Source: Gemmatimonadaceae bacterium (GTDB lineage Bacteria; Gemmatimonadota; Gemmatimonadetes; Gemmatimonadales; Gemmatimonadaceae). Taken from it: a stretch of DNA of 64,000 bases. Below the pieces are notes generated by a model. It saw only the letters and a program-made list of their open reading frames with translations, made no database searches and was not told the DNA's origin. Numbering within the stretch: the stretch's first letter is position 1; each line of letters begins with the position of its first letter. Below are positions 1 through 64,000 of the stretch, one piece after another. The position numbers and the translations under genes were made by a program. The DNA lies in the NCBI GenBank assembly GCA_045803545.1, contig JBJMOW010000002.1, positions 460,029 to 524,028 of the forward strand, given 5' to 3'.

Positions 1-543
1 GCCGAGAAGCCGGTGTTCGTCTATCTGGGGCGACTAAAGAGATACAAGCGGGTCGATACCGTGATTCGCGCATTCGCGAGCCTGAATCTCGACGACGCGA
101 CTTTGGAGATCGCCGGCACCGGCGACTATCGAGCACCCCTCGAAGGGCTGGCGCAATCGCTCCATCTGGGCGACAGAGTGAAGTTTCTCGGTTTTGTACC
201 CGAGACTCAGAAGGCGCACCTGCTCCGCCGCGCCTGGGCATCGGTCCTGGCTTCACCCAAAGAAGGGTGGGGGATCAGCAACCTCGAGGCTGCGGCATGC
301 GGAACGCCCGTCATTGCGGCAAATTCTCCTGGTATCCGCGAGTCCGTGATAGATGGCGAGACAGGATTCCTCGTTCCGCAGGATGATCCCGAGGCCATGG
401 CTGCCGCGATGAGAGGTTTGGTGCAGTCTCCCGATCTGGTAAACGTGCTCGGAGCGGCAGGCAGAAGGTTCGCGCAAACATTCACATGGGATCGCTCTGC
501 CAATGAAACACTCGCGCATTTGGAGGAAGTGGTTTCAAAATGA
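1..543 (+). CDS. GT4-family glycosyltransferase, C-terminal part (5' truncated by the window)
   Basis: GRLxxxK and EGWGISNLEAAACGTPVI motifs typical of GT4. Confidence 0.85.
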   Translation, partial: AEKPVFVYLGRLKRYKRVDTVIRAFASLNLDDATLEIAGTGDYRAPLEGLAQSLHLGDRVKFLGFVPETQKAHLLRRAWASVLASPKEGWGISNLEAAACGTPVIAANSPGIRESVIDGETGFLVPQDDPEAMAAAMRGLVQSPDLVNVLGAAGRRFAQTFTWDRSANETLAHLEEVVSK

Positions 544-562
544 TTGACACACGCGCACGCTG

Positions 563-1543
563 ATGCCGCCAGCCAAAGTCACTGTCGGGCAGCTACTCGA
601 CCGGCTGCGCGGCTCACTTCAGTTGGAGGAGCTCGAGCCCGGAACCGGCCACGATCGCTCGGTTGGTAACGCCGAAGTATCCAGTCCCGGACTCGTACTC
701 GCCGGATACGTGAAGCGCTTTTCGGCCCAGCGACTGCAGGTGCTCGGAGAAACAGAGATCACCTACCTCGCGTCACTCAGCCCCTCTGCCCGGCGCGAGA
801 TTCTCGACCTGTTTTTCTCCTTCCCCATTCCCGCCGTTTTCATAACGAAGGGTCAGCGCCTCCCGCTCGGACTGAAAGAGTTCGCCGCCAATGCGGGCGT
901 TCCGCTCATTCGCACCAAGCTCAAGACCGCGGAGTTTTACCGGCGCATCAAGCCCGTGCTGGAAATGGAGTTTGCGCCGACTGTCTCTCTCCATGGATCC
1001 CTCGCCGACGTTTTTGGCGTCGGACTTTTCTTTACGGGGAAAAGCGGGATCGGAAAGTCGGAGTGCGTTCTCGATCTGGTCGAGCGCGGCCACCGCCTGG
1101 TGGCGGACGATCTTGTCGTCACCAGCAAGCGCGGCAACGACGTTTTGATCGGGCGCGGTCACGAGATGCAGCGTCACTACATGGAGATCCGTGGCGTCGG
1201 ACTCATCGATATTCCAGCCATTTTCGGGATTCGGGCTGTGCGTCAGCAGAAGCGGCTCGAAGTAGTCGTACAGCTCGAGGAATGGGATCAACATGCAGTC
1301 GTTGATCGAACGGGCCTCGATGTCGAGACTGCCAGCATTCTGGATGTAGACCTGCCGAAAATCACGGTGTTCCTGAATCCGGGTAAGAACATCACGGTGA
1401 TCGCCGAGGTAATCGCGCTGAATCACCTCCTCCGCTATTCAGGCATTAACGCTGCGGAGCAATTCAACGAGCGCCTCATGCGGCGGATGGAGCGGGCAGC
1501 GGCGTCCAACATTAAGGAATACCTACAGGAAGATCATGAGTGA
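563..1543 (+). CDS. hprK: HPr(Ser) kinase/phosphorylase
   Basis: Walker A GKSGIGKSE, LVADD and MEIRGVGLI signatures; adjacent to PTS genes. Confidence 0.95.
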   Translation: MPPAKVTVGQLLDRLRGSLQLEELEPGTGHDRSVGNAEVSSPGLVLAGYVKRFSAQRLQVLGETEITYLASLSPSARREILDLFFSFPIPAVFITKGQRLPLGLKEFAANAGVPLIRTKLKTAEFYRRIKPVLEMEFAPTVSLHGSLADVFGVGLFFTGKSGIGKSECVLDLVERGHRLVADDLVVTSKRGNDVLIGRGHEMQRHYMEIRGVGLIDIPAIFGIRAVRQQKRLEVVVQLEEWDQHAVVDRTGLDVETASILDVDLPKITVFLNPGKNITVIAEVIALNHLLRYSGINAAEQFNERLMRRMERAAASNIKEYLQEDHE

Positions 1544-1940
1544 GATGAAGGAAGGCGAGGCAGAGCAACCGCGCGCGGTCGTAATCGGACACGGCGAATT
1601 CGCCGCCGGGCTTGTGTCGGCCGTCGGGCAGATCTGCGGAATGGGCGACAAGCTGGTTGTGCTATCGATGATGGGCATGACGCCGGAGGAAATTGAGTCG
1701 ACCATCCGCGAGCAGCTCGATCGCACCGGAGCGCGCGTGATATTCACCGATTTGCCAGCCGGGAGCGCAACTATCGCAGCCCGTCGCATCGTGAAAGATG
1801 AGCCGGGAATCGTTCTCGTCAGCGGCGTAAACCTGGCGACACTTCTCGATTTCGTATTCAACAATACGGTCTCACCGACAGAAGCGGCGCGGACGGCCGC
1901 CGAGCGAGGGAAAGCTTCCCTGATCGTGGTCGGTCGCTGA
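1536..1940 (+). CDS. PTS mannose/fructose-family EIIA
   Basis: VIGHGEFA (phospho-His), TDLPAGS, SGVNL. Confidence 0.85.
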   Translation: MSEMKEGEAEQPRAVVIGHGEFAAGLVSAVGQICGMGDKLVVLSMMGMTPEEIESTIREQLDRTGARVIFTDLPAGSATIAARRIVKDEPGIVLVSGVNLATLLDFVFNNTVSPTEAARTAAERGKASLIVVGR

Positions 1941-2428
1941 TGGCGATCCAGCTCTACCGAATCGATGACCGTCTGATTCACGGACAGGTCGTCGTCGGTT
2001 GGGGCCAGCCGCTTAACATCCGTTTTCTCGTGCTCGTCGACGATCTGGTGGCGTCGAGCGACTGGGAACAGGATCTCTACCGGATGGCAGTGCCGCCGGA
2101 GATGGAGATCATTTTCAATGATGTCGGAACCGCCATCCGCGAACACTCACGATACGCAACCGATCCACGCCCCGGGCTGCTCATCACAGGCGACATCGCC
2201 GGCATGTACCGGCTGGCAAAAGGGGTAAAGGCAATCGGCAACGTCAATCTCGGCGGCATCCATCATCGTGCTGGCCGCAATGAGAAGCTCCGCTACGTGT
2301 ATCTCACTCCGGACGAGGAAACGCAGCTGCGGGATCTCGAGGCGGCAGGCGTCGAGGTCACAGCCCAGGATGTGCCCTCATCGCGACCGGTGCCGCTGGT
2401 TGAAGTTCTGGAGGGGGCGACGCGATGA
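1940..2428 (+). CDS. PTS mannose/sorbose-family EIIB
   Basis: RIDDRLIHGQV, VNLGG. Confidence 0.92.
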   Translation: MAIQLYRIDDRLIHGQVVVGWGQPLNIRFLVLVDDLVASSDWEQDLYRMAVPPEMEIIFNDVGTAIREHSRYATDPRPGLLITGDIAGMYRLAKGVKAIGNVNLGGIHHRAGRNEKLRYVYLTPDEETQLRDLEAAGVEVTAQDVPSSRPVPLVEVLEGATR

Positions 2429-3108
2429 CATTGCTCGAAACGCTCCCACTTGCGCTGCTCGGCGGACTGTTCGGACTCGACGTCGTCAGTTTCCCGCAGA
2501 TAATGATCTCGCGACCGATCGTCGCGGCCACAGCGGCGGGCGCGTTCATCGGCAATCCACCAGCGGGACTACTCATTGGAGTTGTCCTCGAGATGATCGC
2601 GCTGGACACGTTGCCGTTCGGTGCCGCCCGATATCCGGAGTGGGGATCAGCAGGCGTCGTTGGAGGCGCGCTGTTCGCCTCTCAGCCCGCTGGCATGCCG
2701 GGCGCGCTCCCCGCGTCCGTTCTCGCAGCCTTGCTCACCGCCAGCATCAGTGGTTGGAGCATGGTGGTGCTGCGGCGGTTGATCGCTTGGCGTCTTGAGC
2801 ACCTCCGAGATCAGCTGGAGGAAGGATCACGCTACGCGCTGATGTCATTCCACCTGTCCGGCATGACCATGGATTTGTTGCGCGCTGCGTTGGTTACGAC
2901 GCTCGCGATGGTGATATTCGCGCCGATCGTGAAAGCAATCGTGGCTGTCTGGGGCAGTGAATCGGCAACTTCACGCGCGGTGGTGGTGGTTGTGGTCGCA
3001 ATCGTTGCCGGCGCCGCGCTTTGGAAGGTGTTCCACTCGGTGCGCTACGTACTGTGGTTTCTCCTGGCCGGCCTCATAGCGTGGACCTTTATCCTGGTGA
3101 CGCGATGA
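2425..3108 (+). CDS. PTS mannose-family EIIC
   Basis: Hydrophobic; SRPIV and GLLIGVVLE motifs; operon position. Confidence 0.85.
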   Translation: MTLLETLPLALLGGLFGLDVVSFPQIMISRPIVAATAAGAFIGNPPAGLLIGVVLEMIALDTLPFGAARYPEWGSAGVVGGALFASQPAGMPGALPASVLAALLTASISGWSMVVLRRLIAWRLEHLRDQLEEGSRYALMSFHLSGMTMDLLRAALVTTLAMVIFAPIVKAIVAVWGSESATSRAVVVVVVAIVAGAALWKVFHSVRYVLWFLLAGLIAWTFILVTR

Positions 3109-3875
3109 CCGCGCAGGTCGAGTCGACTTTCGCGCTACCGCTGCGCATCAAGGCGGCGATGTTCTTTCGCCTGCTCGCGCTACAGGGCTCGTGGAATTAT
3201 GAGACACTCAACGGGACCGGGCTTGGCTTCGCGATGGAGCCGGCATTGACCAGACTTCCCGGTGGCCGCGACGGACCGGCGTATCGCGCCGCTCTGGCGC
3301 GCCAGTCGCGCTACTTCAACACGCACCCATACCTGGCTGGCGTGGCGGTTGGGGCACTCTCCCGCGCCGAGCTCGAGGGAGTGGACCCGACTCGCATTGA
3401 GCGCTTCCGAACCGCGCTGCCCGGGCCGCTTGGAAGTGTGGGTGACCGCCTGGTCTGGGCCAGCTGGCTGCCATTGTGCTCGCTGGTGGCGTTAGGGGTG
3501 TACGGCGTGGGCGGGTCGCCTTTGGCAGTCGTTGGTACATTTCTGTTGCTGTACAACGCCGGCCATTTCGCGCTCAGGGCATGGGCACTTCACGTCGGAC
3601 TTTCTCGGGGTCTCAACGTCGCAACAGCGCTGGGGAATCCGGTGCTGCGCCGCGGGCCCCAGTACATCGCGTGCGCAGCTGCGCTGGTTGCCGGCATTGC
3701 GTTGCCGTTGGCGCTCCAGCGCATAACTGGTCCGGGACGGGCGCTGGCGGGCGGTATTGTCGCGGCATCGCTCATTGGAATTCTGATTCTGGCCGGATTG
3801 CGAGAGCGCGCCGAGGGTTGGCGCATTGCACTCGGCGTATTGGCGGTTTTCGTTCTCTACTCGGTGCTGACCTAA
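3105..3875 (+). CDS. PTS mannose-family EIID
   Basis: QGSWNYE, YFNTHPY, GPLGSVGD; ATG at 3105 overlaps the EIIC stop. Confidence 0.9.
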   Translation: MTAQVESTFALPLRIKAAMFFRLLALQGSWNYETLNGTGLGFAMEPALTRLPGGRDGPAYRAALARQSRYFNTHPYLAGVAVGALSRAELEGVDPTRIERFRTALPGPLGSVGDRLVWASWLPLCSLVALGVYGVGGSPLAVVGTFLLLYNAGHFALRAWALHVGLSRGLNVATALGNPVLRRGPQYIACAAALVAGIALPLALQRITGPGRALAGGIVAASLIGILILAGLRERAEGWRIALGVLAVFVLYSVLT

Positions 3876-4141
3876 TGCCAGAGCGCGAAGTAAAGATCGT
3901 CAACAAGCTGGGGATTCACGCGCGGCCCGCCGCGGAAATCGTGAAAACCGCCGGGAAGTTCCGCAGCAACATCACCATCGTGCGCGACGATCTCGAAGTC
4001 AACGCAAAAAGCATTATGGGGGTGATGATGCTTGCCGCCGAGTTTGGCGCGACGATAGTGCTGCGCGCCGTCGGTGAAGATGCCGAAGCTGCGCTCGATG
4101 CGCTGTCGACTGTGATCGCCAACAAGTTCGGGGAGAGCTAG
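3875..4141 (+). CDS. ptsH: Phosphocarrier protein HPr
   Basis: GIHARPAA and AKSIMGVM motifs; true start is ATG 3875 inside the longer ORF call. Confidence 0.95.
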   Translation: MPEREVKIVNKLGIHARPAAEIVKTAGKFRSNITIVRDDLEVNAKSIMGVMMLAAEFGATIVLRAVGEDAEAALDALSTVIANKFGES

Positions 4142-5967
4142 TGGCCAAAGGGATCGCCGGAATGCCGGCGTCGCCGGGAATCGTGGACGGCCAGGTGCAC
4201 CTGCTGCGCTGGGAAGTTCCCGATGTCCGGCATCGCATCATCAGCGACGAGGCGATCCCTGGTGAGCTAAAGCGCTTTCACGCTGCGCTGGAAAAGGCTC
4301 GCGAGAGATTGCGGCAGATCCGCGCACGGGCCGAGAAGCATGCCGGTCCAGACGAGGCGGCGATTTTCGACGTCCAGATCTCCATCCTCGAGGACGGCGA
4401 GCTCGTTCGGCAGGTCGAGGAGCTCATTCATCAGAACCTTGGCGCTGAAAAAGCTTTCGACCTGGTGATGTTCGAATGGCGCCAGCAGTTCGCGCACCAC
4501 GCGCGCCCGCTGGTGCGCGAAAGAGTCGGGGATTTGATCGACGTCCACATTCGCGTCCTGTCGATACTCCTCGGGCTGCCGGATCACGATCCGGTCGATT
4601 TGCCAAAGGGGTCGAACAAGATTCTCGTTACACACGATCTGACCCCGAGCCTGACGGTGCAGCTCGATCGCGAGGCGATCGTCGGCATCGCCACCGATGC
4701 AGGCACTCGCACGTCTCACGTGGCAATTCTCGCGCGGTCACTTGGTCTGCCGGCGGTGGTTGGATTGCGCAATGCGACCGAGCAATTGACAGGCAGTGAG
4801 CACGTGATTCTCGACGGCACTTCGGGTGTTCTCGTCGTCAATCCAACGCCCAGTCAGATCAAGAAATACCGTGAGCGTCGTGCCGTCGAAGCGCTGGAGG
4901 ACAAAGAGCTGCAGGCGCTGGCCGCAGCCGAGTCGGTCACCCTCGATGGTCACTGGGTGACGCTGCGCGCAAATGTCGATTTGCCCGAGGAAGCAGAGTT
5001 TGCAGCACACAGCGGCGCCGAGGGAGTCGGACTCATGCGGACCGAATTCCTCGTTGTCGGCAGGGCAACGATGCCCGACGAGGAAGAGCAGTACCGCGCC
5101 TATCGCCACGTGGTCGAGGCGTTCGGAGGGCGCCCAGTGGTCATTCGAACCTTCGACGTGGGCGGCGACAAGCTGCCGGTCGGAGGCTATCCGACTGATC
5201 CAAATCCATTCCTCGGCTGGCGCGCAATCAGGATGTGCCTCGACGAGCCCGAGCTGTTCAAAACCCAGCTGCGCGCGTTGCTGCGCGCGGCGATGCACGG
5301 CGACGTCAGAATCATGTTCCCGCTCGTGATCACGCTGGATGAGGTAAAGCAGGCGAAGCATCTGCTCAACGAAGCCGCGCGTGAGCTCGACGCCAGGGGC
5401 GTCCAATATCGCCATGACCTGCCGCTCGGCGTGATGGTTGAAACGCCGGCCGCGGCGATTTCCGTGCACACCCTCGTCGATGATGTTTCCTTCTTCAGCA
5501 TCGGCACCAACGATCTGGTGCAATACACGCTGGCAGTCGATCGCGGGAGCGCCAACCTCGCCTCGCGCTTCACGCCGTTGCACCCTGCAGTGCTGACGCT
5601 GATCAAGCGCATCGTCGACGTCGGCGTTGCTCACCGCCTCGAAGTCGCGGTGTGCGGCGAGATGGCTTCCCAGCCGTTGATGGCCTTCGCGCTGATCGGA
5701 CTTGGCGTTCGCTCGCTTAGTGTCGCCGGGCGCGCCGTCCCGCTCGTTAAGCGAATCGTCCGCGGCGTCAGCGTCGGCGTCGCGGCCGAGGCGGCCAGCG
5801 CCGCGCTCGAGTCCCGTACCGCTCGCGAGGCGGAGGGCGAGCTCCGTCGCCGGCTAATGAGCGCATTCGGAGACGCCTCATTCCTGCGTGCCGGGTTGCC
5901 CGACGTCGTCGACGGGAATATCTTCGAAAGCTCCGGTGGAATGAAAACATCCTCGGCGCGGGAATAG
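4141..5967 (+). CDS. ptsI: PTS enzyme I (PEP-protein phosphotransferase)
   Basis: TSHVAILARS, GLMRTEF, NPFLGWRAIR, SIGTNDL, VCGE. Confidence 0.95.
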   Translation: MAKGIAGMPASPGIVDGQVHLLRWEVPDVRHRIISDEAIPGELKRFHAALEKARERLRQIRARAEKHAGPDEAAIFDVQISILEDGELVRQVEELIHQNLGAEKAFDLVMFEWRQQFAHHARPLVRERVGDLIDVHIRVLSILLGLPDHDPVDLPKGSNKILVTHDLTPSLTVQLDREAIVGIATDAGTRTSHVAILARSLGLPAVVGLRNATEQLTGSEHVILDGTSGVLVVNPTPSQIKKYRERRAVEALEDKELQALAAAESVTLDGHWVTLRANVDLPEEAEFAAHSGAEGVGLMRTEFLVVGRATMPDEEEQYRAYRHVVEAFGGRPVVIRTFDVGGDKLPVGGYPTDPNPFLGWRAIRMCLDEPELFKTQLRALLRAAMHGDVRIMFPLVITLDEVKQAKHLLNEAARELDARGVQYRHDLPLGVMVETPAAAISVHTLVDDVSFFSIGTNDLVQYTLAVDRGSANLASRFTPLHPAVLTLIKRIVDVGVAHRLEVAVCGEMASQPLMAFALIGLGVRSLSVAGRAVPLVKRIVRGVSVGVAAEAASAALESRTAREAEGELRRRLMSAFGDASFLRAGLPDVVDGNIFESSGGMKTSSARE

Positions 5968-6021
5968 TACGGCCCGACGACCGTTGCCACCGATCATCCT
6001 CAGTTCGCTAAAAGGAACTTC

Positions 6022-7188
6022 GTGCTCGATCGACATCTATTCACCTCGGAGTCCGTTACCGAGGGCCATCCGGACAAGGTCGCTGACGCGATCTCCGATG
6101 CCATCCTCGATGCCATCCTCAGAGACGATCCCGCTGCTCGCGTAGCCTGCGAAACGCTTGTCACTACAGGCCTCGCCTGCGTTGCCGGTGAGATCACTAC
6201 CAAAACGTACGTCAACGTGCCGGAGATCGTCCGCTCGACGATCCATCGCATCGGCTACAACGATGCCGGTTACGGATTCGACTCTAAGACGTGCGCAGTA
6301 ATCAGCACCATCGACAAGCAGTCGCCCGACATCGCGCAGGGAGTGGACACCGGTGGCGCCGGCGACCAGGGCATGATGTTCGGTTACGCGACCGATGAGA
6401 CGCCCGAGCTGATGCCAATGCCAATTCAGATCGCACATCGCCTCACCGAGCGTCTCGCGGAGTTTCGACGCTCAAAGGACGGGGGCTGGGTGCGGCCCGA
6501 TGGGAAGGCACAGGTCACTGTTCTTTACGAAGATGCATTGCCCGTTGGTGTCGAAACGGTCGTTGTCTCGACCCAGCACGCTGAAGACATCTCGACCAAG
6601 AAGATCCGCGAGGCGGTAATTGCGGAAGTCATCGAGCCGGTGATCCCGAAAGAACTGCGCGACAAGAACGTCAAATACCACATCAATCCGACGGGGCGCT
6701 TCGTAATCGGCGGGCCTCAGGGCGACGCGGGTTTGACTGGCCGCAAGATCATCGTCGACACTTACGGCGGTATGGCCCGTCACGGCGGTGGCGCGTTCAG
6801 CGGCAAAGATCCATCGAAGGTCGATCGCTCGGCGTGCTACGCTGCGCGGTGGGTGGCGAAGAACATCGTCGGCGCCAAGCTCGCCCGACGGTGCGAGGTT
6901 CAGGTCGCGTACGCTATCGGCGTCGCCGAGCCTGTTTCTGTGAACGTCGACACTTTCGGCACTAATACAGTGCCGGAGACTGCAATCATGAAGGCGATCA
7001 AGAAGGTTTTCAATCTGACGCCTAAGGGGATCATCGAAGCGCTCGATCTCCGCAAACCGATCTACAGCCCGACGTCGGCATATGGGCATTTCGGCAGAGA
7101 ACCGAAGAAGAACGGCAAGGGAACGCTGTTCACCTGGGAACGCCTCGATCGCGTGTCGGACCTCAAGAAAGCCGTCGAAACACGGTAA
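6022..7188 (+). CDS. metK: S-adenosylmethionine synthetase
   Basis: [28 protein letters not shown]. Confidence 0.98.
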
Positions 7189-7211
7189 CGAGGCGTAGCC
7201 GAGAGTGTATT

Positions 7212-7244
7212 AAAGCTGACCGCCGAAACCGCGGTCAGCTTTTC
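7212..7244 (+). terminator. Intrinsic terminator after metK
   Basis: AAAGCTGACCGC-loop-GCGGTCAGCTTTT hairpin with T tail. Confidence 0.75.
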
Positions 7245-7275
7245 TACTTTCGGGGCACAACGTTATCTTGTCTTC

Positions 7276-7791
7276 ATGCAGCTAGTCGAAGTCGAAGTGA
7301 TGCGGCTCGGCCTTGACCGGTCGACCAACTCCTACGTTGTCATCCTGCAGGAGAAGGGTGGCGCGAGACTGCTGCCAATCTGGATCGGCCAGCCCGAGGC
7401 AGAGTCGATCGTCATCGAGATGAACAAGCTCAAACGAGAGCGACCCCTCACCCACGATCTTTGCAAGAACCTCATCATCGGCATGGGCGGGAAGCTGCGC
7501 CGCGTGAACATCACCAAAGTCGAGAATCGGACTTTCTACGCAGAGCTTCACATCGCGCGTGACTCTGGGGCGGTTCACATCGACGCCCGCCCGTCTGACA
7601 GCATCGCGATTGCTCTCAGATTCGAGGCGCCGATCTTTGCGCAGGAAAGTCTTCTCACTGCGCTCCTCCTCGAAGACGGCCAGACCACACCCGAAACTCT
7701 CGCGGAGCCGTCGGACGAGATGTCAGCGGAGCAGCTGAAGGAATACCTCGAGAACCTGCGTCCGGAAGACTTTGGGAAGTTCAACATGTAG
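7276..7791 (+). CDS. Bifunctional nuclease (DUF151) family protein
   Basis: LPIWIG, RPLTHDL, IDARPSDSIAIA. Confidence 0.9.
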   Translation: MQLVEVEVMRLGLDRSTNSYVVILQEKGGARLLPIWIGQPEAESIVIEMNKLKRERPLTHDLCKNLIIGMGGKLRRVNITKVENRTFYAELHIARDSGAVHIDARPSDSIAIALRFEAPIFAQESLLTALLLEDGQTTPETLAEPSDEMSAEQLKEYLENLRPEDFGKFNM

Positions 7792-8734
7792 TCTCGCGGG
7801 CCTGCTGTTGTTGTTGCAGGTCGCGCTCCCTTCAGCTCCGCAACAAGTCTCCGGGCGAATCGTTCGTCCCGGATCGAAGCACATGGATCCAGTCAGCGGG
7901 GCGTGGGTCGTCCTGCACCGGGTCGGTCCCGATCGCGCCGGCCCGCTCGACTCCGTTCAATCAGATGCGCGTGGACGGTACTCGTTCAACTACACGCGTA
8001 CCGGCAGCGAGGACGCTGTGTATTTCGTGTCGGCGTTTTACGACGGCATCGCTTACTTCACACCACCATTGACCGAAGGCAAAGTCAGCGGCGACGATGG
8101 AGAGATCTCCGTGTTCGATACCACGTCAGGTCACGTACCACTGAGTCTTCGCGGGCATCACGTTGTCGTCTCCGCCGCTGATGCCAATGCGCACCGATCG
8201 ATCGTCGAAGTCTACGATCTTTCGAATGATTCTTCGGTGACGAGAGTGGCGGCGGGCGACAGTCCAGCAGCTGCAACGTGGTCAACGCACATCGCTCCCG
8301 CGGCGACTGACTTCAAAGTCGGGCAGGGAGACATCTCCGGACAGGCTGTGTCGTTCAAGGACGGAGTTGTTAGCGTCTTCGCGCCACTCGCCCCCGGTAT
8401 CAAACAGCTTTCTTTCTCTTACTCACTTCCCGCGAGCTCATTTCCGTTGAAGCTCCCGCTCGAGAAAGAGACCGGCGTTTACGAGATAATGATCGAAGAC
8501 AAAACCGGAGAGGTCAGCGGGCCACACCTACGCGAAGTGGATCCAGTTACTGTCGATGAGCGGAATTACAGACGATTCCTAGCCAGCGACATGCCTGAGA
8601 ACTCTGTTGCAGTGATCGATCTTCCTGCTCCGCCGTCGACCCGCACGGTCGATCCGCGTTATCTGCTGGCAATAACTCTTGTCATCGGCGCGTCGATGGT
8701 CGTCGCGCTTGCGCAGGCGTTGCGACGTAGATAG
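7772..8734 (+). CDS. Exported/membrane-anchored hypothetical protein (start uncertain)
   Basis: Hydrophobic N-terminus, beta-rich body, C-terminal TM helix followed by RRR. Confidence 0.6.
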   Translation: MGSSTCSLAGLLLLLQVALPSAPQQVSGRIVRPGSKHMDPVSGAWVVLHRVGPDRAGPLDSVQSDARGRYSFNYTRTGSEDAVYFVSAFYDGIAYFTPPLTEGKVSGDDGEISVFDTTSGHVPLSLRGHHVVVSAADANAHRSIVEVYDLSNDSSVTRVAAGDSPAAATWSTHIAPAATDFKVGQGDISGQAVSFKDGVVSVFAPLAPGIKQLSFSYSLPASSFPLKLPLEKETGVYEIMIEDKTGEVSGPHLREVDPVTVDERNYRRFLASDMPENSVAVIDLPAPPSTRTVDPRYLLAITLVIGASMVVALAQALRRR

Positions 8735-8744
8735 CTTCGCCATC

Positions 8745-8895
8745 ACAATCGATCGCGGACGGAAGCCACGGAAACCGGTTTGATGCCGGTGCGGCCCCGC
8801 CACTGTATCGGGCAGTTGAACGCCTACTCGTTGACACCACTGGCTGATTCGCAGCTGGGAAGGTGAGTGAGGCGGCCCGGAGCCAGGAGACGACT
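8745..8895 (+). ncRNA. Cobalamin riboswitch (boundaries approximate)
   Basis: Conserved blocks GGAAACCGGT..GCCGGTGCGGCCCCGCCACTGT, CCACTGG..GGGAAGG and GAGCCAGGAGAC, directly upstream of btu-like genes. Confidence 0.9.
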
Positions 8896-8960
8896 TTCGT
8901 CCGCGCCACGTTGCAGAACCTCGGGGGAGGTCCTGGTGGCGGTCAGGCGTCTTATGGCGC

Positions 8961-9887
8961 GTGCTCGTTGCGGGCATTCCTCTGGGAGGAGTGTCCGTTT
9001 TGTTTTTTCGCGCTCGCTACATCTCGATCCTGATCGCAGTTGCCACGCTCGCGGCTTGCCAGCGCAGTGAAACGCGCTCGTCACTGCTTCGCGATGATTT
9101 CGGCAACGCGATTCATATCCCTGCTGCCTCTCCATCGCGCATCGTCTCGCTCAATCCAGCGACCACCGAGACGTTCTTTGCGCTCGGTGCAGGGAATCGC
9201 CTGATCGGCCGAACGCAATTCGATTTGTGGCCTGACTCGGCCCGGTTCGTCCCCGACCTCGGCAACGGCATCAACCCGAACGTCGAAGCAATTCTCGGTG
9301 CGCGTCCTGATCTCGTCGTTCTTTACGCCAGCGAAGACAATCGAGCTGCGGCCACTCGGCTCATTGCGAGTGGTGTCAATACGGTTTCTCTCAAGAACGA
9401 CCACATCTCCGACTTCGCGCGAACGACCATGCTGCTCGGCGCGATTCTGCACGACACTGCGCGTGCGGTCACTGTGCGTGATTCTGTGGAGCGTACGCTG
9501 CGCGGTGTCGAGGCAAAGACCCGCGCTGTCACCAGACCGACGGTTTTCTGGCACATCTGGGACGCGCCGCTGATCACTGTTGGGAGCGGCAGTTTCATGG
9601 ACGAGCTAGTGAACATCGCCGGCGCAACCAACGCCTACCGCGACATCCATGGCCCCTCGGGTGAAATCACGCTCGAGGATGTCGCGAAAAGAAATCCGGA
9701 CTTCATTCTCGCCGGGCCGATTGGAGCGCACGCCATCGAGTCGGATCCGCGCTGGAAAATCGTTCGAGCCGCGCGCAATGGGAAAATCCTGGTCGTGGAT
9801 ACGACGCTCGTCGCGCGGCCTGCCGTGCGGTTGGGAGAGGCAGCTGTGTCGCTCGCCAGACTCATTCATCCGGACGTGATGAAGTGA
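8961..9887 (+). CDS. btuF: Cobalamin ABC transporter substrate-binding lipoprotein (BtuF-like)
   Basis: Lipobox LAAC, RIVSLNPATTE, PNVEAIL; riboswitch upstream; start uncertain. Confidence 0.8.
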   Translation: MLVAGIPLGGVSVLFFRARYISILIAVATLAACQRSETRSSLLRDDFGNAIHIPAASPSRIVSLNPATTETFFALGAGNRLIGRTQFDLWPDSARFVPDLGNGINPNVEAILGARPDLVVLYASEDNRAAATRLIASGVNTVSLKNDHISDFARTTMLLGAILHDTARAVTVRDSVERTLRGVEAKTRAVTRPTVFWHIWDAPLITVGSGSFMDELVNIAGATNAYRDIHGPSGEITLEDVAKRNPDFILAGPIGAHAIESDPRWKIVRAARNGKILVVDTTLVARPAVRLGEAAVSLARLIHPDVMK

Positions 9888-10873
9888 GGACTTTCCGCTC
9901 CTCGTACTGGGTTGTGCTCGCGATCGTGCTGATCGCGGTGGCGATGATTGCGATCGCCAACGGACCGGTGTCGGTCCCTATCCTCTCCGTATTGGATGCG
10001 CTGCGCAGCCAGGGGGACCCGACGGCGATCGCTATTGTGCGCGACCTTCGGTTACCGCGCGTCATCCTCGGCGCACTTGTGGGAGCGGGTCTCGGAGCGA
10101 GTGGCGCGATGTTGCAGGGCACGCTGCGCAATCCGTTGGCCGAGCCGTACCTGCTTGGTGTCTCCGGCGGGGCAGCCGTCGGCGCAGTGATGGCATTTGC
10201 ACTCGGCGCTACGGGCGAAGCCGTGATCACTCTCGCTGCATTTGCGGGAAGCGTCGTCGCTGTCTTTGTCACGCTGGCCGTAGGTCGCACGGGAGGACGC
10301 GCCACTCGCAGTGATTTGCGCACGCTGTTGATCGCGGGCGTGATCGTCGGCGCGTTCGCGAATGCAGTCATCATGGTGGCGCTGGCCAGCGCTGAACCCA
10401 ATCGAATTCGAGGCGCGTTGTGGTGGATGATGGGGTCTGCTACCGACGCGACGTGGTCGCGCGTCGCGTGGCTCGCCGCGAGCGTGTTGATCGTCGGCGG
10501 TGCAGTCGTGTACTGGGCTCGGGAAATCGACGTGCTCGCGCTTGGCGAAGACACCGCTGTTTCACTTGGCGTCGACGGCGAGCGCGCCGGACGGCGGGCG
10601 TTCATTCTGGCCGCAATTCTCGCTGCTGCAACGGTTGCGGCGGCGGGCCTGGTGGGATTTGTCGGGCTCGTGGTTCCTCACATTGCGCGAGCGATGGGCT
10701 TGAGAGCACACCGGCCGCTGATCGTCGCAGCGGGTTTGATTGGCGGCACGCTCGTGGTCGCCGCTGATCTGGCGGCGCGGACCCTTGCGTCGCCGATTGA
10801 ATTGCCTCTCGGCGCAATAACAGCGCTTCTCGGCGTTCCGTTCTTCCTCGTCCAGCTACGAAGGGCTGCATGA
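9884..10873 (+). CDS. btuC: FecCD/BtuC-family ABC permease
   Basis: LRLPR, RNPLAEPYLLGVSGGA, GFVGLVVPH. Confidence 0.85.
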   Translation: MRTFRSSYWVVLAIVLIAVAMIAIANGPVSVPILSVLDALRSQGDPTAIAIVRDLRLPRVILGALVGAGLGASGAMLQGTLRNPLAEPYLLGVSGGAAVGAVMAFALGATGEAVITLAAFAGSVVAVFVTLAVGRTGGRATRSDLRTLLIAGVIVGAFANAVIMVALASAEPNRIRGALWWMMGSATDATWSRVAWLAASVLIVGGAVVYWAREIDVLALGEDTAVSLGVDGERAGRRAFILAAILAAATVAAAGLVGFVGLVVPHIARAMGLRAHRPLIVAAGLIGGTLVVAADLAARTLASPIELPLGAITALLGVPFFLVQLRRAA

Positions 10874-11658
10874 TAGCGGTCGAGGATCTGGTGGTGGCGT
10901 ATCCGAACGCTCGAGCGAACGCGGTCGACGGCGTCAGCTTCCAGGGTCCGGACGGACAGATAACAGCACTTGCCGGCCCCAACGGGTCAGGAAAGAGCAC
11001 CATCGTCCGCGCACTGCTCGGCCGAGTCGATGTCAAAAACGGACATGCGAGCATTGACGGTAACAACGCGCGAGCGCTGACGCCAAATGCGCTCGCGCTG
11101 AAGATGGCAGTCGTTCCACAGCGTGAAGAAACGACGTTTCCGATGCGCGTGCGCGACTACGTCGCACTCGGCCGTTACCCACACCTCGGGCTCTGGCGGT
11201 CACCTGACTCGGCGGATAACGAAGCCGTCGATGATGCCCTCGATCAGTCGGGTGTTTCCGATCTCGCCGACAGAACTACGGATGCGCTCTCTGGCGGAGA
11301 GTGGCAACGCGTCAGGATCGCTCGAGCGCTCGCTCAGCGAGCGCCCGCGCTTGTGCTGGATGAGCCAACGACATTTCTCGATGTCGCGCACGAGATGGCC
11401 ATTTTCGAGCTGCTGTCATCGCAGGCGCGGGCCGGCCTCACCGTCCTGCTGGTCAGTCACCAGCTCAATCTTCTCGCGCGCTTTGCCGACACAATCGTAC
11501 TGCTCGATCACGGAAAGGTCGCCGTCAGCGGGCGTCCGAACGACGTGATGAAAGCTGACCGGCTTGAATCGATCTACGGCTGGCCGGTTGTGATTACCCG
11601 TGACCCGGCGATTGGCGCGCCGGCGCTAGTTCCACTTCGCCGCCCCTTACGGACATGA
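10870..11658 (+). CDS. btuD: ABC transporter ATPase (BtuD/FepC-like)
   Basis: GPNGSGKST, LSGGE, LDEPT. Confidence 0.85.
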   Translation: MIAVEDLVVAYPNARANAVDGVSFQGPDGQITALAGPNGSGKSTIVRALLGRVDVKNGHASIDGNNARALTPNALALKMAVVPQREETTFPMRVRDYVALGRYPHLGLWRSPDSADNEAVDDALDQSGVSDLADRTTDALSGGEWQRVRIARALAQRAPALVLDEPTTFLDVAHEMAIFELLSSQARAGLTVLLVSHQLNLLARFADTIVLLDHGKVAVSGRPNDVMKADRLESIYGWPVVITRDPAIGAPALVPLRRPLRT

Positions 11659-11680
11659 ACAGTTCATCAGAGAGAGACAA

Positions 11681-13636
11681 ATGATGAAGGCCACAATCGC
11701 GTTACTCGGGACTGCGCTCTCAGTAGCCACCCGCAACCTTCGCGCGCAGAGCCCCGATACCACCACCCTCGAGCCTGTGATCGTCTCGGCGTCGACCCAA
11801 CCGCGGAAAGCCGACGCCCTGTCCCAGGCGGTGACGGTTTTGTCAGGTGATGATCTCCGTGCGCGCGGAGTTACCCGGGTCACCGACGCTTTGCGCGAGG
11901 TGCCTGGCGCCCAACTCGTGCAGAGCGGCTCGTTCGGCTCGCTTACATCGTTATTCCTCCGTGGCGGAGAAAGCAGGTACACCAAAGTTCTCATCGATGG
12001 TGTACCGGTGAATTCCGCAGGTGGTGCGTTTGACTTCGGTCATCTCACCACGGACAACATCGACCGCATCGAGATCGTGCGCGGGCCGGCAAGCGTTCTA
12101 TATGGCGCGGACGCCGTCACGGGCGTCGTCCAGATCTTCACGCGGCGCGGAACCACCAGTCCGTCCGCATCGCTGTCCGCACGCGGTGGGACATATGGAA
12201 CCGTCGACGTCGACGGTAACACGGCGGGGTCCATCGGAGTGGCGAGCTACTCGCTGGGCGCCGGCCACCATTCGAGTGATGGCATTCTGCAGTTCAATAA
12301 CGAGTATCGGAATGGGACGTTGAGCAGCTCTGTTGGCATCGGTAACGGCGAACTTGGAGAAGCGCGCGTGTCGGCGCGCTACACGACGGCGGAGTTTCAC
12401 TACCCCACCGATTTCACCGGGCAGCCGGTCGACACGAACTCGTATCGCGTTCAACACCGCCTGACGATCGGTTTGGACGCGAACCGCAATCTTGGCGCGC
12501 GCGCGCAGGCGCGACTGCTCGCCGGTACTAACGACGTCTACGACCTCAGCGAAGACATCTCCGTCCCATTTGGCTCGCCTGCGCCTGAGCACTCCGCTTT
12601 CCGGTCGCGAGGCTACCGTCGAAACGTCGAGGGGCGTCTCGCGTTTTTCCTTCCCAGGAACAACGCGTTGACGATCGGCGCGGTGCTGGAGCAGGAACAT
12701 GAGAACAGCGCAACCGGTTCCGGAGCAGTTGGATCACCGACGACGCAGACAGATGCCTTCGATGCCAGCCGTCACAACGTCGCGTACTACACGGAGCTGC
12801 TGGGAAATCCGGTCGATCGATTGTCCTTCACAGTGAGCGGGCGAGTCGACGACAACTCCGACTATGCGCGTTACCCGACATACCGGTTGGGAGGTAACCT
12901 GGGAATCATTAGCGGTCTGCGTCTAAGAGCCTCGCTCAGTAGCGCCTTCAATGCGCCCGCGTTCAACGAGCTGCGTCCAACGCTGTACACTATCGGCAGC
13001 CCCGATCTCCGGCCGGAGAAAATTCGTTCAGCTGAACTCGGTGTCGTCGGATCGCTCCTTGGAGATGCCGTGCGCCTCACCGCCAGCTATTTCACTCAGC
13101 GCTTCGCTGACTTGATCCAGTACATCAACGGCGGGCCACCAGATTTCAAGGGAAGCTATGCGAATCTCAATGCCGCGGTGTCGAACGGATACGAAGCGGA
13201 GGTCCAGGCGTTGCTGGGCGCCGGCTGGCGTGGGAATGCCAGCTTCACAGTCGTGAATCCGCGGGTAGAGGCGGTGGACGTGGGCTATCAGGGTGGGGAC
13301 CGCGCCGGCGACGCGCTTCTGCGGCGTCCCAGCCATTCAGGAACGTTGGGGCTGTCGTATTTCGATAAGCGCGGATTCAACGCAAGTACCACCGCGGTAT
13401 ATGTGGGACAGCGACCAGATCTCGACTTCTCGCAGTTCCCGTCGCCGAGAGTCTCCCTGCCGGCATACACACGAGTCGACATTTCGGGAGAGCTCCCGCT
13501 ACTGAAACAGGTTACAAGGCTGACGCTCACAGCGCGCGTCGAGAATCTCTTTGACCGACGCTACGAGGAGGTTCTGCACTTTGCAGCGCCAGGGCGAACG
13601 ATTCTGATCGGCGGCAGAGCAGCGGCGATATTCTGA
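11681..13636 (+). CDS. btuB: TonB-dependent receptor, probably for cobalamin
   Basis: Plug motif RIEIVRGPASVLYGADAVTGVV, ENLFD, C-terminal Phe; riboswitch operon. Confidence 0.85.
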   Translation: MMKATIALLGTALSVATRNLRAQSPDTTTLEPVIVSASTQPRKADALSQAVTVLSGDDLRARGVTRVTDALREVPGAQLVQSGSFGSLTSLFLRGGESRYTKVLIDGVPVNSAGGAFDFGHLTTDNIDRIEIVRGPASVLYGADAVTGVVQIFTRRGTTSPSASLSARGGTYGTVDVDGNTAGSIGVASYSLGAGHHSSDGILQFNNEYRNGTLSSSVGIGNGELGEARVSARYTTAEFHYPTDFTGQPVDTNSYRVQHRLTIGLDANRNLGARAQARLLAGTNDVYDLSEDISVPFGSPAPEHSAFRSRGYRRNVEGRLAFFLPRNNALTIGAVLEQEHENSATGSGAVGSPTTQTDAFDASRHNVAYYTELLGNPVDRLSFTVSGRVDDNSDYARYPTYRLGGNLGIISGLRLRASLSSAFNAPAFNELRPTLYTIGSPDLRPEKIRSAELGVVGSLLGDAVRLTASYFTQRFADLIQYINGGPPDFKGSYANLNAAVSNGYEAEVQALLGAGWRGNASFTVVNPRVEAVDVGYQGGDRAGDALLRRPSHSGTLGLSYFDKRGFNASTTAVYVGQRPDLDFSQFPSPRVSLPAYTRVDISGELPLLKQVTRLTLTARVENLFDRRYEEVLHFAAPGRTILIGGRAAAIF

Positions 13637-13672
13637 CGTGCGAGCGGTTTGTCCCACGTTTACATTCTTTGA

Positions 13673-14464
13673 ATGTCGCTGCTGGTTACCGACGCGATCG
13701 TCCTTCACGCGTTCGATTATCTCGAAAGCTCACGTATCATCCGGCTACTGACGCGCGACGCCGGTGTGCAGTCCGTGCTCGCCCGCGGCGCGCGTAAATC
13801 CCGGGGTCGTTACGGCTCGGCGCTGGATCTATTCGCAGAAGGCGCCGCCCAGCTGTACATCAAGCCGAATCGCGAGCTGCATAACCTGTCGTCGTTCGAG
13901 GTATCGCGCGCGCGCAGCGAGCTCGCGTTCGACATCGGTCGTTTCACGGCCGCATCAGCGATCGCTGAGCTGGCGCTCCGCTTTGGTGGGGAGGAAGCAA
14001 ACCCTCTACTGTTTGAGACCGTAGCAGACACTCTCGACACGCTCACCAACGCCACGCCTGGAGCCACCGTCGAGGACGGCCTGGCGGGCTGCTGGCGAAT
14101 CATCTCGGTGCTGGGATTCACACCAGAGTTGTCGAGCTGCGCGCTCTGTCACGCGCCGTTACGGGACGTAGATGATGCGACATTTTCGCACACGGCGGGC
14201 GGGATCGTATGTCCTTCGTGCAGCAGGCTCGCACCAATCGGGCGGCGCATTCCATCGAGTGCGCGAAATACGATCCGCAGCTGGCTCGAAGAGGAGATGC
14301 CGATGCATGACGGAGTTCGTGCAGATGCACCGCCTCCGCTCGGCGAGAACGAAGGTCGGTCGCATCAGCGCTTGCTTCGCGAGTTCATCGGCGCACACGT
14401 CGGTGACGATCGACCGTTGCGGGCATTCGCGGTGTGGGAGCACGAGCGCTGGAGCGCCGCGTGA
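13673..14464 (+). CDS. recO: DNA repair protein RecO
   Basis: N-terminal OB fold (ESSRIIRLLT, ARGARK); CxxC...CxxC zinc finger. Confidence 0.92.
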   Translation: MSLLVTDAIVLHAFDYLESSRIIRLLTRDAGVQSVLARGARKSRGRYGSALDLFAEGAAQLYIKPNRELHNLSSFEVSRARSELAFDIGRFTAASAIAELALRFGGEEANPLLFETVADTLDTLTNATPGATVEDGLAGCWRIISVLGFTPELSSCALCHAPLRDVDDATFSHTAGGIVCPSCSRLAPIGRRIPSSARNTIRSWLEEEMPMHDGVRADAPPPLGENEGRSHQRLLREFIGAHVGDDRPLRAFAVWEHERWSAA

Positions 14465-16347
14465 TCATCGGTACTGCGGGTCATATCGATCACGGCAAAA
14501 CTGCACTCGTCAAAGCCCTGACGGGCGTAGATACAGACCGGCTCCCGGAAGAAAAGCGGCGCGGGATTACGATCGATCTCGGGTTCGCGTCCCTGGCGCT
14601 CGACGGTGTTGGAACCGTCGGTGTCATCGATGTGCCGGGTCACGAGGATTTCGTGCGCAGCATGGTGGTCGGTGCCAGCGGGATCGACCTCGGTCTGCTC
14701 GTCATCGCTGCTGACGAGGGCGTGATGCCGCAGACTGTCGAACACCTCTCCATCCTCCAGCTCCTGGACATTCCTCTGATTGCAGTTGCAATCACGAAGT
14801 CTGATCTCGTCGATTCCGACTGGGTCGCAATGGTGCAGCAGGATGTGCTCAGACTTTTCACGCAGAAGCAGCTGCGCGAACCAGCCATCATGGTGTGCTC
14901 GGCGCGCACGGGTGCTGGCATCGATGCCCTTCGTGCCACTCTGTCGCGCCTTCTCGCGAACGTCGTCAGTCGTCGTGCCGGCGATGTGTTTCGGCTTCCG
15001 GTCGACCGGTGTTTCACGATAAAGGGCACGGGAACAGTGGTTACGGGAACGGTCTGGAGCGGAGAGCTGGACGTAGACGCGAATGTCTTCATCTTGCCGA
15101 CGCAGCGCGCTGCTCGGGTGCGTCGATTGGAGCAGCACGGCAAAATGTCGTCGCAGATCGAAGCCGGCTCGCGAGCCGCTATCGCGCTAGCGGGCGTCGA
15201 GGTGAACGAAGCACCGCGCGGGTCCGTCGTCGTGCGCGATGAGAGCTGGAAAGCAACATCGTTGTTCGAAGCAGTAGTGCGTATTGACCGCGGCTCGGTG
15301 CAGGCGTTGACACCGAGAACGCGCTTGCGGCTGCATGCTGGCGCGACAGAAGTCGGCGCGCAGCTGACGCGCGGTGGTGTCCAGCGAACCACGGGAGATG
15401 CGCTTGCGCGGCTCGTCACCGATGCTCCGATCGTCCTGCGTGGTGGTGACCGTTTCGTGCTGCGGCTTCCGGCGCCATTGCGCACCATCGGAGGCGGAGT
15501 TGTCATCGACCCATACGCGCGTCGGCGACGACTTCCTGCATGGGGCGACCGGCTCGCGCTTCTATCCCGCGATGCGACCACGCGTCTCCGGTACATTCTC
15601 GAAACGCAGGCAACACACGGCTTGCACAAGCGAGACGTTCCGATACGCGTCGGCTGTACACCGGCGGAGGTTGGGGCGATAGCAGGCGCCAGCGGAGCCT
15701 ACGTCGCCACGCACAACCTTTTCCTGCCCGCAGCTGTCGAACAAGTAATGGCAAGCGTTAGAAGAATCGTCGCGGAATTCGAGATCAAATCTCCATTGGC
15801 GGTCGGCATTCCCACGCGGACCGTGCGCGAGAGCCTGCGCGTCAACGAGGAGCTCGCTGACGTGGCGATCTCAGGCCTGCAGCAGTTGGGCGAGGTCGAA
15901 GCTGCGGGCCCGCTCCTGCGTCGTGTCGGCTGGACGCCATCGCCGACCGCGCGTGATCTCGAAGCGACAAACCGCGTGGCGCATGATATTTGCGCTGCGG
16001 AGCAGGAGCCGCCAAGCGTGAGCGAGTTGGTCACGCGTTATGGCAGCTCGGTGCCTGCTTTGCTTCGCATGTTGGAGCGGCAGGGGCGAGTCGTTCAGGT
16101 GGAGCGAGATCGCTACTACGACCGGATTGCTCTTGATGCGATGATCGCGCAGCTCAAGGAGACGTTGAAACCTGGCGAGGTTTACGCCCCCGCCCAGCTT
16201 CGGGACGTCTTGGGATCGTCACGAAAGTTTCTGATCCCGTTCCTCGAGTTTTGCGATCGGCGCGGGGTTACTGAACGGCGTGGCGATGGGAGGGTATTAA
16301 AGGAAACCCCCGAGGTTTTGCTTGACACCTCAACCACGCGTTCATAA
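14461..16347 (+). CDS. selB: Selenocysteine-specific elongation factor
   Basis: [33 protein letters not shown]-terminal [13 protein letters not shown] winged helix; GTG start at 14461. Confidence 0.95.
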
Positions 16348-16350
16348 GTT
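16322..16350 (+). promoter_or_regulatory. Putative sigma70 promoter
   Basis: TTGACA-N17-TAAGTT. Confidence 0.5.
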
Positions 16351-16423
16351 CGCGCCAGAGAACACATGTCCACCTTGGTAGGAGTTAGCGTCTAAAGACC
16401 CTTTTTCGTCAGTTGGAGACAAC

Positions 16424-16888
16424 ATGAAGCAGCTGTGTCGGGCGCTGTTCCTGGTGCTCGTAATCGGCGCGTTCATGCCAAGTCGTTCGGCGGCTCAGGG
16501 TATTCAGACCCAAAACCCCGGAGGACAAGGCGCCGGGTTGCAGTTGAAGCAGAATTACCCAAACCCGGTCACCCAAGACACCCATATCGAGTTTGTAGTA
16601 GGCGATGCGCAGGGATGCTCGGATCCGGGTCGTCAACACCGCGTCACACTGAAAGTGTACAACCTGCTGGCTCAGCAGATCGCTGTGCCGGTTTTGCAAG
16701 GCGGTGTGGGGAATGCGGCTGGTGGTGAGGCGTTGGAGAACCAGCTTTTGACTTGCGGTTCTTACCTCGCATACTGGGACGGGAAGTACTCACAGACTGG
16801 AGATGACGTTGCTTCCGGGATCTACCTTTTTCGGCTCGAAGTCGACGGAAAGGTCCTCGTGAAGAAGATGATCGTAAGGAAGCAGTAG
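16424..16888 (+). CDS. Secreted protein resembling a stand-alone T9SS type-A sorting / FlgD-Ig-like domain
   Basis: Signal peptide, then LKQNYPNP, LKVYNLL, YWDG, ASGIYLFRL and terminal KKMIVRK. Confidence 0.7.
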   Translation: MKQLCRALFLVLVIGAFMPSRSAAQGIQTQNPGGQGAGLQLKQNYPNPVTQDTHIEFVVGDAQGCSDPGRQHRVTLKVYNLLAQQIAVPVLQGGVGNAAGGEALENQLLTCGSYLAYWDGKYSQTGDDVASGIYLFRLEVDGKVLVKKMIVRKQ

Positions 16889-16904
16889 TCCGCCATTTTC
16901 TCAT

Positions 16905-16942
16905 GCGCGCTCTGGCAGAAATGCCAGAGCGCGCTTCTTTTT
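16905..16942 (+). terminator. Intrinsic terminator
   Basis: GCGCGCTCTGGCA-GAAA-TGCCAGAGCGCGC followed by TTCTTTTT. Confidence 0.85.
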
Positions 16943-16976
16943 GGGACATGATCTACGCCAACTTGGCGGGTTTTAT

Positions 16977-16993
16977 GCGGCATCCGCGTTGCA
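16977..16993 (+). promoter_or_regulatory. Putative sigma54 (-24/-12) promoter for clpB
   Basis: CGGCATCCGCGTTGCA: GG-N10-GC with GGCA and TTGCA, about 40 bp before the clpB ATG. Confidence 0.5.
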
Positions 16994-17032
16994 CTTTTCC
17001 CAAGCTCTGCGCCGAACTGCCTCTGACAAACG

Positions 17033-19645
17033 ATGATCAGTCCTGACCGACTTACCGTAAAAGCAACCGAAGCGCTGAATGAAGCCGTAGATCTCGCGCG
17101 GCGCACGGGCAACCCGCTCGTCTACGATCTGCATCTCCTGACGGCGCTGCTGGATCAGGATGAGGGAATCGTCGTTCCCGTCCTTCAGAAGCTCGGTGTC
17201 AGTGTCGCGCAGCTCCGCGAAGCAGTGGGTCGAGAGATGGCGCGTTATCCCAAGCAGTCCAAAGCGCAGCCAACGCTTTCGCGCGAGATCAACCAGGTAT
17301 TTGACAAGGCTGAAGCCGATGCGCGTAAGCTGGGCGACGACTTCGTCTCGACCGAGCATTTCCTGCTCGCCCTCTCGGACGTAAAAGGCACTGAAAGCCG
17401 AACGCTCCTCAGCGAAGTCGGCGCCGGGCACGACGAGCTGCTCGAGGCCCTGGAGCAGGTTCGTGGTTCACATCGCGTCACTGACCAAACTCCGGAGAAC
17501 CAATACCAGGCGCTGCAGCGCTACACGCGCGATCTCACTGAAGTCGCTCGCAAGGGAAAGCTCGATCCCGTCATCGGACGCGATGAGGAGATTCGTCGCG
17601 TCGTACAGGTTCTCTCACGCCGTACCAAGAACAATCCGGTTCTGATCGGCGAGCCGGGTGTGGGCAAAACCGCCATCGCTGAGGGCCTCGCTCAGCGCAT
17701 CGCCAACGGCGACGTCCCGGAAGGTCTCCGCAACAAGCGCCTTGTCTCGCTCGACCTTGGCGCACTGATCGCAGGGGCGAAATTCCGCGGCGAGTTCGAG
17801 GAGCGGTTGAAGGCTGTTCTCAAAGAAATCACCGAGGGCGAAGGCAGGTTCATCGTCTTCATCGACGAGTTGCACACCATTGTCGGCGCCGGCAAGGCGG
17901 AAGGCTCGATGGATGCCGGCAACATGCTGAAGCCGATGCTCGCGCGCGGCGAGCTACGAGTTGTCGGCGCCACCACCCTCGACGAGTATCGGAAGAACAT
18001 CGAGAAAGACGCTGCACTAGAGCGGCGATTCCAGCCTGTTTACGTCGGCGAACCGACCGTCGAGAATACGATCGCGATCCTGCGCGGTCTCAAGGAGCGC
18101 TACGAGTCTCATCACGGCGTGCGCATCACCGACGGCGCGATCGTAGCCGCTGCCACGCTCTCCAACAGGTACATCGGCGATCGCTTTCTGCCCGACAAGG
18201 CAATCGATTTGATCGACGAGGCGGCGTCTCGCCTGCGCATCGAGATAGATTCGATGCCGCAGGAGATCGACGAAGTCGAGCGCCGCATCACTCAGCTCGA
18301 GATCGAGCGTCAGGCGCTGCAAAAAGAAAAAGACAAAGCTTCACGGGAGCGACTGAGCGCCCTCGAACGCGATCTCGCCGAACTGCGCGAGAAATCCGCA
18401 GGGATGAAGGCGCAGTGGCAGCAGGAGAAAGAGACACTGGGCGCAGTCGGCAAGATCACCCAACAAATCGAGCAGGCGCGCATGGAAGCCGAGCGCGTTA
18501 CTCGCGCAGGTGATCTCCAAAAGGCCGCAGAGATCACCTATGGTCAGATTCCCCAGCTCGAGCGCCAGATGCGGGAAGCGGAGCAGAAGCTGGCCAGCAG
18601 GCAGGGCGGGGGAGCTCGCTTCCTCAAAGAGGAAGTTACCGCTGAGGACGTGGCCGAGATCGTCTCGAAATGGACTGGCATTCCCGTCGCGAAGATGATG
18701 GAAGGGGAGCGCGAGCGCCTAACCAAGCTGGAGAATGAGCTGGCACAGCGAGTGATCGGTCAGGAAGAAGCCGTCGCGGCTGTAGCAAACGCGGTCCGCC
18801 GGTCGAGGGCTGGTCTGCAGGATCCCAACCGCCCTATCGGCTCGTTCATCTTCCTCGGTCCCACGGGTGTCGGGAAAACCGAGACTGCTCGCGCGCTGGC
18901 CGAATTCCTGTTCGACAACGAGCACGCGATGGTGCGCATCGACATGTCCGAGTACATGGAGAAGCATGCCGTTGCGCGATTGATCGGCGCGCCGCCCGGT
19001 TACGTCGGATTCGAGGAGGGTGGCCAACTTACCGAAGCGATTCGTCGCCGCCCGTATTCGGTAGTGCTGTTCGATGAAATAGAGAAAGCGCATCCAGACG
19101 TGTTCAACATCCTGCTGCAAATCCTGGATGACGGGCGCCTCACCGACTCACAGGGTCGAACCGTCGATTTCAGGAATACCGTCATAATCATGACGTCGAA
19201 CATCGGCAGCACCTACATCCTCGAGCACACCGGTGACGATCGTGCCGTGGTCGAAGCACAGGTGTTGAGCGCGTTGCGTCAACACTTCCGTCCCGAGTTT
19301 CTCAACCGCGTTGATGACATCATCATCTTCCGTCCGCTCGGCAAGGAGCAGATCGAGCACATCATCGACCTGCAGCTCAAGCGGCTCGAGCAGCTGCTCG
19401 CAGAGCGAAAGCTCACGTTCGAGCTGACACCGGGAGCGAGGGAGGTGCTCGCAACCGAGGGTTACGATCCTGCGTTCGGTGCTCGGCCGCTCAAGCGCGC
19501 GATCCAGCGCTTGTTGCAGAACCCCCTGGCGCTGGCGGTGCTCGAGGGTCGTTTTTCGGAAGGTGATCACATCATCGTCGATCGTGATTCCCGGGGAGAG
19601 CTGACGTTCCGCAAGACAAACGAGCCTGCGCTTGCAGGCAGATAG
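17033..19645 (+). CDS. clpB: ATP-dependent disaggregase ClpB
   Basis: Two AAA+ modules ([16 protein letters not shown]), coiled-coil middle domain, GARPLKR. Confidence 0.97.
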
Positions 19646-20135
19646 CGCTCGCGAACAGTCATTCGGTGCCTCGTCGCTTACGAACGACGAGCAATACATT
19701 CGTAACGCGCTCGATGTTGCCCGCGAGGCTGCGCGCAGAAATGAAGTCCCCGTTGGGGCGGTGATCGTTCGCGAGGGATCGATCATCGCCGCCGCCTCGA
19801 ACCGCACGCTTCGCGATCAGGATCCGACCGCACACGCGGAAGTGCTGGCGATTCGCGAAGCGTCAGCGAAGCTGGAACGCTGGCGCCTCGAGGACTGCAC
19901 GCTGTTCGTGACCGTAGAGCCTTGCGCGATGTGCGCCGGAGCAATCGTGCTCTCCCGACTCAAGCGCGTCGTATTCGGCGCCTGGGATGAAAAGGCAGGC
20001 ATGGTCGGATCGGTCGAAGACCTGCTCAGGCATCCTCGGCTCAATCACCGGCCCGAGGTGCGCGCGGGTGTGCTCGCTGAAGATTGCGCGCGGTTGATCG
20101 AGGATTTCTTCACGAATCAGCGCACTGCCGTTTGA
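19632..20135 (+). CDS. tadA: tRNA adenosine(34) deaminase
   Basis: EVPVGAV, HAE, EPCAMC; start uncertain. Confidence 0.92.
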
Positions 20136-20234
20136 TGGCCCTTCATCTGTACGGCGGCCGAAAGCCTGACTAAACACTTGATGGAACCGGGCCGAACTTT
20201 GCAGTAGACCCTACCGACGCCTTCGTGAGTTTGT

Positions 20235-22016
20235 ATGCGCCGGTTAGTCTTTCTTCTGCTCTCGGTCATCGCCTGCCAAGCCGACCGTCTCGCCCCCCGA
20301 CCAGCGATTAGTCGAGATCTCGAAACGACCGTCGCCAACGATGACGGACCGCCGTCGTCGTTTCCTTCCGGTTCGGACACCTATAGAACAGGGCTTTTCA
20401 CCGGAACTGGCCGTCACGCCCTGGATTGCTCACCGACAAGCGATGGTGGGCGGGTATGCAACGGCTACCTCAGAAGTGATGTCGACAAGACGTTGCTCGA
20501 CACTCGTCTCGAGCTTCCCGCCGGCGCAGGGCCATTCCCGCTGGTTGCACTCATTCACGGGTACGGCGGTAGCAAAACCAGCTCGGGAGACATCGCAGCG
20601 CGATTGCGCGCTGATGGATACGCGATTCTTCGCTACTCGACTCGCGGATTCGGAGATTCATGGGGTCAGGTCAATCTCGCGGATTTGCACGCCGAGATCG
20701 GCGATCTAAGAAGCATGATCGGACAGGTGGTGGACGAGAAGGATTTCGCCTTGAATCCGGATGCCGTTGCGGTGACGGGCGCGTCTTACGGCGGAGGACA
20801 TTCCTGGCTCGCGCTCGTTGCGCCCACCTTCGTAACGCAAAAGAAAAACACGGTCCGCATCCGAGCCGTGATTCCCATAGCTCCTTGGAGCGACCTCTTG
20901 TACTCGCTCCTGCCCAATGGTAGACCACACAACTCGCTCGATGGCCTCGGCGCGCTCAAACTGAGTTATGTAAATGGGCTCTACGGCTCCGGGATAAGGC
21001 AGAATCCCGCGCGACCATATCCGAACTATCCGGACTATTTCATCGCCTGGCACGCGTACGTCAACGCGACCGAACCCAGCAGCATTGATCCGGTCTGGCA
21101 ATCGATTACCGACGGCTTCACCATCGGTCGCTCGATCTGGTGGCAGCAAGCCTTCTGGCAAAGTGTGAGCGGCGGATCTCGGGTTCCGGTTTTTCAGGTG
21201 CAAGGCTTTACGGACGATCTCTTTCCGCTGCCGGAAGCGAAACGAATGCTGCTCGCCCTGCAAACTGTCGCGCCTGATTATCCGATCACGTCCTATTTCG
21301 GCGACCTCGGCCATCCCCGAGCTCGCAATCAGGCCGCGGAAGTCGACTATGTGCTGGGCCTGATCGAGCCGTGGCTTGCGTATTACCTCAAAGGCGAAGG
21401 GCCGGCGCCTACACCGTCGATCTACGCTTCGCGAACGGACGAGGCGTTCAATCCGGATCACGTGATTCGAGTGAATGACTGGTCCGGCCTCTCGACGGCC
21501 GAAATAACCGAGGACTGGAACGGCACACCGACGCCGCTGGTCAATCCCGCCACCTGCATTGCGAGTGGAGTGTTCTGGGATCCGTTCGTCGGAATCGCTG
21601 ACGGCGAGCTGCAGCCCTATCTAACCCCGCCACCACCGTCCGACACCGGCGCCTGCAGTCTGTCGACGTTTTCCTTTACTCCGACCTCGGACCTGACTAT
21701 CTCCGGCCAACCGACCGTAACGCTCGACGCTGTCGTTGCTGGTCATCGAGTGCAGCTGAATGTCCGGCTGATCGATGTGAACGGAACGAGCGAGCGCCTG
21801 ATCACGCGTGGAACGATCACGCTCGACGCTGGCCTCGGTGTGAACATTGGAGCCACGCAGATCCTGATTCCGACCTATGGAAATCTCTGGCTGGTGCCAG
21901 CGGGTCATACGATCAGGCTAGAGATCTCCAATGTCGACAGTCCCTACATGACGCCGAGCCGGGAACCTTCGACCACTATCATCAGCGCCGTGCATCTCAG
22001 AGTCCCGACGAGATAA
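20235..22016 (+). CDS. CocE/NonD (S15-like) alpha/beta hydrolase, probable lipoprotein
   Basis: Lipobox-like VIAC, RGFGDS, nucleophile GASYGG, C-terminal GHTIRLEI. Confidence 0.8.
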   Translation: MRRLVFLLLSVIACQADRLAPRPAISRDLETTVANDDGPPSSFPSGSDTYRTGLFTGTGRHALDCSPTSDGGRVCNGYLRSDVDKTLLDTRLELPAGAGPFPLVALIHGYGGSKTSSGDIAARLRADGYAILRYSTRGFGDSWGQVNLADLHAEIGDLRSMIGQVVDEKDFALNPDAVAVTGASYGGGHSWLALVAPTFVTQKKNTVRIRAVIPIAPWSDLLYSLLPNGRPHNSLDGLGALKLSYVNGLYGSGIRQNPARPYPNYPDYFIAWHAYVNATEPSSIDPVWQSITDGFTIGRSIWWQQAFWQSVSGGSRVPVFQVQGFTDDLFPLPEAKRMLLALQTVAPDYPITSYFGDLGHPRARNQAAEVDYVLGLIEPWLAYYLKGEGPAPTPSIYASRTDEAFNPDHVIRVNDWSGLSTAEITEDWNGTPTPLVNPATCIASGVFWDPFVGIADGELQPYLTPPPPSDTGACSLSTFSFTPTSDLTISGQPTVTLDAVVAGHRVQLNVRLIDVNGTSERLITRGTITLDAGLGVNIGATQILIPTYGNLWLVPAGHTIRLEISNVDSPYMTPSREPSTTIISAVHLRVPTR

Positions 22017-22092
22017 TCGGTCCAGGCGAGAGAGAAATTCACTCTCGTTGGGTTGAAGAAGTCGATTTTTCCCGATAACTTCGGTGGCTCCA

Positions 22093-22182
22093 GGACAGGT
22101 GGCCGAGTGGTTGAAGGCACCGGTCTCGAAAACCGGCATACCGGTGAACCCGGTATCGAGAGTTCGAATCTCTCCCTGTCCG
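22093..22182 (+). tRNA. tRNA-Ser(CGA)
   Basis: Cloverleaf; anticodon arm CCGGT-CTCGAAA-ACCGG; long variable arm; GTTCGAATC; CCA not encoded. Confidence 0.95.
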
Positions 22183-22208
22183 TAGTTTCCTCCCGAAAAA
22201 ATCTGTCA

Positions 22209-22296
22209 GGACGGGTGGCCGAGTGGTTTAAGGCGCACGCCTGGAAAGTGTGTGTACGTTCATAGCGTACCGTGGGTTCGAATCCCACCCCGTCCG
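22209..22296 (+). tRNA. tRNA-Ser(GGA), prophage integration target
   Basis: Anticodon arm CACGC-CTGGAAA-GTGTG; long variable arm; 3' part repeated from 63777. Confidence 0.95.
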
Positions 22297-22461
22297 TTAA
22301 CTCGTTGCGACCTAGCAGGTTGCGAAAAGCGCCGTATGCAGCGTCAAGCCAACGGGTTAGAACTGCATACGAAACGTATACGTTAAGCCGCATTTGACCC
22401 TCCAGTCTGTGATGGCTTTTTCCCCCCGATCAGGGCCGTAATTGCGCTGTCCGCAGCTGGC
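22238..22461 (+). repeat. attL core plus phage left end (copy 1 of a 224-bp direct repeat)
   Basis: Identical to 63777-64000 except C22389 versus A63928. Confidence 0.95.
22333..22382. promoter_or_regulatory. Putative integrase arm-type sites (CTGYATACG)
   Basis: CGTATGCAG (inverted copy, 22333-41) and CTGCATACG-AA-ACGTATACG (22363-82); same motif in tandem at 63652-71. Confidence 0.6.
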
Positions 22462-23948
22462 GAGCGCTCCTCGAATACGGGGCTCAGCTCACTCCTGGCG
22501 GCCAGATCTTCCGCTATTACCTCATTGGCCCCATCCACCCTTGCGAAGGCTTCCGCCGGCGACTCCGGACCAGTGTCCACTTCCGGACGTTCGTTCTCGC
22601 CGCGCAGCTTGGCCTTGAAGTCGCGCGCTGCACGCCGGCCGATCCGGTTCTCGCGCTCCGCGTATACGCCCTTCGGAACGGTCGTCGAGCTCCACCCGCC
22701 CAACGCCTTCAATCCTTGCTCGCCCAGCTCCTCCTCGAGCGCCAGGTCGACCGGTAACCGGCGGAGACCGTACGCGCCCATTCCCTTTACGTAAGCGATG
22801 CCTGCCTTCGCGCGGACCGCGTGAAAGGTCTTGATCACCCACTGCCTCGAGACGTGCTCGTCGGGTCGCATCTTCTTCCCGAGGCGATGATCGACGCCGT
22901 GTTTCCGGCCGAAGATCCTGCCCGCCGGGAAAAGCGGATAATCTTTGCCGGCCGTCAGATACTGCTCCTCGAGCGGGCCCAGGAATCCCGTCAGATACGC
23001 ATCGACGACGATCCGCATCCCCTTTGTCAGCTCGACGATCTCTCCACTCTTGTGGCCGGCGCCGTGCACGTGCAGCTCGCCGAACTCGGCCTTGTCCAAC
23101 TTGAGATCGCTCCGCATCGCGCGCGATGTCTGACCCAGGCGGAGCTCCGCGGTCACGTAGATCAGGATCGCGATGCGAGGATCGACGAACGGTGCCGCCT
23201 TCACGATCTTCCGCATCTGCTCGAGCGTGAAGCGTGGCTGATACGGCTCCGGATCTCGCTTGGCTCCGGTCAAGCCGCGACGGAACGCGCGCAGGTCGTC
23301 CTTCCATTTGACGGTGCCCGAAGCGGTCCTCTCAGTATCGATCTGCGCCGCGTGCAGCGGAATGAGTTTCTTCTTTCGCAGCCAGTTGATTGCTGTGATG
23401 AGTCTCGACACGGTGGTGTCGGCCGAGCGTGAAGTCTTGTGACCTCGACGCACGAGATCAGACACACGAGCGCGAATGAGCTTAGTCCACATCGAGTCGT
23501 CGATCGAATCGACCGGCGTGTCCGCTCCCCACACACTGACGGCGAAGCGCAGCGATCTCACGAGCTCGTCGCGGAACGGGAATTTGTTTGGATACTTTCC
23601 CGTTTCCTTATCGGTGATCAGCGTCTCGACCTCGCCGATGGTCACGCGCTTCGCCTGCGGTCCGGATACTGGCAGCGTCCCTGACAGCTGCTGCGACTTC
23701 CGCATCGCCTGCTCGACAGCCCACTGCGCGACGTCCGGATTCACGGAGCCGTCCGCATTCCGGAGTGGCTTACCGAGCTTGTTGTTCTTCAAGCTCTCGC
23801 CGCCCCAATTCTCGACGCCGGTCCGCCACCACCGCAAATAAATTCCTCCTTGCCGGTGGGGATTTTCCTCGACGACAACTTTGTTCGGGAACACCCCGAC
23901 CTCGGCCGACCACTTCTTCGGCGCCGCAGATTTTCTCGCGCGCGTCAT
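22383..23948 (-). CDS. int: Tyrosine recombinase (phage integrase)
   Basis: ELRLGQ (Arg), HKSG (Lys), YGLRR (HxxR variant), LGGWS, GVY (Tyr); abuts att; ATG 23948 overlaps the upstream stop. Confidence 0.85.
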   Translation of the reverse strand: MTRARKSAAPKKWSAEVGVFPNKVVVEENPHRQGGIYLRWWRTGVENWGGESLKNNKLGKPLRNADGSVNPDVAQWAVEQAMRKSQQLSGTLPVSGPQAKRVTIGEVETLITDKETGKYPNKFPFRDELVRSLRFAVSVWGADTPVDSIDDSMWTKLIRARVSDLVRRGHKTSRSADTTVSRLITAINWLRKKKLIPLHAAQIDTERTASGTVKWKDDLRAFRRGLTGAKRDPEPYQPRFTLEQMRKIVKAAPFVDPRIAILIYVTAELRLGQTSRAMRSDLKLDKAEFGELHVHGAGHKSGEIVELTKGMRIVVDAYLTGFLGPLEEQYLTAGKDYPLFPAGRIFGRKHGVDHRLGKKMRPDEHVSRQWVIKTFHAVRAKAGIAYVKGMGAYGLRRLPVDLALEEELGEQGLKALGGWSSTTVPKGVYAERENRIGRRAARDFKAKLRGENERPEVDTGPESPAEAFARVDGANEVIAEDLAARSELSPVFEERSPAADSAITALIGGKKPSQTGGSNAA

Positions 23949-24418
23949 GCGGATCTCCGCTGGCGATCGCGCTTGCACGCCAGGCACACACGACTGCGCC
24001 GGCCCTTCCGAACGCGGATGCTTGTGTTCGCCGGCGTGTACTCGTGACCGCTCGAGCAACTGGAGCGGCCGCGCCAGAAGTTGTTGTCGCGCCCTTTGGC
24101 GTTGCGATCGCGCATGTTCGCCAGCTGGGTACCGAGGAAGAAATGCTCGGGGTTGAAGCAGGGCGGATTATCGCAGCTGTGTAAAACGGACTTGCCGTCG
24201 GGAATCGGCCCAATGAATTCCTGGTACGCCATTCTGTGCACGGACTGCGTCTTGTTGCCGACGGTGATCTGCCCGTAGCCGAAGTCGTCGCAGCCGCGCG
24301 TCCACTCCCAGCATCCCGATGGTGTGATCCGCCGATGCTTTAGGAGTCTCGCGCGCACCGATGGTGGCGAGCAGGGAAGGCACCTGCAGCCGGGCTTGTG
24401 ACCAGGTGGACGCTTCAT
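23945..24418 (-). CDS. HNH endonuclease with C-terminal zinc finger
   Basis: GCWEW, HRMAY, VLHSCDNPPCFNPEH..GT...N; CSSGHEYTPANT. Confidence 0.85.
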   Translation of the reverse strand: MKRPPGHKPGCRCLPCSPPSVRARLLKHRRITPSGCWEWTRGCDDFGYGQITVGNKTQSVHRMAYQEFIGPIPDGKSVLHSCDNPPCFNPEHFFLGTQLANMRDRNAKGRDNNFWRGRSSCSSGHEYTPANTSIRVRKGRRSRVCLACKRDRQRRSA

Positions 24419-24627
24419 CCGCGGCTCCCGTTCGCCAACATCGCGCGGCCAATGCCTGCGCGAATGTCCTCGACCGGCACGACGTAGCTCTCGTGCGGAC
24501 CGACGTGAATTGCGCAGAGCGCCATCCAACCGCCACCCATTGCGGGATAACCGCCCACAGTCGGTAGGCCGCACTGTTTCACGATACCGACTTCGCAAGT
24601 CGGAGAGATCTCGCAGGTGTCGTTCAC
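24415..24627 (-). CDS. Small Cys/His-rich phage protein
   Basis: GTG start and stop overlap both neighbours. Confidence 0.5.
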   Translation of the reverse strand: MNDTCEISPTCEVGIVKQCGLPTVGGYPAMGGGWMALCAIHVGPHESYVVPVEDIRAGIGRAMLANGSRG

Positions 24628-24950
24628 GCGGTTCTCCTCTTGCGCTTCCGGACCGCGGTCCGCGGGATCTCCCAATCGCCGGCGCCGTTTTTCGTCGCCT
24701 CGAGCTCGCCGGCCTCGATCCATTTCCGGACTGTGCCGTCTTGGACGTGATGGATGCGCGCGTACTCTCTCGTGGAGAAAGTTTTTGTCAACTGCTCGAT
24801 GGACGCGATCGTCTCCTCGAGCTCGCGTACGCAAGTCAACGTGATGTACGCGCGCGGATCATCGGGCCAATCCTCGCGCAGCTCGTTGACTTTCTTTCTC
24901 CACGAGGCAGCGAGCTTCTTGAGATCGGGATGCACCAAAGCGATCGACAT
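24624..24950 (-). CDS. Excisionase-like HTH protein
   Basis: FSTREYARIHHVQDGTVRKWIEAGELEA..WEIP, a Xis/MerR-like HTH upstream of int. Confidence 0.75.
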   Translation of the reverse strand: MSIALVHPDLKKLAASWRKKVNELREDWPDDPRAYITLTCVRELEETIASIEQLTKTFSTREYARIHHVQDGTVRKWIEAGELEATKNGAGDWEIPRTAVRKRKRRTA

Positions 24951-24955
24951 CGTGC

Positions 24956-25183
24956 TTATCGCTGGTCTGGAAGTTTGAGATCTGTCCATTGCCACGCATC
25001 GCAGGTCCGGTCCGGATCTAGGCGGATCGCGGCAGCGATCATTCCATCGCGCTCGCGCTCGAGACGCTCCGCATCTTCGACATGTCTGATGCCGCGCAGC
25101 GATCTCGCGAAGCGAGCTCCGGCGTTCTTGTGCTCGGCGTCGTGGAGCAGCCGGTCGACGCGACTCTCGAGTGTATCAGTCAT
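24956..25183 (-). CDS. Hypothetical phage protein
   Basis: ORF within the leftward operon. Confidence 0.45.
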   Translation of the reverse strand: MTDTLESRVDRLLHDAEHKNAGARFARSLRGIRHVEDAERLERERDGMIAAAIRLDPDRTCDAWQWTDLKLPDQR

Positions 25184-25345
25184 GCTTCCACTGATTCGCG
25201 GATTGGATAATCGAGCCAGGGAACGGTTTCGTCGCACCGCACGCGCACCGGCAGTGTCCGCGGCTTGAGCACACGTCATCCTCGCGGTCCACGCACTCGT
25301 GCAGATGAACGGCGGGCTCCGGAAAGCGATTAACTGTCGACGCGC

Positions 25346-25615
25346 TCATGCTGGATCGTCGTCGACGTGGAGAGCTGCACGTCCCTTGGCCGTCAGCTCA
25401 TAGCGTTCCTCGGCCGGCACCAGGGCGCGCTCGCAGGACATCGTCCGATCGCAGTGCGACGGCCAGCCATTGCGCAAGCAGGAGGCGGCTTGCTGCGCGG
25501 TGATGCGTTCCTGGTGTCGGCACACGACGCACTTGAGAATCGCGCCGTGTGGCCAAAGCGTGCTGCCGATCTCCTCGTGAACCTTGCCCAGCTGCTCGAG
25601 CTTCTCGGCATTCAT
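25346..25615 (-). CDS. Hypothetical zinc-ribbon phage protein
   Basis: CVVC and HC motifs; overlap coupling. Confidence 0.55.
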   Translation of the reverse strand: MNAEKLEQLGKVHEEIGSTLWPHGAILKCVVCRHQERITAQQAASCLRNGWPSHCDRTMSCERALVPAEERYELTAKGRAALHVDDDPA

Positions 25616-26076
25616 TTCTGAAACCTCCGTTCGAAGAAGCGGCGGTCCTGGTAGCGGCGAATACAGCCGGCATTAACACACGTGCGGCATGCACGGCCGT
25701 TCGGCCGGTTGATCGTATTCTCGGGCGTGAACTCGTGGCCGCGCTTGCAGTGGGTCTTGAACGCGTTCGGAGAAACAGCGCGACCCTTCGCCACCATATC
25801 GTCCATGTTGTCCTGCAGCGTCCCCAGGAACAGGTGATCGGGATTCACGCAGTCACGCACATCGCAGCGATGCAGAACGAACAGTCCCGGCGGCACCGGA
25901 CCGCGCGCGAGCTCCCAGGAGAACCGGTGCGCGAGGACCTTCCGATTGTTGATGCGTATTCGCGCATAGCCGCCGGAGGGGCGCGTGCGCGCTTTCTGCC
26001 GCCAAATCCAGCAGCCGTCTGGTCGACGCAGCACTGCGCGCTCGAAACGGACCTGCGCACTGAGGTTGAGAGTCAC
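25612..26076 (-). CDS. HNH endonuclease with zinc finger
   Basis: GCWIW, AHRFSWE, VLHRCDVRDCVNPDHL.GT; THCKRGHEFTPENT. Confidence 0.85.
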   Translation of the reverse strand: MTLNLSAQVRFERAVLRRPDGCWIWRQKARTRPSGGYARIRINNRKVLAHRFSWELARGPVPPGLFVLHRCDVRDCVNPDHLFLGTLQDNMDDMVAKGRAVSPNAFKTHCKRGHEFTPENTINRPNGRACRTCVNAGCIRRYQDRRFFERRFQK

Positions 26077-26384
26077 CGCAGCCTCCTGTGCCGATCAGCG
26101 TGCTCGCAGTCGGCGAAATGCGTAATGCCTTCTCCGAACGTCGTCGACGTCGGGTGAACAGCGTGGACGTGCCTCATCGACACGACATGCGGCCGCTTCG
26201 TCGACGGGTGTATTCCCCAGTAAACGAACGCTCCGCAGCTGCACTGGAATTGCCGCGTGCCCGGCGGGATCGGAATCATGACAGTCCAGCGCGCGATCGC
26301 GACGTTCGTTCGCAAGCGCGCCGGCGGCAGCTCGTCATCCGGGATGAGCGGCAACGTCTCGGGATCCGCGTGGAGCAGCTTCAC
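26073..26384 (-). CDS. Hypothetical zinc-finger phage protein
   Basis: CSCGAFVYW...HFADC. Confidence 0.6.
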   Translation of the reverse strand: MKLLHADPETLPLIPDDELPPARLRTNVAIARWTVMIPIPPGTRQFQCSCGAFVYWGIHPSTKRPHVVSMRHVHAVHPTSTTFGEGITHFADCEHADRHRRLR

Positions 26385-26899
26385 GCCGGCGGCACCGGTT
26401 TGCCGTTGCCAGGTACGAACACCGTAACGGCGGGCGCTGGCTCCTTATTACTCAGGACGCCGGCGACAGCCCGAGCGATCTGCTTCTGCAGTGCGGTGTT
26501 GAAGTCCTCCTGCGCAATTGACTGCTCGACCGATGCAACAGCCTCCGTAGTGAGCTGCTCATCGCCCTCTCCGTCACGCCAGCGGCGTTTAATAACTCTC
26601 GTGGTCGCGTTGCCATGAAGGTCGCCAGTCAGACTGAGCACGGCGGCCGCGAAACGGATCTCCTCCAACTCGTGGAGTGCTAGGCGGTCCATGACAACGC
26701 CGGCCCGCGAACTAATGTCATCACCTTGAGACTTTAGCTGCGCTACATCGCCGAGCGGCAGCTGCGTGCTCTCGATTGCGAGCGCGTTCAAATCGCTCCA
26801 CGCGACTTGCGCGGCCGCGCTCTTGATCCCCAGCTGCGGCGCATGCTCGCTCAGGAATAGTGCGATGTCAGCTTTGCGCTTAGCGCAGATGTCGCACAT
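26381..26899 (-). CDS. Hypothetical phage protein
   Basis: Overlap-coupled ORF downstream of recT. Confidence 0.6.
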   Translation of the reverse strand: MCDICAKRKADIALFLSEHAPQLGIKSAAAQVAWSDLNALAIESTQLPLGDVAQLKSQGDDISSRAGVVMDRLALHELEEIRFAAAVLSLTGDLHGNATTRVIKRRWRDGEGDEQLTTEAVASVEQSIAQEDFNTALQKQIARAVAGVLSNKEPAPAVTVFVPGNGKPVPPA

Positions 26900-27945
26900 C
26901 AGCGGGCCCCCGCGCCGGCCAGCGGCAGTTCATCGCCCTCAGCCTCGAGCTTTGTGCGGATCTCGAGCTCCAACGCCGCGATCCACTTGTCAGCGAGTCC
27001 ATACTTGACGCCAACTTTCAGGCGACGCTCAACGCGATCGCGAACGTCCTGCCCGACGTGCTCGTCGGCGATCAGCTCGAGCAGCCGTGCGATTTGCGCT
27101 TCGGTTGCCGGCGTGTCGTCGGCCGGTCTCGCAGCTGCAGCGGCCGTGACAGGCGCAGGCGCATCGGCAGCTGCGCGAGCCGTGACGGTCTCCGGCGCCG
27201 GTGCAACGATCTCGTACTCGGCCTCGGGAATGTCCTCGGCGTCGAACTGTTGAATGACGCCGGCGAGCTTCCGATTCTTTGGAAGCGCTTTCGTGATCTG
27301 GTGGATGAGGGTCTTGCGCGCGTACCAGCCGGGCATCTCGCCTTGCTTCCACGATTTCGATTTCTCCTGGCGGATCTTGTCAATTTCCTCGACCGACATC
27401 ACGACGACCTTCATCGGCTGTCGCTGGCTGATGAGCGCCCAGGCGTAGGCGCCAAGCATCTTGCCGCGCGCGGCCGGGTCGACGATCGGATGATGCTCGA
27501 TGAAAGGCGACGTGCCTTGGTGATAGATGAAGTGCTCCTTCTCGTAGAAGCACTGCGCGTCGACGTCGCGCGCTGCGCCGGAGCCCTTCACCAGCTCGAT
27601 GTCACCCTTCCAATCGCGAAGTGCCTTGGCGCGCTTCTCCCACCGATCGGGCTCGCCCTTCTTCGATACCTTCACGTTGAAGGGAACCAGGTGAATCGTC
27701 TCGCCGAACTCGAGATCCTGTTTCACACCCTTGCCAACGGCCATGATGATGGACGCCGGCGTGCACTCGAGGATCTCCGGATTCTCGGCCACGACCTGGT
27801 GGATCGTTGAGACGACCCGCTCGAGCGAGACGCCATGCGGCAACAGCGGGATGATCTGCCGCTTCGCGTCGTCGCTCAAAAGAATCGATGATAGCTGCTG
27901 TCGCGCGAGTGCCATCGAATTAGTTGCCTGTCCTGGTGCGCTCAT
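26899..27945 (-). CDS. recT: RecT-family single-strand annealing protein
   Basis: ILECTPASI, IHLVPF, GAYA, MSVEEIDKIR..SKS, RKTLI; start ATG 27945. Confidence 0.85.
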   Translation of the reverse strand: MSAPGQATNSMALARQQLSSILLSDDAKRQIIPLLPHGVSLERVVSTIHQVVAENPEILECTPASIIMAVGKGVKQDLEFGETIHLVPFNVKVSKKGEPDRWEKRAKALRDWKGDIELVKGSGAARDVDAQCFYEKEHFIYHQGTSPFIEHHPIVDPAARGKMLGAYAWALISQRQPMKVVVMSVEEIDKIRQEKSKSWKQGEMPGWYARKTLIHQITKALPKNRKLAGVIQQFDAEDIPEAEYEIVAPAPETVTARAAADAPAPVTAAAAARPADDTPATEAQIARLLELIADEHVGQDVRDRVERRLKVGVKYGLADKWIAALELEIRTKLEAEGDELPLAGAGAR

Positions 27946-28265
27946 TCCTCGCCACCTCCGATCGCCATCTCGGCGTATTGTTCCGGCGTCAACGCTCTCA
28001 CTTCCGTCTCGGCCGACTTGGTCCACAGCCTGTGCTTCGCCTCGTCGATCATGTCCTCGGTCTCCGAGATCATCGCCTGGAGGATCACGGTGTGATGCCT
28101 GACCGCTTTCTCGAAGCGATCGCGCTCCTCATCGGAGAGCGACTGCGTTTCGTTCCTTCGCTGTGCCTCCTCGAGATCTTGGAGGCCGATCCGCAACCGC
28201 CTGATCTTCTGCGTCAACTGCATCGCCACTTGGTAAAAGGCCTCGAGCAACTCCTTCATTTGCAT
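27942..28265 (-). CDS. Coiled-coil hypothetical phage protein
   Basis: GGGGA RBS; overlap with recT start. Confidence 0.55.
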   Translation of the reverse strand: MQMKELLEAFYQVAMQLTQKIRRLRIGLQDLEEAQRRNETQSLSDEERDRFEKAVRHHTVILQAMISETEDMIDEAKHRLWTKSAETEVRALTPEQYAEMAIGGGEE

Positions 28266-28379
28266 TCATCCCCGAGCGGCCCTTACCTTTAGCGACGACA
28301 GGGCGGCCGCGAGTCCCCGTGTCTCTCCAGTAGCTGCCGAGTGCTGCGCCCCCAAGGCCTTCGCACTCGGCAGCTTTTT

Positions 28380-28806
28380 CTATCCTGCCCTCCGCTCCGC
28401 TCCCCGAACAACGGCACCTGTCGTTTTGCGATGGACAGCTCCGTGATGCCGCGTGCAGAGCCATCTCACTTGCAACGGCTTGCCGTAATCCTCGTGATGC
28501 GCGTGCGCCCGCGACGCGCCGCACACTTCCGTCAAAACTGCTCTGCGCAACGGAACTATGCAGAAGCAGCCGTGCGAGATTACGCGCTCGCAGCTTTTCG
28601 GGATCGCGGACGTACTTCGGTGACCGCGCGTAGCGCTCACGCCTGCGCGCGAGCGCTGCCAATGTCGGCGGCTGATACTGGGAAGGGTGGTGGCCGAGCT
28701 CGTGCCAGCATTCGCGGCACATGCTTCGGCGTTTGCCCTTGCCCTTCGACGGAAACTCCGCGAGTGGCAATTCCCAGTGACACTGGCTACACACCTTCGT
28801 CGCCAG
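28380..28806 (-). pseudogene. Zn-finger/HNH-like phage gene disrupted by a 45-bp inversion and a 1-bp insertion
   Basis: N-part (CSQC..CREC..DPEKLRARNL) and C-part (EVCG..HHEDYGKPLQVRWLC..HH) lie in different frames; the missing middle is on the opposite strand at 28531-28575; start uncertain. Confidence 0.75.
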
Positions 28807-28811
28807 GGTAA

Positions 28812-28884
28812 AGCGGGGCGCGGGAGTCGAACCCGCAGCCTCCAGGTTGGCTACCTGGCGTTCAACCATTTGAACTTCCCCCGC
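28812..28884 (-). tRNA. Atypical tRNA-Gly(GCC)-like gene
   Basis: D arm GTTC/GAAC, anticodon arm CCAGG-TAGCCAA-CCTGG, T arm GCGGG-TTCGACT-CCCGC, U73; non-canonical A8, A33 and G7:G66. Confidence 0.7.
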
Positions 28885-29374
28885 AGGTTGCATCTGCCAC
28901 CTGCTGCACTTCTTTCACTGCAGCCGCTCTGATCTCGAGCAGCACTGCGACGATTTGATCGATCGCGGTGATCAGGCGAATGAGCATGGGCGTCGACCGA
29001 TCACCTTGGGCGATCGCCATCTGGATGACGTTGAGCTCGCCTTCCTCCTTGGTCTCGATCTCAAAGAGCTCCTTGAGTAGGCGAACTGCGCCCTGTGTGC
29101 GAGCCGAGAAAAAGTCACCGATCGCGTTTACAAACTGCTCGCAGATCTCGGCACGGCCATTGTTGAACGCATGCACGAGGAGCTGCGATAGCGTGGCGTG
29201 AACTCTGTTGAAACCCTTTCTGATGTCATGCTTGCGATCGATCACTTTCTGATCGCCGGCGGAAGGGACTTGAAGGAGAACGCGCTGAATGTCCTCCTGG
29301 AGGCGATCGCGCTCCCCGCCAGTTATCAGCTGGGGGTGTGTCGCCGGCGTCGACTGCAGCAGTTGTGTGCTCAC
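28862..29374 (-). CDS. Putative CII-like phage regulator
   Basis: Immediately downstream of the cro-like gene; helical; GTG start at 29374. Confidence 0.5.
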   Translation of the reverse strand: MSTQLLQSTPATHPQLITGGERDRLQEDIQRVLLQVPSAGDQKVIDRKHDIRKGFNRVHATLSQLLVHAFNNGRAEICEQFVNAIGDFFSARTQGAVRLLKELFEIETKEEGELNVIQMAIAQGDRSTPMLIRLITAIDQIVAVLLEIRAAAVKEVQQVADATCGGSSNG

Positions 29375-29378
29375 GATG

Positions 29379-29606
29379 TCAACGCACCTGCGCCATAACT
29401 TCGGCGCCCCAGAAATCCTCGGGGTCCATCTCGACGTAAGCCGCGACGTTGGTCGCCAGCTCCTTGCTGGGGGTGCGCTTACCCTCGAAGCACTCCCGGA
29501 GGTGAGTCCACGAGGAGTCGAGGTCCTCCAGGGCTGCGACGCCACTCGCTTTGTCTCGGAGGGTCGCGGCTTTGGCGAACTCCGCTTTGCGCTGGAGTGG
29601 GGTCAT
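29379..29606 (-). CDS. Cro-like HTH protein
   Basis: Divergent from the repressor; SWTHLRECFEGKRTPS..LA..VA HTH. Confidence 0.7.
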   Translation of the reverse strand: MTPLQRKAEFAKAATLRDKASGVAALEDLDSSWTHLRECFEGKRTPSKELATNVAAYVEMDPEDFWGAEVMAQVR

Positions 29607-29630
29607 AGATACTTTGGTGGCAGGTCTCAT

Positions 29631-29693
29631 TTAGCCCGTCTAAAGGGGACGGGCTAATTATTAGCCTCTATTGGCTAAATGTCAAGCTTAGCC
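29631..29693. promoter_or_regulatory. Immunity operator region and leftward promoter
   Basis: Five TTAGCC/GGCTAA half-sites; minus-strand TTGACA(29685-80)-N17-AATAAT(29662-57). Confidence 0.75.
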
Positions 29694-29696
29694 TTA

Positions 29697-30227
29697 ATGC
29701 CACCTGAGAAACCAAGGTCCGAGGACTGGGGCGCGATCCTGGAAGCGAGCCTCGGAGAACGACTTAGGCGCGCCAAACGTGGCGCGAAGAAGAGCAACAA
29801 GGAAATCGCGAAGGTCGCCGGCGTTCACCCGGTGACTGTGAGCGAATGGTTCCGAGGCCAGCGACCGCGAGACGATACACTCGAGAAGGTCGCCGATTTC
29901 CTAGGCGTCGATCGTAACTGGCTAATAAACGGTCAGCGTCCGCCTGAACTCTCCAATGACTTCACGCCGAGCACGAATCTGAGAAAGCGCCTGCGCCCGG
30001 CGCCGTATGCTCGCGTCTACGAACACATCGAGAAGATGCAGAGGGCGGGCTGCTCGGTCGATCAGATCGAGCTGGCCGAGCGCACGATGATCGACAGTGC
30101 GTTCAATCAGTTAAACAAGCGCGACGTCCGAGATCGGACCGATGAGGATATGATCATGGACATCGACTCCGCTTGGCAGTGGATCAAGGAAGTGCTCAGC
30201 CGATCGGGCGTGAGCGGTCTCGAGTAA
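29697..30227 (+). CDS. CI/ImmR-like XRE repressor without an S24 autopeptidase domain
   Basis: LGERLRRA..IAKVAGVHPVTVSEWFRG..LEKVADFLGV..WL; start 29679 or 29697. Confidence 0.85.
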   Translation: MPPEKPRSEDWGAILEASLGERLRRAKRGAKKSNKEIAKVAGVHPVTVSEWFRGQRPRDDTLEKVADFLGVDRNWLINGQRPPELSNDFTPSTNLRKRLRPAPYARVYEHIEKMQRAGCSVDQIELAERTMIDSAFNQLNKRDVRDRTDEDMIMDIDSAWQWIKEVLSRSGVSGLE

Positions 30228-30986
30228 ATGAAGCCACTGTCAGTCGTCGCCTTCGCGCGGTCTCTCTACGCGACTCACCCCGAGCTGATGGGCCCGGTTC
30301 GGTGGCAGGGCTTCCTTCGCATGGCGGAACGGTCCGGCATCGCAGTACGCGTCGTGCCGCTGTCGCGGCCAGCGCGATTAATCCGCTACGGTCAAGCACT
30401 TTGCATCCAGATCCAGCGCGAGCTCAATCACCATCTGCGGACGTTGTATGGCATGCATGAACTCTGTCACGCCTGGCGCGACGAGCTCGGCATGGAATGC
30501 ATTTACGCGGATGAGGAAACGGTAATGACAGATCCGAAGGAAGATTTTGCGGACCTGTTCGCCTGGTATGTCACGTCGGAAGCGCGGATCTTCCACGAGC
30601 CACTTGAAGCGCAGCTCAAGTCGGACTTATCGCCCGTTCGCGTCGATGGCGATGGCAGATTTGCCATGCCAGTTGTAGGCGAATCGTTCTGCGAAGGGGC
30701 GTTCCTTGAGATCTGTGGACCCCGTCGACCAGAAGGCTATGACGTTGTAGTCGCCGCGGCTCTGGTCCCAGAGAATGACAATCGTGCAGATCCAAAGGCC
30801 GTCCGCGTCGAAGTCAGCGGGAAAAAAGTAGGCTACCTCTCGCGCTCAATGGCCAGGCGTTACCGAATGCGATTTGCGCGCCGAACTGTGTACTGCAAGG
30901 CACGCATCACTGGCGGCTGGAATCGCGGAGGAACTGACACTGGAAACTTTGGTGTGAGACTCGATCTCACAGGAGGGGCAGGATGA
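30228..30986 (+). CDS. ImmA/IrrE-family metallopeptidase fused to a HIRAN-like domain
   Basis: HELCH plus EDFADLFA; C-terminal VVGESF..LVPENDNRADPKAVRV..KVGYL. Confidence 0.8.
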   Translation: MKPLSVVAFARSLYATHPELMGPVRWQGFLRMAERSGIAVRVVPLSRPARLIRYGQALCIQIQRELNHHLRTLYGMHELCHAWRDELGMECIYADEETVMTDPKEDFADLFAWYVTSEARIFHEPLEAQLKSDLSPVRVDGDGRFAMPVVGESFCEGAFLEICGPRRPEGYDVVVAAALVPENDNRADPKAVRVEVSGKKVGYLSRSMARRYRMRFARRTVYCKARITGGWNRGGTDTGNFGVRLDLTGGAG

Positions 30987-31321
30987 AGCGGTTTTTTCTT
31001 GCGGCATGTACGCTCGGAGTTATGGCGTGCGGCTCGGATTCGTCCGGGCCTAGGCCGGTAACAGGGCGGTACACGTCCGCAGACGGCGGCAGCCTGTTCA
31101 TCGACTCTCGGAGCTACACGGTCTCGTTCAATCAGCAGCTCGTGGAGGTCGGCTCCTGGACGCAGGATGGCACTCAACTGATACTGAACGCTGAACCATG
31201 TAGTCAGAGCGGCGGAATTCAGCCTTGTTCGAACGATGTGTCGAGCCTGCGGATTGGCGCCGGCACGCTCGATGGAACGATCGCAGGCCGGAACGAGCAT
31301 TTCACCCGGATTAGTGCGTAG
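30983..31321 (+). CDS. Prophage lipoprotein
   Basis: Signal peptide with lipobox VMAC. Confidence 0.7.
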   Translation: MKRFFLAACTLGVMACGSDSSGPRPVTGRYTSADGGSLFIDSRSYTVSFNQQLVEVGSWTQDGTQLILNAEPCSQSGGIQPCSNDVSSLRIGAGTLDGTIAGRNEHFTRISA

Positions 31322-31334
31322 GCTGCGACCATTC

Positions 31335-31601
31335 ATGCGAGTTAGCGCGGTGATCCTAGCCTTGATTCTCCTCTCGGCGTGCGAGTCGAGCGAGAGGAAG
31401 GCGGCGCGGTTGCGCAGCGAGGCCGCGCTTGCGTGTCTCGAGGCACGTCCCGGCAACGCAGATCAGGTTGCGCACGACGCGGACCCAAACTACAAGGAGA
31501 GCCCAGCTGAGAGAGAGGCGAGCGTGGCGAGGATAGCCGTCGAGCTCCAAGCCAAATGCGATGTTGCGACGCGAAACTTTAACAGGTTCATGGGACGGTG
31601 A
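31335..31601 (+). CDS. Small prophage lipoprotein
   Basis: MRVSAVILALILLSAC lipobox. Confidence 0.65.
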   Translation: MRVSAVILALILLSACESSERKAARLRSEAALACLEARPGNADQVAHDADPNYKESPAEREASVARIAVELQAKCDVATRNFNRFMGR

Positions 31602-31888
31602 GCTCGCAAGCGATAGGCGCGATTATGATTATGCTCGGCGCGTTCGTGATTGCCGCTCTGGTGATTCGGGCAGCGGGGCAAAAGCACGCGGCTACAGTCT
31701 CCGCCGCGAAGTCAGCGGATACCCCTTCGCCGAACGAGGACACCGAACGGCTTGTGAGAGTGCTCCGGACCATCGACAAAAATCAGGCGGCGCGATTTGC
31801 GGACTTAAAGCTCTTTCTGTTTTTCCTACCGCTGATCTGGGGAGTGATCAGCGGGATTCTGTATGCGATTCTTTTGGCGCTTCGCTAA
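31598..31888 (+). CDS. Small two-TM membrane protein
   Basis: Two hydrophobic helices; overlap coupling. Confidence 0.6.
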   Translation: MSSQAIGAIMIMLGAFVIAALVIRAAGQKHAATVSAAKSADTPSPNEDTERLVRVLRTIDKNQAARFADLKLFLFFLPLIWGVISGILYAILLALR

Positions 31889-32405
31889 GACGTTTGCGTG
31901 GCGGCGTTCGGAATTCCTTGAATCCCCAGAACGTGAGTGCATTCCGATCGCACTGAAGTACTCCGAAGGCCTGATCTTCCTGGAGCAGTAGCCGGACGTC
32001 TTGCGGGCTCGGCTCGCATTGATATGCGAGCTCTCCGCCGAATCTGCATTTTCCCTTCGCGTCGCAGGTCGTTGGCGGATGCACGTGTACACGCACCACG
32101 TTAGGCATCGCCGGACATTCATAGACGACGCTCTGTGGATCCGCTGCTGTCGATTTCATCGGCATGAGCAGCCGCAGCGTATAAGTGCGGTACGCGACGC
32201 CCTGGTAGGGATCGAAGTCTGTCGAGTCGACTGTGAACACGGCGCAGAACCCGCGCTCGACCTGGTCGACGTTCGCAGTGTCCCACCGCGCGGCAAGGAA
32301 TTCTCTCACCGAGCTGTCCGCCATACCCCACGGCCATTTGACAGCCTGCGCTTGCGAGCTCGAGCTCCCGATCGCGAATGCGAAAGCAACGAGAACCCTT
32401 CTCAT
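31848..32405 (-). CDS. Secreted JAB/MPN-like metalloprotease candidate
   Basis: Signal peptide (..SQA-QA); ERGFC, HVHPP, PSPQD. Confidence 0.6.
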   Translation of the reverse strand: MRRVLVAFAFAIGSSSSQAQAVKWPWGMADSSVREFLAARWDTANVDQVERGFCAVFTVDSTDFDPYQGVAYRTYTLRLLMPMKSTAADPQSVVYECPAMPNVVRVHVHPPTTCDAKGKCRFGGELAYQCEPSPQDVRLLLQEDQAFGVLQCDRNALTFWGFKEFRTPPRKRLSEAPKESHTESR

Positions 32406-32644
32406 GCGGTCGCCCTGCATTCCGGGCAAGCCTCTGTGCGAGGACCAGCGACAAATGTCCGACAGTGGACACAGAGCCGACCGGGTGAGCTGAGTGAGGA
32501 ATCGTATTTCCGGTCGGGCCGCTCCGGCTGATCGAGCCAGGCGAAGTTGTCTTTGCGGCCGCCGTAGTTCCGCGGTGGGCGCACCTTGGGCGGCGCGTGC
32601 AGCTTCTCGAGGATGTCGGAGACTCGGTCGACGTAGCACCTCAC
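32402..32644 (-). CDS. Small zinc-ribbon protein
   Basis: CVHC..CPEC; GTGA/ATGA overlaps with both neighbours. Confidence 0.5.
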   Translation of the reverse strand: MRCYVDRVSDILEKLHAPPKVRPPRNYGGRKDNFAWLDQPERPDRKYDSSLSSPGRLCVHCRTFVAGPRTEACPECRATA

Positions 32645-33228
32645 GTCTGGCTGTCTCCGCAAGGCTCGAGACGACCCTCGGTAAGAAAACCGTGATAGCG
32701 CGGGCTGCGAATGCTTGCGCGCACTGTGAGCGTTTCGGGCTTCCGGGGATCGCCCGTGCGCGTCCAACGGCCGTCGTCGACCATCCAATCACAGCCATCC
32801 GGCAGCATCACCATTAGCGTGATGCCGTCGGGATTATCGGCTGGCCACCAGCGCGCATTCCACATCGCACCGGCTGGAGCACGCCGATGCGGGTAAAGCT
32901 TTCCGTCAGGTGCTCCTGAGTAGAGTGTGTAGCAGTTGACCTGCCAGTCATCGTCGACCTGGAACGGCTCGCCGCACTGATCACACGTCGCTGGCCATCG
33001 CGGATCTTCCTGCGAGACCAGATCATCGCGATTCCGCTCGTAACCTTCCGGCGCGTCTTCGATCCAGGCACTCCGCAGTGCCTTCTCGAGGATCACGATC
33101 GACGCATTGTGGCCGCCGCCGTAGCTCGAGCTGCGACACTTCTTGTCTTTCTCGAAAGTGAAGCGGCGCAGTTGCACCTCGCAGAACTCCGTCGGCTCCA
33201 TCCAGAAGCATTGCACGATTCCGCTCAT
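32641..33228 (-). CDS. Hypothetical protein, C-terminus resembling DUF6527
   Basis: CDQC; WTRTG..PETLTVRASI..YHGFLTEG. Confidence 0.55.
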   Translation of the reverse strand: MSGIVQCFWMEPTEFCEVQLRRFTFEKDKKCRSSSYGGGHNASIVILEKALRSAWIEDAPEGYERNRDDLVSQEDPRWPATCDQCGEPFQVDDDWQVNCYTLYSGAPDGKLYPHRRAPAGAMWNARWWPADNPDGITLMVMLPDGCDWMVDDGRWTRTGDPRKPETLTVRASIRSPRYHGFLTEGRLEPCGDSQT

Positions 33229-33244
33229 GCGAGCACGACTCTGA

Positions 33245-33802
33245 TCATCGTTTTGCGACCGCAGCGATGATCTTGATCACGCGATAGGTGATGTAAACCG
33301 CGACCGTCGTTCCTACGACGCCGATCACTACTCCGGTCTTCGTGCCGAACCGCGGTTCTTTCTTTTGCTCGAGGAGGTCGACGTGATCGTTGAGCGTTCC
33401 GACCAGGAGATTCTGCAGAGTATCCTTCGCGGCCTCTTTGACGACTGTCGGCGGGACCTGAATGCTCAGACTGTCTGCCTTTACGAGTGCCGCAACAACG
33501 GACGGCAATTCGACGCGCTTCCCGTCAGCGATTACAGAGTCGCCCTTTGTCTCAACCTTCGATCGCGCCGCGCGATAGTCACTGTCCTTCGCGACAAGCT
33601 TCTGCGTCTCGACATCGGCTGACTCATTAGCCGCAGCGAGTGCCGCCTCGAGCTGCTTTGCCTTCTCAGCCGTCGCGGCGATCTTTTCGCCGAGCTCGCC
33701 TGCCTTGACCCCATCGCGCCGGATGCACCAGCCACAAGCAGCGAGGATGATGATCGCGGCGACGCCGGCGATGATCTTGTTCCGAAGGGAGAAGACGTTC
33801 AT
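33245..33802 (-). CDS. Spanin candidate (unimolecular type)
   Basis: N-terminal lipobox LAAC, coiled coil, C-terminal TM helix; within the lysis block. Confidence 0.55.
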   Translation of the reverse strand: MNVFSLRNKIIAGVAAIIILAACGWCIRRDGVKAGELGEKIAATAEKAKQLEAALAAANESADVETQKLVAKDSDYRAARSKVETKGDSVIADGKRVELPSVVAALVKADSLSIQVPPTVVKEAAKDTLQNLLVGTLNDHVDLLEQKKEPRFGTKTGVVIGVVGTTVAVYITYRVIKIIAAVAKR

Positions 33803-33912
33803 CGGAACAGCGTGCCGTTCTTGTAGCGTTTGACCGTATCGACCACTGCGTAGGCGACGTATGCGAGCCACGGGAGCGAGCCGACCACAGCGCCGGCGAA
33901 AAATGCTTTCAT
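33799..33912 (-). CDS. Small single-TM protein
   Basis: GAGGA RBS; MKAFFAGAVVGSLPWLAYVAY; ATGA overlap. Confidence 0.5.
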   Translation of the reverse strand: MKAFFAGAVVGSLPWLAYVAYAVVDTVKRYKNGTLFR

Positions 33913-33937
33913 AGTTTCCTCTGTTTCAACAACGCGA

Positions 33938-34864
33938 TCATGCGGCGAGCGCCTCGCTAATTCCCTGCATCGTGTCGTCGTTGTAGTCCTCAGCTCCCGG
34001 GATCTCGGCGTTCCAGACCGCGCCACAGATGCCCGCTTCTGCCTGGAGACGGAACGATCTCTCCATCCACTCGCTCCGGAGTGACGGATCCGGAGGAACC
34101 AGCGCGAACTCGGTGTTCCAGATCGGCTTGTCGACCCCGTGCATCAGCATGACAGATCGGAGCGTCGCGATCTCGAGCGGCAATTCGTCCGGCGTCTGCG
34201 GGTAGCTGTGAAAGGCGATCACATCGCAGGAGTTGCCGCCGCCGGCGGACAGATAGCGATCGGCGAACTGGACCCCGCGACTCAACCCCAGCTCCGTCAT
34301 CGAGGGAGAGAGGACGATCGCGCCCGGCTCGATCTCTTTGATGATCTGGTACGCGACAGCGGACTGCGCTGCGAGCTGCTCGACTGTGCCGCTCCAGTAG
34401 CCGGCGACACCGGGCTCGTTCCACAGCTCCCAGTATTTGATGCGGCCGGCCGACTGGGTGACGACGTCCCGCACGAACTGAGTCCACGCCGCGGCAAGAG
34501 GGACTTTCGAATTCGGATAGCACGCAGTAGATGGCGGCTCCCCGAACGTGAACATCACCTGCGCGCCGACTCGCTCCGCATATCTGAGATTCGCCTCGAG
34601 CGCGGCCGCGTCGGCGACCATCTTCCACCACACCGCACGACTATCCCACAGACGCAGTAGTCCGAAGTAGCAGGTGACCGGGCAGCACAGCGAGCCATCG
34701 TCGAGTACCCAATCGCCTTGGACCATGTGACCGAAGAACGTCGGCCCGATCGACTTCGACCGGAGCTCGCGTGGCCAATCCAGCTTCTCCGCCTTACAAG
34801 CCATTAGGATGAACGCAGCTGCAGCGCGGCCGCACTCGAGGAGAAACTTCCGCCGCTCACTCAT
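33938..34864 (-). CDS. Clan GH-A glycoside hydrolase (GH39/GH5-like), Tat lipoprotein candidate
   Basis: RRKFL twin-arginine motif plus LMAC; YWELWNEP, FHSY, KPIWNTE. Confidence 0.75.
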   Translation of the reverse strand: MSERRKFLLECGRAAAAFILMACKAEKLDWPRELRSKSIGPTFFGHMVQGDWVLDDGSLCCPVTCYFGLLRLWDSRAVWWKMVADAAALEANLRYAERVGAQVMFTFGEPPSTACYPNSKVPLAAAWTQFVRDVVTQSAGRIKYWELWNEPGVAGYWSGTVEQLAAQSAVAYQIIKEIEPGAIVLSPSMTELGLSRGVQFADRYLSAGGGNSCDVIAFHSYPQTPDELPLEIATLRSVMLMHGVDKPIWNTEFALVPPDPSLRSEWMERSFRLQAEAGICGAVWNAEIPGAEDYNDDTMQGISEALAA

Positions 34865-35406
34865 GCGTCTGCCCGGATGTCGAGGAGATACTCGATCCTC
34901 GCCATGCCGTAGAAAGCCATCTCCGCTTTCCACAGATTCTTGAATTCTTCGTACTGATCCGGCCAAACTGTCTGGCAACCGAGACTCCCAGTCGACGTAT
35001 AGCCGCCCTGGTGGATCTCGATGTCGAACATCCCAGTCTCGCGGATTCCGTTGTCACGCAGTACGGTCACCGGCTCGGCTTGGATCAGGCATGGATACTC
35101 GTGCGGCGTGCCGGCGTGATGCGTCCACGGCTTCATTGTCCAGACGCCAGGCTCGAGGACCGCCAGGCGGTCGCCTTGCTTCGACGGATCGGTGTTCGCG
35201 TTAAAAGTCTTGAACACTCGAGGGGAGAGAACGATGATCGCGTCATCGTATTGGCCGCGATCGTTCTTGCCGGCGAGGCCCATCGAGTCGCGGAAGTAGC
35301 CGCGCTGCCCAATGATGATGGTTTGATCGGTGACGCCGTATGCAGCGAGGATCTTCCGCGCGTCAACGATCGAGAGCTGCGGCCGCGCAGGCGGGATCAT
35401 GCTCAC
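34861..35406 (-). CDS. Putative endolysin with an L,D-transpeptidase-like His/Cys motif
   Basis: Follows holin-like genes; IEIHQGGYTSTGSLGCQT. Confidence 0.6.
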   Translation of the reverse strand: MSMIPPARPQLSIVDARKILAAYGVTDQTIIIGQRGYFRDSMGLAGKNDRGQYDDAIIVLSPRVFKTFNANTDPSKQGDRLAVLEPGVWTMKPWTHHAGTPHEYPCLIQAEPVTVLRDNGIRETGMFDIEIHQGGYTSTGSLGCQTVWPDQYEEFKNLWKAEMAFYGMARIEYLLDIRADA

Positions 35407-35639
35407 GGCGCCGACGTTCCATTGCCGCCGATTTTGAACGACGGAATAAGAGAAGCGAGATTCTTGAGCGCGGCGAAGACGGGATCGAAATCGATCACCA
35501 TGCCGGACACGAGAAGGAGGCCGCCGGCGAAGTAGACGAGATGGAGATCGATCGGCCGCTGATGAAGTGCTACCCAGCCGGTGTAGAACGCCGCGGCTGC
35601 GATCGCCAAGCCGACAATCGCGCGGAGTACGAGCTTCAC
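35403..35639 (-). CDS. Holin candidate
   Basis: 78 aa with two TM helices, upstream of the lysin. Confidence 0.6.
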   Translation of the reverse strand: MKLVLRAIVGLAIAAAAFYTGWVALHQRPIDLHLVYFAGGLLLVSGMVIDFDPVFAALKNLASLIPSFKIGGNGTSAP

Positions 35640-35953
35640 TTGCAGCTCCGCGGGAGAATTACTCTAGGCTGATTCCGTTTCGTCTGCTCGCAGACGAGGT
35701 ACGCGATGTCATCGAGCCGCGTCGTGATGAACTCGTTCTGACGCTGGAGTCTTGCGATCGAGCTGTCCTGGACGGTGTCCGTTTTGTGGATCTCAGCGAT
35801 TGCATCCCCGGATCCGCTCACCTTGTAGCCAAGACTTGCGAAAAGCGCGGCGACGATTCCGCCAACGATTACGGCCAGACTGGCAGCTTGGCCGATCTGC
35901 CCGAGCGTGTGCTTTGCGGAGTGGAACCACGGCCGGCCGTGTGAGACTTCCAT
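35636..35953 (-). CDS. Single-TM lysis-block protein (holin/antiholin-like)
   Basis: TM helix plus coiled coil; ATG 35953 preferred because the TTG call lies in the terminator tail. Confidence 0.55.
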   Translation of the reverse strand: MEVSHGRPWFHSAKHTLGQIGQAASLAVIVGGIVAALFASLGYKVSGSGDAIAEIHKTDTVQDSSIARLQRQNEFITTRLDDIAYLVCEQTKRNQPRVILPRSCK

Positions 35954-35969
35954 CTGCGTTGCTGTGGGG

Positions 35970-36080
35970 GAAAACAAAAAAAACGGCCGCGGGCTCTTTT
36001 CAGAGCTGCGGCCGTGGTGAGCGGTCGAATGAATTTTGGTGCTTCTAACTCAGTTTACAGCCCGTCACAGGGCGACGCCA
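35970..36080 (-). promoter_or_regulatory. Promoter-leader-terminator cassette C (before lysis genes)
   Basis: TGGCGT-N17-TAAACT; AAAATTCA..ACCGCTCAC; ACGGCCGC/GCGGCCGT hairpin; TTTTTTGTTTTC. Confidence 0.8.
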
Positions 36081-36087
36081 CTCCTCG

Positions 36088-36630
36088 CTAGACCGAGTGC
36101 GGATCCGCAATACCGCGGGGGAACTTAGGGGTTCGGAGCAGCTCTTCTCTAGCCGCGCGCTTAACTGGAAAACTGTCGAACACCGAGAGCGCCTGTTTCC
36201 GGTTGGCGATACGTTCAGCCATTATAGCGGTCATCAGATCAATGACGTCCGCCACGTCGATGGCCTCGGGGCCGACAAGTGTATGGTGTGGAATGGAATG
36301 CGTTCCGGTCGCCGCCCTGAGCCCGGTTGGGGCACCTGTCTCATCGACCTCCCAGCAATCGGCATGCAGCACTGCGTAGTGATCCGCGTCCAGCACCTTT
36401 TCCTCGATCGCGACTACGACGTGCATTCCATGATCGGGCAAATGAAAAACCCGATGGTGCGCCTCGGTCGCAGCGGTGACAACATCGCCCGTCTCCACGC
36501 GAACATGCTTGGTAGTCGGGAATAACTGTCGCGCTGACCCGCCGTCTTTCTCGGCCGGGATCGCTTCGTCGGCGCCTAGATTCTGCGCGGCTCGCTGGAC
36601 TTCTTCTGCGCTTCCTTTGGGCAGTGGCAT
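36088..36630 (-). CDS. Hypothetical tail-associated protein
   Basis: ATG 36630 immediately after the tail-tip gene stop. Confidence 0.6.
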   Translation of the reverse strand: MPLPKGSAEEVQRAAQNLGADEAIPAEKDGGSARQLFPTTKHVRVETGDVVTAATEAHHRVFHLPDHGMHVVVAIEEKVLDADHYAVLHADCWEVDETGAPTGLRAATGTHSIPHHTLVGPEAIDVADVIDLMTAIMAERIANRKQALSVFDSFPVKRAAREELLRTPKFPRGIADPHSV

Positions 36631-36632
36631 CG

Positions 36633-39600
36633 TTAGACTGGTTTGATGTTGTGATTCAGAATGCCGGCCGCAATGAACGTCTGCGCTTTCTCGACGGTCA
36701 GCTTGACGACCGGTCCTAAGTCCCACGACCTGATGACGTGCTCCACACGCGCGCGCGGGCTGCCCATCAGCACCTGTCCGGGGAAAAGCGTTTGCGCCTG
36801 ACGCCAGGCATCAGCCCCTGCGAGTTTTAAGCGATGCTTGGCCGAGCATACGATGTGACGGCCGTCTTCGAACCAGATTTTCGTTCGCGCTTCCATGAGG
36901 TAGGCGGATGCCGCCTTGACTCTGAAAGCCCCGAAATGGTCCTGCCGGAATTCCGGAATGGTCCAGACGTAGTCGCCGACCTCGATCTGGTCGGCGCGCT
37001 TCTCGTGGAGATGCTTCCCGTGCCGGTCGCAGACAAGAATCAGCGTCTCCGGCGCGACGCACGTGGGACCGCCAGTGCCCGAGCCTGTTCCACTTCCTCC
37101 GGACGTTACGATTTGCCCGACGTAAAGGTGAGCCTGTTGGTTAGGTAAGTAATTGGGCTCGATCAGCGCGAAGTAGGTCGGCGATCCACCCCCGGCGATA
37201 GTTATATCATCTGTGTAGATGTAATTCTTGCCGGTAGCGTTTTGCGTACATGTCCCCGACCCATAGTCGACGACCTTTTCGTTGTTCCCCGTGTCCCCGA
37301 CTACGAGGCTCCAAGCGCCGATGCTGATTGTCGTGCCGCTTGAACTGACCGGAGTGGGCGAGCCGCGGTTCGCATTACTTATGACCTGCGCCGACCACGC
37401 GCCCGCTATTGCGGACGGGGCGTGCCGGAATGCACCGTCGAGGTAGCCGCTACTATGGAGCTGCGTGAAGCCACGACTGCCGCCCGTTTTTTCGTTGGCT
37501 GTTGTGCGTTTGTACGTCGAGCCCTCGGGCACATCGTCAAAGATGTGGTGGCTAGTATTGAAGTGCGTGTTTAGAGCGTAGCCGCGCGAATCGACGTGCG
37601 ACGAGTGTGATGTCAGTCCATCGTTTGTGGTGGATCTGCCGCCGTAATCGCCGTCGTCGAAAGGTCGCCCGCGTTTCACATGACCGGTGGTATCGATTTC
37701 CTGCCTCTGCGACGGAACGCTCGTGTGTATTTCGCTGAAGAGACCGGTGATCGTATCGGTGACGCGAAAGCGAATGAGCTTTGTACTTCTCAAATCCCGA
37801 TTAACGACCTGGGCATAAGCGAAGGACGTCCCATCGCCGCTGTTGAGGAGCGTCTCTGCGGAGTTACTGATCTTGACGTAGATGGCCCATGTCAGGTTCG
37901 TTCCACCTCCGCCGGATCCTGCCACCGCGTTGAGCGTCAACGTTCGAGTTGTATCATCGGCTTCGGTGGCGCTCGGTGTGATGGTCGGAACCGGCGGTTT
38001 GAACACCACAGGCATTCCCGTCGTTGATACGGCTCCGCTCTGACCGACCCCAGAGATCGCGTCGAGGCCGCGAATCGCGACGATGAAATCCGTGCCCCAA
38101 AGATTCTTGCCCACTATGACGCCGACGGCCGAGACCCTGCCGGAGATCGGCATTCCGTTGTCGGTTAAGCCGTCGGCCGAGAATGAGAGGCGACGATCGG
38201 TGTACTGGTCGGTTAGGATCGTGACTGCGTCGCCCATTTTGAGCCACGGCCACATCAGGACGGTCTTCACCTTCCAGAGTCGGACTCCGGATTTCCATGC
38301 GCGCTGAAACTTGTCGGCCGAATAATTCGCCTCAGCCAGATCGTTCCACCTGCAGAAGTTGTCCGGGAACTCGAATACGTCGAACAGATTCGGCCGACCC
38401 CAGCCAGTGAGCTCGTCGAACGCCTCGTAGGTCGCTTGGTTCGTGAACTTTTGGGTGTCCGCCTGGTAGCCATACTTCACGCGAACCGAAGGCATTCTCC
38501 GATCGGCGCCGATCGGAGTCTCGAGCGAAACGATATGGCGATCGTCCCATGTGGCGACGGAGACCTTATTCGGTGAGTAGATGTCGGCAAAATCGATTCG
38601 CCCTCTCTCCCACGTGATTATTCCGTCGGCGTGCAGGGCAACGTCCTGGATTATGTCGAGCGCTTTGACGCCGTCCGACGGCAGCGTGAAGGTGCCCGTG
38701 CGTCCCGTCGTCGGCGGCAGAATCCCGCGATACCGTGCTGGAACCGCCGACTGAACCCCGAGCAAATCGCTATAGATCGCTGCGTAGTCCTGCCCCACAT
38801 AAGCGGCACCCGTTCGCGTCGTTACGTCGGAGTGGATCTCGAAGGTGTCGCCGTTGACTGGCACCGTCTGGAGATTCGGATCCGCGTTGATGTCGAAGTG
38901 ATCGTTGTTATTCGCAACGATGACGTAATCGATTCCGGCGGCGTTCCCAGTGACGCCGTGTGCACGGAAGCCGACCAGGCTCTGCCCGGTGAAAGGGTGT
39001 GATCCGCTCGTCGACGGAGTGACGCGATAGGTCGTGCCTGAGACTAGAGCGACGGTTGTCGCGGCCACTGTACCCGACAGCGGATAGCGATACGTCTCGA
39101 CAGCGGAGGGAATCTTTACACTCAGGCGATCGAAGCCCGAGACGAAGGTCATCTCCTCGGTGCCGTCCTGCGGATCCCGGTTCTCGAGTCGATAGCTATT
39201 CAAGAAAAGCCGCGTTCCGTCGCGTGTGTTGCGTGCGTAGACGTGCGCCTCGAGCGAGGAGGGCGCGTATGACGATCCCAGGAGGGAAGCGAGATCTCGA
39301 TAGTCTTTCCGGCCGGCCTTCAGGATCGGCAGCTTGAGCTCGCCGATCGAAGACTGTCCGGTCACGGGATCTGCGGTGACGGTCGAATCGAAATCCTTGA
39401 GATAGCGATACGTGTTGAGTGTCACGCGTTCGACCATCATCCACGCCTGAAGACTCGGCGTCGCGAACCGCGTGCCCGACGCCGGACCCGCAGTGAAGCT
39501 CGCGGTCAGGCGATACCAGATGAAATAGTTGCCGTTGACGAGGATAGTCCCGTCCTTTACTGCGCCGATGCTGGTCCACGGCCCGGCCGCAGAGACGTTA

Positions 39601-40748
39601 GAACCCTCGAGGGAGTAGGTGATCGACGTCCCGATCGGCTGCCAGTCGTCGAGGCGCACTTCGAGATCGTGCGTCGGCACTCCGCCCATGCTGAGAACGC
39701 CGACCCAGGAGCCGCTTGCCGCAAAGGTCTTCGCCTTCAGGTTGTGATAAGGCTGCTCCCACGTGCCGCCGGAATCCTGCGCGCGCTGTTTCGTCGTTGG
39801 CCGTCTGGCGATTCCCCACGAGCCGTTTGTAACCGCCTTCGCTCCATAGCCTGGCACGGCGCCCGCGATCAGGCGATCGTCGGGATTGTGGGTGAGATCG
39901 TTCGCGGCGAATGGCTGGAGCGTCGGGTTGTACGGGCCGCAGTTACGATTGGTGGCCCGACGATAGAACGCGGTCGTGTCGAACTGCGCGGCCGTAGCGT
40001 TGGCGACGCATCCGATCCACGCGCCCTGAAATCCGCGCCCCACAGGCTCGACCGAGATCGAGAGACCGCGAGGCATGTTGATGATGTGGCAAACACCCTT
40101 GCTGTCGATGTTGGGGTTTCTGAGCGCGGAGCCATCGTAACCCAAGCCGGTGTTCGTGTTCTGGAAGCCCGGGTGGATAATGAACCGTCGCTGTGTCTGC
40201 GAGGTGAAATCGATCGTGTATACGCCGCCGCCTGGCGTGATGCCGGCAGCGTTGGCTTTTACGTCGAACGGATCCCCGATCGGAACGAGGTTCCAGTCGA
40301 CGTCGTAGTAGCCGAGGCGCACTCGAAAGATTCCGTTCTTGTCGAACGTGAACGAGCTGCCGGTCGCTCCGAAAGTGGCGAGGTAGAGATCGATCGACGC
40401 GAGCTCGATCGCGACGCCCTGCGCGATATTGGGATTGAAGAAGAAATCGAGCGCGTATTCCTCGGATCCATCAACCGCATCGTGGAACGCGTGGCGGACC
40501 GTCGCCGTATTGGTCTGCGAGAAAATGGAGCTCGTCCCCGTCTGGGTTAAGGACAGCGCTCCGGAGTTTGCGTCCGCGGTGACATTCGTCTTGGTGCCCG
40601 CGTCCCAATCCGCTTTCGTCGACGCCTGTGCCGCTCGCGCCACGGCGAGGATGTCGACGTCGAGCTCCATGCACGGGTTGAGGCGTTGGCATGCTCTAAT
40701 GATCGAAGCGACTGAGCCCGCCGCCGGTATTCCTGGTAGAGTGGGCAT
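36633..40748 (-). CDS. Tail tip/central fibre protein with C-terminal Hint domain
   Basis: 1371 aa, beta-rich, downstream of TMP and Dit-like genes; ends GGPT-CVAPETLI...CSAKHRL...TFIAAGILNHN-IKPV. Confidence 0.8.
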   Translation of the reverse strand: MPTLPGIPAAGSVASIIRACQRLNPCMELDVDILAVARAAQASTKADWDAGTKTNVTADANSGALSLTQTGTSSIFSQTNTATVRHAFHDAVDGSEEYALDFFFNPNIAQGVAIELASIDLYLATFGATGSSFTFDKNGIFRVRLGYYDVDWNLVPIGDPFDVKANAAGITPGGGVYTIDFTSQTQRRFIIHPGFQNTNTGLGYDGSALRNPNIDSKGVCHIINMPRGLSISVEPVGRGFQGAWIGCVANATAAQFDTTAFYRRATNRNCGPYNPTLQPFAANDLTHNPDDRLIAGAVPGYGAKAVTNGSWGIARRPTTKQRAQDSGGTWEQPYHNLKAKTFAASGSWVGVLSMGGVPTHDLEVRLDDWQPIGTSITYSLEGSNVSAAGPWTSIGAVKDGTILVNGNYFIWYRLTASFTAGPASGTRFATPSLQAWMMVERVTLNTYRYLKDFDSTVTADPVTGQSSIGELKLPILKAGRKDYRDLASLLGSSYAPSSLEAHVYARNTRDGTRLFLNSYRLENRDPQDGTEEMTFVSGFDRLSVKIPSAVETYRYPLSGTVAATTVALVSGTTYRVTPSTSGSHPFTGQSLVGFRAHGVTGNAAGIDYVIVANNNDHFDINADPNLQTVPVNGDTFEIHSDVTTRTGAAYVGQDYAAIYSDLLGVQSAVPARYRGILPPTTGRTGTFTLPSDGVKALDIIQDVALHADGIITWERGRIDFADIYSPNKVSVATWDDRHIVSLETPIGADRRMPSVRVKYGYQADTQKFTNQATYEAFDELTGWGRPNLFDVFEFPDNFCRWNDLAEANYSADKFQRAWKSGVRLWKVKTVLMWPWLKMGDAVTILTDQYTDRRLSFSADGLTDNGMPISGRVSAVGVIVGKNLWGTDFIVAIRGLDAISGVGQSGAVSTTGMPVVFKPPVPTITPSATEADDTTRTLTLNAVAGSGGGGTNLTWAIYVKISNSAETLLNSGDGTSFAYAQVVNRDLRSTKLIRFRVTDTITGLFSEIHTSVPSQRQEIDTTGHVKRGRPFDDGDYGGRSTTNDGLTSHSSHVDSRGYALNTHFNTSHHIFDDVPEGSTYKRTTANEKTGGSRGFTQLHSSGYLDGAFRHAPSAIAGAWSAQVISNANRGSPTPVSSSGTTISIGAWSLVVGDTGNNEKVVDYGSGTCTQNATGKNYIYTDDITIAGGGSPTYFALIEPNYLPNQQAHLYVGQIVTSGGSGTGSGTGGPTCVAPETLILVCDRHGKHLHEKRADQIEVGDYVWTIPEFRQDHFGAFRVKAASAYLMEARTKIWFEDGRHIVCSAKHRLKLAGADAWRQAQTLFPGQVLMGSPRARVEHVIRSWDLGPVVKLTVEKAQTFIAAGILNHNIKPV

Positions 40749-41615
40749 CTAGACGTAGAGCGTTGGCACGACTTCCTCGAATTCGCCGCGGATCTCTCGG
40801 TGAACCGGATTCACCTTGGGATCGTAGAGGAGATCGCCGGGGAGTTGGAACATTCGCATCTGGCCCACGCCCGTCGTGTCCGAATCGTCGAACGCGAACC
40901 AGCAGGGCGCGTTGTAGCGGAGCATGCGACGGATTTCGGCATCGAACGGTGCGTAGTCAGTCGATTCGACTGAGACCGCGAAAGCCACCTTGTCGAAATT
41001 CATGGGCCGCGATTTTACTCTGACTGCGCCGCGCGAGAGCTCGTTTCGCTGATACTTGACCTGCGTGCCGTAGTCGTAGGCCCCCGGCGCGTCCATAAAT
41101 TCCGAGAATCTGTAAGAGACTCCGAGATGAAGACCGGTAACTATCGGCGCGATACCGACACCCATGCCGATCGACTGGATCAACCACACCCTTTTTGCGG
41201 CGGTAGAGAACGTTTTCCACCAGACACCATCTGGCGTCAAACAGCCATTCGCATCAGATGGAAGGCCACCTGGGGTCGACGGAACCGTACAGGAGGCGTA
41301 TTGGACGACTCCGACTGAGAGGGTCGAGTCGTCGCAGCCATAAACATTGAAGGCCTGCCCTTTGAAGTTGTGGCCGCGGTCGAGCACTACGGTGTTCGGG
41401 CTTTGAACCGACAGGCAGTCGACGTAGAGGTCGCGTGTGCCGTTCGTTCCTACCGTCGTCCAACTGGTCATGTCGCGGAGGTTGTCGGCAACGTGAAAGG
41501 GCTCGTGGCCGGGAGCATCGTCGGCCGTTCCCGAAAAATTCTGGACGACAAAACCCGGATGTAGCACGACGTTGTCGTAGAGGTTGTCGGTGAGGATGAG
41601 CGGTTTGTTGGACAT
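40749..41615 (-). CDS. Distal tail (Dit-like) protein
   Basis: Position between TMP and tail-tip gene. Confidence 0.55.
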   Translation of the reverse strand: MSNKPLILTDNLYDNVVLHPGFVVQNFSGTADDAPGHEPFHVADNLRDMTSWTTVGTNGTRDLYVDCLSVQSPNTVVLDRGHNFKGQAFNVYGCDDSTLSVGVVQYASCTVPSTPGGLPSDANGCLTPDGVWWKTFSTAAKRVWLIQSIGMGVGIAPIVTGLHLGVSYRFSEFMDAPGAYDYGTQVKYQRNELSRGAVRVKSRPMNFDKVAFAVSVESTDYAPFDAEIRRMLRYNAPCWFAFDDSDTTGVGQMRMFQLPGDLLYDPKVNPVHREIRGEFEEVVPTLYV

Positions 41616-43504
41616 CAGAGCGCGACTCGGATCGGCTGGTTGAGATTGGTGGCGCGGTCGATCTGCTGGCGCGTGCGCGCGATCTCGCGCCCAGACTGAT
41701 CCTGGTGGATCAGGACGAACTCGAACTTGGTGATCTGGTCCGACTCACCCGCTCGGGCACCAGCTCCGAGCTGCGCCCCTGCCGGTCCACCACCGCCGCC
41801 GCCGCCGGATCCGGCACCCCCGCCGCCGCCGCCGCCGGCGATCCCGGCAACTACGCCCGCTTCGGTCGCGAACACTGCACCAGCTTCGAGGTGCCGCGCG
41901 CCGCCGGCGAAGTTGAGGTCCGCGAAGTCGCCGGCGGCGAGTGCGAACTGTTTAGCAGCCAGGCCCTCGAGGAGCTTTACTTCCGGATCCAGTGCGGCCC
42001 GGAGAAGTTGGCGGCCGAGATCCTTCCGGCTGTGAATGAGCGCGTTGCTCATGTTCGTCTCGACCGAGTAGATCAGGTCTGCCCGCTTCTTGATGACGTC
42101 GGCCTCTTTTTTCGCGTCCTTTTCTTTTTGCGTTAGCTGCTCCGCATCGAAGCGCTTGTTCTCAGCGCTGATTCGTCGATTCAGGGCCTGGACCGCGGCG
42201 ACTTCCTCATCATCGGCCTGTTTCTGCAAAGCCGCTTTGAGATCGTTCGAGATGTTCATCTCATCGATCTCCTTTCGCCTGACCTCGCGCTTTGCCTCAA
42301 TGACTGCGAGCTGCGAGAGCGCACCTGCCGGCGACGCGACATCCATCGCAGATGCTTTGGTCTCGAGCGTCCGGACGTTCAGGACATCGAGATCGCGGCG
42401 GGCTTTCTCATCATCCTTCATGCGGCGATCGAGAGCTGCGATCGCGGCCGAGCCCATTCTCACCGCCTCGTGCAGCTGCGCGAGTTCGGCGCCCTCGAGA
42501 CCTTTCTGTTGCTTCTCCTTCGGGAATAGCGCGCTATGGAGTTTGTCGATTTCGCTCCCCATACCAGCGCGGCCGGAGACATCCCATTTTGGAAGTTTGT
42601 CTAATGCTTCCTGGTCGGCCTTGAGTAGAGCGAGGCCGATGAGACGCTGCTCATGAGTGGCTTGGTGATGCGTTATGAGTGAGGCGAGGTCGGACGTGAA
42701 GGTCCGGTCCTGCGACTCTGTGCTCTTCGTGTAAAGAGCGTCGCGGTTCGCGATGGCAACGGCAAGGTCGTCGTTTGCCTTCGTCAAATTCGCCTTTAGA
42801 GTGTTCGTACTCCCCTGCGAGAACGGGTTGGCTAATGCTGCTTTCGCGCTCGCGACTTCCGCCTGCGCCGCCCCGACCGTCTGACCCTCAACGCCCCCGG
42901 CAAGTCTTTGGGCCTCCACCTCCCTCATCTTCTTGAGAAGGTCGTCTTGCGCCTTCTCCGCCTCGCGTGACGAGCTCGTAAATAGATCGTAGATCCCGAC
43001 GACTGCATCGATGCCCGCCAGGATAGCCGTGATCTCGATCGAGCCAATCGCAAACTTTCCAAGGCTCGTGACTAGGAGGCCGAGGGTCGAGTTGACGCCC
43101 AGCGTATGCTCGGCGAAGCTTGAGAGGCCCCGCTCCACGCGGCCCAGGGAAAGCGAGTGCTCTCCCAAGTGTCCGCTCGCTTCCGCGACCATCGCGGAAA
43201 AGAACCCCATGTTCTTGGTGCCGGCGACCGTCGCTACCGATTGTGATTTTATCCGGTCGTCGGTTCGGCTGATCGCGACCTCGAGCTTCAGCTGCTGCTC
43301 ATGCGTCGCTTTCGAAACGGTCAGATACTCGCGCGCTGCGTCCGCCGCTTTCTTCCACGTCTGGACGGCAATGTCGTTCGTCGTGTCGATAGCTTGCCCG
43401 AGCAGGCTGACTTCTCGAATCGTCGCGTTTATCGAACGCGAAACGTCCTTCGCGTCAGCGATTAGATCGACCGCTACTTGGGCTGCCGCCCCCGACAAAC
43501 TCAT
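41615..43504 (-). CDS. Tail tape measure protein
   Basis: Ala-rich helical 629 aa after the chaperone genes; Gly-rich C-terminus. Confidence 0.75.
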   Translation of the reverse strand: MSLSGAAAQVAVDLIADAKDVSRSINATIREVSLLGQAIDTTNDIAVQTWKKAADAAREYLTVSKATHEQQLKLEVAISRTDDRIKSQSVATVAGTKNMGFFSAMVAEASGHLGEHSLSLGRVERGLSSFAEHTLGVNSTLGLLVTSLGKFAIGSIEITAILAGIDAVVGIYDLFTSSSREAEKAQDDLLKKMREVEAQRLAGGVEGQTVGAAQAEVASAKAALANPFSQGSTNTLKANLTKANDDLAVAIANRDALYTKSTESQDRTFTSDLASLITHHQATHEQRLIGLALLKADQEALDKLPKWDVSGRAGMGSEIDKLHSALFPKEKQQKGLEGAELAQLHEAVRMGSAAIAALDRRMKDDEKARRDLDVLNVRTLETKASAMDVASPAGALSQLAVIEAKREVRRKEIDEMNISNDLKAALQKQADDEEVAAVQALNRRISAENKRFDAEQLTQKEKDAKKEADVIKKRADLIYSVETNMSNALIHSRKDLGRQLLRAALDPEVKLLEGLAAKQFALAAGDFADLNFAGGARHLEAGAVFATEAGVVAGIAGGGGGGGAGSGGGGGGGPAGAQLGAGARAGESDQITKFEFVLIHQDQSGREIARTRQQIDRATNLNQPIRVAL

Positions 43505-43896
43505 TTCCGCTCCTTTACCTTTTCCGCATCGATTCGGGCGTGCTCACTTGCGATTACGATCATGGCCTCGAGCAGCTGGGGATTTTCTCGGCCTGGCGGC
43601 CATTTACCCCAGCGTTCGACCACGCCATAGACGGTGAGCCACTGATTGATTTTCCTGTCCGCGAGCACCATGCTCCACGGGCAGCGCTTCGTTAGAAGCG
43701 GCCTTCTTTCCCGACCCAGTTCGATCCGATAGGTCGGGACTTTTTTTTCAGGACGCTCGTGACCCGCAATGCCGCAGGTGAGCTCGTCTCTTACTCGCTC
43801 GCTGCAGGTCCCGCAGTTGGGGGTGTATCGTCGTCCGTCCTTGGCTCCGATAGTGAAGCCTTGCCGTCCGATCCTGACGGCGGCTCGGAGTTTTTT
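43501..43896 (-). CDS. Tail assembly chaperone frameshift extension (gpT-like)
   Basis: -1 frame open from slippery A-AAA-AAC (43896-43890) to TGA at 43501, overlapping the TMP ATG. Confidence 0.8.
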   Translation of the reverse strand, partial: KKLRAAVRIGRQGFTIGAKDGRRYTPNCGTCSERVRDELTCGIAGHERPEKKVPTYRIELGRERRPLLTKRCPWSMVLADRKINQWLTVYGVVERWGKWPPGRENPQLLEAMIVIASEHARIDAEKVKERK

Positions 43897-44231
43897 TCCT
43901 GTTCCCCCGAAACGTTTACTTCGCTCATGAGCCCGTTGTAGATCGCGTTCCGTATCCCGGGTGGAATCGATCGGAAGTGTCGCGGATCCGAGTGATCGTA
44001 TGGCACTGGGCTACTGCCCTTCTGCCGCATCTGCATGCCTTCAATCCGAACGAGCTGCGCGCGAACGAGCTCCGTAGCGGCGGCGTTCTTTGCATCGTCG
44101 GTGGGAAAGGCATCGCGCCATTTGGACGCATCGACGATGTCGAGTGGCCGGACAACCGCGACCACGCCCGGAAATCCCGCTTCGTCGAGCGGGATCCGGA
44201 GCTCGTCCTCAAGTATTGGTAATGTGATCAT
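43791..44231 (-). CDS. Tail assembly chaperone (gpG-like)
   Basis: Between tail tube and TMP; contains the slippery site. Confidence 0.75.
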   Translation of the reverse strand: MITLPILEDELRIPLDEAGFPGVVAVVRPLDIVDASKWRDAFPTDDAKNAAATELVRAQLVRIEGMQMRQKGSSPVPYDHSDPRHFRSIPPGIRNAIYNGLMSEVNVSGEQEKNSEPPSGSDGKASLSEPRTDDDTPPTAGPAASE

Positions 44232-44238
44232 CGAACCT

Positions 44239-45231
44239 CTAATTCAGGAGGAAGCTGAACGCATCATTGGCCGCCGGCGTTGAGTCGTAGAGACCGCCCG
44301 AAAGTTTGATCAGCTGCGTGCCGGCATCGTCACTCTTGGCAACGTCTTCGATGCGTGCATTCGGAGCCGACCACGTGCACTTGTTGTATTGGGTGGCTCC
44401 GATCGTGAATGAGAGCGCGTTCACTGCATTCGTCAGCTGCAGGTTCTCGAAATCCTTGGTTCCGACGAGCTCATCCTCGAGCACGATCTCGAACGTGATC
44501 TTGCGTGTCCGGATACGATGCGTGGCCAAACCGCCGGGGGCATTCGCATTCTTGCGCTGCGCGATTTGGTTTCCGGTTGACATTCTGAAGCTGCGGATGA
44601 TTCCCGCCGAGAACCCGGCAATCGAGAGCGCAATGTTGTCAGCTACCGGTGGAACGGCAGTGCCGTAGCTCGATGCAACGATGGTCGGGACTGCGGCGTC
44701 GGTCGGCGCCTGGTAGAGTCCAGTGCGCTTCAGTGAAGCGACGAGCGGACCGCCGGCGTCAAGCGCGAATTCGATCTCGGCCTTGGCGCCAAGAATCTTG
44801 TACAGCTTGCCGTCGACGTAGTAGTACTCGGTTGCACCGAGCAGCCCCGTCGAGGCCGGCTTGTATGTGTATGACTCGGAGCCCCCGGTCGTGACCAGCG
44901 TCGACGAACAGCCGGCGGCGATCATGTAGGGGTGGAGCTCCGGCGTCGCAGCCGGGGTGGCTGCATAAGCGATTGTCGTCCGATTCCCGCGGAAGTGAAC
45001 CGTGTTCGGCCAGGTCGCCATTCTGCCTTTGGGCGAGAGCGGTGGCGAGGCTTGAATCGCGGCGCCGTCGATCAGCTTGTCGCGCGGCGTCTTGAATGCG
45101 AACGAGCCGTTCGCTTCGAGCGGTTCCAGGATCTGGATCGCATCGTTCGCGACCACGGGGACAGCATCCGTTCCGTCGGTCGTCTCGGCTTTCGCCAGGA
45201 GTACGCCAATTACTGAATTGCGATCAGACAT
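44239..45231 (-). CDS. Major tail tube protein
   Basis: LLAKAETTDGTD N-terminus; position; Thr/Ala/Gly-rich. Confidence 0.75.
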   Translation of the reverse strand: MSDRNSVIGVLLAKAETTDGTDAVPVVANDAIQILEPLEANGSFAFKTPRDKLIDGAAIQASPPLSPKGRMATWPNTVHFRGNRTTIAYAATPAATPELHPYMIAAGCSSTLVTTGGSESYTYKPASTGLLGATEYYYVDGKLYKILGAKAEIEFALDAGGPLVASLKRTGLYQAPTDAAVPTIVASSYGTAVPPVADNIALSIAGFSAGIIRSFRMSTGNQIAQRKNANAPGGLATHRIRTRKITFEIVLEDELVGTKDFENLQLTNAVNALSFTIGATQYNKCTWSAPNARIEDVAKSDDAGTQLIKLSGGLYDSTPAANDAFSFLLN

Positions 45232-45424
45232 CGTTCGACTCGGTTATGACCGACTCCTCGTCGGTGTCAGGTTGTGGTGCTAGAATCGGGAGCCCTGCGG
45301 CTTCGCGTTGTGCGCCCGTTAGTTCGCTTTCATGGATCCGTCTACCATCACCGAAATCGATGAAGAGGCCGCCACGCGGATCTGCGGGATAATCCTTTGG
45401 TTTGTCGCTCACGGATTTCTTCAT
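45224..45424 (-). CDS. Small hypothetical protein
   Basis: Overlap coupling on both sides. Confidence 0.5.
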   Translation of the reverse strand: MKKSVSDKPKDYPADPRGGLFIDFGDGRRIHESELTGAQREAAGLPILAPQPDTDEESVITESNDV

Positions 45425-45954
45425 GGCGCGAGATCTCTGACTGTGAGTGTGAATTCGACGGCGCCGGTCATGACGCCGCTCGATTGCGGTTGATTGGTCG
45501 GCCCGTACTTAAGCGTCGACGATTTGAAGATCTTGAATCCGTTCCGAGAACCAGCCGTGTCGCGTTTGCCGGCGGCGAGCAATCCCCTGGCGATCGATCG
45601 GACGATTGCCCGTAGCGAGTAATCGGTATCGCGCTCATTTCTGAACACGTGGCCGGATTCGGTGACGTATGCGATGATCACATCGACGTCGAAATCCCGG
45701 ATACCGCTCCATACCTGGCCCTGGGCACTGCCAGGCTTGGCGACGTCGACGACGACGAGCGGGAAAGACGTATCGACTTCCCTCACTGTGGGATCGGTGT
45801 CGACCGCGTTTCGGACAGTGACGTGGCCGGGACGGTCGTCTGGCGAGGATCCGCCGTTTGGCGTATCCATCGCGAGCAGATCGATCTGCGCGTTCGCCCC
45901 GAGCGTAGCGTCGTTGAGCACGGCTTCGACCATGCGAAGAGTCTCGATGATCAT
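45421..45954 (-). CDS. Tail terminator-like protein
   Basis: Position upstream of the tail tube gene; FPLVVV strand. Confidence 0.55.
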   Translation of the reverse strand: MIIETLRMVEAVLNDATLGANAQIDLLAMDTPNGGSSPDDRPGHVTVRNAVDTDPTVREVDTSFPLVVVDVAKPGSAQGQVWSGIRDFDVDVIIAYVTESGHVFRNERDTDYSLRAIVRSIARGLLAAGKRDTAGSRNGFKIFKSSTLKYGPTNQPQSSGVMTGAVEFTLTVRDLAP

Positions 45955-47282
45955 TAGAAGGGCATCGGCGCTGCGATGGCTTGGTAGATCCGGTCGCCGA
46001 AATAGTCATCGCCAGACTGCGTCGGATGAATGCCGTCGCTACCCGTTAAGAGGTCGGCATTCCCACTTCCGGTCGTAGCACCGACCTTACCCGTACCGGT
46101 GATGAATCCCAGCGTGTTCGCAACCGCGCTTGCCGAGACAATGGGATCGATAAAGAGATTCGGCCCGTTTGGGTCGCCAGCTAGGAGCGCAGCCTTCAAA
46201 GCATCGCGCATCGAAACCTGAAACGACGTCGGTGTCCCCGACGCAATCAGGTCTCCGATCACAATGAGTTTGACATAGGGAAGCGCTGCTCTGATCTGCG
46301 CATAGAGCGTCGTCGCTTCCGCCTGGATCTGCGCAGCACTAAAAGCGGAATCGTTGCCGCCGCCCTGAATAACGACAATCTCGGGCGAGTTGTTGATGAC
46401 GTCGGTGACGACGCGTGACCTGAACGTCGGCTGAGTGACATTGAGGTAGCCAGCCCCGCCGATGCCGGAAGTCCAGGCATCGCGTGACCAGCCGAGCAGT
46501 TTCGTCGCCCGATCGACGAAGCCACTGATCTGCGCCGTCGCTCCCGTGCCATTTGTCTTGGAGTCGCCCATCCAGATCGAGCGCGGACCATCAGGGAGAC
46601 TCGATGGCCAGAGTGTGTCGTTGGGACCGACGTTGAAGCCGCGGAATCCGCACTGGTTCGTGAGCTCGATCCGGATACGGCGGACAGCGCGGACGCCGCT
46701 GAAGTCCACCTTCTGCCAGTAGAGCGCGCCATCACCCGGAGGGCCAATGGTCGGAGTCGATGAGACGTACTGGCCGTCAACGAGGATTCGGAATGCAGCG
46801 TTACCCGAGATGCCGCGGGTGCCGAACTCGAAGACCGATCCGTCGAACATGGACTCGACGAACATGTTGCCGCCAGCCAGCGCGTTACAGTTGAACGAGC
46901 AGACCGTGAGCAGCGCGTTCGCCGCCTGCGAGACGACGTCCACCTTTCCGCCGGAGTACTTCCACGGAACAGCGGTGTTCTTGATCCACGTGCCGCTGCT
47001 GTTAACCGTGGCAGCCGTTGCGACCGCGCTAGCAATTGTACTCGCCGCGTTCGCCGTTCCCTGCGTCACGGTCGGCGGGGTCGCCATCGCTGGCGGGAGC
47101 CCGATCAGCCGCTGCATCGCGGGGAACGGTTGCATCGTTCCGAACTTGCTCGTCGCGAGTCTCCGCACGTCGAGCGACACGATCATGTCGCGGAAATCCT
47201 GCGCCGAGATCGAGCCGTCGGCCTGGCCGTCCTGAAAGAGCTGCGAGAGCAGTACGGCGATCTCGCGAAGTGTGTCAGGCAT
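45954..47282 (-). CDS. SGNH/GDSL hydrolase, probably virion-associated
   Basis: GDS, GIGGAGY, GGGND, DGIHP blocks. Confidence 0.85.
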   Translation of the reverse strand: MPDTLREIAVLLSQLFQDGQADGSISAQDFRDMIVSLDVRRLATSKFGTMQPFPAMQRLIGLPPAMATPPTVTQGTANAASTIASAVATAATVNSSGTWIKNTAVPWKYSGGKVDVVSQAANALLTVCSFNCNALAGGNMFVESMFDGSVFEFGTRGISGNAAFRILVDGQYVSSTPTIGPPGDGALYWQKVDFSGVRAVRRIRIELTNQCGFRGFNVGPNDTLWPSSLPDGPRSIWMGDSKTNGTGATAQISGFVDRATKLLGWSRDAWTSGIGGAGYLNVTQPTFRSRVVTDVINNSPEIVVIQGGGNDSAFSAAQIQAEATTLYAQIRAALPYVKLIVIGDLIASGTPTSFQVSMRDALKAALLAGDPNGPNLFIDPIVSASAVANTLGFITGTGKVGATTGSGNADLLTGSDGIHPTQSGDDYFGDRIYQAIAAPMPF

Positions 47283-47620
47283 TATGCGAAGGCCGGACTA
47301 AAGGCCGAGGTGCAGATGTGCGGATACGGATACTTGACGAGGTAGAGCTGAACGATTCCGCCGTCGCCAATAACTAGAGGATCGCGCACCTTCATCACTG
47401 CACCTGCGGCGGTGACTGTGTCGCCTCGCTTGGGCATTGGATTGAACGCGTTGTACGGGATCTCGAGCAGCGTGACGCGATCGACGACGTCGACGTAGCC
47501 CGCGGCGAGAGAATCTCTTTGATCGTAGGTGCTATCGATCGCCTTCACCGTGACCCCGTTGAAAACGAGATCCACGCCGAAGTCGCCGAAGAACGCAGAG
47601 AGATCCGAGTCGCCGAACAC
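47282..47620 (-). CDS. Head-tail joining protein (FII-like)
   Basis: DLSAFFGDFG, PKRGDTV, DGGIVQLYL; position. Confidence 0.65.
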   Translation of the reverse strand: MFGDSDLSAFFGDFGVDLVFNGVTVKAIDSTYDQRDSLAAGYVDVVDRVTLLEIPYNAFNPMPKRGDTVTAAGAVMKVRDPLVIGDGGIVQLYLVKYPYPHICTSAFSPAFA

Positions 47621-47627
47621 GATTCAT

Positions 47628-47894
47628 TTACCGACGTCGGATAGTGCGAGGGTCGCGCTGCTCGACTATCGGATCTCGCTGCTCGGGTTGCGCGACGTCC
47701 TCGTCGAAGACAGGATCCGCACGATTGGTGTCGATCAGCTGCTGCGCGATCGCAACGGGCAGATCGTGCGGGCCGCCTTCGAGGTGGTTGCCGTCGGGAC
47801 CCTGAACACCGAAGCCCGGCCGCAGCTTGACCTTCACCGTTCCGGTGATTTTCTCACCGCGAAGGTTCATCACCGTGTATTGATGCTGACTCAC
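47628..47894 (-). CDS. Small post-capsid protein
   Basis: DLPVAIAQQLIDTNRA motif; overlap coupling. Confidence 0.55.
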   Translation of the reverse strand: MSQHQYTVMNLRGEKITGTVKVKLRPGFGVQGPDGNHLEGGPHDLPVAIAQQLIDTNRADPVFDEDVAQPEQRDPIVEQRDPRTIRRR

Positions 47895-48136
47895 GAATCC
47901 GCCTGGATCTCGGGTGAGACTTCTTTGCTCTCGGTGATCTCGGCGGGTGCCGGCGTCTCCGGACGAATGATCCGGACGCGGTTTCGGTGTTCCTCTTCGC
48001 GCGCGAGATCTTGGTCGAGCTCCGCTTCCTGGCCGCTTTCGTAGGTCTCGGTCACAAGCTCGCCTTCCTCGGAGACGTGCGTCACCTGGAAACCGAAGAT
48101 CACCTTCACCTGAACTCTTTCTTTTACCTCTGACAT
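47891..48136 (-). CDS. Small acidic post-capsid protein
   Basis: GGAG RBS; YESGQEAELDQDLA. Confidence 0.55.
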   Translation of the reverse strand: MSEVKERVQVKVIFGFQVTHVSEEGELVTETYESGQEAELDQDLAREEEHRNRVRIIRPETPAPAEITESKEVSPEIQADS

Positions 48137-48151
48137 CAGTTGCTCCGTGGT

Positions 48152-49237
48152 TTACGCCAGCGCGTCTTTGGAAATGGCGAAGGCCTGCGGGTGTCTCACA
48201 GCGACGTCGATCAGTTGATACGACGTGAATTCGATCATGCCCTGCTTCTTCAACCGGAACGGATCCGCGACGATCTCGAACGCGCCCCAGAAGCCGATGA
48301 TCACTTCCGACATCGCGCCGAAGATGATCGGGTGGCAGACGGCGCCCGAGGTGCCCTTGACGAGATTCTTCGGGAGTTGGTTCGAAACGAGGACCGGGTA
48401 GTCGTTGATCGACTGATCTCCGTCGAGGATGAACCAGCCAGAGGTCGTCTGGCGATCGGTGATGCGCCAGCGGTCGCGAATCTCCGGGGTCGTGACGTAA
48501 GCCATCGTGTCTAGGTCGACGTCACCGTCAGCGACAGCGACGGTCTTCTCGAACGACGTCGTCTGGGGCCACGTCGCGATCTGCCCGTTCGTGCCGAGCG
48601 CGATCGGGTTCGTGTTGGCCTGATTGAGGAGCCCGGTCGGCTGACCCGAAGCGCCTGATCCGTTCAAGGCCGCGAGATCGATCGTTGATGCGTGGACGCG
48701 AACGAGATCATTTCTCACGAGCTCGTCGACGGACGTTGAGACTTGCGACTGAGCGAGCAGCTGACGGGAGAACGAGGTCGTCCCGATTAACTCCTTTGGC
48801 GCCATCGCCACCGAGTTGAGCAAGAGATTCGTGTCGCTGACGTCGGCGCCCGGGTTCTGCGTGCTCCAGGAAGCGGTAGCGACGCCGTTCCCTCGCGGGA
48901 TCGCGAGATCTCCGGTCAGGCCTTCGAGGACCGTAGCGCCCGCGCGAATCACGATCGCGCGCTTTCTCAGCGCGTCGATGAACGTCCTCGCCTGCGTGAA
49001 CTTGAGCTCCTGACCTTTCGTCGACGTCGCCGTGTCCAGCCCTGCGCGCATCGACATCGAGTAAGGAACGAGGAGCCCGCCGTGCTGGGGAGTGCGAGTT
49101 TTGGCGAGCTCGTCGGACACCTCGAACGCGAGCCCTGACTTCGCCCGCTTCCGCTCCGGATCATCTGCGAGCTGAGCGAGCGCGTCACCTAGACGGTATT
49201 CGCGCTCTTCTCTCGCGTTCAGTGTGGTGTCCGACAT
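48152..49237 (-). CDS. Second HK97-fold capsid protein (paralog of the major capsid domain)
   Basis: Colinear with the C-terminal half of 49335-51461: RAGLD.ATSTKG.ELKFT, SRQLLAQ, NGSGAS.QPTG, RLKKQGMIE, KDALA. Confidence 0.9.
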   Translation of the reverse strand: MSDTTLNAREEREYRLGDALAQLADDPERKRAKSGLAFEVSDELAKTRTPQHGGLLVPYSMSMRAGLDTATSTKGQELKFTQARTFIDALRKRAIVIRAGATVLEGLTGDLAIPRGNGVATASWSTQNPGADVSDTNLLLNSVAMAPKELIGTTSFSRQLLAQSQVSTSVDELVRNDLVRVHASTIDLAALNGSGASGQPTGLLNQANTNPIALGTNGQIATWPQTTSFEKTVAVADGDVDLDTMAYVTTPEIRDRWRITDRQTTSGWFILDGDQSINDYPVLVSNQLPKNLVKGTSGAVCHPIIFGAMSEVIIGFWGAFEIVADPFRLKKQGMIEFTSYQLIDVAVRHPQAFAISKDALA

Positions 49238-49334
49238 GAAATCGTTGAGTGAGTAGTGAGGTGAAACGGCGTGGAACGGAGTGGGGATGCGGCGCGCCTC
49301 TTACCTCACGCCGCACCACTCACTCAGTTGGCGA

Positions 49335-51461
49335 CTAGGCCAGCGCGTCCTTCATCGCCGAGAACGCGGCGGCGTACTTGACGGCGATTCCGTACATGGC
49401 GAAGGAGGTCACTTCGATCATGCCCTGTTTCTTCAGGCGATACGGATCGACGATGAGCTCCATCATTCCCCAGTCACCGACGACGGCCTGACTCCAGGCG
49501 CCGAAGATGATCGCCAAGCAGATACCGCTCGACGAACCCTTGGTGAGGTTGTTGGGGACCTGGGCGGACACCCAGCCCGGGTAACCATTGATCTCGCCTG
49601 GAACGCGTGCGCCGAGACCCTGAACCGCTCCGGTTCCGAGAACGTTGGCGTCCGACTTCTGCCACACCGGAATGCCAACGGTGTTGGAGAGCACCTGCGC
49701 TTTCTTGAACGTGCCGCGCGTGGTCGGGTGCACCATGTACGCGCACGGCCACTGATCAGCGTTCGCAGCTGCGACCTGAGTTTCCAGATCGACGAGGTGC
49801 GTGTACGCCGGCGTCAGGCCGTTCGTGCCGCCGGCGACGGAACCGATACCTGACGTATTCAGGATTCCGGTCGGCTGGTTCGACGCGCCGGAGCCGTTGA
49901 TGACGGCGAGATCGAGCGCGATCGCGTTGACGCGCGCCAGATCGTTACGCACAATCGAATCGACGTCGACCACCGCCTGCGCGAGCAGCTGCCTCGAGTA
50001 GGAGGTCGAAGCCTGGATCGACTTCGGGTTGAGCGCGATCTGAGTCAGCGTCAGGTTGGAATCCGCGACGTCAGATCCGGGGTTTTCAGCGACCCACGTT
50101 GCGGTTGCGGCACCGTTCTGGGCCGGGAAGGCAACCGGACCCTGGAGACCCGCCATCAGGGTGACGCCGGCGTCGAACGCTGCCATCTTGTTGCGCAGCA
50201 GCTCGAGGAAATCACCGGGCACCGTGAACTTGAGCTCGAGACCCTTGGTGGAAGTCGCCGAGTCCAATCCAGCGCGTTGCTCCATCGGCCAACCGTTCTG
50301 GCGAGCCATGATCTCCCGCGCTCTCGCTTCCGAGGTGAAGGTCGGAACGAGGATTCCGCCATTCCGCTTGATTCCCTGTGGGACTTTCTTCTCCAGGTCC
50401 TGGGCGATCTCGCGCTCGAATGACGCATCGACTTTCTTGCCCATCACGTCTTCGGCGTGCGCGAGAATCGCCCGCTGGAAGGAGTATTGCTTCCGCTCCT
50501 TGTCGGTGAGCTCGACAGCCGGCTTCCCTGTCGGTGCGCTGGCATCGCCGCGCTCCTGGAGCTCGCCCAGGATCGAAGCGGCCGCGGAGTCGAGCGTGCG
50601 TCCCTCTTCGATCCACGTCGCCACTTTCTCGGCGGGGATCTTGTGCTTGGTGGCGAGTGAGCGGATTTCGTTCACTCGCTTGCGCTCGGCTTTGACGGCC
50701 TCGTCGCGATCCGCGACGGTGATCGCGGAGGGTTTGGATTCGGCCCCGTTATTCTCGGTAGCCGCGTTTGCTCCTGACATCGGATTGCTCCTGGCGGTGG
50801 CCTTCGGGGCCGTGATTGTGAGGTGAGGGAAGTGCTTGCGGAGCGCGGCGATCGCTGTCTCCGTGTCTTCGGGCGGCGCGTCCCCCGCGCTCCTGCCCAC
50901 GCCCACCGTGACATCGGCGGGAACTGCAACGCTCGAGGCTTCCATTGGGAGCCAGCGAGTGACGCGAACTTCGGGAACCTTGTTCTCGCCTTCGACTTCG
51001 CGCGTTTCCGTCTCGAGGCAGCGGTAGCCGACCGAGATCCGCTTTCGGATCCCGTCGAGCATATCGCGCCGGAGATCCTGCGCGGTCGTTCGTTGGCTAT
51101 AGCGCACCATGCCGCGCATCACGCCGTCTTTGTCGACCGAGATGTCTTCGACGATTCCTTCCTGCTGTCTCGTGTCGTGGCCATCGAGGAAAGCCATTCC
51201 GTCCCTCGCATAGGAGAGATCGACGGCCTCCTTCGTGTGCACGAGCACTTCGTCGTAGAACTCGCCGTCCCACCAGCTGTAGCGCCGGACCGGCGTCTCG
51301 CTCGAGATCGCGATCGGGACTCGCTCGTCGACGGTGCCGTCAGCCGCGCGAGTCGCAGCGACCTGGGCGAGCTTCTCCCGATCGACGACGAAAAGCATGT
51401 CGCGGTAGAAGACCTCGGCCTTTCTTTTCTCTTCGGATTTCTGTTCGGACTTTGAAGCCAT
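49335..51461 (-). CDS. Prohead protease-scaffold-major capsid fusion
   Basis: Protease FLDGHD, ISVGY, EASSVAVPAD; coiled scaffold; HK97 capsid domain. Confidence 0.9.
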   Translation of the reverse strand: MASKSEQKSEEKRKAEVFYRDMLFVVDREKLAQVAATRAADGTVDERVPIAISSETPVRRYSWWDGEFYDEVLVHTKEAVDLSYARDGMAFLDGHDTRQQEGIVEDISVDKDGVMRGMVRYSQRTTAQDLRRDMLDGIRKRISVGYRCLETETREVEGENKVPEVRVTRWLPMEASSVAVPADVTVGVGRSAGDAPPEDTETAIAALRKHFPHLTITAPKATARSNPMSGANAATENNGAESKPSAITVADRDEAVKAERKRVNEIRSLATKHKIPAEKVATWIEEGRTLDSAAASILGELQERGDASAPTGKPAVELTDKERKQYSFQRAILAHAEDVMGKKVDASFEREIAQDLEKKVPQGIKRNGGILVPTFTSEARAREIMARQNGWPMEQRAGLDSATSTKGLELKFTVPGDFLELLRNKMAAFDAGVTLMAGLQGPVAFPAQNGAATATWVAENPGSDVADSNLTLTQIALNPKSIQASTSYSRQLLAQAVVDVDSIVRNDLARVNAIALDLAVINGSGASNQPTGILNTSGIGSVAGGTNGLTPAYTHLVDLETQVAAANADQWPCAYMVHPTTRGTFKKAQVLSNTVGIPVWQKSDANVLGTGAVQGLGARVPGEINGYPGWVSAQVPNNLTKGSSSGICLAIIFGAWSQAVVGDWGMMELIVDPYRLKKQGMIEVTSFAMYGIAVKYAAAFSAMKDALA

Positions 51462-51471
51462 CCGATCCCCG

Positions 51472-51605
51472 GAAAACGAAAAGCGGCCCCCAGATCTCCG
51501 AAGAGATCCGAGAGCCGCTGTGAGCGGTGCTATGAGTTGTGGCGCTGCTTTGGTACTACCGACTGCTTACAACTTCAGTGTACAACGGTGTCTGCGGACG
51601 CGCTA
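51472..51605 (-). promoter_or_regulatory. Promoter-leader-terminator cassette A (before capsid)
   Basis: TAGCGC-N17-TACACT-GAAGT; ACAACTCA..GCACCGCTCAC; AGCGGC..TTCG..GCCGCT hairpin; TTTCGTTTTC. Confidence 0.8.
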
Positions 51606-51614
51606 CCGCCCGAA

Positions 51615-53108
51615 TCAGGAGGCTTGGAGCATCCTGGGCTTTTCTTTCTTCGGCGCCGGCGGCTGATTCCCGTTCTCATCGAGCGGTTCGGCATTGTCCT
51701 GCTTGGCGCCGATACCACCGATATAGACGCCGGCCTTCTCGGCGATTTCGTTCTCGCGTTTGAGATCGGCGATCAGATCTTCGAAGTCGCGACCCATCTC
51801 GGCACAGAGCTGCTGCCGCGAGGTGAGACCCAGGGCGAGCATCATTTCGTTGGCCCTCGCATCATTGTAGGGATCGACCCACTTCCAGCCGCGGCCCTTC
51901 CAGTCGACGTCGGTCCAGCGTTCGGCGATGCGCGATGGCAGCGAGAGGTAAGGCGTTAGGATCGCCATGTCGAGCCACGCGGCGAAGACGATGCGGTGCA
52001 CGTGCTCTGCGAACCAACCATGCAGCCGGCGCCAGAAATCGCGCTCCGACAATAGACCCGCTCGGATCGAGGAGTAGCTGGTTTCCTCGAGATCTCCGGT
52101 CAATGTCGTGTACGCTAAGCCGAGTCCGCCGGCGATCGTCCGGAGCATCGCTTTCAAGAAGGAAGCGAATTGCGCGTTTGGGTGCTGCGGATCCCACGGC
52201 GTGAACTTGTAGCCAGGAGGCGCCTGATCGATCGAGCCAGGCGCGACGTCCATCACGATCTTCTCGTTCGGCGCCGGCAGCTCGAACGCTGCGAATGCGT
52301 CGGGGATCGTTTCGAAGAAGCCCATCTTCGAAGCTGCGATACGAGCTGCCGTGACTTCGGCGTCCTCGTAGGCGCCCAGCATCTTCAGTCGGAAAATGAC
52401 CGGCGTGAGCCACGACACTCCTCGAGCCTGCTTGGCGCGCTTCCGCTTGAAGAGATGAATTATCTCCTCGGCGGGGATTCGGACTCTCTCGCGGCGGCCG
52501 GCTTCCGCCGGGTGAATCGTCCAGAAGTGATAGGCGACCGGTGCGCCCCATTTGTCGATCTCGACGCCCATCCAGATCTGGTTGCCGTTCTCCATGCGCT
52601 CGACGTTGAACTGCGAGTCGAGCAGGTCCGGATCGATCAGCTCCAAAGCGAAGCCGTACTTGTTGCGGAAGCCGGAGTGCTTACGGATGAACACTTCGCC
52701 GTCGACGACCAGGCTTTCGATGATACGGTCCTGGATGTCGACAAATGACATCGTTCGATCGACGCTCGCAGACTCGGGGTGCGACCAATCCCGCCACGCT
52801 TCGACGAGAGCCTTGTTGGCCTTCTCGGCCGGCGCGCCATCAGCTCCCTTGTTCCGCGGGTGCGGCGTTATGCCCGTTTCGCCGACGACGTTGCTGATGA
52901 ATTCGCGGACCGCCGCGTTGACTACGGGGTCGTCGCGGTAAAGAGCTCGAGCGCGGCGACGGAGCTCCCGAATGTCGGCGCGCGTTTCCTGATTGCCCGA
53001 TGCCGATGAGAGTCGCCAATCGGCCGAGAGTCGATCGACCATCGCGCCTTGCGCAAAGGCCCGCTTCCCGCGGCCGCCGGTTGCCGCGGCTGCAAAGGGA
53101 TTAGCCAT
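51615..53108 (-). CDS. Portal protein, lambda family
   Basis: LRRRARALYRDD, MGVEIDKWGAPVAYHF, RGVSWL, SYSSIRAG, WVDP. Confidence 0.92.
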   Translation of the reverse strand: MANPFAAAATGGRGKRAFAQGAMVDRLSADWRLSSASGNQETRADIRELRRRARALYRDDPVVNAAVREFISNVVGETGITPHPRNKGADGAPAEKANKALVEAWRDWSHPESASVDRTMSFVDIQDRIIESLVVDGEVFIRKHSGFRNKYGFALELIDPDLLDSQFNVERMENGNQIWMGVEIDKWGAPVAYHFWTIHPAEAGRRERVRIPAEEIIHLFKRKRAKQARGVSWLTPVIFRLKMLGAYEDAEVTAARIAASKMGFFETIPDAFAAFELPAPNEKIVMDVAPGSIDQAPPGYKFTPWDPQHPNAQFASFLKAMLRTIAGGLGLAYTTLTGDLEETSYSSIRAGLLSERDFWRRLHGWFAEHVHRIVFAAWLDMAILTPYLSLPSRIAERWTDVDWKGRGWKWVDPYNDARANEMMLALGLTSRQQLCAEMGRDFEDLIADLKRENEIAEKAGVYIGGIGAKQDNAEPLDENGNQPPAPKKEKPRMLQAS

Positions 53109-53370
53109 TTCGTTTTCTGGTCAGTGCGTACAGTCCGTCTGTAGCGATGCGGCCGATGAACCTCCAGCCACAGAGCGAGATCAGCAGTACGCCGGTCGAA
53201 GCCAGCCACAATGCGTGACGGCGAGCGGGCAGGAGCTCGACCACGCTTGCGGTGAGCAAGAACCAGCCGACCAGGATCGCAAGCGAAACCGCAAACTCTC
53301 CCGGATACTTGCTGATGAAATCCGCGATCCAACGCGTTATCCGAGCGGCCTGCGCGCGAAACCTGTTCAT
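53101..53370 (-). CDS. Small two-TM protein
   Basis: Hydrophobic; overlaps both neighbours. Confidence 0.55.
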   Translation of the reverse strand: MNRFRAQAARITRWIADFISKYPGEFAVSLAILVGWFLLTASVVELLPARRHALWLASTGVLLISLCGWRFIGRIATDGLYALTRKRNG

Positions 53371-54002
53371 GAATTAAGTGCCCTATACCAGGGTGGAAGA
53401 ACGACGGGCTCGCTCGTACCGATCGTGCCGTCGGGATTCATCATGACGGCGAGCACGGAAGGCCCGAGCGAGCCTTGGTTGCGGAGGCGATAAACTTTCG
53501 CCTGGTAGATTGCGCGCAGATTGACGAGATCCTTGAGCGGAGTCTTTGCGATCGATCGACCGCTGATCGCGTAGCTCTCGTGCGTGCTGCCGTTGCCGAC
53601 GATTCGCGCTTCGATCTCTGCCTCGAGCTTGGCCAGGACGCGCTCGACATGTGAGACCGCCGAAGCATCGGCAACTGCGGTCAGGTTGAGGACAATCGTG
53701 AAGACGCCCTGCTCGACGGTGTAATGTTGTCCGGCGTATGCGCCGGATCCGTCGACAAAGGATTGCCATTGATAGGCGCCGGAAGCGAGGAGAGCAGTTT
53801 TTGCCTTTGCGACGGTGACACTGTAGACCGACCCGCTCGAGCTGACGGTGACATCAGCGTTCGCGAGAACCGATTGCCCCCGGATCGCGTAGCCCAATGT
53901 CCAGCCTTCCGAAGGCGGGTAATTGGATAGCGTTTTAGTCCACGACCAGGTGTCGCCGGCGACGAGGACCTGGGGCTCTGACTGTGGGACTACTGGCGGC
54001 AT
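53367..54002 (-). CDS. Head completion protein (gpW-like C-terminus with an N-terminal beta domain)
   Basis: ESYAISGRSI..LKDL..LRAIY; between terL and portal. Confidence 0.65.
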   Translation of the reverse strand: MPPVVPQSEPQVLVAGDTWSWTKTLSNYPPSEGWTLGYAIRGQSVLANADVTVSSSGSVYSVTVAKAKTALLASGAYQWQSFVDGSGAYAGQHYTVEQGVFTIVLNLTAVADASAVSHVERVLAKLEAEIEARIVGNGSTHESYAISGRSIAKTPLKDLVNLRAIYQAKVYRLRNQGSLGPSVLAVMMNPDGTIGTSEPVVLPPWYRALNS

Positions 54003-54011
54003 TCAGTTCCC

Positions 54012-54129
54012 GAAAACGAAAACGGCCCCGATCTCCGCTGAGAGACCGAGGCCGTTGTGAGCGGTGCTGTGAATTGTGACGGGTTCGCTACCCTGACTTC
54101 AGTATTGTCGCGAGCGCCGAGCGACGCAA
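54012..54129 (-). promoter_or_regulatory. Promoter-leader-terminator cassette B (before gpW/portal)
   Basis: TTGCGT-N17-AATACT-GAAGT; ACAATTCA..GCACCGCTCAC; ACGGCC/GGCCGT hairpin; TTTCGTTTTC. Confidence 0.8.
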
Positions 54130-54130
54130 G

Positions 54131-56074
54131 CTAGTCGTTCTTCCACTTATTCACCCAGTTGCGGTTGCCAGGCCGCTTGAAGGGTGCGAGTGGATCGTCT
54201 TGCGCCACGTTCGCTTGCGGCTTCTTCCATTCCGATAGCGCCTTGGCTCTCGCCTCGAGACTGTCGATTATGCTCGGGCCCAGCGCGTGGAGACCGCCGA
54301 GCGCGTACACGTAACCGTCGATCTCCTCGTTCGGTCCGGTCCGGACCCAGATTCCTTTCGGCCGGCCGTTCACGATCTTCCGCATCAACTTCTCGTTCAT
54401 GAACTGCTCGACACGAGCTCGGTCGATGTCGTGCGGGATCCAGATGTAGAACGGCTTACGCTCTCCTGGCTCCGGCCGCTTCACCTTGAGCAGCCGCTTC
54501 ATCAGCGCTTCTTTGCCCGTGTAGCTCCCGATTTGGTAGGTAACGATGCGTTGCGTCTTGTGACGCTTGGGGGGCGACACGATCGGAACGCCTTCCTGGA
54601 GCGAGGATCCCTTTACCGCGTAGACTTTGTACCGCGCGTGCTTCCTCGCGAAGTCGTAGACCTGCTGCGCGTGGTGTCCGCCGGCGTCGATAAACGTTAT
54701 CGAAACGCTCATCGGAGCTCCGGATTCGTGCGTGTATGGTTTCAAAATGATTCGACTCAGCTCGTCCCAGGGATCCTTGGTTGCCGGATCGCCAGGAATC
54801 ATCTCGAAGTCGGTGCGCCATGCCTCCTCTCGGTGACCGAATCCCCACACGAATGTCTCGAGGCGATCGCCCTGGACGTCGACCGAACGGATAAGAACGC
54901 CGACACCGTGCGGAACGATGGGTTGCGGGTCGTCCGGATCCGGACCTCGAGGGAAGATCGTCTTGTGTGAGTCGAGCACTCCGTCGTCCAGCTGCTCGCC
55001 GCCTTCGACCCAGAAATCGCAGAGTATCGTATTGATGAAAGCCTGCAGCTTGAGTGGATCCTCTTTGTCGCGGAGAAATCGCGCGACCAGGTCGCTCCAA
55101 CGGAAGAACGGCGAATAGAGAGCAGAGATCCTGAAACCAGGAATCGGCGAGTCCGGATTCTGAGCGATCCAGCGGCCGCGCTTTAGCATGAGCATCTTGT
55201 CAGCTTCTTCGATCAGCGAGCTGCACGCGATGCAGACGTAGTGAGCGGTCTCCGGCTTCCCCTCGTCCCACTTGAGCCCGTGTTTCGAATCGCGATCGCC
55301 GAACTCGAGTTTCTGTTCGTGGCTGCAGTGAGGGCAGGGGACGAAGTACTCGCGTTGATCGGATGCCTCATACGCCTTTCCGATCGGCCCATCTTCGACG
55401 GTGGGCGAGGATACGTCGATGATCTTTCTATTCGGAAACGTTGATGTGCGCGACTCGGAGATCCCGCGCGGATCGCCTTCGGCGCCGGCGGACGCGGCGT
55501 AGCGATCGATCTCGTCGCGGAGGAGTACTCGGATCGGCCGCGCTGCCAAACCAGCGGCACTATTTGACCCGACGATTGTCAAATGACCCCCCGCAAATGT
55601 CTTGTGGGTGATCGTGTTGCCAGAATCGCGGGATCTCGAGTCGGCGACTTTGCCTTTGAGTCGCGGCGTGTCGCGCAGCATTGGAGCCAGCCGATCTTTC
55701 GACCACGCCTCCGCCATTTCCTTCGTCGGCTGCAGCATCAGGATCGGCGACGGATCCTGATCCATATAGTAGCCGGCGACGTTGTTGAGCGTCTCCGTCT
55801 TCCCGAGCTGCGAACCCCACATGCCGACGACGTGCGAGAACTTCGGGTCGCCGCACACATCCATGAATTCTTTCTGATACGGTGCATCGTCCGACGAATA
55901 TGGACCGGCGCGGAACGATGATTCCGGCGAGAGCATCCGGTATCGATCGGCCCATTGCGACACGGTGAGGCGAGGCGGCGGCTTTAGTCGCTCGTAGAGA
56001 ATTTTGCGCTCGAGCGCGGCGAGCTTGGAGCTCCGGGTGCGGCCGTGTTTAGTCTTTCCTGGTAACTCGGTCAT
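54131..56074 (-). CDS. Terminase large subunit, lambda gpA family
   Basis: SQWADRYR, SQLGKTE, DEIDRY, SSPT, YFVPCPHC, VDVQ, IDAGG. Confidence 0.95.
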   Translation of the reverse strand: MTELPGKTKHGRTRSSKLAALERKILYERLKPPPRLTVSQWADRYRMLSPESSFRAGPYSSDDAPYQKEFMDVCGDPKFSHVVGMWGSQLGKTETLNNVAGYYMDQDPSPILMLQPTKEMAEAWSKDRLAPMLRDTPRLKGKVADSRSRDSGNTITHKTFAGGHLTIVGSNSAAGLAARPIRVLLRDEIDRYAASAGAEGDPRGISESRTSTFPNRKIIDVSSPTVEDGPIGKAYEASDQREYFVPCPHCSHEQKLEFGDRDSKHGLKWDEGKPETAHYVCIACSSLIEEADKMLMLKRGRWIAQNPDSPIPGFRISALYSPFFRWSDLVARFLRDKEDPLKLQAFINTILCDFWVEGGEQLDDGVLDSHKTIFPRGPDPDDPQPIVPHGVGVLIRSVDVQGDRLETFVWGFGHREEAWRTDFEMIPGDPATKDPWDELSRIILKPYTHESGAPMSVSITFIDAGGHHAQQVYDFARKHARYKVYAVKGSSLQEGVPIVSPPKRHKTQRIVTYQIGSYTGKEALMKRLLKVKRPEPGERKPFYIWIPHDIDRARVEQFMNEKLMRKIVNGRPKGIWVRTGPNEEIDGYVYALGGLHALGPSIIDSLEARAKALSEWKKPQANVAQDDPLAPFKRPGNRNWVNKWKND

Positions 56075-56595
56075 GCCGCATCGTCGCCGGCATCGAGCTC
56101 GTCGAGCTCAGGATCCTCGTCCTCGATTTCCTGTGCGGTGCCCTGCAGCGCGCGAAGCAGCTCGTCGCGTATCTGCTCGCCGACAGCCTGCGCCTCGAGA
56201 TCGGTCCGCGTCACCTGGATTCGCGACAGGAACTTGGATGGCACTGTCATCAGCACCGCGCGCAGTCGATCGCAAATTCCGCCGACTCGCTTCTCGTGCA
56301 CGTCGAAAGGAATGAGCCGGCCATCGGCTTCCTCGACCTCGATCTCCGCCTTCCGAACTTCGGCGACGAATTTCCGCTTCCGGAGATCCTTGAGATCATC
56401 CTCGGGCTGTTTCTTTCGCTCCTGCGCGCGGATATATCCGTCGTACCAGACGCGCGACTCAGGCCATGGATGCGTTGCCTTCGCGCCCTCGCCATCCTTC
56501 GGCAATCCTTCGAAAACGAGATTCCGAACGTGACGCGTTGTGATTCCTAGGCGCTCAGCGAGCTCCTTCTGCGAGATCGACTTGGAACGAGACAC
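56071..56595 (-). CDS. Terminase small subunit (Nu1-like)
   Basis: N-terminal wHTH SQKELAERLGITTRHV..GLP; coiled coil; upstream of terL. Confidence 0.85.
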   Translation of the reverse strand: MSRSKSISQKELAERLGITTRHVRNLVFEGLPKDGEGAKATHPWPESRVWYDGYIRAQERKKQPEDDLKDLRKRKFVAEVRKAEIEVEEADGRLIPFDVHEKRVGGICDRLRAVLMTVPSKFLSRIQVTRTDLEAQAVGEQIRDELLRALQGTAQEIEDEDPELDELDAGDDAA

Positions 56596-56641
56596 GAATC
56601 ACGAGAGGCGGAAGGGAAATGCGACTTTGAAAAGTCTGGCG

Positions 56642-56696
56642 CTAGCAAAATGGCGAGCTGGCGCGTGACCCTCATTAGAACCCTTGGGAAGGACCC
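56642..56696 (-). other. Putative cos site (cosQ/cosN-like)
   Basis: GGGTCCT (same as lambda cosQ) then GGGTCACGCGCCAGCTCGCCATTTTGCTA, just upstream of terS. Confidence 0.6.
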
Positions 56697-56714
56697 AAAG
56701 TCTTGCTCGCGCGC

Positions 56715-57245
56715 TCATGCACGCACCAACGGTGTGTCACTGAACACGCGCCACTGGCGCGCTTCAACGAGATCAGTAATGAAGACCTGCGTGATCTCAA
56801 CACCCCACGGTGCGAGCCGCTTGGACATGAGAGCCGCGAGCTCGGCCTGCACCTCATCGCGCCTTTCCGTTAGATCGGTCCAGCTACGCTTGGTGCATTC
56901 TGTAGCGAGATAGCCAATGGCCATGTTGGTGACGCTTTGATTGATGTTCGACACCGCCGCCCAGAGCGTCTGGATGCTGAGAACGCGATACGCGATGTTC
57001 GCTGATACGGCGATGCTCTTACCATCGGACGTGGTCACAGCAGCAGTGGGCAGATCTATGGTCTGCTCGGTGGAGTAAGCGGTGTACACTTCCTCGAGCA
57101 CCGGCCATCGCATGTGCAGGCCGGGCTTCAGCTCTCTTCGCAATTGCCCACCGCGGAGCAGTAGACCCTGCTGCCAGCCGTACACACGTGAGATGGGCCA
57201 GATCGCTTTGAGATTGGCGATGATGAAGTTGATGAGCGCCTGCAT
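56715..57245 (-). CDS. SPFH/band-7 domain protein
   Basis: LKPGLH..WP, TIDLP..VTTSDG..I.VSA.IAYRV, WGVEI..V.ITD. Confidence 0.8.
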   Translation of the reverse strand: MQALINFIIANLKAIWPISRVYGWQQGLLLRGGQLRRELKPGLHMRWPVLEEVYTAYSTEQTIDLPTAAVTTSDGKSIAVSANIAYRVLSIQTLWAAVSNINQSVTNMAIGYLATECTKRSWTDLTERRDEVQAELAALMSKRLAPWGVEITQVFITDLVEARQWRVFSDTPLVRA

Positions 57246-57884
57246 CTAACGCGCACTCGCCATTGCTTCATTAAATCGCTGCTCGAAACTCTTCGCCCAC
57301 AGCTTCTCGACCGCTTCTCTGAACGTGGCTTCGAAATGAAGATTCGCGGGGATCGGCACCTGTGGCGTGAGCCAATAGAGGAGGATGTAGTCGCGCGGGC
57401 CCGGGCCGGTGCGCTGGAAGATTCCCTCGCGTCCGCTTCGCGTCTTCATTAGAAACGAGCGCTGATCGCCGCGCGTGGCCTTGCCAACCGCATGCAGATG
57501 CAGGTTCTTGGGACGCAGCTCCGGAGGTACGACTCCACCTCTTCCCGGCCGCGCCAGGATCGGGATCGCGATATTGCGGCCGGTGCGTGAGGTCTTGATG
57601 CCACCAGGCTCGAACTTGTTCATGAAGTCCGCTTTGTCGCCCACTTGGATGCGCGTGTAGATCGGGTTATCGCGCTTGGTCGAGAAGTGCGTGATCTTCA
57701 CCGATTCCTGCAGCACCCACGGCCGCCTGATCGTGAAGTTCTGACGCTCGGCATTCCAGAGCATTTGCTGGCCAGCCTTCGCAACGTCGTTCGTTGCCTG
57801 CGAGGCAGCGAATGGGATCTGTTCTCTCTCGGCATCGGTGAAGACTTTCTTGAGAGCTTCGATGTCGCAGCGGATCTGAATCAT
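57246..57884 (-). CDS. Tail completion-like (gpZ-type) basic protein
   Basis: QIPFAASQATNDVA, GIFQRTG; ATG 57884. Confidence 0.6.
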   Translation of the reverse strand: MIQIRCDIEALKKVFTDAEREQIPFAASQATNDVAKAGQQMLWNAERQNFTIRRPWVLQESVKITHFSTKRDNPIYTRIQVGDKADFMNKFEPGGIKTSRTGRNIAIPILARPGRGGVVPPELRPKNLHLHAVGKATRGDQRSFLMKTRSGREGIFQRTGPGPRDYILLYWLTPQVPIPANLHFEATFREAVEKLWAKSFEQRFNEAMASAR

Positions 57885-58060
57885 GGGGATCCGTCCGCCT
57901 GGTCGAGAGCCGTCGCAGCTTCTGAATCGGGTACCGTCCAGCCCTGCCACCGATACCAAAACCAGTATTCGAACGGGATTAGATCTCCGTCCTTTTCGAC
58001 TTCGACGCGGACCGGCCAGAACGGATCTGCGGTGCCGCCCGGGATCGTGACCTGCTTCAC
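57881..58060 (-). CDS. Small Trp-rich hypothetical protein (59 aa)
   Basis: GTGA/ATGA overlaps at both ends; below the ORF-track cutoff. Confidence 0.5.
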   Translation of the reverse strand: MKQVTIPGGTADPFWPVRVEVEKDGDLIPFEYWFWYRWQGWTVPDSEAATALDQADGSP

Positions 58061-58386
58061 GCTGTGAGTCCTCGATCGAGCCCCAGAAACTCGAGCATCT
58101 GATCGAGGTTCATGCGCTTGCTTTCCATTTCGCGCATCTCTTCACGCGTGCACATCGTGAGGAGATTCCGCGGCTGACCTTTGACGTCTTTGAGATCGCC
58201 ACCGATAAGCAGCACGACATAGCTGCAGTCTTCCCGGCTGTCTGTCCCTTTGTGGTGGCAAGCGAGACCAGCTGACGTCCAGACCAGCGGATCATGAAAG
58301 CGATGGCCGGCCGGACAGTACTTCGGCAGTGCTCTACCGTTGGCGTCTTGCGCGAGCTCAAACCAGACCCGTCGGCCTTTCATCAT
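58057..58386 (-). CDS. Cys/His zinc-finger-like protein
   Basis: CPAGH...CHH...C. Confidence 0.55.
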   Translation of the reverse strand: MMKGRRVWFELAQDANGRALPKYCPAGHRFHDPLVWTSAGLACHHKGTDSREDCSYVVLLIGGDLKDVKGQPRNLLTMCTREEMREMESKRMNLDQMLEFLGLDRGLTA

Positions 58387-58644
58387 TTAGCGATGTCCGG
58401 CGTAGCCCGGGCGCATGAAAGCCCGCGTCTTACCCTTCACTTTGTGAAACGGCGGAATCACGGAGGCATTCGCGCGATTGTTGATGCGAATTTCGCGCAG
58501 CGCCTTGCCAACGCGATCGACATGCTCGCCGATTAGATCACGTTCGGGCGCAGCTGGCTGCGCAGCTCCGGCTGGTTCGGGCCCAAAACCGAAGAATGCG
58601 AGTACGGCAGCGAAGAGCGCCGGGAGCCAGGATCGAAACCGCAT
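58387..58644 (-). CDS. Hypothetical protein with N-terminal hydrophobic segment
   Basis: First ORF after cassette D. Confidence 0.55.
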   Translation of the reverse strand: MRFRSWLPALFAAVLAFFGFGPEPAGAAQPAAPERDLIGEHVDRVGKALREIRINNRANASVIPPFHKVKGKTRAFMRPGYAGHR

Positions 58645-58655
58645 GTGAGACCCCC

Positions 58656-58763
58656 GAAAACGAAAAACGCGGCTGACGTCCTTTAAGCTAGGACGCCGGG
58701 CCGCGTATGAGGCGTGTTGCTGGGTTGTCCCTATAGTTTATCGCCGCGCATCCATGGGGGCAA
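58656..58763 (-). promoter_or_regulatory. Promoter-leader-terminator cassette D (start of late region)
   Basis: TTGCCC-N17-TAAACT; ACAACCCA..ACGCCTCAT; ACGCGGC/GCCGCGT hairpin; TTTTCGTTTTC. Confidence 0.75.
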
Positions 58764-58811
58764 CGATACATGTGGTTACACCGTTGCGCCATCATGAGTT
58801 ACAGCGCGTGT

Positions 58812-59000
58812 TTACGGCCAGTCGTTGGCCATTTCCTCCTGGACGCGCGCCCACTGGATCTGGTCGCACTCGAGGGACAGCAGATCTATCGTTCGGTTGT
58901 AATCTCGACGGGCCTTCGAGCGCATGGAGAGATTGTCGCCCCGAGTATTGAAGGCTTTTCTCGCAGCGTCGAGTAGTTGCTGGAATCGATGATCATCCAT
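58812..59000 (-). CDS. Hypothetical phage protein
   Basis: MDDHRFQQLL..., overlapping the upstream ORF. Confidence 0.45.
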   Translation of the reverse strand: MDDHRFQQLLDAARKAFNTRGDNLSMRSKARRDYNRTIDLLSLECDQIQWARVQEEMANDWP

Positions 59001-59187
59001 CGGTACTCGCTTCCCAGGCCTTGTATTGCCTGTAGCAGTCGTCGCAGAGCACGCTGCAATCATCCACGGTAAAGTCGGGATAATCACGCGCCAATTCGGC
59101 CCGAGCAAGCTCCTCGTCATCGAGCTCTTGCTCAAATGTGCCGCCGCATTCGGCGCACACGAAAGTGCGCTCTTTCGCGTCACTCAT
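58993..59187 (-). CDS. Small zinc-finger phage protein
   Basis: CAECGGTF...LCDDCY. Confidence 0.6.
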   Translation of the reverse strand: MSDAKERTFVCAECGGTFEQELDDEELARAELARDYPDFTVDDCSVLCDDCYRQYKAWEASTDG

Positions 59188-59208
59188 CGTCGAACTTTAC
59201 ACCGAACT

Positions 59209-59523
59209 TTACAGGTCCTCCAGATAATCCGCCGCTTCTCTGAGCTGGTTCGGAAGAGGCAATCCGACTGCAGATCCATTGAGCGCCCGAAACTGGATTA
59301 GCTGCGCGAAAAGGACCTGAATCGTTTTCTCGATCGCCTGGAGTGTCTGATTGCTCGCAATCGTCTGAAAACGCTTGATGGCCTCCGCTCTCTCCCCTGC
59401 GCGCGATCGCTCTTTATCCTCAGGAGCCGGCTCTGGCTCGCCTTCAGCACGAGGCGTGAACCGCAGATAGGTCGAACCCGGCTCGAATTCGAACAGGATG
59501 CCGCCGACATTGATCGTCGCCAT
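59209..59523 (-). CDS. Hypothetical phage protein
   Basis: GAGGT RBS before ATG 59523; TATAAT upstream. Confidence 0.55.
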   Translation of the reverse strand: MATINVGGILFEFEPGSTYLRFTPRAEGEPEPAPEDKERSRAGERAEAIKRFQTIASNQTLQAIEKTIQVLFAQLIQFRALNGSAVGLPLPNQLREAADYLEDL

Positions 59524-59691
59524 GAATGTGACCTCGAAATAATCCGCGAATGATTTCTGTGCGAATGGCGCTCGATTAGCGCGCACACGATGCCGGCGCC
59601 GATGCGCCTCAATTATACCCAAGCTATCGAACGACCTGGCGAATGGCACGTGGGTCTGTGGTATAACCGCGGCTCCAGATCAGCGCCAGTT

Positions 59692-59932
59692 TTAATAGTC
59701 TGATTGAGAAGGAGCCGCAGCCCTGAAATCGACGGTGCCGCGAAAGATGAACAGCACCAGAAAGACGATCGCGACGAGCGTAGTGAACTGGCCCCACCAA
59801 CCGACGCTCACAGCTCGGGCCTCGATCGCGCTGAGCACTTTCTGTGAATGCTCGTTGAGAGCGCGGCGCAATCTCGGTGAGCCACGAGCTGAGAGTTACG
59901 AGCGTCGTTGCGTACATCAGCCGCAAGCGCAT
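59692..59932 (-). pseudogene. Small membrane-protein gene with an apparent 1-bp insertion near 59865
   Basis: Removing one base joins ..WLTEIA to RALNEHSQKVL..WWGQFTTLVAIVFLVLFIFRG. Confidence 0.45.
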
Positions 59933-60198
59933 CAAGGCAGCACCATCCGCAACGGGAATACTCCGGTTCCGCGGCCGACGCTGATGTCTGTCGGCGGCCG
60001 CTGTGACTGTAGCTCGCGTTCAAACTCCGGCGCGCGCGCGACGTCGTCTTGGTGTATCGCGATGCGCGTGATGAGCGCGAAGCATTTGATGCCGCTGTCG
60101 GTCTCGCCTTCCCACACACGCGCCTGCAGCGGTGCATGCGTGCCATCTGCGTTCGCGATCTCGGCTATCTGAGTCGTCGATTCGAGCGTGACTTTCAT
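59932..60198 (-). CDS. Hypothetical phage protein
   Basis: MKVTLESTT..ARVWEGETDSGI; ATGA overlap. Confidence 0.6.
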   Translation of the reverse strand: MKVTLESTTQIAEIANADGTHAPLQARVWEGETDSGIKCFALITRIAIHQDDVARAPEFERELQSQRPPTDISVGRGTGVFPLRMVLP

Positions 60199-60935
60199 TT
60201 GACCCCCAACTGTTGACGTAGTGGACCCATCACGCTCTCGATCGTTTCCGTCGACGCGCGAGATCCGTCGGGCTCCGGCTTGTATTCCGGAACGTGTACA
60301 ATTTCCATCTCGAGCTTTGGGAATAGTCCGAGCTGCTGGCGGTTCTTTTTCATGATTCGCCATTTGCTCAAGACAATTTTCGAGAAGTAGGCGATCGATA
60401 CTGGGAAGTCGTGACCTGGTGCCAAGTCCAGGTCGAAGGCTTCCGCAGCGCGGTAGAGGAGGATGACGGCCTCGTCGAGTGGAATGCCTTCGTCGACCAG
60501 CCAGCGACGCGCCGCTCGCTTAGAACCGTCATTGTCGCGGAGCACCGGGAGGTAGGAATCAAAGCGTTTCATGCTCTGGTTCATCGCGTCGACCAGGAGC
60601 TCGGTGCCGGGCTGGTCTTCCGCTTTTCGTCGCGGCCTTCGCCGCAAGCTAGGTTGTTTTAAATCTTCAACACCACTACCTAGCTTAGGCGGTGCTACAC
60701 TACGCGACACTACACTACGATCCGCTACACGTGCGAGCGGTCGAAAGACAGAATGTCGTTTACAGCTCTCGACCTCTGCCAGTCCCTCTTTGACGAGAGA
60801 CGCGAGGTAGCGCTGCATGCGCCCGGGCTTCCATCCGAGAAGCTGCTCCCACTTCCGCACTGAGCCAATTGGCTTGGCCGTCAGCTGTTGGAATGCGCGG
60901 AGGTTCTCTGGATCCGCCAAGAACGGGTGCGTCAC
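60195..60935 (-). CDS. Putative replication initiator
   Basis: N-terminal HTH (SVRKWEQLLGW..MQRYLASLVKEGL); internal repeats and AT tract; C-terminal SIAYF motif; GTG 60935. Confidence 0.6.
   Translation of the reverse strand: MTHPFLADPENLRAFQQLTAKPIGSVRKWEQLLGWKPGRMQRYLASLVKEGLAEVESCKRHSVFRPLARVADRSVVSRSVAPPKLGSGVEDLKQPSLRRRPRRKAEDQPGTELLVDAMNQSMKRFDSYLPVLRDNDGSKRAARRWLVDEGIPLDEAVILLYRAAEAFDLDLAPGHDFPVSIAYFSKIVLSKWRIMKKNRQQLGLFPKLEMEIVHVPEYKPEPDGSRASTETIESVMGPLRQQLGVK
60646..60730. repeat. Candidate phage origin inside the initiator gene
   Basis: AAGCTAGGT/ACCTAGCTT inverted repeat around an AT-rich tract, then clustered CTACAC/CACTAC repeats. Confidence 0.5.
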
Positions 60936-61387
60936 GCGGCTGCCTTCTGCTGTCGCTTGTAGTCGCGAGCACACGTGCGGTGCCAGCATTGCTGGCCGTT
61001 CGGTTTGATATACAACAGCTGCGGCGCAGCCCAACGCTTGCAGTAGCTGCAGCGTCGCCAATCCGGATGGCCGCACGCGTTGAGAGCTCGCGTTCGGAGA
61101 TGAAGCAACAAGTGATAGCCGCGGCTGTCGCACGCGACCAGGTTGCCGGCTCCGTTATTAGTCTTGTCCTCGTCGAAATGATGCACCTCGGCGCCTGCGC
61201 GCAGCGGCTTGCCCATCGCTGCCGTCACGACAACCAGGTGCTCTTTGGCGTAGCCCTTGGTGTCGGCGTGCGGATGATCCGGTAGAAACACGCGCACATA
61301 GCCCTGGTGATCCACGTGCCTGCCGCCCTTCCAAGCCATACCGTTACCGTCCGCATCGCGACGTCGCGTCGCAGGATTCCACTTCAT
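60932..61387 (-). CDS. HNH endonuclease
   Basis: WKGGR..GY..HPHA..GY..EH; EVHHFDEDKTNNGAGNL..H. Confidence 0.85.
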   Translation of the reverse strand: MKWNPATRRRDADGNGMAWKGGRHVDHQGYVRVFLPDHPHADTKGYAKEHLVVVTAAMGKPLRAGAEVHHFDEDKTNNGAGNLVACDSRGYHLLLHLRTRALNACGHPDWRRCSYCKRWAAPQLLYIKPNGQQCWHRTCARDYKRQQKAAA

Positions 61388-61707
61388 CGCTTGGCCACCA
61401 GGACCGCGCAGCGTTTACCGGAGGCGGGATTTACAACAACGCGATCGCTATCCTCCGCGATGCGGCCGGCCTCGATGAGAGCTGCGACGCTCGACGTGCA
61501 CCAGTGGTCTGGTATTCCGAGCTGCTGCGCGATCTGAAAACGCGCGAGACCGTCTGACGCAGCGATCGCCAGGTACACGTGCTGCTGTCGCTTGCCTCGA
61601 GCTCCACTACTCGCGCGGGCCGCGTCGATCGACGTCCGACTTCTTTTGCGCTCGGGCGCCGGCGGCGTGAACAGGGGCAGCCCGGTCGTCGTGTGATCTT
61701 TTATCAC
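61384..61707 (-). CDS. Winged-HTH phage protein
   Basis: TSIDAA..GLARFQIAQQLG..V..LIEAGRI. Confidence 0.65.
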   Translation of the reverse strand: MIKDHTTTGLPLFTPPAPERKRSRTSIDAARASSGARGKRQQHVYLAIAASDGLARFQIAQQLGIPDHWCTSSVAALIEAGRIAEDSDRVVVNPASGKRCAVLVAKR

Positions 61708-62003
61708 AGGTGGATCCCGACGTTGTATGCGAACGACGCTTCTTCACGGCCGACGAGCACAAGCAGCGGTTGGAGCGGTGAGCCGTAAGTGAGTACTCCG
61801 ATGTAGAGATCATCGCCTGCAGCTATACGCCGTCGTTCCTCATCGCTCGGCCGGACCGCGACGATGACGGTGTTGTAGTCGACACCGCGCGCGATTCCGT
61901 ACGACGGGTGCTTTACGAACGCGGCGGTGAGCGGGCAGTACTCCTCCTGCTCCTCGGCGAGCGTCTCCGTCGGTGCGTCGAGTTGCGGGCGGATCCACCT
62001 CAC
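61704..62003 (-). CDS. Hypothetical phage protein
   Basis: AEEQEEYCPL..EERRRIAAG..LTYGSPLQP. Confidence 0.6.
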   Translation of the reverse strand: MRWIRPQLDAPTETLAEEQEEYCPLTAAFVKHPSYGIARGVDYNTVIVAVRPSDEERRRIAAGDDLYIGVLTYGSPLQPLLVLVGREEASFAYNVGIHL

Positions 62004-62126
62004 TTCTGCTTCTCACTCATTGCGCCGCTTCCTTCCACAGATCTCGCAGAAGGTCCGCGCCGGCGACGACTGCCAGGTAAGGGACCAACACGACTACCCA
62101 GAAAGCGAACCTTCCGATCTTTCTTA

Positions 62127-62318
62127 TCATGCGCACCTCGAGCAGATAGGGGGATCGAGCGAGATCCAATGACAGCCGCCTTCACACGCGCGATCGTTTG
62201 TGCAGCCGCACTTCGCACATTCGAGGTCGTCGTCGAGGACGGCCATCTCGCCCGATCGCCGTCGCTCCATCTGCACGCGGGTCCGACGGATCTGCGCTTG
62301 CCGGCGGCCGTGTTTCAT
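62127..62318 (-). CDS. Small Cys-rich phage protein
   Basis: CAKCGCT..AC..GC.W....CSRC. Confidence 0.6.
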   Translation of the reverse strand: MKHGRRQAQIRRTRVQMERRRSGEMAVLDDDLECAKCGCTNDRACEGGCHWISLDPPICSRCA

Positions 62319-62530
62319 AGCGCCACCAGTTGGCCGCCAGTCTCGGCCTGCGATACCGCATTGATCGCGTCAACGATGTGGGCGTAGTACCGATTGCGAT
62401 CGCGATCGAGACGCGTGCGCCAGATCGCGCGCTGGATCTTCCTCGGCACGAGCTTCCAATGCTTCCGGCACATTAGAAGCGAAAGCGAGATCTCCTTCTT
62501 GCAGCCATCGGCTGCACATTTGTGCGTCAT
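62315..62530 (-). CDS. Small zinc-finger phage protein
   Basis: HKCAADGC..LMCRKHWKLVP. Confidence 0.65.
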   Translation of the reverse strand: MTHKCAADGCKKEISLSLLMCRKHWKLVPRKIQRAIWRTRLDRDRNRYYAHIVDAINAVSQAETGGQLVAL

Positions 62531-63519
62531 GCGGCGGTCCTCCGCGCGAGATCTGTCCGGCGGCCGCGGCCGCGGTGCTTGTCGAGCAGCTCACGCGCGA
62601 GATCGACTTCGCGCTGACGGCACTTCCTGCATTTCTTCGTGCGATGCGAAACCACGATGTCGTGACAGGAAATGCACAGCGTCTCGTCACCCGGTCCGCG
62701 TGGTGCTGGCGAGAGCGGTGCGCGTACTCTTGCGGGCTTGGATGCGAGGCCAAAATGCGGATCCCGGGCGATTCGCTTTGCCGCCTCGCGACGCACACGC
62801 CGGCGCTCTTTGCGATCCTGTTTCGCCGCGCATCTCATGCACGTCTCCCACGGCCGCCCGGGGGCTAGCTGTGACACGGGCGTCCAGCCAGTGGGCTTCC
62901 CGCATTTCTTGCAATCAGGTATCGGGCGGCGTCGACGCGCAGTCGCCCGACGAACTAGATCGCGCCGATGTGCTGCAAACTGCTTTCGATAGCGGCGATG
63001 GTACCGCTTGTAAGCGCTGCCGGGATCGGAGCTGTACTTCGCCAGGTAGCGCTTCTTTTGTGCACGAACCTTTTCCGGGTTCGCTTTGCGCCATAGCCGC
63101 TTGTACTCATTTCTCCGCCGGCGAACTTCGGGCTGATTGTACTGCTCGCGCGCGCGCCGTCGATAATCGTCACGGTGTCGGTTGTAGCACGCGCGAACCT
63201 GGCGGTCCCGCATCTCTAGAGCGTGCGGCTTGCAATACAGCGACTTTCTGGTCGCGCCGTAGACAGGATTGGAGCAGTATCGACAGAGGCCCAGCCGCTG
63301 CCGCTCGCACCACTCGCAGACGATTACGGTCTCGCCGAACTTGCCCGTCCGCGTGACGACCGGGCCGTTGCATACGCCAACGCCGCATCTCTTTGGGCAG
63401 CGGTCGGCGGTCCGCATTTGCTCCAGGAGTTTGCGATCACGCTTGCGCTGAATCGCGATCCTACCGCGGCGCCGGCGCTCCTCTACTGACATACGCGTGC
63501 CAGGGTGACCGGTCGGCAT
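62527..63519 (-). CDS. Arg/Cys-rich multi-zinc-finger protein
   Basis: Multiple CxxC pairs; very basic; GGAGG RBS before ATG 63519. Confidence 0.6.
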   Translation of the reverse strand: MPTGHPGTRMSVEERRRRGRIAIQRKRDRKLLEQMRTADRCPKRCGVGVCNGPVVTRTGKFGETVIVCEWCERQRLGLCRYCSNPVYGATRKSLYCKPHALEMRDRQVRACYNRHRDDYRRRAREQYNQPEVRRRRNEYKRLWRKANPEKVRAQKKRYLAKYSSDPGSAYKRYHRRYRKQFAAHRRDLVRRATARRRRPIPDCKKCGKPTGWTPVSQLAPGRPWETCMRCAAKQDRKERRRVRREAAKRIARDPHFGLASKPARVRAPLSPAPRGPGDETLCISCHDIVVSHRTKKCRKCRQREVDLARELLDKHRGRGRRTDLARRTAA

Positions 63520-63651
63520 TAGTGCCACCTCCGGAATTCGAAGGCAGCCTGAGCACGTTTGAGCTCAGCGCGGATCGCTCTTTCTAAGTCACGCGAGCCC
63601 TGTTCTGAAAACGGAAACGCGAGGAGGCGATCATGCGTCCGAGATGGAACG

Positions 63652-63671
63652 CTGTATACGATCTGTATACG
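63652..63671. promoter_or_regulatory. Putative integrase arm-type sites (right arm)
   Basis: CTGTATACG-AT-CTGTATACG direct repeat. Confidence 0.6.
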
Positions 63672-63776
63672 TGAGGGGGCGGTTTTCGGGCGCGTTTCGG
63701 AGCGCAGGGAGCGCAGTAGTGTTTCCGTAACTGCTGAAATGGAGCGACGATGCTCATTTGCAGCGTTTGCTAACCG

Positions 63777-64000
63777 CGCCTGGAAAGTGTGTGTACGTTC
63801 ATAGCGTACCGTGGGTTCGAATCCCACCCCGTCCGTTAACTCGTTGCGACCTAGCAGGTTGCGAAAAGCGCCGTATGCAGCGTCAAGCCAACGGGTTAGA
63901 ACTGCATACGAAACGTATACGTTAAGCAGCATTTGACCCTCCAGTCTGTGATGGCTTTTTCCCCCCGATCAGGGCCGTAATTGCGCTGTCCGCAGCTGGC
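63777..64000 (+). repeat. attP-type junction: tRNA-Ser 3' part plus second copy of the phage left end (runs off the window)
   Basis: 223/224 identical to 22238-22461, including the integrase stop codon. Confidence 0.92.

Follow-up and report, generated by a model that had tools for sequence, protein, structure and literature searches.

A CHCC zinc protein as candidate local antiterminator at four terminated late leaders of a Gemmatimonadaceae prophage

The prophage within the window—the whole 64,000-nucleotide stretch of Gemmatimonadaceae DNA analyzed here—carries its late genes in four minus-strand blocks, each headed by a promoter–leader–terminator cassette of its own. On the basis of sequence anatomy, covariation, recurrence, gene conservation, and co-occurrence, a CHCC zinc protein encoded in this prophage appears to act as a local RAT-like antiterminator at each late block, and to be autoregulated here; we put the probability of this reading at roughly 0.57. 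In phages sharing the layout, the zinc protein probably lifts the stop in the leader. The prophage is complete between its att repeats (22238–63776) and is organized as follows:

22238–22461, plus strand: left att repeat, whose start lies in tRNA-Ser(GGA)
29657–30227: repressor gene (plus strand) and divergent near-consensus early promoter (minus strand)
33245–35953, minus strand: block A, probable lysis block with small membrane ORFs, a phrog_3000 protein, a glycosyl hydrolase, and an Rz-like protein
36088–51461, minus strand: block B, protease–capsid fusion, second capsid-like ORF, decoration, and probable tail genes
51615–54002, minus strand: block C, head–tail joining protein, small membrane ORF, and lambda-like portal
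54131–57959, minus strand: block D, neck/minor tail, SPFH protein, and terminase small and large subunits
58057–58386, minus strand: CHCC zinc-binding protein, candidate antiterminator, 109 aa (C24, H28, C43, C54)
58387–58644, minus strand: 85-aa ORF, the first behind cassette D, C-terminal part conserved in the related phage L011
63777–64000, plus strand: right att repeat copy, which extends as far as the end of the contig (99.6% over 224 bp)

The lysis role of block A is probable, judging from a weak Rz-like match and from endolysin matches behind the cassettes of related phages. The first-pass annotation had described four minus-strand elements with a common promoter spacing, long hairpins, and interrupted U-tracts, and all of these are found:

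58656–58763, minus strand: cassette D; −35 TTGCCC (58758–58763), −10 TAAACT (58735–58740), AMAAY motif 58724–58728, terminator stem 58667–58706, U-tract to 58656; predicted to gate ORF 58387–58644, the zinc-protein gene, and the neck and terminase genes
54012–54129, minus strand: cassette C; −35 TTGCGT (54124–54129), −10 AATACT (54101–54106), AMAAY from 54077, terminator 54021–54056; predicted to gate the head–tail joining gene and portal
51472–51605, minus strand: cassette B; −35 TAGCGC (51600–51605), −10 TACACT (51577–51582), AMAAY from 51540, terminator 51482–51519; predicted to gate the protease–capsid and tail genes
35970–36080, minus strand: cassette A; −35 TGGCGT (36075–36080), −10 TAAACT (36052–36057), AMAAY from 36037, terminator 35983–36015; predicted to gate the probable lysis block

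The −35 and −10 hexamers are 17 bp apart in all four cassettes, and the long hairpins reach −24 to −31 kcal/mol. The start codons, which had been placed 9–16 nt past the U-tract, indeed follow at 11, 9, 10, and 16 nt in D, C, B, and A. The Shine–Dalgarno lies 3′ of the U-tract and outside the terminator structure; cassette A shows no clear Shine–Dalgarno ahead of its ATG. A pattern of core box plus U-tract matches four times in the 3.70-Mb assembly (both strands), each time at a cassette, and no other terminator-like call is made on the minus strand anywhere in the prophage. That terminated leaders gate the late blocks is borne out at the level of sequence, the layout being conserved in related phages. 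Rfam 15, to which the annotation had pointed as a check, gives no gathering-score match on any window cassette or in eight related loci.

By the scan tool, the promoters fall short of the threshold set for the E. coli consensus, which would suit a zinc protein acting at initiation—as a late activator, of which zinc-finger examples such as Ogr exist, or as a Q/AlpA-like DNA-loaded factor—with terminators that are leaky or insulating and a small hairpin that is incidental. We regard this as quite improbable, since host tRNA genes are preceded by promoters of the same form, no conserved DNA element is present in or upstream of the four promoters (spacer identity 3–7 of 17), and the 30 nt after each −10 box lack a −10-like pause element (TANNNT). 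Moreover, it is the terminator and not the promoter that sets the place of the conserved element: the −10-to-box distance varies (6, 23, 36, and 14 nt in D, C, B, and A), while the box position relative to the terminator is constant. The leaders might also be functional small RNAs, or processing or stabilizing hairpins, without any gating of the genes downstream. Long stems and the extra hairpins present in some leaders would fit such a role; yet variation is free in the upper stems and the 5′ parts, with only the terminator-overlapping element kept, the Shine–Dalgarno follows directly, and the stop signals lie between co-oriented essential genes, which makes this explanation highly unlikely.

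The annotation had read the kept element as a leader box with a four-nucleotide spacer. This strict pattern holds in A, B, and C, and fails in D, whose spacer is one base longer. The box is not a linear, boxA-like site and is better described as mostly a small 3-bp hairpin; its loop has 7 nt (CUCAYAN), and its 3′ arm doubles as the terminator stem base:

58702–58714, minus strand: alternative hairpin D, CGC/CTCATAC/GCG
54052–54064, minus strand: alternative hairpin C, CCG/CTCACAA/CGG
51515–51527, minus strand: alternative hairpin B, CCG/CTCACAG/CGG
36012–36024, minus strand: alternative hairpin A, CCG/CTCACCA/CGG

These hairpins comprise 3–4 bp (−0.8 to −4.4 kcal/mol) and are mutually exclusive with the terminator base; keeping them formed costs 8–11.5 kcal/mol at equilibrium. 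What had appeared as a sequence variant in D is a double compensatory change (two compensatory pairs), and pairing is found in 21 of 21 cells versus 5–43% in slid controls, counted over seven related rows only (10/500 shuffles). Internal mismatches in 16 hairpins are mostly G–U (8, against 2 A–C and 6 other), which favors RNA on the transcribed strand. A DNA dyad site was considered and rejected, as both half-sites change in D and G–U pairs dominate elsewhere. Likewise set aside were two likenesses, one between the box and half of the lac operator site, the other between an RfaH ops site and the sequence ahead of B; neither is kept across cassettes.

A single-stranded motif constant across phages plus a phage-specific hairpin might also be the bipartite loading site of an N/nut-like system, with AMAAY as boxA for host Nus factors, the hairpin as boxB, and the zinc protein making RNA polymerase termination-resistant. 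The zinc gene often lies immediately ahead of the first cassette, where Q would be, and one phage (G052) combines the zinc protein with two leaders that carry a box shared between them and lack the alternative hairpin. Nevertheless, the 3′ arm of the hairpin is always the terminator base, and each late-strand terminator has its own promoter and abutting box, leaving no box-less terminator to be passed. The cassette stems are long as well (11–21 bp versus a host median of 11), and long stems resist processive antitermination according to PMC10325885. No N-like family was matched by Pfam, although such peptides diverge fast. We consider N/nut-like loading unlikely. Because the hairpin excludes the terminator base and the layout recurs with other sequences, local attenuation is favored over Q/N-like processive antitermination.

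That a new phage factor is involved had been suggested before, and ORF 58057–58386 now provides a concrete candidate, which may recognize the box. Its start overlaps the stop of the ORF upstream of it. Compared with L011, the gene shows 45 identical, 40 synonymous, and 20 replacement codons, hence purifying selection. The protein has a C-terminal sheet and two helices, bears no net positive charge (16 K/R, 15 D/E), and belongs to an unannotated family of 245 clusters at 50% identity, blank in PDB sequence, PHROG, Pfam, ESM Atlas, and cultured-phage searches. Fold searches gave no clear match: Foldseek against PDB and BFVD had 0 at E ≤ 0.001, the best Z was 3.9, and no Q structure is among the matches listed. 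Nor was an RNA holder listed. In agreement with the annotation, no Q or N homologue was recognized, nor a BglG homologue or any other antiterminator family, among 61 ORFs by PHROGs or 120 early/regulatory ORFs by Pfam; arginine-rich N peptides, however, diverge fast.

Prophages of the Gemmatimonadaceae type repeat this layout in different sequence: a promoter, AMAAY, a small hairpin that overlaps a long terminator, and then the Shine–Dalgarno. AMAAY and alternative hairpin together occur at 23/35 terminators of zinc-family prophage loci versus 3/224 host terminators, after one relaxation of the hairpin definition (18/35 versus 8/224 in the stricter first version), at 2/14 terminators in family-negative phage loci, and at 2/37 across 157 family-negative terminase loci. 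A promoter-like score of at least 8 is reached by 23/28 cassettes versus 44/224 host terminators. Eight phages were found only via the zinc protein; 7 of them show the layout, at 10 of their 20 terminators. Among portal-selected prophages, four carry both protein and cassette, none the protein alone, one the cassette alone, and seven neither. Co-occurrence in general is confounded by host family, as all family-positive genomes belong to f1, and the genomes counted are kin.

Searches by sequence were narrower. The exact box gave only chance single matches outside G000 in 101 related genomes, and 19 of its 22 IMG/VR matches are due to chance. The covariance model that had been called for could be built, from seven window-type leaders, and found nothing better than E 0.008 among 108 other genus genomes; nor did it match in G018, where terminase and portal queries also found no late region.

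Attenuators that are real and thrown by another switch—be it a factor from the host, a different phage ORF, or an RNA acting in trans—would make the zinc gene a mere late-region passenger. Besides the host-family confounding, this is favored by G219 and G248, where leader terminators go with a four-cysteine protein of another kind in the corresponding place, G219 having a cassette and no zinc-family member; profile searches for the remaining small ORFs were less sensitive, which leaves room for another shared factor. On the other side, zinc protein and cassettes are found together with four unrelated terminase/portal families, and L011 bears two zinc paralogues and two leader types, whereas the one-paralogue window phage has one loop type at all four sites. 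Paralogue a of L011 groups with the G244 and G583 proteins, and its adjacent leader is most like the leaders of these two. We judge another switch to be quite improbable. Gene and adjacent leader may also co-travel through linkage alone, and protein–leader rank correlation is nil overall (Spearman 0.04, p 0.35; the Pearson value of 0.57 is driven by close pairs). G504 has the zinc protein and no clear alternative hairpin, and one G478 cassette lies ahead of an integrase instead of a late gene.

Under local attenuation by the zinc protein, transcription, termination, binding, read-through, and feedback are predicted from the DNA as follows. Each late block would be transcribed from its own housekeeping-type promoter into a 70–100-nt leader ending at the long intrinsic terminator, which would keep late genes off in the lysogen. 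The nascent leader would first expose single-stranded AMAAY and the small hairpin, whose 3′ arm forms the first 3–6 nt of the terminator 5′ arm. If the zinc protein binds and holds this element, the bottom of the terminator stem beside the U-tract would stay open, and RNA polymerase could read on to the Shine–Dalgarno and the genes directly behind—a control that would be local, with one box per terminator. As the zinc gene of the window phage lies behind cassette D, it is expected to be autoregulated: early transcription or leak might give the first protein, followed by positive feedback through D. Tentatively, and at somewhat less than even odds, the switch might be built wholly from protein-held RNA attenuators, with a widespread zinc family reading phage-specific loops at several late blocks, the L011 paralogue pair forming a two-step cascade where a single copy gives positive feedback, and an unrelated four-cysteine family doing the same in sister phages.

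The known modes of phage late control are mainly Q-type RNA polymerase loading, promoter activators, and new sigma factors; Q-type antitermination covers Qlambda, Q21, Q82, and AlpA. Against this background, the four-block attenuator layout appears to be an undescribed means of turning on virion genes, and no published description was found in the open literature searched. If true, local RAT-like attenuation repeated per late block would be a distinct solution to late control, the unannotated zinc family would gain a function, and natural orthogonal protein–RNA switch pairs would become available—testable with short reporters, though the hosts are uncultured.

Lambda N/nut uses a bipartite RNA site of a short single-stranded motif and a small hairpin. 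The window site has both, but its hairpin overlaps the terminator, each terminator has one site, and the genes are late instead of early. ANTAR systems combine an ANTAR domain with twin hexaloop hairpins; the window leaders have one hairpin each, and no ANTAR match is found in the zinc family or the 120 early/regulatory ORFs. With lambdoid Q/pR′/tR′, as described in PMC9388147, the cassettes share a constitutive-type late promoter, a short terminated leader, and late genes behind it—here by sequence only—and often a small regulator gene just upstream. Unlike there, several cassettes occur per phage, QBE and pause element are absent, the element resides in RNA at the terminator, and no Q-family match is found.

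Phage Mu Com is, in PMC6483171, a small zinc protein binding a short hairpin that overlaps an inhibitory RNA structure, a layout which the window protein, with its putative binding, would share. Com is a CCCC protein of 62 aa acting on translation; the loop motif there is CC(N)2-3GAG, and the RNA structure hides the start of translation. The window protein is CHCC, the loops are of the CTCAYAN type, and the inhibitory structure is a terminator. PF10122 (Com) matches 0/144 zinc-family members at E ≤ 0.01—while matching Mu Com itself—and homology was rejected (hhalign 1.9%, E 0.025).

The bglG gene sits behind its own terminator, as the zinc gene does behind that of cassette D. BglG, SacY, and LicT stabilize an otherwise unstable antiterminator (RAT) that excludes one terminator, as set out in PMC7430163. 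Differences lie in the factor—a small zinc protein, with no Pfam match to CAT or PRD domains in 144 zinc-family members or 120 early/regulatory ORFs—in the element, a 13–20-nt hairpin plus AMAAY, and in the control, which would be developmental instead of sugar-sensing. The window shares with the BglG/LicT–RAT systems a weak antiterminator hairpin that is mutually exclusive with its terminator.

A complete 41.5-kb prophage, bounded by a 224-bp repeat (copies 22238-22461 and 63777-64000) that starts in tRNA-Ser, carries PHROGs matches to repressor, RecT, terminase, lambda-like portal, protease-capsid and connector genes. The four minus-strand promoter-leader-terminator elements claimed in a first-pass annotation are present as described, each in front of a block of late genes:

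58656-58763 (-): cassette D, before neck/terminase
54012-54129 (-): cassette C, before head-joining/portal
51472-51605 (-): cassette B, before capsid/tail
35970-36080 (-): cassette A, before probable lysis
58057-58386 (-): CHCC zinc protein, candidate antiterminator; second gene behind cassette D
56715-57245 (-): SPFH/Band 7 membrane protein, an insertion that parts the neck from the terminase genes; no counterpart found in L011, the locus of a close phage
48152-51461: two tandem capsid-like genes (708-aa protease-capsid fusion, 361-aa paralogue ~40% alike), retained in L011 and in L010, a second close phage
30228-30986 (+): gene behind the repressor with HELCH metallopeptidase-like motif and HIRAN domain, possibly an ImmA-like anti-repressor protease
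28812-28884 (-): phage-encoded tRNA-Gly(GCC) in the early operon
8746-8912 (+): host cobalamin riboswitch

Apart from the cassettes, the minus strand of the prophage has no terminator-like call, and the pattern of core box plus interrupted U-tract matches four times in the 3.70-Mb assembly—each time at a cassette. The annotated box layout holds in general, except for cassette D with its one base longer spacer. The -10-to-box distances are 6, 23, 36 and 14 nt, a gap partly occupied by small variable hairpins; the contact of box and terminator is constant, the two adjoining in all four cassettes. The suggested Rfam check was run, and no described RNA family matches the cassettes. Likewise, the failure to recognise a Q or N homologue recurs in profile searches, where 61 ORFs against PHROGs and 120 early and regulatory ORFs against Pfam gave no match to Q, N, Ogr, Mor, CAT or ANTAR families.

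The early operon is split by the att site (22383-29685 and 58812-63776): in the integrated state, the early promoter (29.7 kb) is disconnected from the replication-type genes (59-63.5 kb). Cassette D would hence come within reach of early transcription only once the prophage has been excised. The contig end (63777-64000) joins the right end of the phage, across the att core, to the 3' end of the integrase gene. This is an attP-like junction, and the sampled prophage may accordingly be excised, in replication or tandem.

Cassettes B and C are kept in L010 and L011 (portal ~70% identical) with replaced upper stems. In an alignment of seven leaders from these phages and the window—few and related rows—CCG pairs across a 7-nt loop with the CGG that starts the terminator stem. 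In cassette D the arms read CGC/GCG, two pairs changed on both sides, and 21 of 21 cells are paired (slid controls 5-43%). Read from its pairing, the annotated box is thus a small hairpin whose 3' arm is the terminator base. More distant prophages, picked by portal similarity in 18 of 401 phylum genomes, show identical geometry in unrelated sequences: stems of 4-7 bp, loops of 5-9 nt, the 3' arm as terminator base and a short single-stranded AMAAY motif 4-14 nt upstream. Internal mismatches (n=16) comprise eight G-U, two A-C and six others, a preponderance of G-U in line with pairing in RNA of the transcribed strand, though these G-U cases stem from four phages.

The zinc protein is the only family member in the assembly. 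It is 81% identical in L011 (45 codons identical, 40 synonymous, 20 replacement), which also bears a divergent paralogue directly upstream of its D cassette. With a profile of these proteins, the four portal-selected cassette phages yielded divergent homologues, encoded ahead of the neck gene, and the enlarged family counts 245 clusters at E<=0.001. C24, H28, C43 and C54 are near-invariant in its alignment (144 rows; three repeat proteins among 150 listed clusters excluded). It occurs in 7/401 phylum, 19/401 family and 5/109 genus genomes, the window's genome counted and the genus tally taking in G784, marked unpublished. The family has no match in Pfam, PHROG or PDB, and structural comparison of the confident predicted model (pLDDT 87) gave no clear match. 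In two related prophages (L097:3949-4316, L149:3385-3768), a tmRNA gene lies directly upstream of the zinc-protein gene.

The terminators called in 26 family-positive locus stretches were all checked for two features, an overlapping hairpin of <= -0.5 kcal/mol and an AMAAY motif no more than 16 nt away from it. The combination marks 23/35 of these, 3/224 host and 2/14 family-negative phage-locus terminators, with 7 of the 35 having helped define the rule, a U-tract filter looser for phage than host (6 vs 7 T in 12) and a hairpin rule relaxed once from a stricter version (18/35 vs 8/224). Eight phages found through the protein alone show it at 10/20 terminators, in seven of the eight; six more family-positive contigs (G018, G189, G406, G522, G578, G730) are short, and no terminator was called close to the gene on them. 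Among 160 terminase-gathered loci, 157 are family-negative, with 2/37 terminators positive, and the other three are phages already counted. For portal-selected places, counts of both, protein only, cassette only and neither are 4/0/1/7 (p 0.01), confounded by host family and compiled by hand from the 12 of 20 places with enough flanking DNA, eight short or unfetched ones being dropped. Protein and cassettes occur together with four unrelated terminase/portal types.

Close protein neighbours have common leader types (window/L011b, G244/G583, G463/G710). L011 paralogue a clusters with the G244/G583 proteins (support 85/87), whose leaders are closest to the L011 D leader—itself unlike L011 B and C—and the window, with its single zinc gene, has the same loop type in every cassette. 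Rank correlation across the 14 units is nil (Spearman 0.04; Pearson 0.57), and linkage alone could carry gene and leader together.

We consider it somewhat better than an even bet (roughly 0.57), judging from sequence comparison, that constitutive leaders terminate and that the zinc protein, by holding on to the small hairpin, would keep the terminator bottom next to the U-tract from closing and release each late block locally. The zinc gene lies behind its own terminator, which would imply positive feedback. The window hairpin is weak and holding it costs 8-11.5 kcal/mol; the switch must therefore be kinetic or protein-paid. Two phages with the zinc gene count against this reading: G052, whose two leaders share a box and lack an alternative hairpin, and G504, with no clear one. 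Of these, G052 speaks for nut-like loading at the leader, the strongest alternative and still improbable. Cassette stems reach 11-21 bp (host median 11), which fits local holding, since processive antitermination in the conAn system is resisted by long stems (PMC10325885).

Promoter-like scores of at least 8 are found at 23/28 cassettes (7 of the 35 terminators excluded as not cassettes) vs 44/224 host sites. The cassette promoters look constitutive, as host tRNA genes share their TTG..TANNNT form; that the zinc protein would instead act at initiation seems unlikely. Also counting against the favoured reading, a G478 cassette of the same type (L153:3209, -) stands before an integrase and back to back with the gene for the zinc protein. 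That leaders do not gate the blocks at all is very improbable. Another factor doing the switching is about as unlikely as action at initiation; in its favour, G219 has a cassette and lacks the family, and at the zinc-gene position G219 and G248 encode a different four-cysteine protein (32% identical to each other), for which no link to the zinc family was found. Its genes (L089:13144-13365, -; L081:1859-2170, +) precede the neck gene in these two phages, which have leader terminators and no zinc-family member; comparison of the remaining small ORFs relied on weaker profiles than for the zinc family. In G248, even the terminator sequence recurs three times with almost no change.

The cassette system is real and conserved, and apparently undescribed so far, as the literature searched held no description of such a late-gene attenuator. 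Lambda nut, ANTAR, Ogr and bglG autoregulation serve as comparison systems. The proposed switch resembles BglG/LicT-RAT attenuation in working principle (PMC7430163), although none of the prophage ORFs searched matched that protein family. It would fill the same role as Q/pR'/tR' (PMC9388147), again with no match to the protein family, and the zinc protein is reminiscent of Mu Com (PMC6483171) but does not match the Com family. Set beside these systems, protein-mediated attenuation put to phage late control would be a new use, with a candidate factor that is named and testable.

Follow-up and report, generated by a model that had tools for sequence, protein, structure and literature searches.

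Most tailed phages build both the hexons and the pentons of their heads from one protein. A second, complete capsid gene in a prophage hence raises the question of which part of the head, if any, its product forms. The window analyzed here, a stretch of 64,000 nucleotides from a Gemmatimonadaceae genome, contains a prophage in which a protease-scaffold-capsid fusion gene (A) is followed by such a paralog (B). In this prophage lineage, the hexons are probably made of the fusion protein A and the 11 pentons of its shorter paralog B.

Two adjacent capsid genes in one prophage

The siphophage size of 41.5 kb given in the original prediction is borne out by a 61-bp core repeat at a tRNA-Ser (22238-22298 and 63777-63837), the two copies of which bound 41,539 bp (Table 1). 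A and B are the only two capsid genes in this genome and lie on the minus strand in the order A, B with a gap of 97 nt. Also as predicted, the paralog is intact and colinear with the capsid half of the fusion (A residues 318-708; BLASTP, 160/396 identical positions, 40%, E 1e-90), identity amounting to about 45-49% in the mature part. Both proteins score above the curated cut-off of 24.2 bits for Pfam Phage_capsid (PF05065; 119.6 bits for A and 94.8 bits for B) and match phrog_617 (E 5e-100 and 2e-54, respectively). Among the PHROGs profiles, B is matched by phrog_617 and phrog_10 only, with no match to the T4 gp24 family, and in trees it nests among phrog_617-type capsids. The proposed shared motifs RAGLD(S/T)ATSTKG(L/Q)ELKFT, RLKKQGMIE and KDALA are indeed present in both proteins but turned out to be family-wide rather than specific to the pair.

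Table 1. Features of the prophage and its capsid genes (positions in the window).
Feature	Position	Strand	Basis and remarks
Prophage	22238..63776	.	41,539 bp, att-bounded; lambda-like gpA terminase and portal; tRNA-Ser integration
Terminator-like hairpin and U-run immediately ahead of A start	51472..51519	-	Related copy ahead of gpW, 54021-54056
Gene A, P0001 (708 aa): fusion of prohead protease, scaffold and major capsid protein, predicted to form hexons	49335..51461	-	phrog_617 E 5e-100; HK97-fold model
Prohead protease domain (S78 type) in A, residues 69-184	50910..51257	-	Weak Pfam match, below cut-off
Predicted maturation site of A, R396|A397	50271..50276	-	Sequence; Arg nearly invariant at scaffold/capsid junction
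A-clade-specific 18-aa insertion in A-domain loop, A residues 604-621, conserved Gln-Gly...Arg end	49599..49652	-	Alignment
A-B intergenic region, 97 nt	49238..49334	-	Stem-loop past A stop, no U-run, no Shine-Dalgarno sequence before B
Gene B, P0002 (361 aa): stand-alone paralog of the capsid part, predicted to form pentons (vertices)	48152..49237	-	Homology, tree, dN/dS
B pro-piece, 64 aa, up to predicted cut R64|A65	49046..49237	-	Homologous to final subdomain of the A scaffold (residues 318-396)
B-specific A-domain helix/tip motif, residues 251-270, R258/D261/R262 invariant	48428..48487	-	Alignment

A Peptidase_S78 match in Pfam, weak and below the cut-off (E 0.003), is found in A only. 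In the protease region of the A-clade proteins, His, Ser and Glu columns are nearly invariant, which we take to be the catalytic residues of an S78-type protease. B is devoid of the protease and of most of the scaffold and retains a short pro-piece, 59-73 aa long from the likely ATG in the eight directly seen B genes; beyond this, it is a complete capsid protein with invariant core glycines and with N-arm and E-loop at full length. The nearest solved relative of both proteins is the capsid protein of roseophage vB_DshS-R4C (PDB 8GTA; E 1e-24 for A and 1e-18 for B), which is also the top Foldseek match for the A model. The mature part of A was modeled with a pLDDT of 81.7 and can be superimposed on 9gyi (Z 20.8, rmsd 3.0 Å, 242 residues aligned) and on HK97 1ohg (Z 19.2, rmsd 3.8 Å, 246 aligned). 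The AlphaFold model of B reached a pLDDT of 46.7; from full-length homology to A and 8GTA, B presumably adopts the HK97 fold as well.

An assembly artefact is ruled out by the orthologous pairs in other loci and by a contig from a public run, possibly related to the window's source sample, that bridges the A-B junction (49159-49391) with 0 differences. Nor is there support for fusion of A and B by read-through or frameshifting, since the frame relation of the two genes varies between loci. In all of the eight direct pairs, a hairpin lies between A and B, a post-capsid hairpin being common for single capsid genes too (z below -2 in 52% of 88). The hairpin/U-run element ahead of A is also present in L001, L005 and L087 and was not found in L032, L038 and L176. 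The lack of a clear Shine-Dalgarno sequence at B, pointed out originally, is confirmed by scoring against the canonical anti-SD of the host. However, this is weak evidence for low expression, SD-less starts not being distinctive to B: the sequence is likewise missing in 4 of 18 further late genes that were scored, and of 642 long host ORFs (starts approximate), a quarter or more have a score of zero.

Distribution and divergence of the pair

The survey of related prophages suggested with the original prediction retrieved the tandem A-B pair from seven other loci, giving eight distinct loci with the window. Ten further pairs can be deduced from contigs equal in length and source (11 of 27 B-clade contigs are length-matched among 34 A-clade entries, compared to 0 among 85 others). 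Judged from these sequences, the pair is old, with B found at all depths of the A lineage. In L124, an insert-bearing capsid gene has no B in the following 705 nt, where an opposite-strand non-capsid ORF is found instead. Searching 400 genomes of the phylum resulted in matches in 11, with a tandem pair in one, apparently the L176 locus and counted once, and none of 60 other genomes of host relatives gave a match. A degenerate A-specific DNA pattern detected four viral contigs, every one an already known pair, and among the 80 best matches of a search with the A-clade alignment, no further A-clade locus turned up. Among cultured-phage records, B matched 73 with one match each. In the open literature, no paper on this two-capsid lineage was found, and the labeling of both genes as 'HK97 family phage major capsid protein' in the sources suggests that two-capsid pairs are under-recognized.

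Stand-alone capsid proteins of about 390 aa represent the sole capsid gene in many related loci. A second, independent tandem pair, the first gene of which is without the insert, is found in L013-L016, L034 and L022. Its paralog can be missing, as no second gene is present in L117 and L042/L133, which are close relatives. The comparative hint on essentiality of B is mixed, considering L124 and this second duplication.

A and B each form one clade, with a support of 99 in one tree and of 0.99 and 0.996, respectively, after removal of the insert columns. Sisterhood of A and B is not resolved in free trees and not rejected by an AU test (p 0.72; 37 rows, LG+G4), the held-together tree being 12.95 lnL higher; therefore, B may have been captured from another phage. 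B is under purifying selection similar to that acting on A (dN/dS among the three closest phages of 0.14-0.20 and 0.13-0.17, respectively), and this check, likewise proposed at the outset, rejects a pseudogene or neutral copy; together with the presence of B in related phages, it leaves the original prediction unrefuted. The evolutionary rate of B is about twice that of A. Both proteins co-diverge, with a Mantel rho of 0.72 for the 8 direct pairs and of 0.55 for 18 pairs. Recent gene conversion between A and B is not supported: synonymous codons of the pairs reveal no conversion tract, the longest exact match is 11-26 nt, and identical codons account for 44-55% in same-genome versus 43-52% in cross-genome comparisons.

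By region, A-B identity is lowest in the A-domain helix and tip (0.24 versus 0.45 overall) and reaches 0.82 in the P-loop, while the N-arms of A and B are more alike (0.67) than either is to those of single capsids (0.59 for A and 0.56 for B). Likeness of A and B is higher within than across genomes in the E-loop, the spine helix and the N-arm, with positive residuals in 17/18, 15/18 and 12/18 pairs, respectively, the N-arm signal leaning on L032. In the A-domain tip, residuals are positive in just 6/18 and covariation is absent. The signal holds after thinning to 11-12 pairs (p 0.001-0.02, from permutations counting kin as independent).

The segment around which the original prediction was built does map to the A-domain, where it aligns inside the R4C loop 202-218, and the A model shows low pLDDT at mature residues 215-220 in the insert region. 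Between two A-domain anchors, 50 aa are found in A and 31 aa in B. Nevertheless, the claim that B lacks about 17 aa stands for the length difference only and not for its direction: the insert is present in 37 of 38 A-clade proteins (the exception being P0137) and in 0 of 323 others, and the tip segment comprises 30-38 aa in 34 B-clade proteins versus 48-52 aa in the 37 A-clade proteins. The alignment thus points to a gain of 18 aa in A, with B keeping the ancestral length, and a loss in B is rejected. Insert and paralog trace to one evolutionary origin, not many. Just ahead of the insertion site of A, B bears an R-x-x-D-R motif, which is conserved in 24/24 proteins of a first set and in 34/34 B-clade proteins of a wider set; no more than 15% of A-clade proteins and of single capsids have it.

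Likely roles of the two proteins

What is found here is an adjacent pair under selection, the largest differences of which lie in the axial-domain tip, and therefore B likely builds the five-fold corners. Both proteins would be made as precursors, B entering the prohead via its retained 64-aa scaffold piece, and the protease of A would cut both at the predicted site R|AGLD, in the case of B in trans. The extra loop of A may fill the wider center of the hexon and fit the five-fold poorly, by which B would be locked in as the penton subunit. Encoded past the post-capsid hairpin together with the head-tail genes, B would be made in smaller amounts, and a B:A split of about 55:360 is expected if the head is T=7 like that of R4C. 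Several findings count against this reading, namely the insert-bearing L124 gene with no adjacent B, P0137 with its missing insert, the second tandem pair with an insert-free first gene, and the untrimmed N-arm and E-loop of B as opposed to those of the Nocturne116 vertex protein.

It is unlikely, in our view, that B co-assembles without being confined to pentons. In this case, it would be a minor component of mixed capsomers or of the portal surroundings, or would tune the size or shape of the head (prolate versus isometric, for example). The covariation extends to the spine helix, the intra-capsomer partner of the E-loop, and could equally mean mixed capsomers because the E-loop/spine contacts described for mycobacteriophage Jabs are intra-capsomer (bioRxiv 10.64898/2026.07.24.740622). 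However, intra-capsomer contacts are made by the A-domain tip, and this part diverges most and does not covary, fitting homo-capsomers. All elements of B are full length and the second duplication looks dispensable, while the genome of 41.5 kb falls inside the 29-45 kb of 25 listed cultured single-capsid relatives. Among three published dual systems, two have prolate heads (T4 and Nocturne116), and the head shape of phi12 is redirected by a capsid paralog that a satellite encodes, but this paralog itself forms pentamers, as recounted in PMC13595954.

Quite improbable is that B, with the protease of A, builds a shell of its own or an alternative one (small heads, a variant surface or a conditional switch), or that roles are reversed with A forming the pentons. 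In favor of this, B is complete as a capsid protein, including a pro-piece of its own and invariant core glycines, its rate of evolution is about twice that of A, and stand-alone proteins are the sole capsid in many related loci. However, protease and scaffold belong to A, and the covariation implies shared contacts. Moreover, a hairpin precedes B in 8/8 pairs, with no SD in the window, and the hexons of the published siphophages are encoded by the long gene upstream. It is hardly credible that B is not a virion part at all but assists assembly as a chaperone or acts on satellites or superinfecting phages as a dominant-negative decoy. Packaging of B is a prediction and its faster rate would fit conflict-driven evolution, but its gene belongs to the late operon, where it is flanked by A and the head-tail genes, B retains the P-loop and the predicted maturation site, and it co-diverges with A clade-wide under similar purifying selection.

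Proceeding from B as the penton protein, it is conceivable, though somewhat doubtful, that such a protein evolved twice in this capsid family and is seen at two stages, gain of the hexon-center loop having deprived A of penton formation and made the one duplicate essential, while the second, younger and loop-less duplication would still be dispensable. If so, A without the 18-aa loop would bypass B, testing a quasi-equivalence split between two genes.

Comparison with known two-protein heads

In line with known vertex systems, B is an intact, selected and lineage-conserved paralog directly downstream of the main capsid gene, with L124 as the one exception, and its A-domain tip is smaller than that of A. 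In the nearest solved relative R4C, in contrast, one protein without the insertion of A makes 11 pentons and 60 hexons at T=7, according to the description in PMC10276861. T4 gp24, named as precedent in the original prediction, is indeed an adjacent vertex paralog but not the sole one, two siphophages, Nocturne116 and Jabs, having been solved. As summarized in PMC9958956, gp23 and gp24 of T4 are adjacent paralogs both trimmed by the prohead protease, and some mutations that bypass gp24 are located in the A domain of gp23; T4 differs in being a large prolate myophage with separate scaffold and protease and gp23/gp24 identity of about 20%.

Closer in layout is the small c2-like Lactococcus siphophage Nocturne116, for which PMC13595954 describes a protease-scaffold-MCP fusion (ORF18) and an adjoining vertex protein without protease (ORF19) that has a shortened A-domain tip loop. 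The fusion is cut at Arg|Ser, the same junction as in the predicted cut of A. However, the Nocturne116 vertex protein has 220 aa and 24% identity, compared to 361 aa and 45-49% in the mature part for B; its N-arm and E-loop are trimmed and it has no scaffold piece, whereas B keeps all three; the head is prolate with isopeptide crosslinks; and the tip length difference in the A-B pair is a gain in A, unlike that of the Nocturne116 pair. Its authors consider the benefit of two capsid proteins in a small phage unclear (PMC13595954). In Jabs, a long processed MCPh (ORF72) is likewise followed by a shorter paralog MCPp (ORF73), the axial domain of the penton protein is smaller and the hexon protein adds an element at the hexon center; there, the extra part is a C-terminal extension instead of an internal loop, MCPp is without pro-piece, the head is T=9 with a disulfide network, and MCPh and MCPp share 18% identity (bioRxiv 10.64898/2026.07.24.740622).

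As B nests in its own capsid family, it probably arose independently of the Nocturne116 vertex protein and of MCPp. Two-protein heads with a dedicated penton protein are hence already known from T4, Nocturne116 and Jabs, but at 18-24% identity these pairs are too distant to show the order of changes. The A-B pair, at about 45% identity, is less diverged, relatives with a single gene abound, and what differs is concentrated in one loop of A and in three motif residues of B; therefore, the origin of a vertex protein becomes approachable here by loop-deletion and motif-swap experiments.

Tandem capsid genes and their prophage

The tandem arrangement of two capsid genes is borne out, as both open reading frames match their original description. 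The 708-aa product of A comprises an S78-type protease region (weak Pfam match), a scaffold and, starting near residue 397, a capsid domain, while the 361-aa product of B shows 40% identity to A residues 318–708 and, hence, retains the final scaffold part (64 aa) and the complete capsid domain. The late operon follows a lambda-like order of terminase, gpW-like connector, portal, A, B, two small ORFs, FII-like protein, GDSL-domain protein, major tail tube and a probable tape measure, the latter assigned by position alone. The prophage of 41,539 bp is bounded by 61-bp core repeats at tRNA-Ser. At the end of the window contig, phage right end, core and once more the phage left end form an attP-like junction, and on genome contig C3 the phage right end and core run into host DNA (attR). 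Together, the two junctions suggest that the sample contained phage DNA in excised or tandem form.

Locations of the capsid genes and accompanying features (in the window unless another locus is named)
Feature	Location	Strand	Remark
A, capsid fusion	49335–51461	minus	
B, capsid paralog	48152–49237	minus	
Prophage end repeats	22238–22461; 63777–64000		
Prophage end repeat, C3	113477–113682		contig end
558-aa ORF	22383–24059	minus	adjoins attL; tyrosine integrase-like by eye; Pfam search, nothing at E 0.01
tRNA-Gly(GCC)	28812–28884	minus	within prophage, near repressor region
Glycoside hydrolase	33938–34978	minus	close to lysis region
1371-aa tail protein	36633–40748	minus	Hint/intein-like C-terminal domain (weak Pfam match, E 0.006), possibly an autoprocessing module; terminus HN-IKPV
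442-aa GDSL/SGNH hydrolase	45954–47282	minus	between FII-like gene and next connector-region ORF; PHROGs family label 'head decoration'
SPFH/Band 7 gene	56715–57245	minus	immediately before small terminase
Leader repeat	51469–51544; 54009–54081	minus	before capsid fusion and gpW; 83% identical
HNH endonuclease	L038:5347–6000		separates A and B
Arg-rich ORF with Cys pairs	L176:6218–6670		between both capsid genes

In all eight directly observed pairs, the A stop codon is followed by a stem-loop (z –1.2 to –8.0), with B lacking one. Of 88 single capsid genes, roughly half have a comparable hairpin behind them, indicating that the hairpin is ancestral and that B lies downstream of it. Upstream of A, a hairpin with U-run is present in the window and three relatives (L001, L005 and L087), and a hairpin plus T-run of some kind precedes the first capsid gene in 26 of 97 family loci. 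The repeated leader, with its hairpin and U-run directly before the start codon, might serve in processing or attenuation of the late transcript. Shine-Dalgarno (SD) pairing is moderate for A (–5.7 kcal/mol) and absent for B, as originally noted, but this is not distinctive since 4 of 18 other late genes likewise score zero. Expression of B below A is plausible from these signals.

Distribution and history of the pair

A survey of 276 fetched loci yielded 166 distinct first capsid sequences. Eight of these combine the long A-domain segment with a second capsid gene behind (window, L001, L005, L009, L032, L038, L087 and L176), another three (L014, L022 and L034, plus near-copies) carry a second gene but not the segment, and 36 have flanks too short to classify. 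The single-gene classes, which also include fragments cut short at the 5' end (for instance, the B-clade L088), consist of one locus with the segment (L124, 705 nt visible downstream) and 118 with neither feature, each with at least 1300 nt downstream in view. Ten further A/B pairs are putative, suggested by same source and identical longest-contig size; by this size, 11 of 27 B-clade entries have a counterpart among the 34 A-clade entries, but none among the 85 others. None of the 73 cultured-phage records hit by B contains two matches. Stand-alone capsids of about 390 aa form a clade (L100, L128, L129, L144, L180 and others), being the sole capsid gene of their loci with no S78 match nearby; L180 belongs to an Acidobacteriota genome.

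B is not missing from relatives, as the pair is kept at seven loci besides the window, nor does it evolve neutrally, given dN/dS values (Nei-Gojobori) of 0.14–0.20 for B among window, L001 and L005 (A, 0.13–0.17). Against L087, values are 0.33–0.41 for B and 0.19–0.27 for A, at a dS of 0.5–1.1 close to saturation. In a tree of 361 sequences (291 mature columns, insert taken out), the proteins with insert and the B-type proteins group into separate clades (38 tips with support 0.99 and 34 tips with 0.996, respectively), each of which receives 99* in a mixture-model quick tree of 59 rows. A distances track B distances (Mantel rho 0.72 for the 8 direct pairs, 0.55 for 18 pairs), with B evolving about twice as fast, and P0153 and P0157, basal among the A proteins, have the basal B proteins as partners. 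Free trees did not recover A and B as sisters and the AU test did not reject their union (p 0.72); an origin by duplication in place would be allowed by these data.

The pair at L014, L022 and L034 is a separate and younger event, its second copy having a long branch (0.65) and grouping in one clade with the single-gene loci L117 and L042. In L013–L016, L034 and L022, this copy has a GTG start with good SD, has lost about 11 aa from a later A-domain loop and gained a C-terminal tail.

Opposite specialization at the A-domain tip

Measured between the two fixed A-domain anchors, 37 of 38 A-clade sequences span 48–52 aa, the exception being the partial protein P0137 (35 aa), as against 30–41 aa in all 323 others, including the B clade (30–38 aa). 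As R4C (8GTA), the nearest solved relative, also does not possess the segment, A has gained about 18 aa (residues 604–621), and the originally noted polarity, with the segment missing from B, has to be reversed. The placement of the variable segment in the A-domain holds, as the insert site aligns to R4C loop 202–218 (offset uncertain by 3 residues), numbered as an A-domain loop in PMC10276861. The insert is nearly constant in length with a conserved Gln-Gly...Arg end, and the A structural model (pLDDT 81.7) has low confidence solely at the insert middle and the N-arm. From the HK97 fold, the loop faces the capsomer axis. By analogy, it would be equivalent to the SPP1 A-loop, which according to PMC6813328 shuts the hexon centre, yet turns inward in pentons.

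Judged from its sequence, B is specialized at the same place, with R258, D261 and R262 present in every one of the 34 B-clade proteins but seldom outside this clade. A-B identity is lowest at the A-domain helix and tip (0.24 versus 0.45 overall) and high at P-loop (0.82) and N-arm (0.67). Among the twelve regions compared, same-genome A/B likeness exceeds that of shuffled pairs in E-loop, spine and N-arm (p ≤ 0.001, 18 pairs; 0.001–0.02 after thinning to 11–12 pairs), three regions passing a Bonferroni bound, with the reservation that related pairs are not independent data points and that L032 accounts for much of the signal at the N-arm. Neither the A tip nor the early part of the A-domain showed such an excess, and synonymous codons revealed no gene-conversion tract between A and B. 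We read this pattern as one shared lattice with common inter-capsomer contacts and differing capsomer centres; the spine covariation is compatible with mixed capsomers, too.

Putative capsomer assignment and known vertex proteins

A and B are two intact, selected, co-inherited capsid genes, oppositely specialized at the A-domain tip, and the pair is a real, old and functional feature. That it represents a hexon/penton pair we consider rather probable. Both proteins would co-assemble, the protease of A cutting A and B at R|AGLD, with A forming hexons and B pentons at about 360:55 copies for T=7. More tentatively, the loop might bar A from pentons, by which B would have become essential. This step is in conflict with L124, bearing the insert without a second gene in the 705 nt visible downstream, unless that locus is a remnant; there, an ORF on the opposite strand, glycosyltransferase-like by eye, comes after the capsid gene. 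The insert-free second duplication, on the other hand, fits if the copy there is dispensable.

In function, though not by claim of descent, A/B would then work like the systems of phages Nocturne116, Jabs and T4. A/B closely resembles the Nocturne116 layout (PMC13595954) of a fusion cut after Arg and an adjacent paralog with shorter A-tip loop, restricted to pentamers by cryo-EM. Likewise, the gene layout of Jabs (bioRxiv 10.64898/2026.07.24.740622) matches, and T4 gp24 is the classic vertex-protein case (PMC9958956). Unlike these pairs, A and B show higher identity, B has the full N-arm and E-loop and keeps the pro-piece, and the derived gain sits in the upstream protein. A hexon/penton pair A/B would be a variant of a recently described kind.
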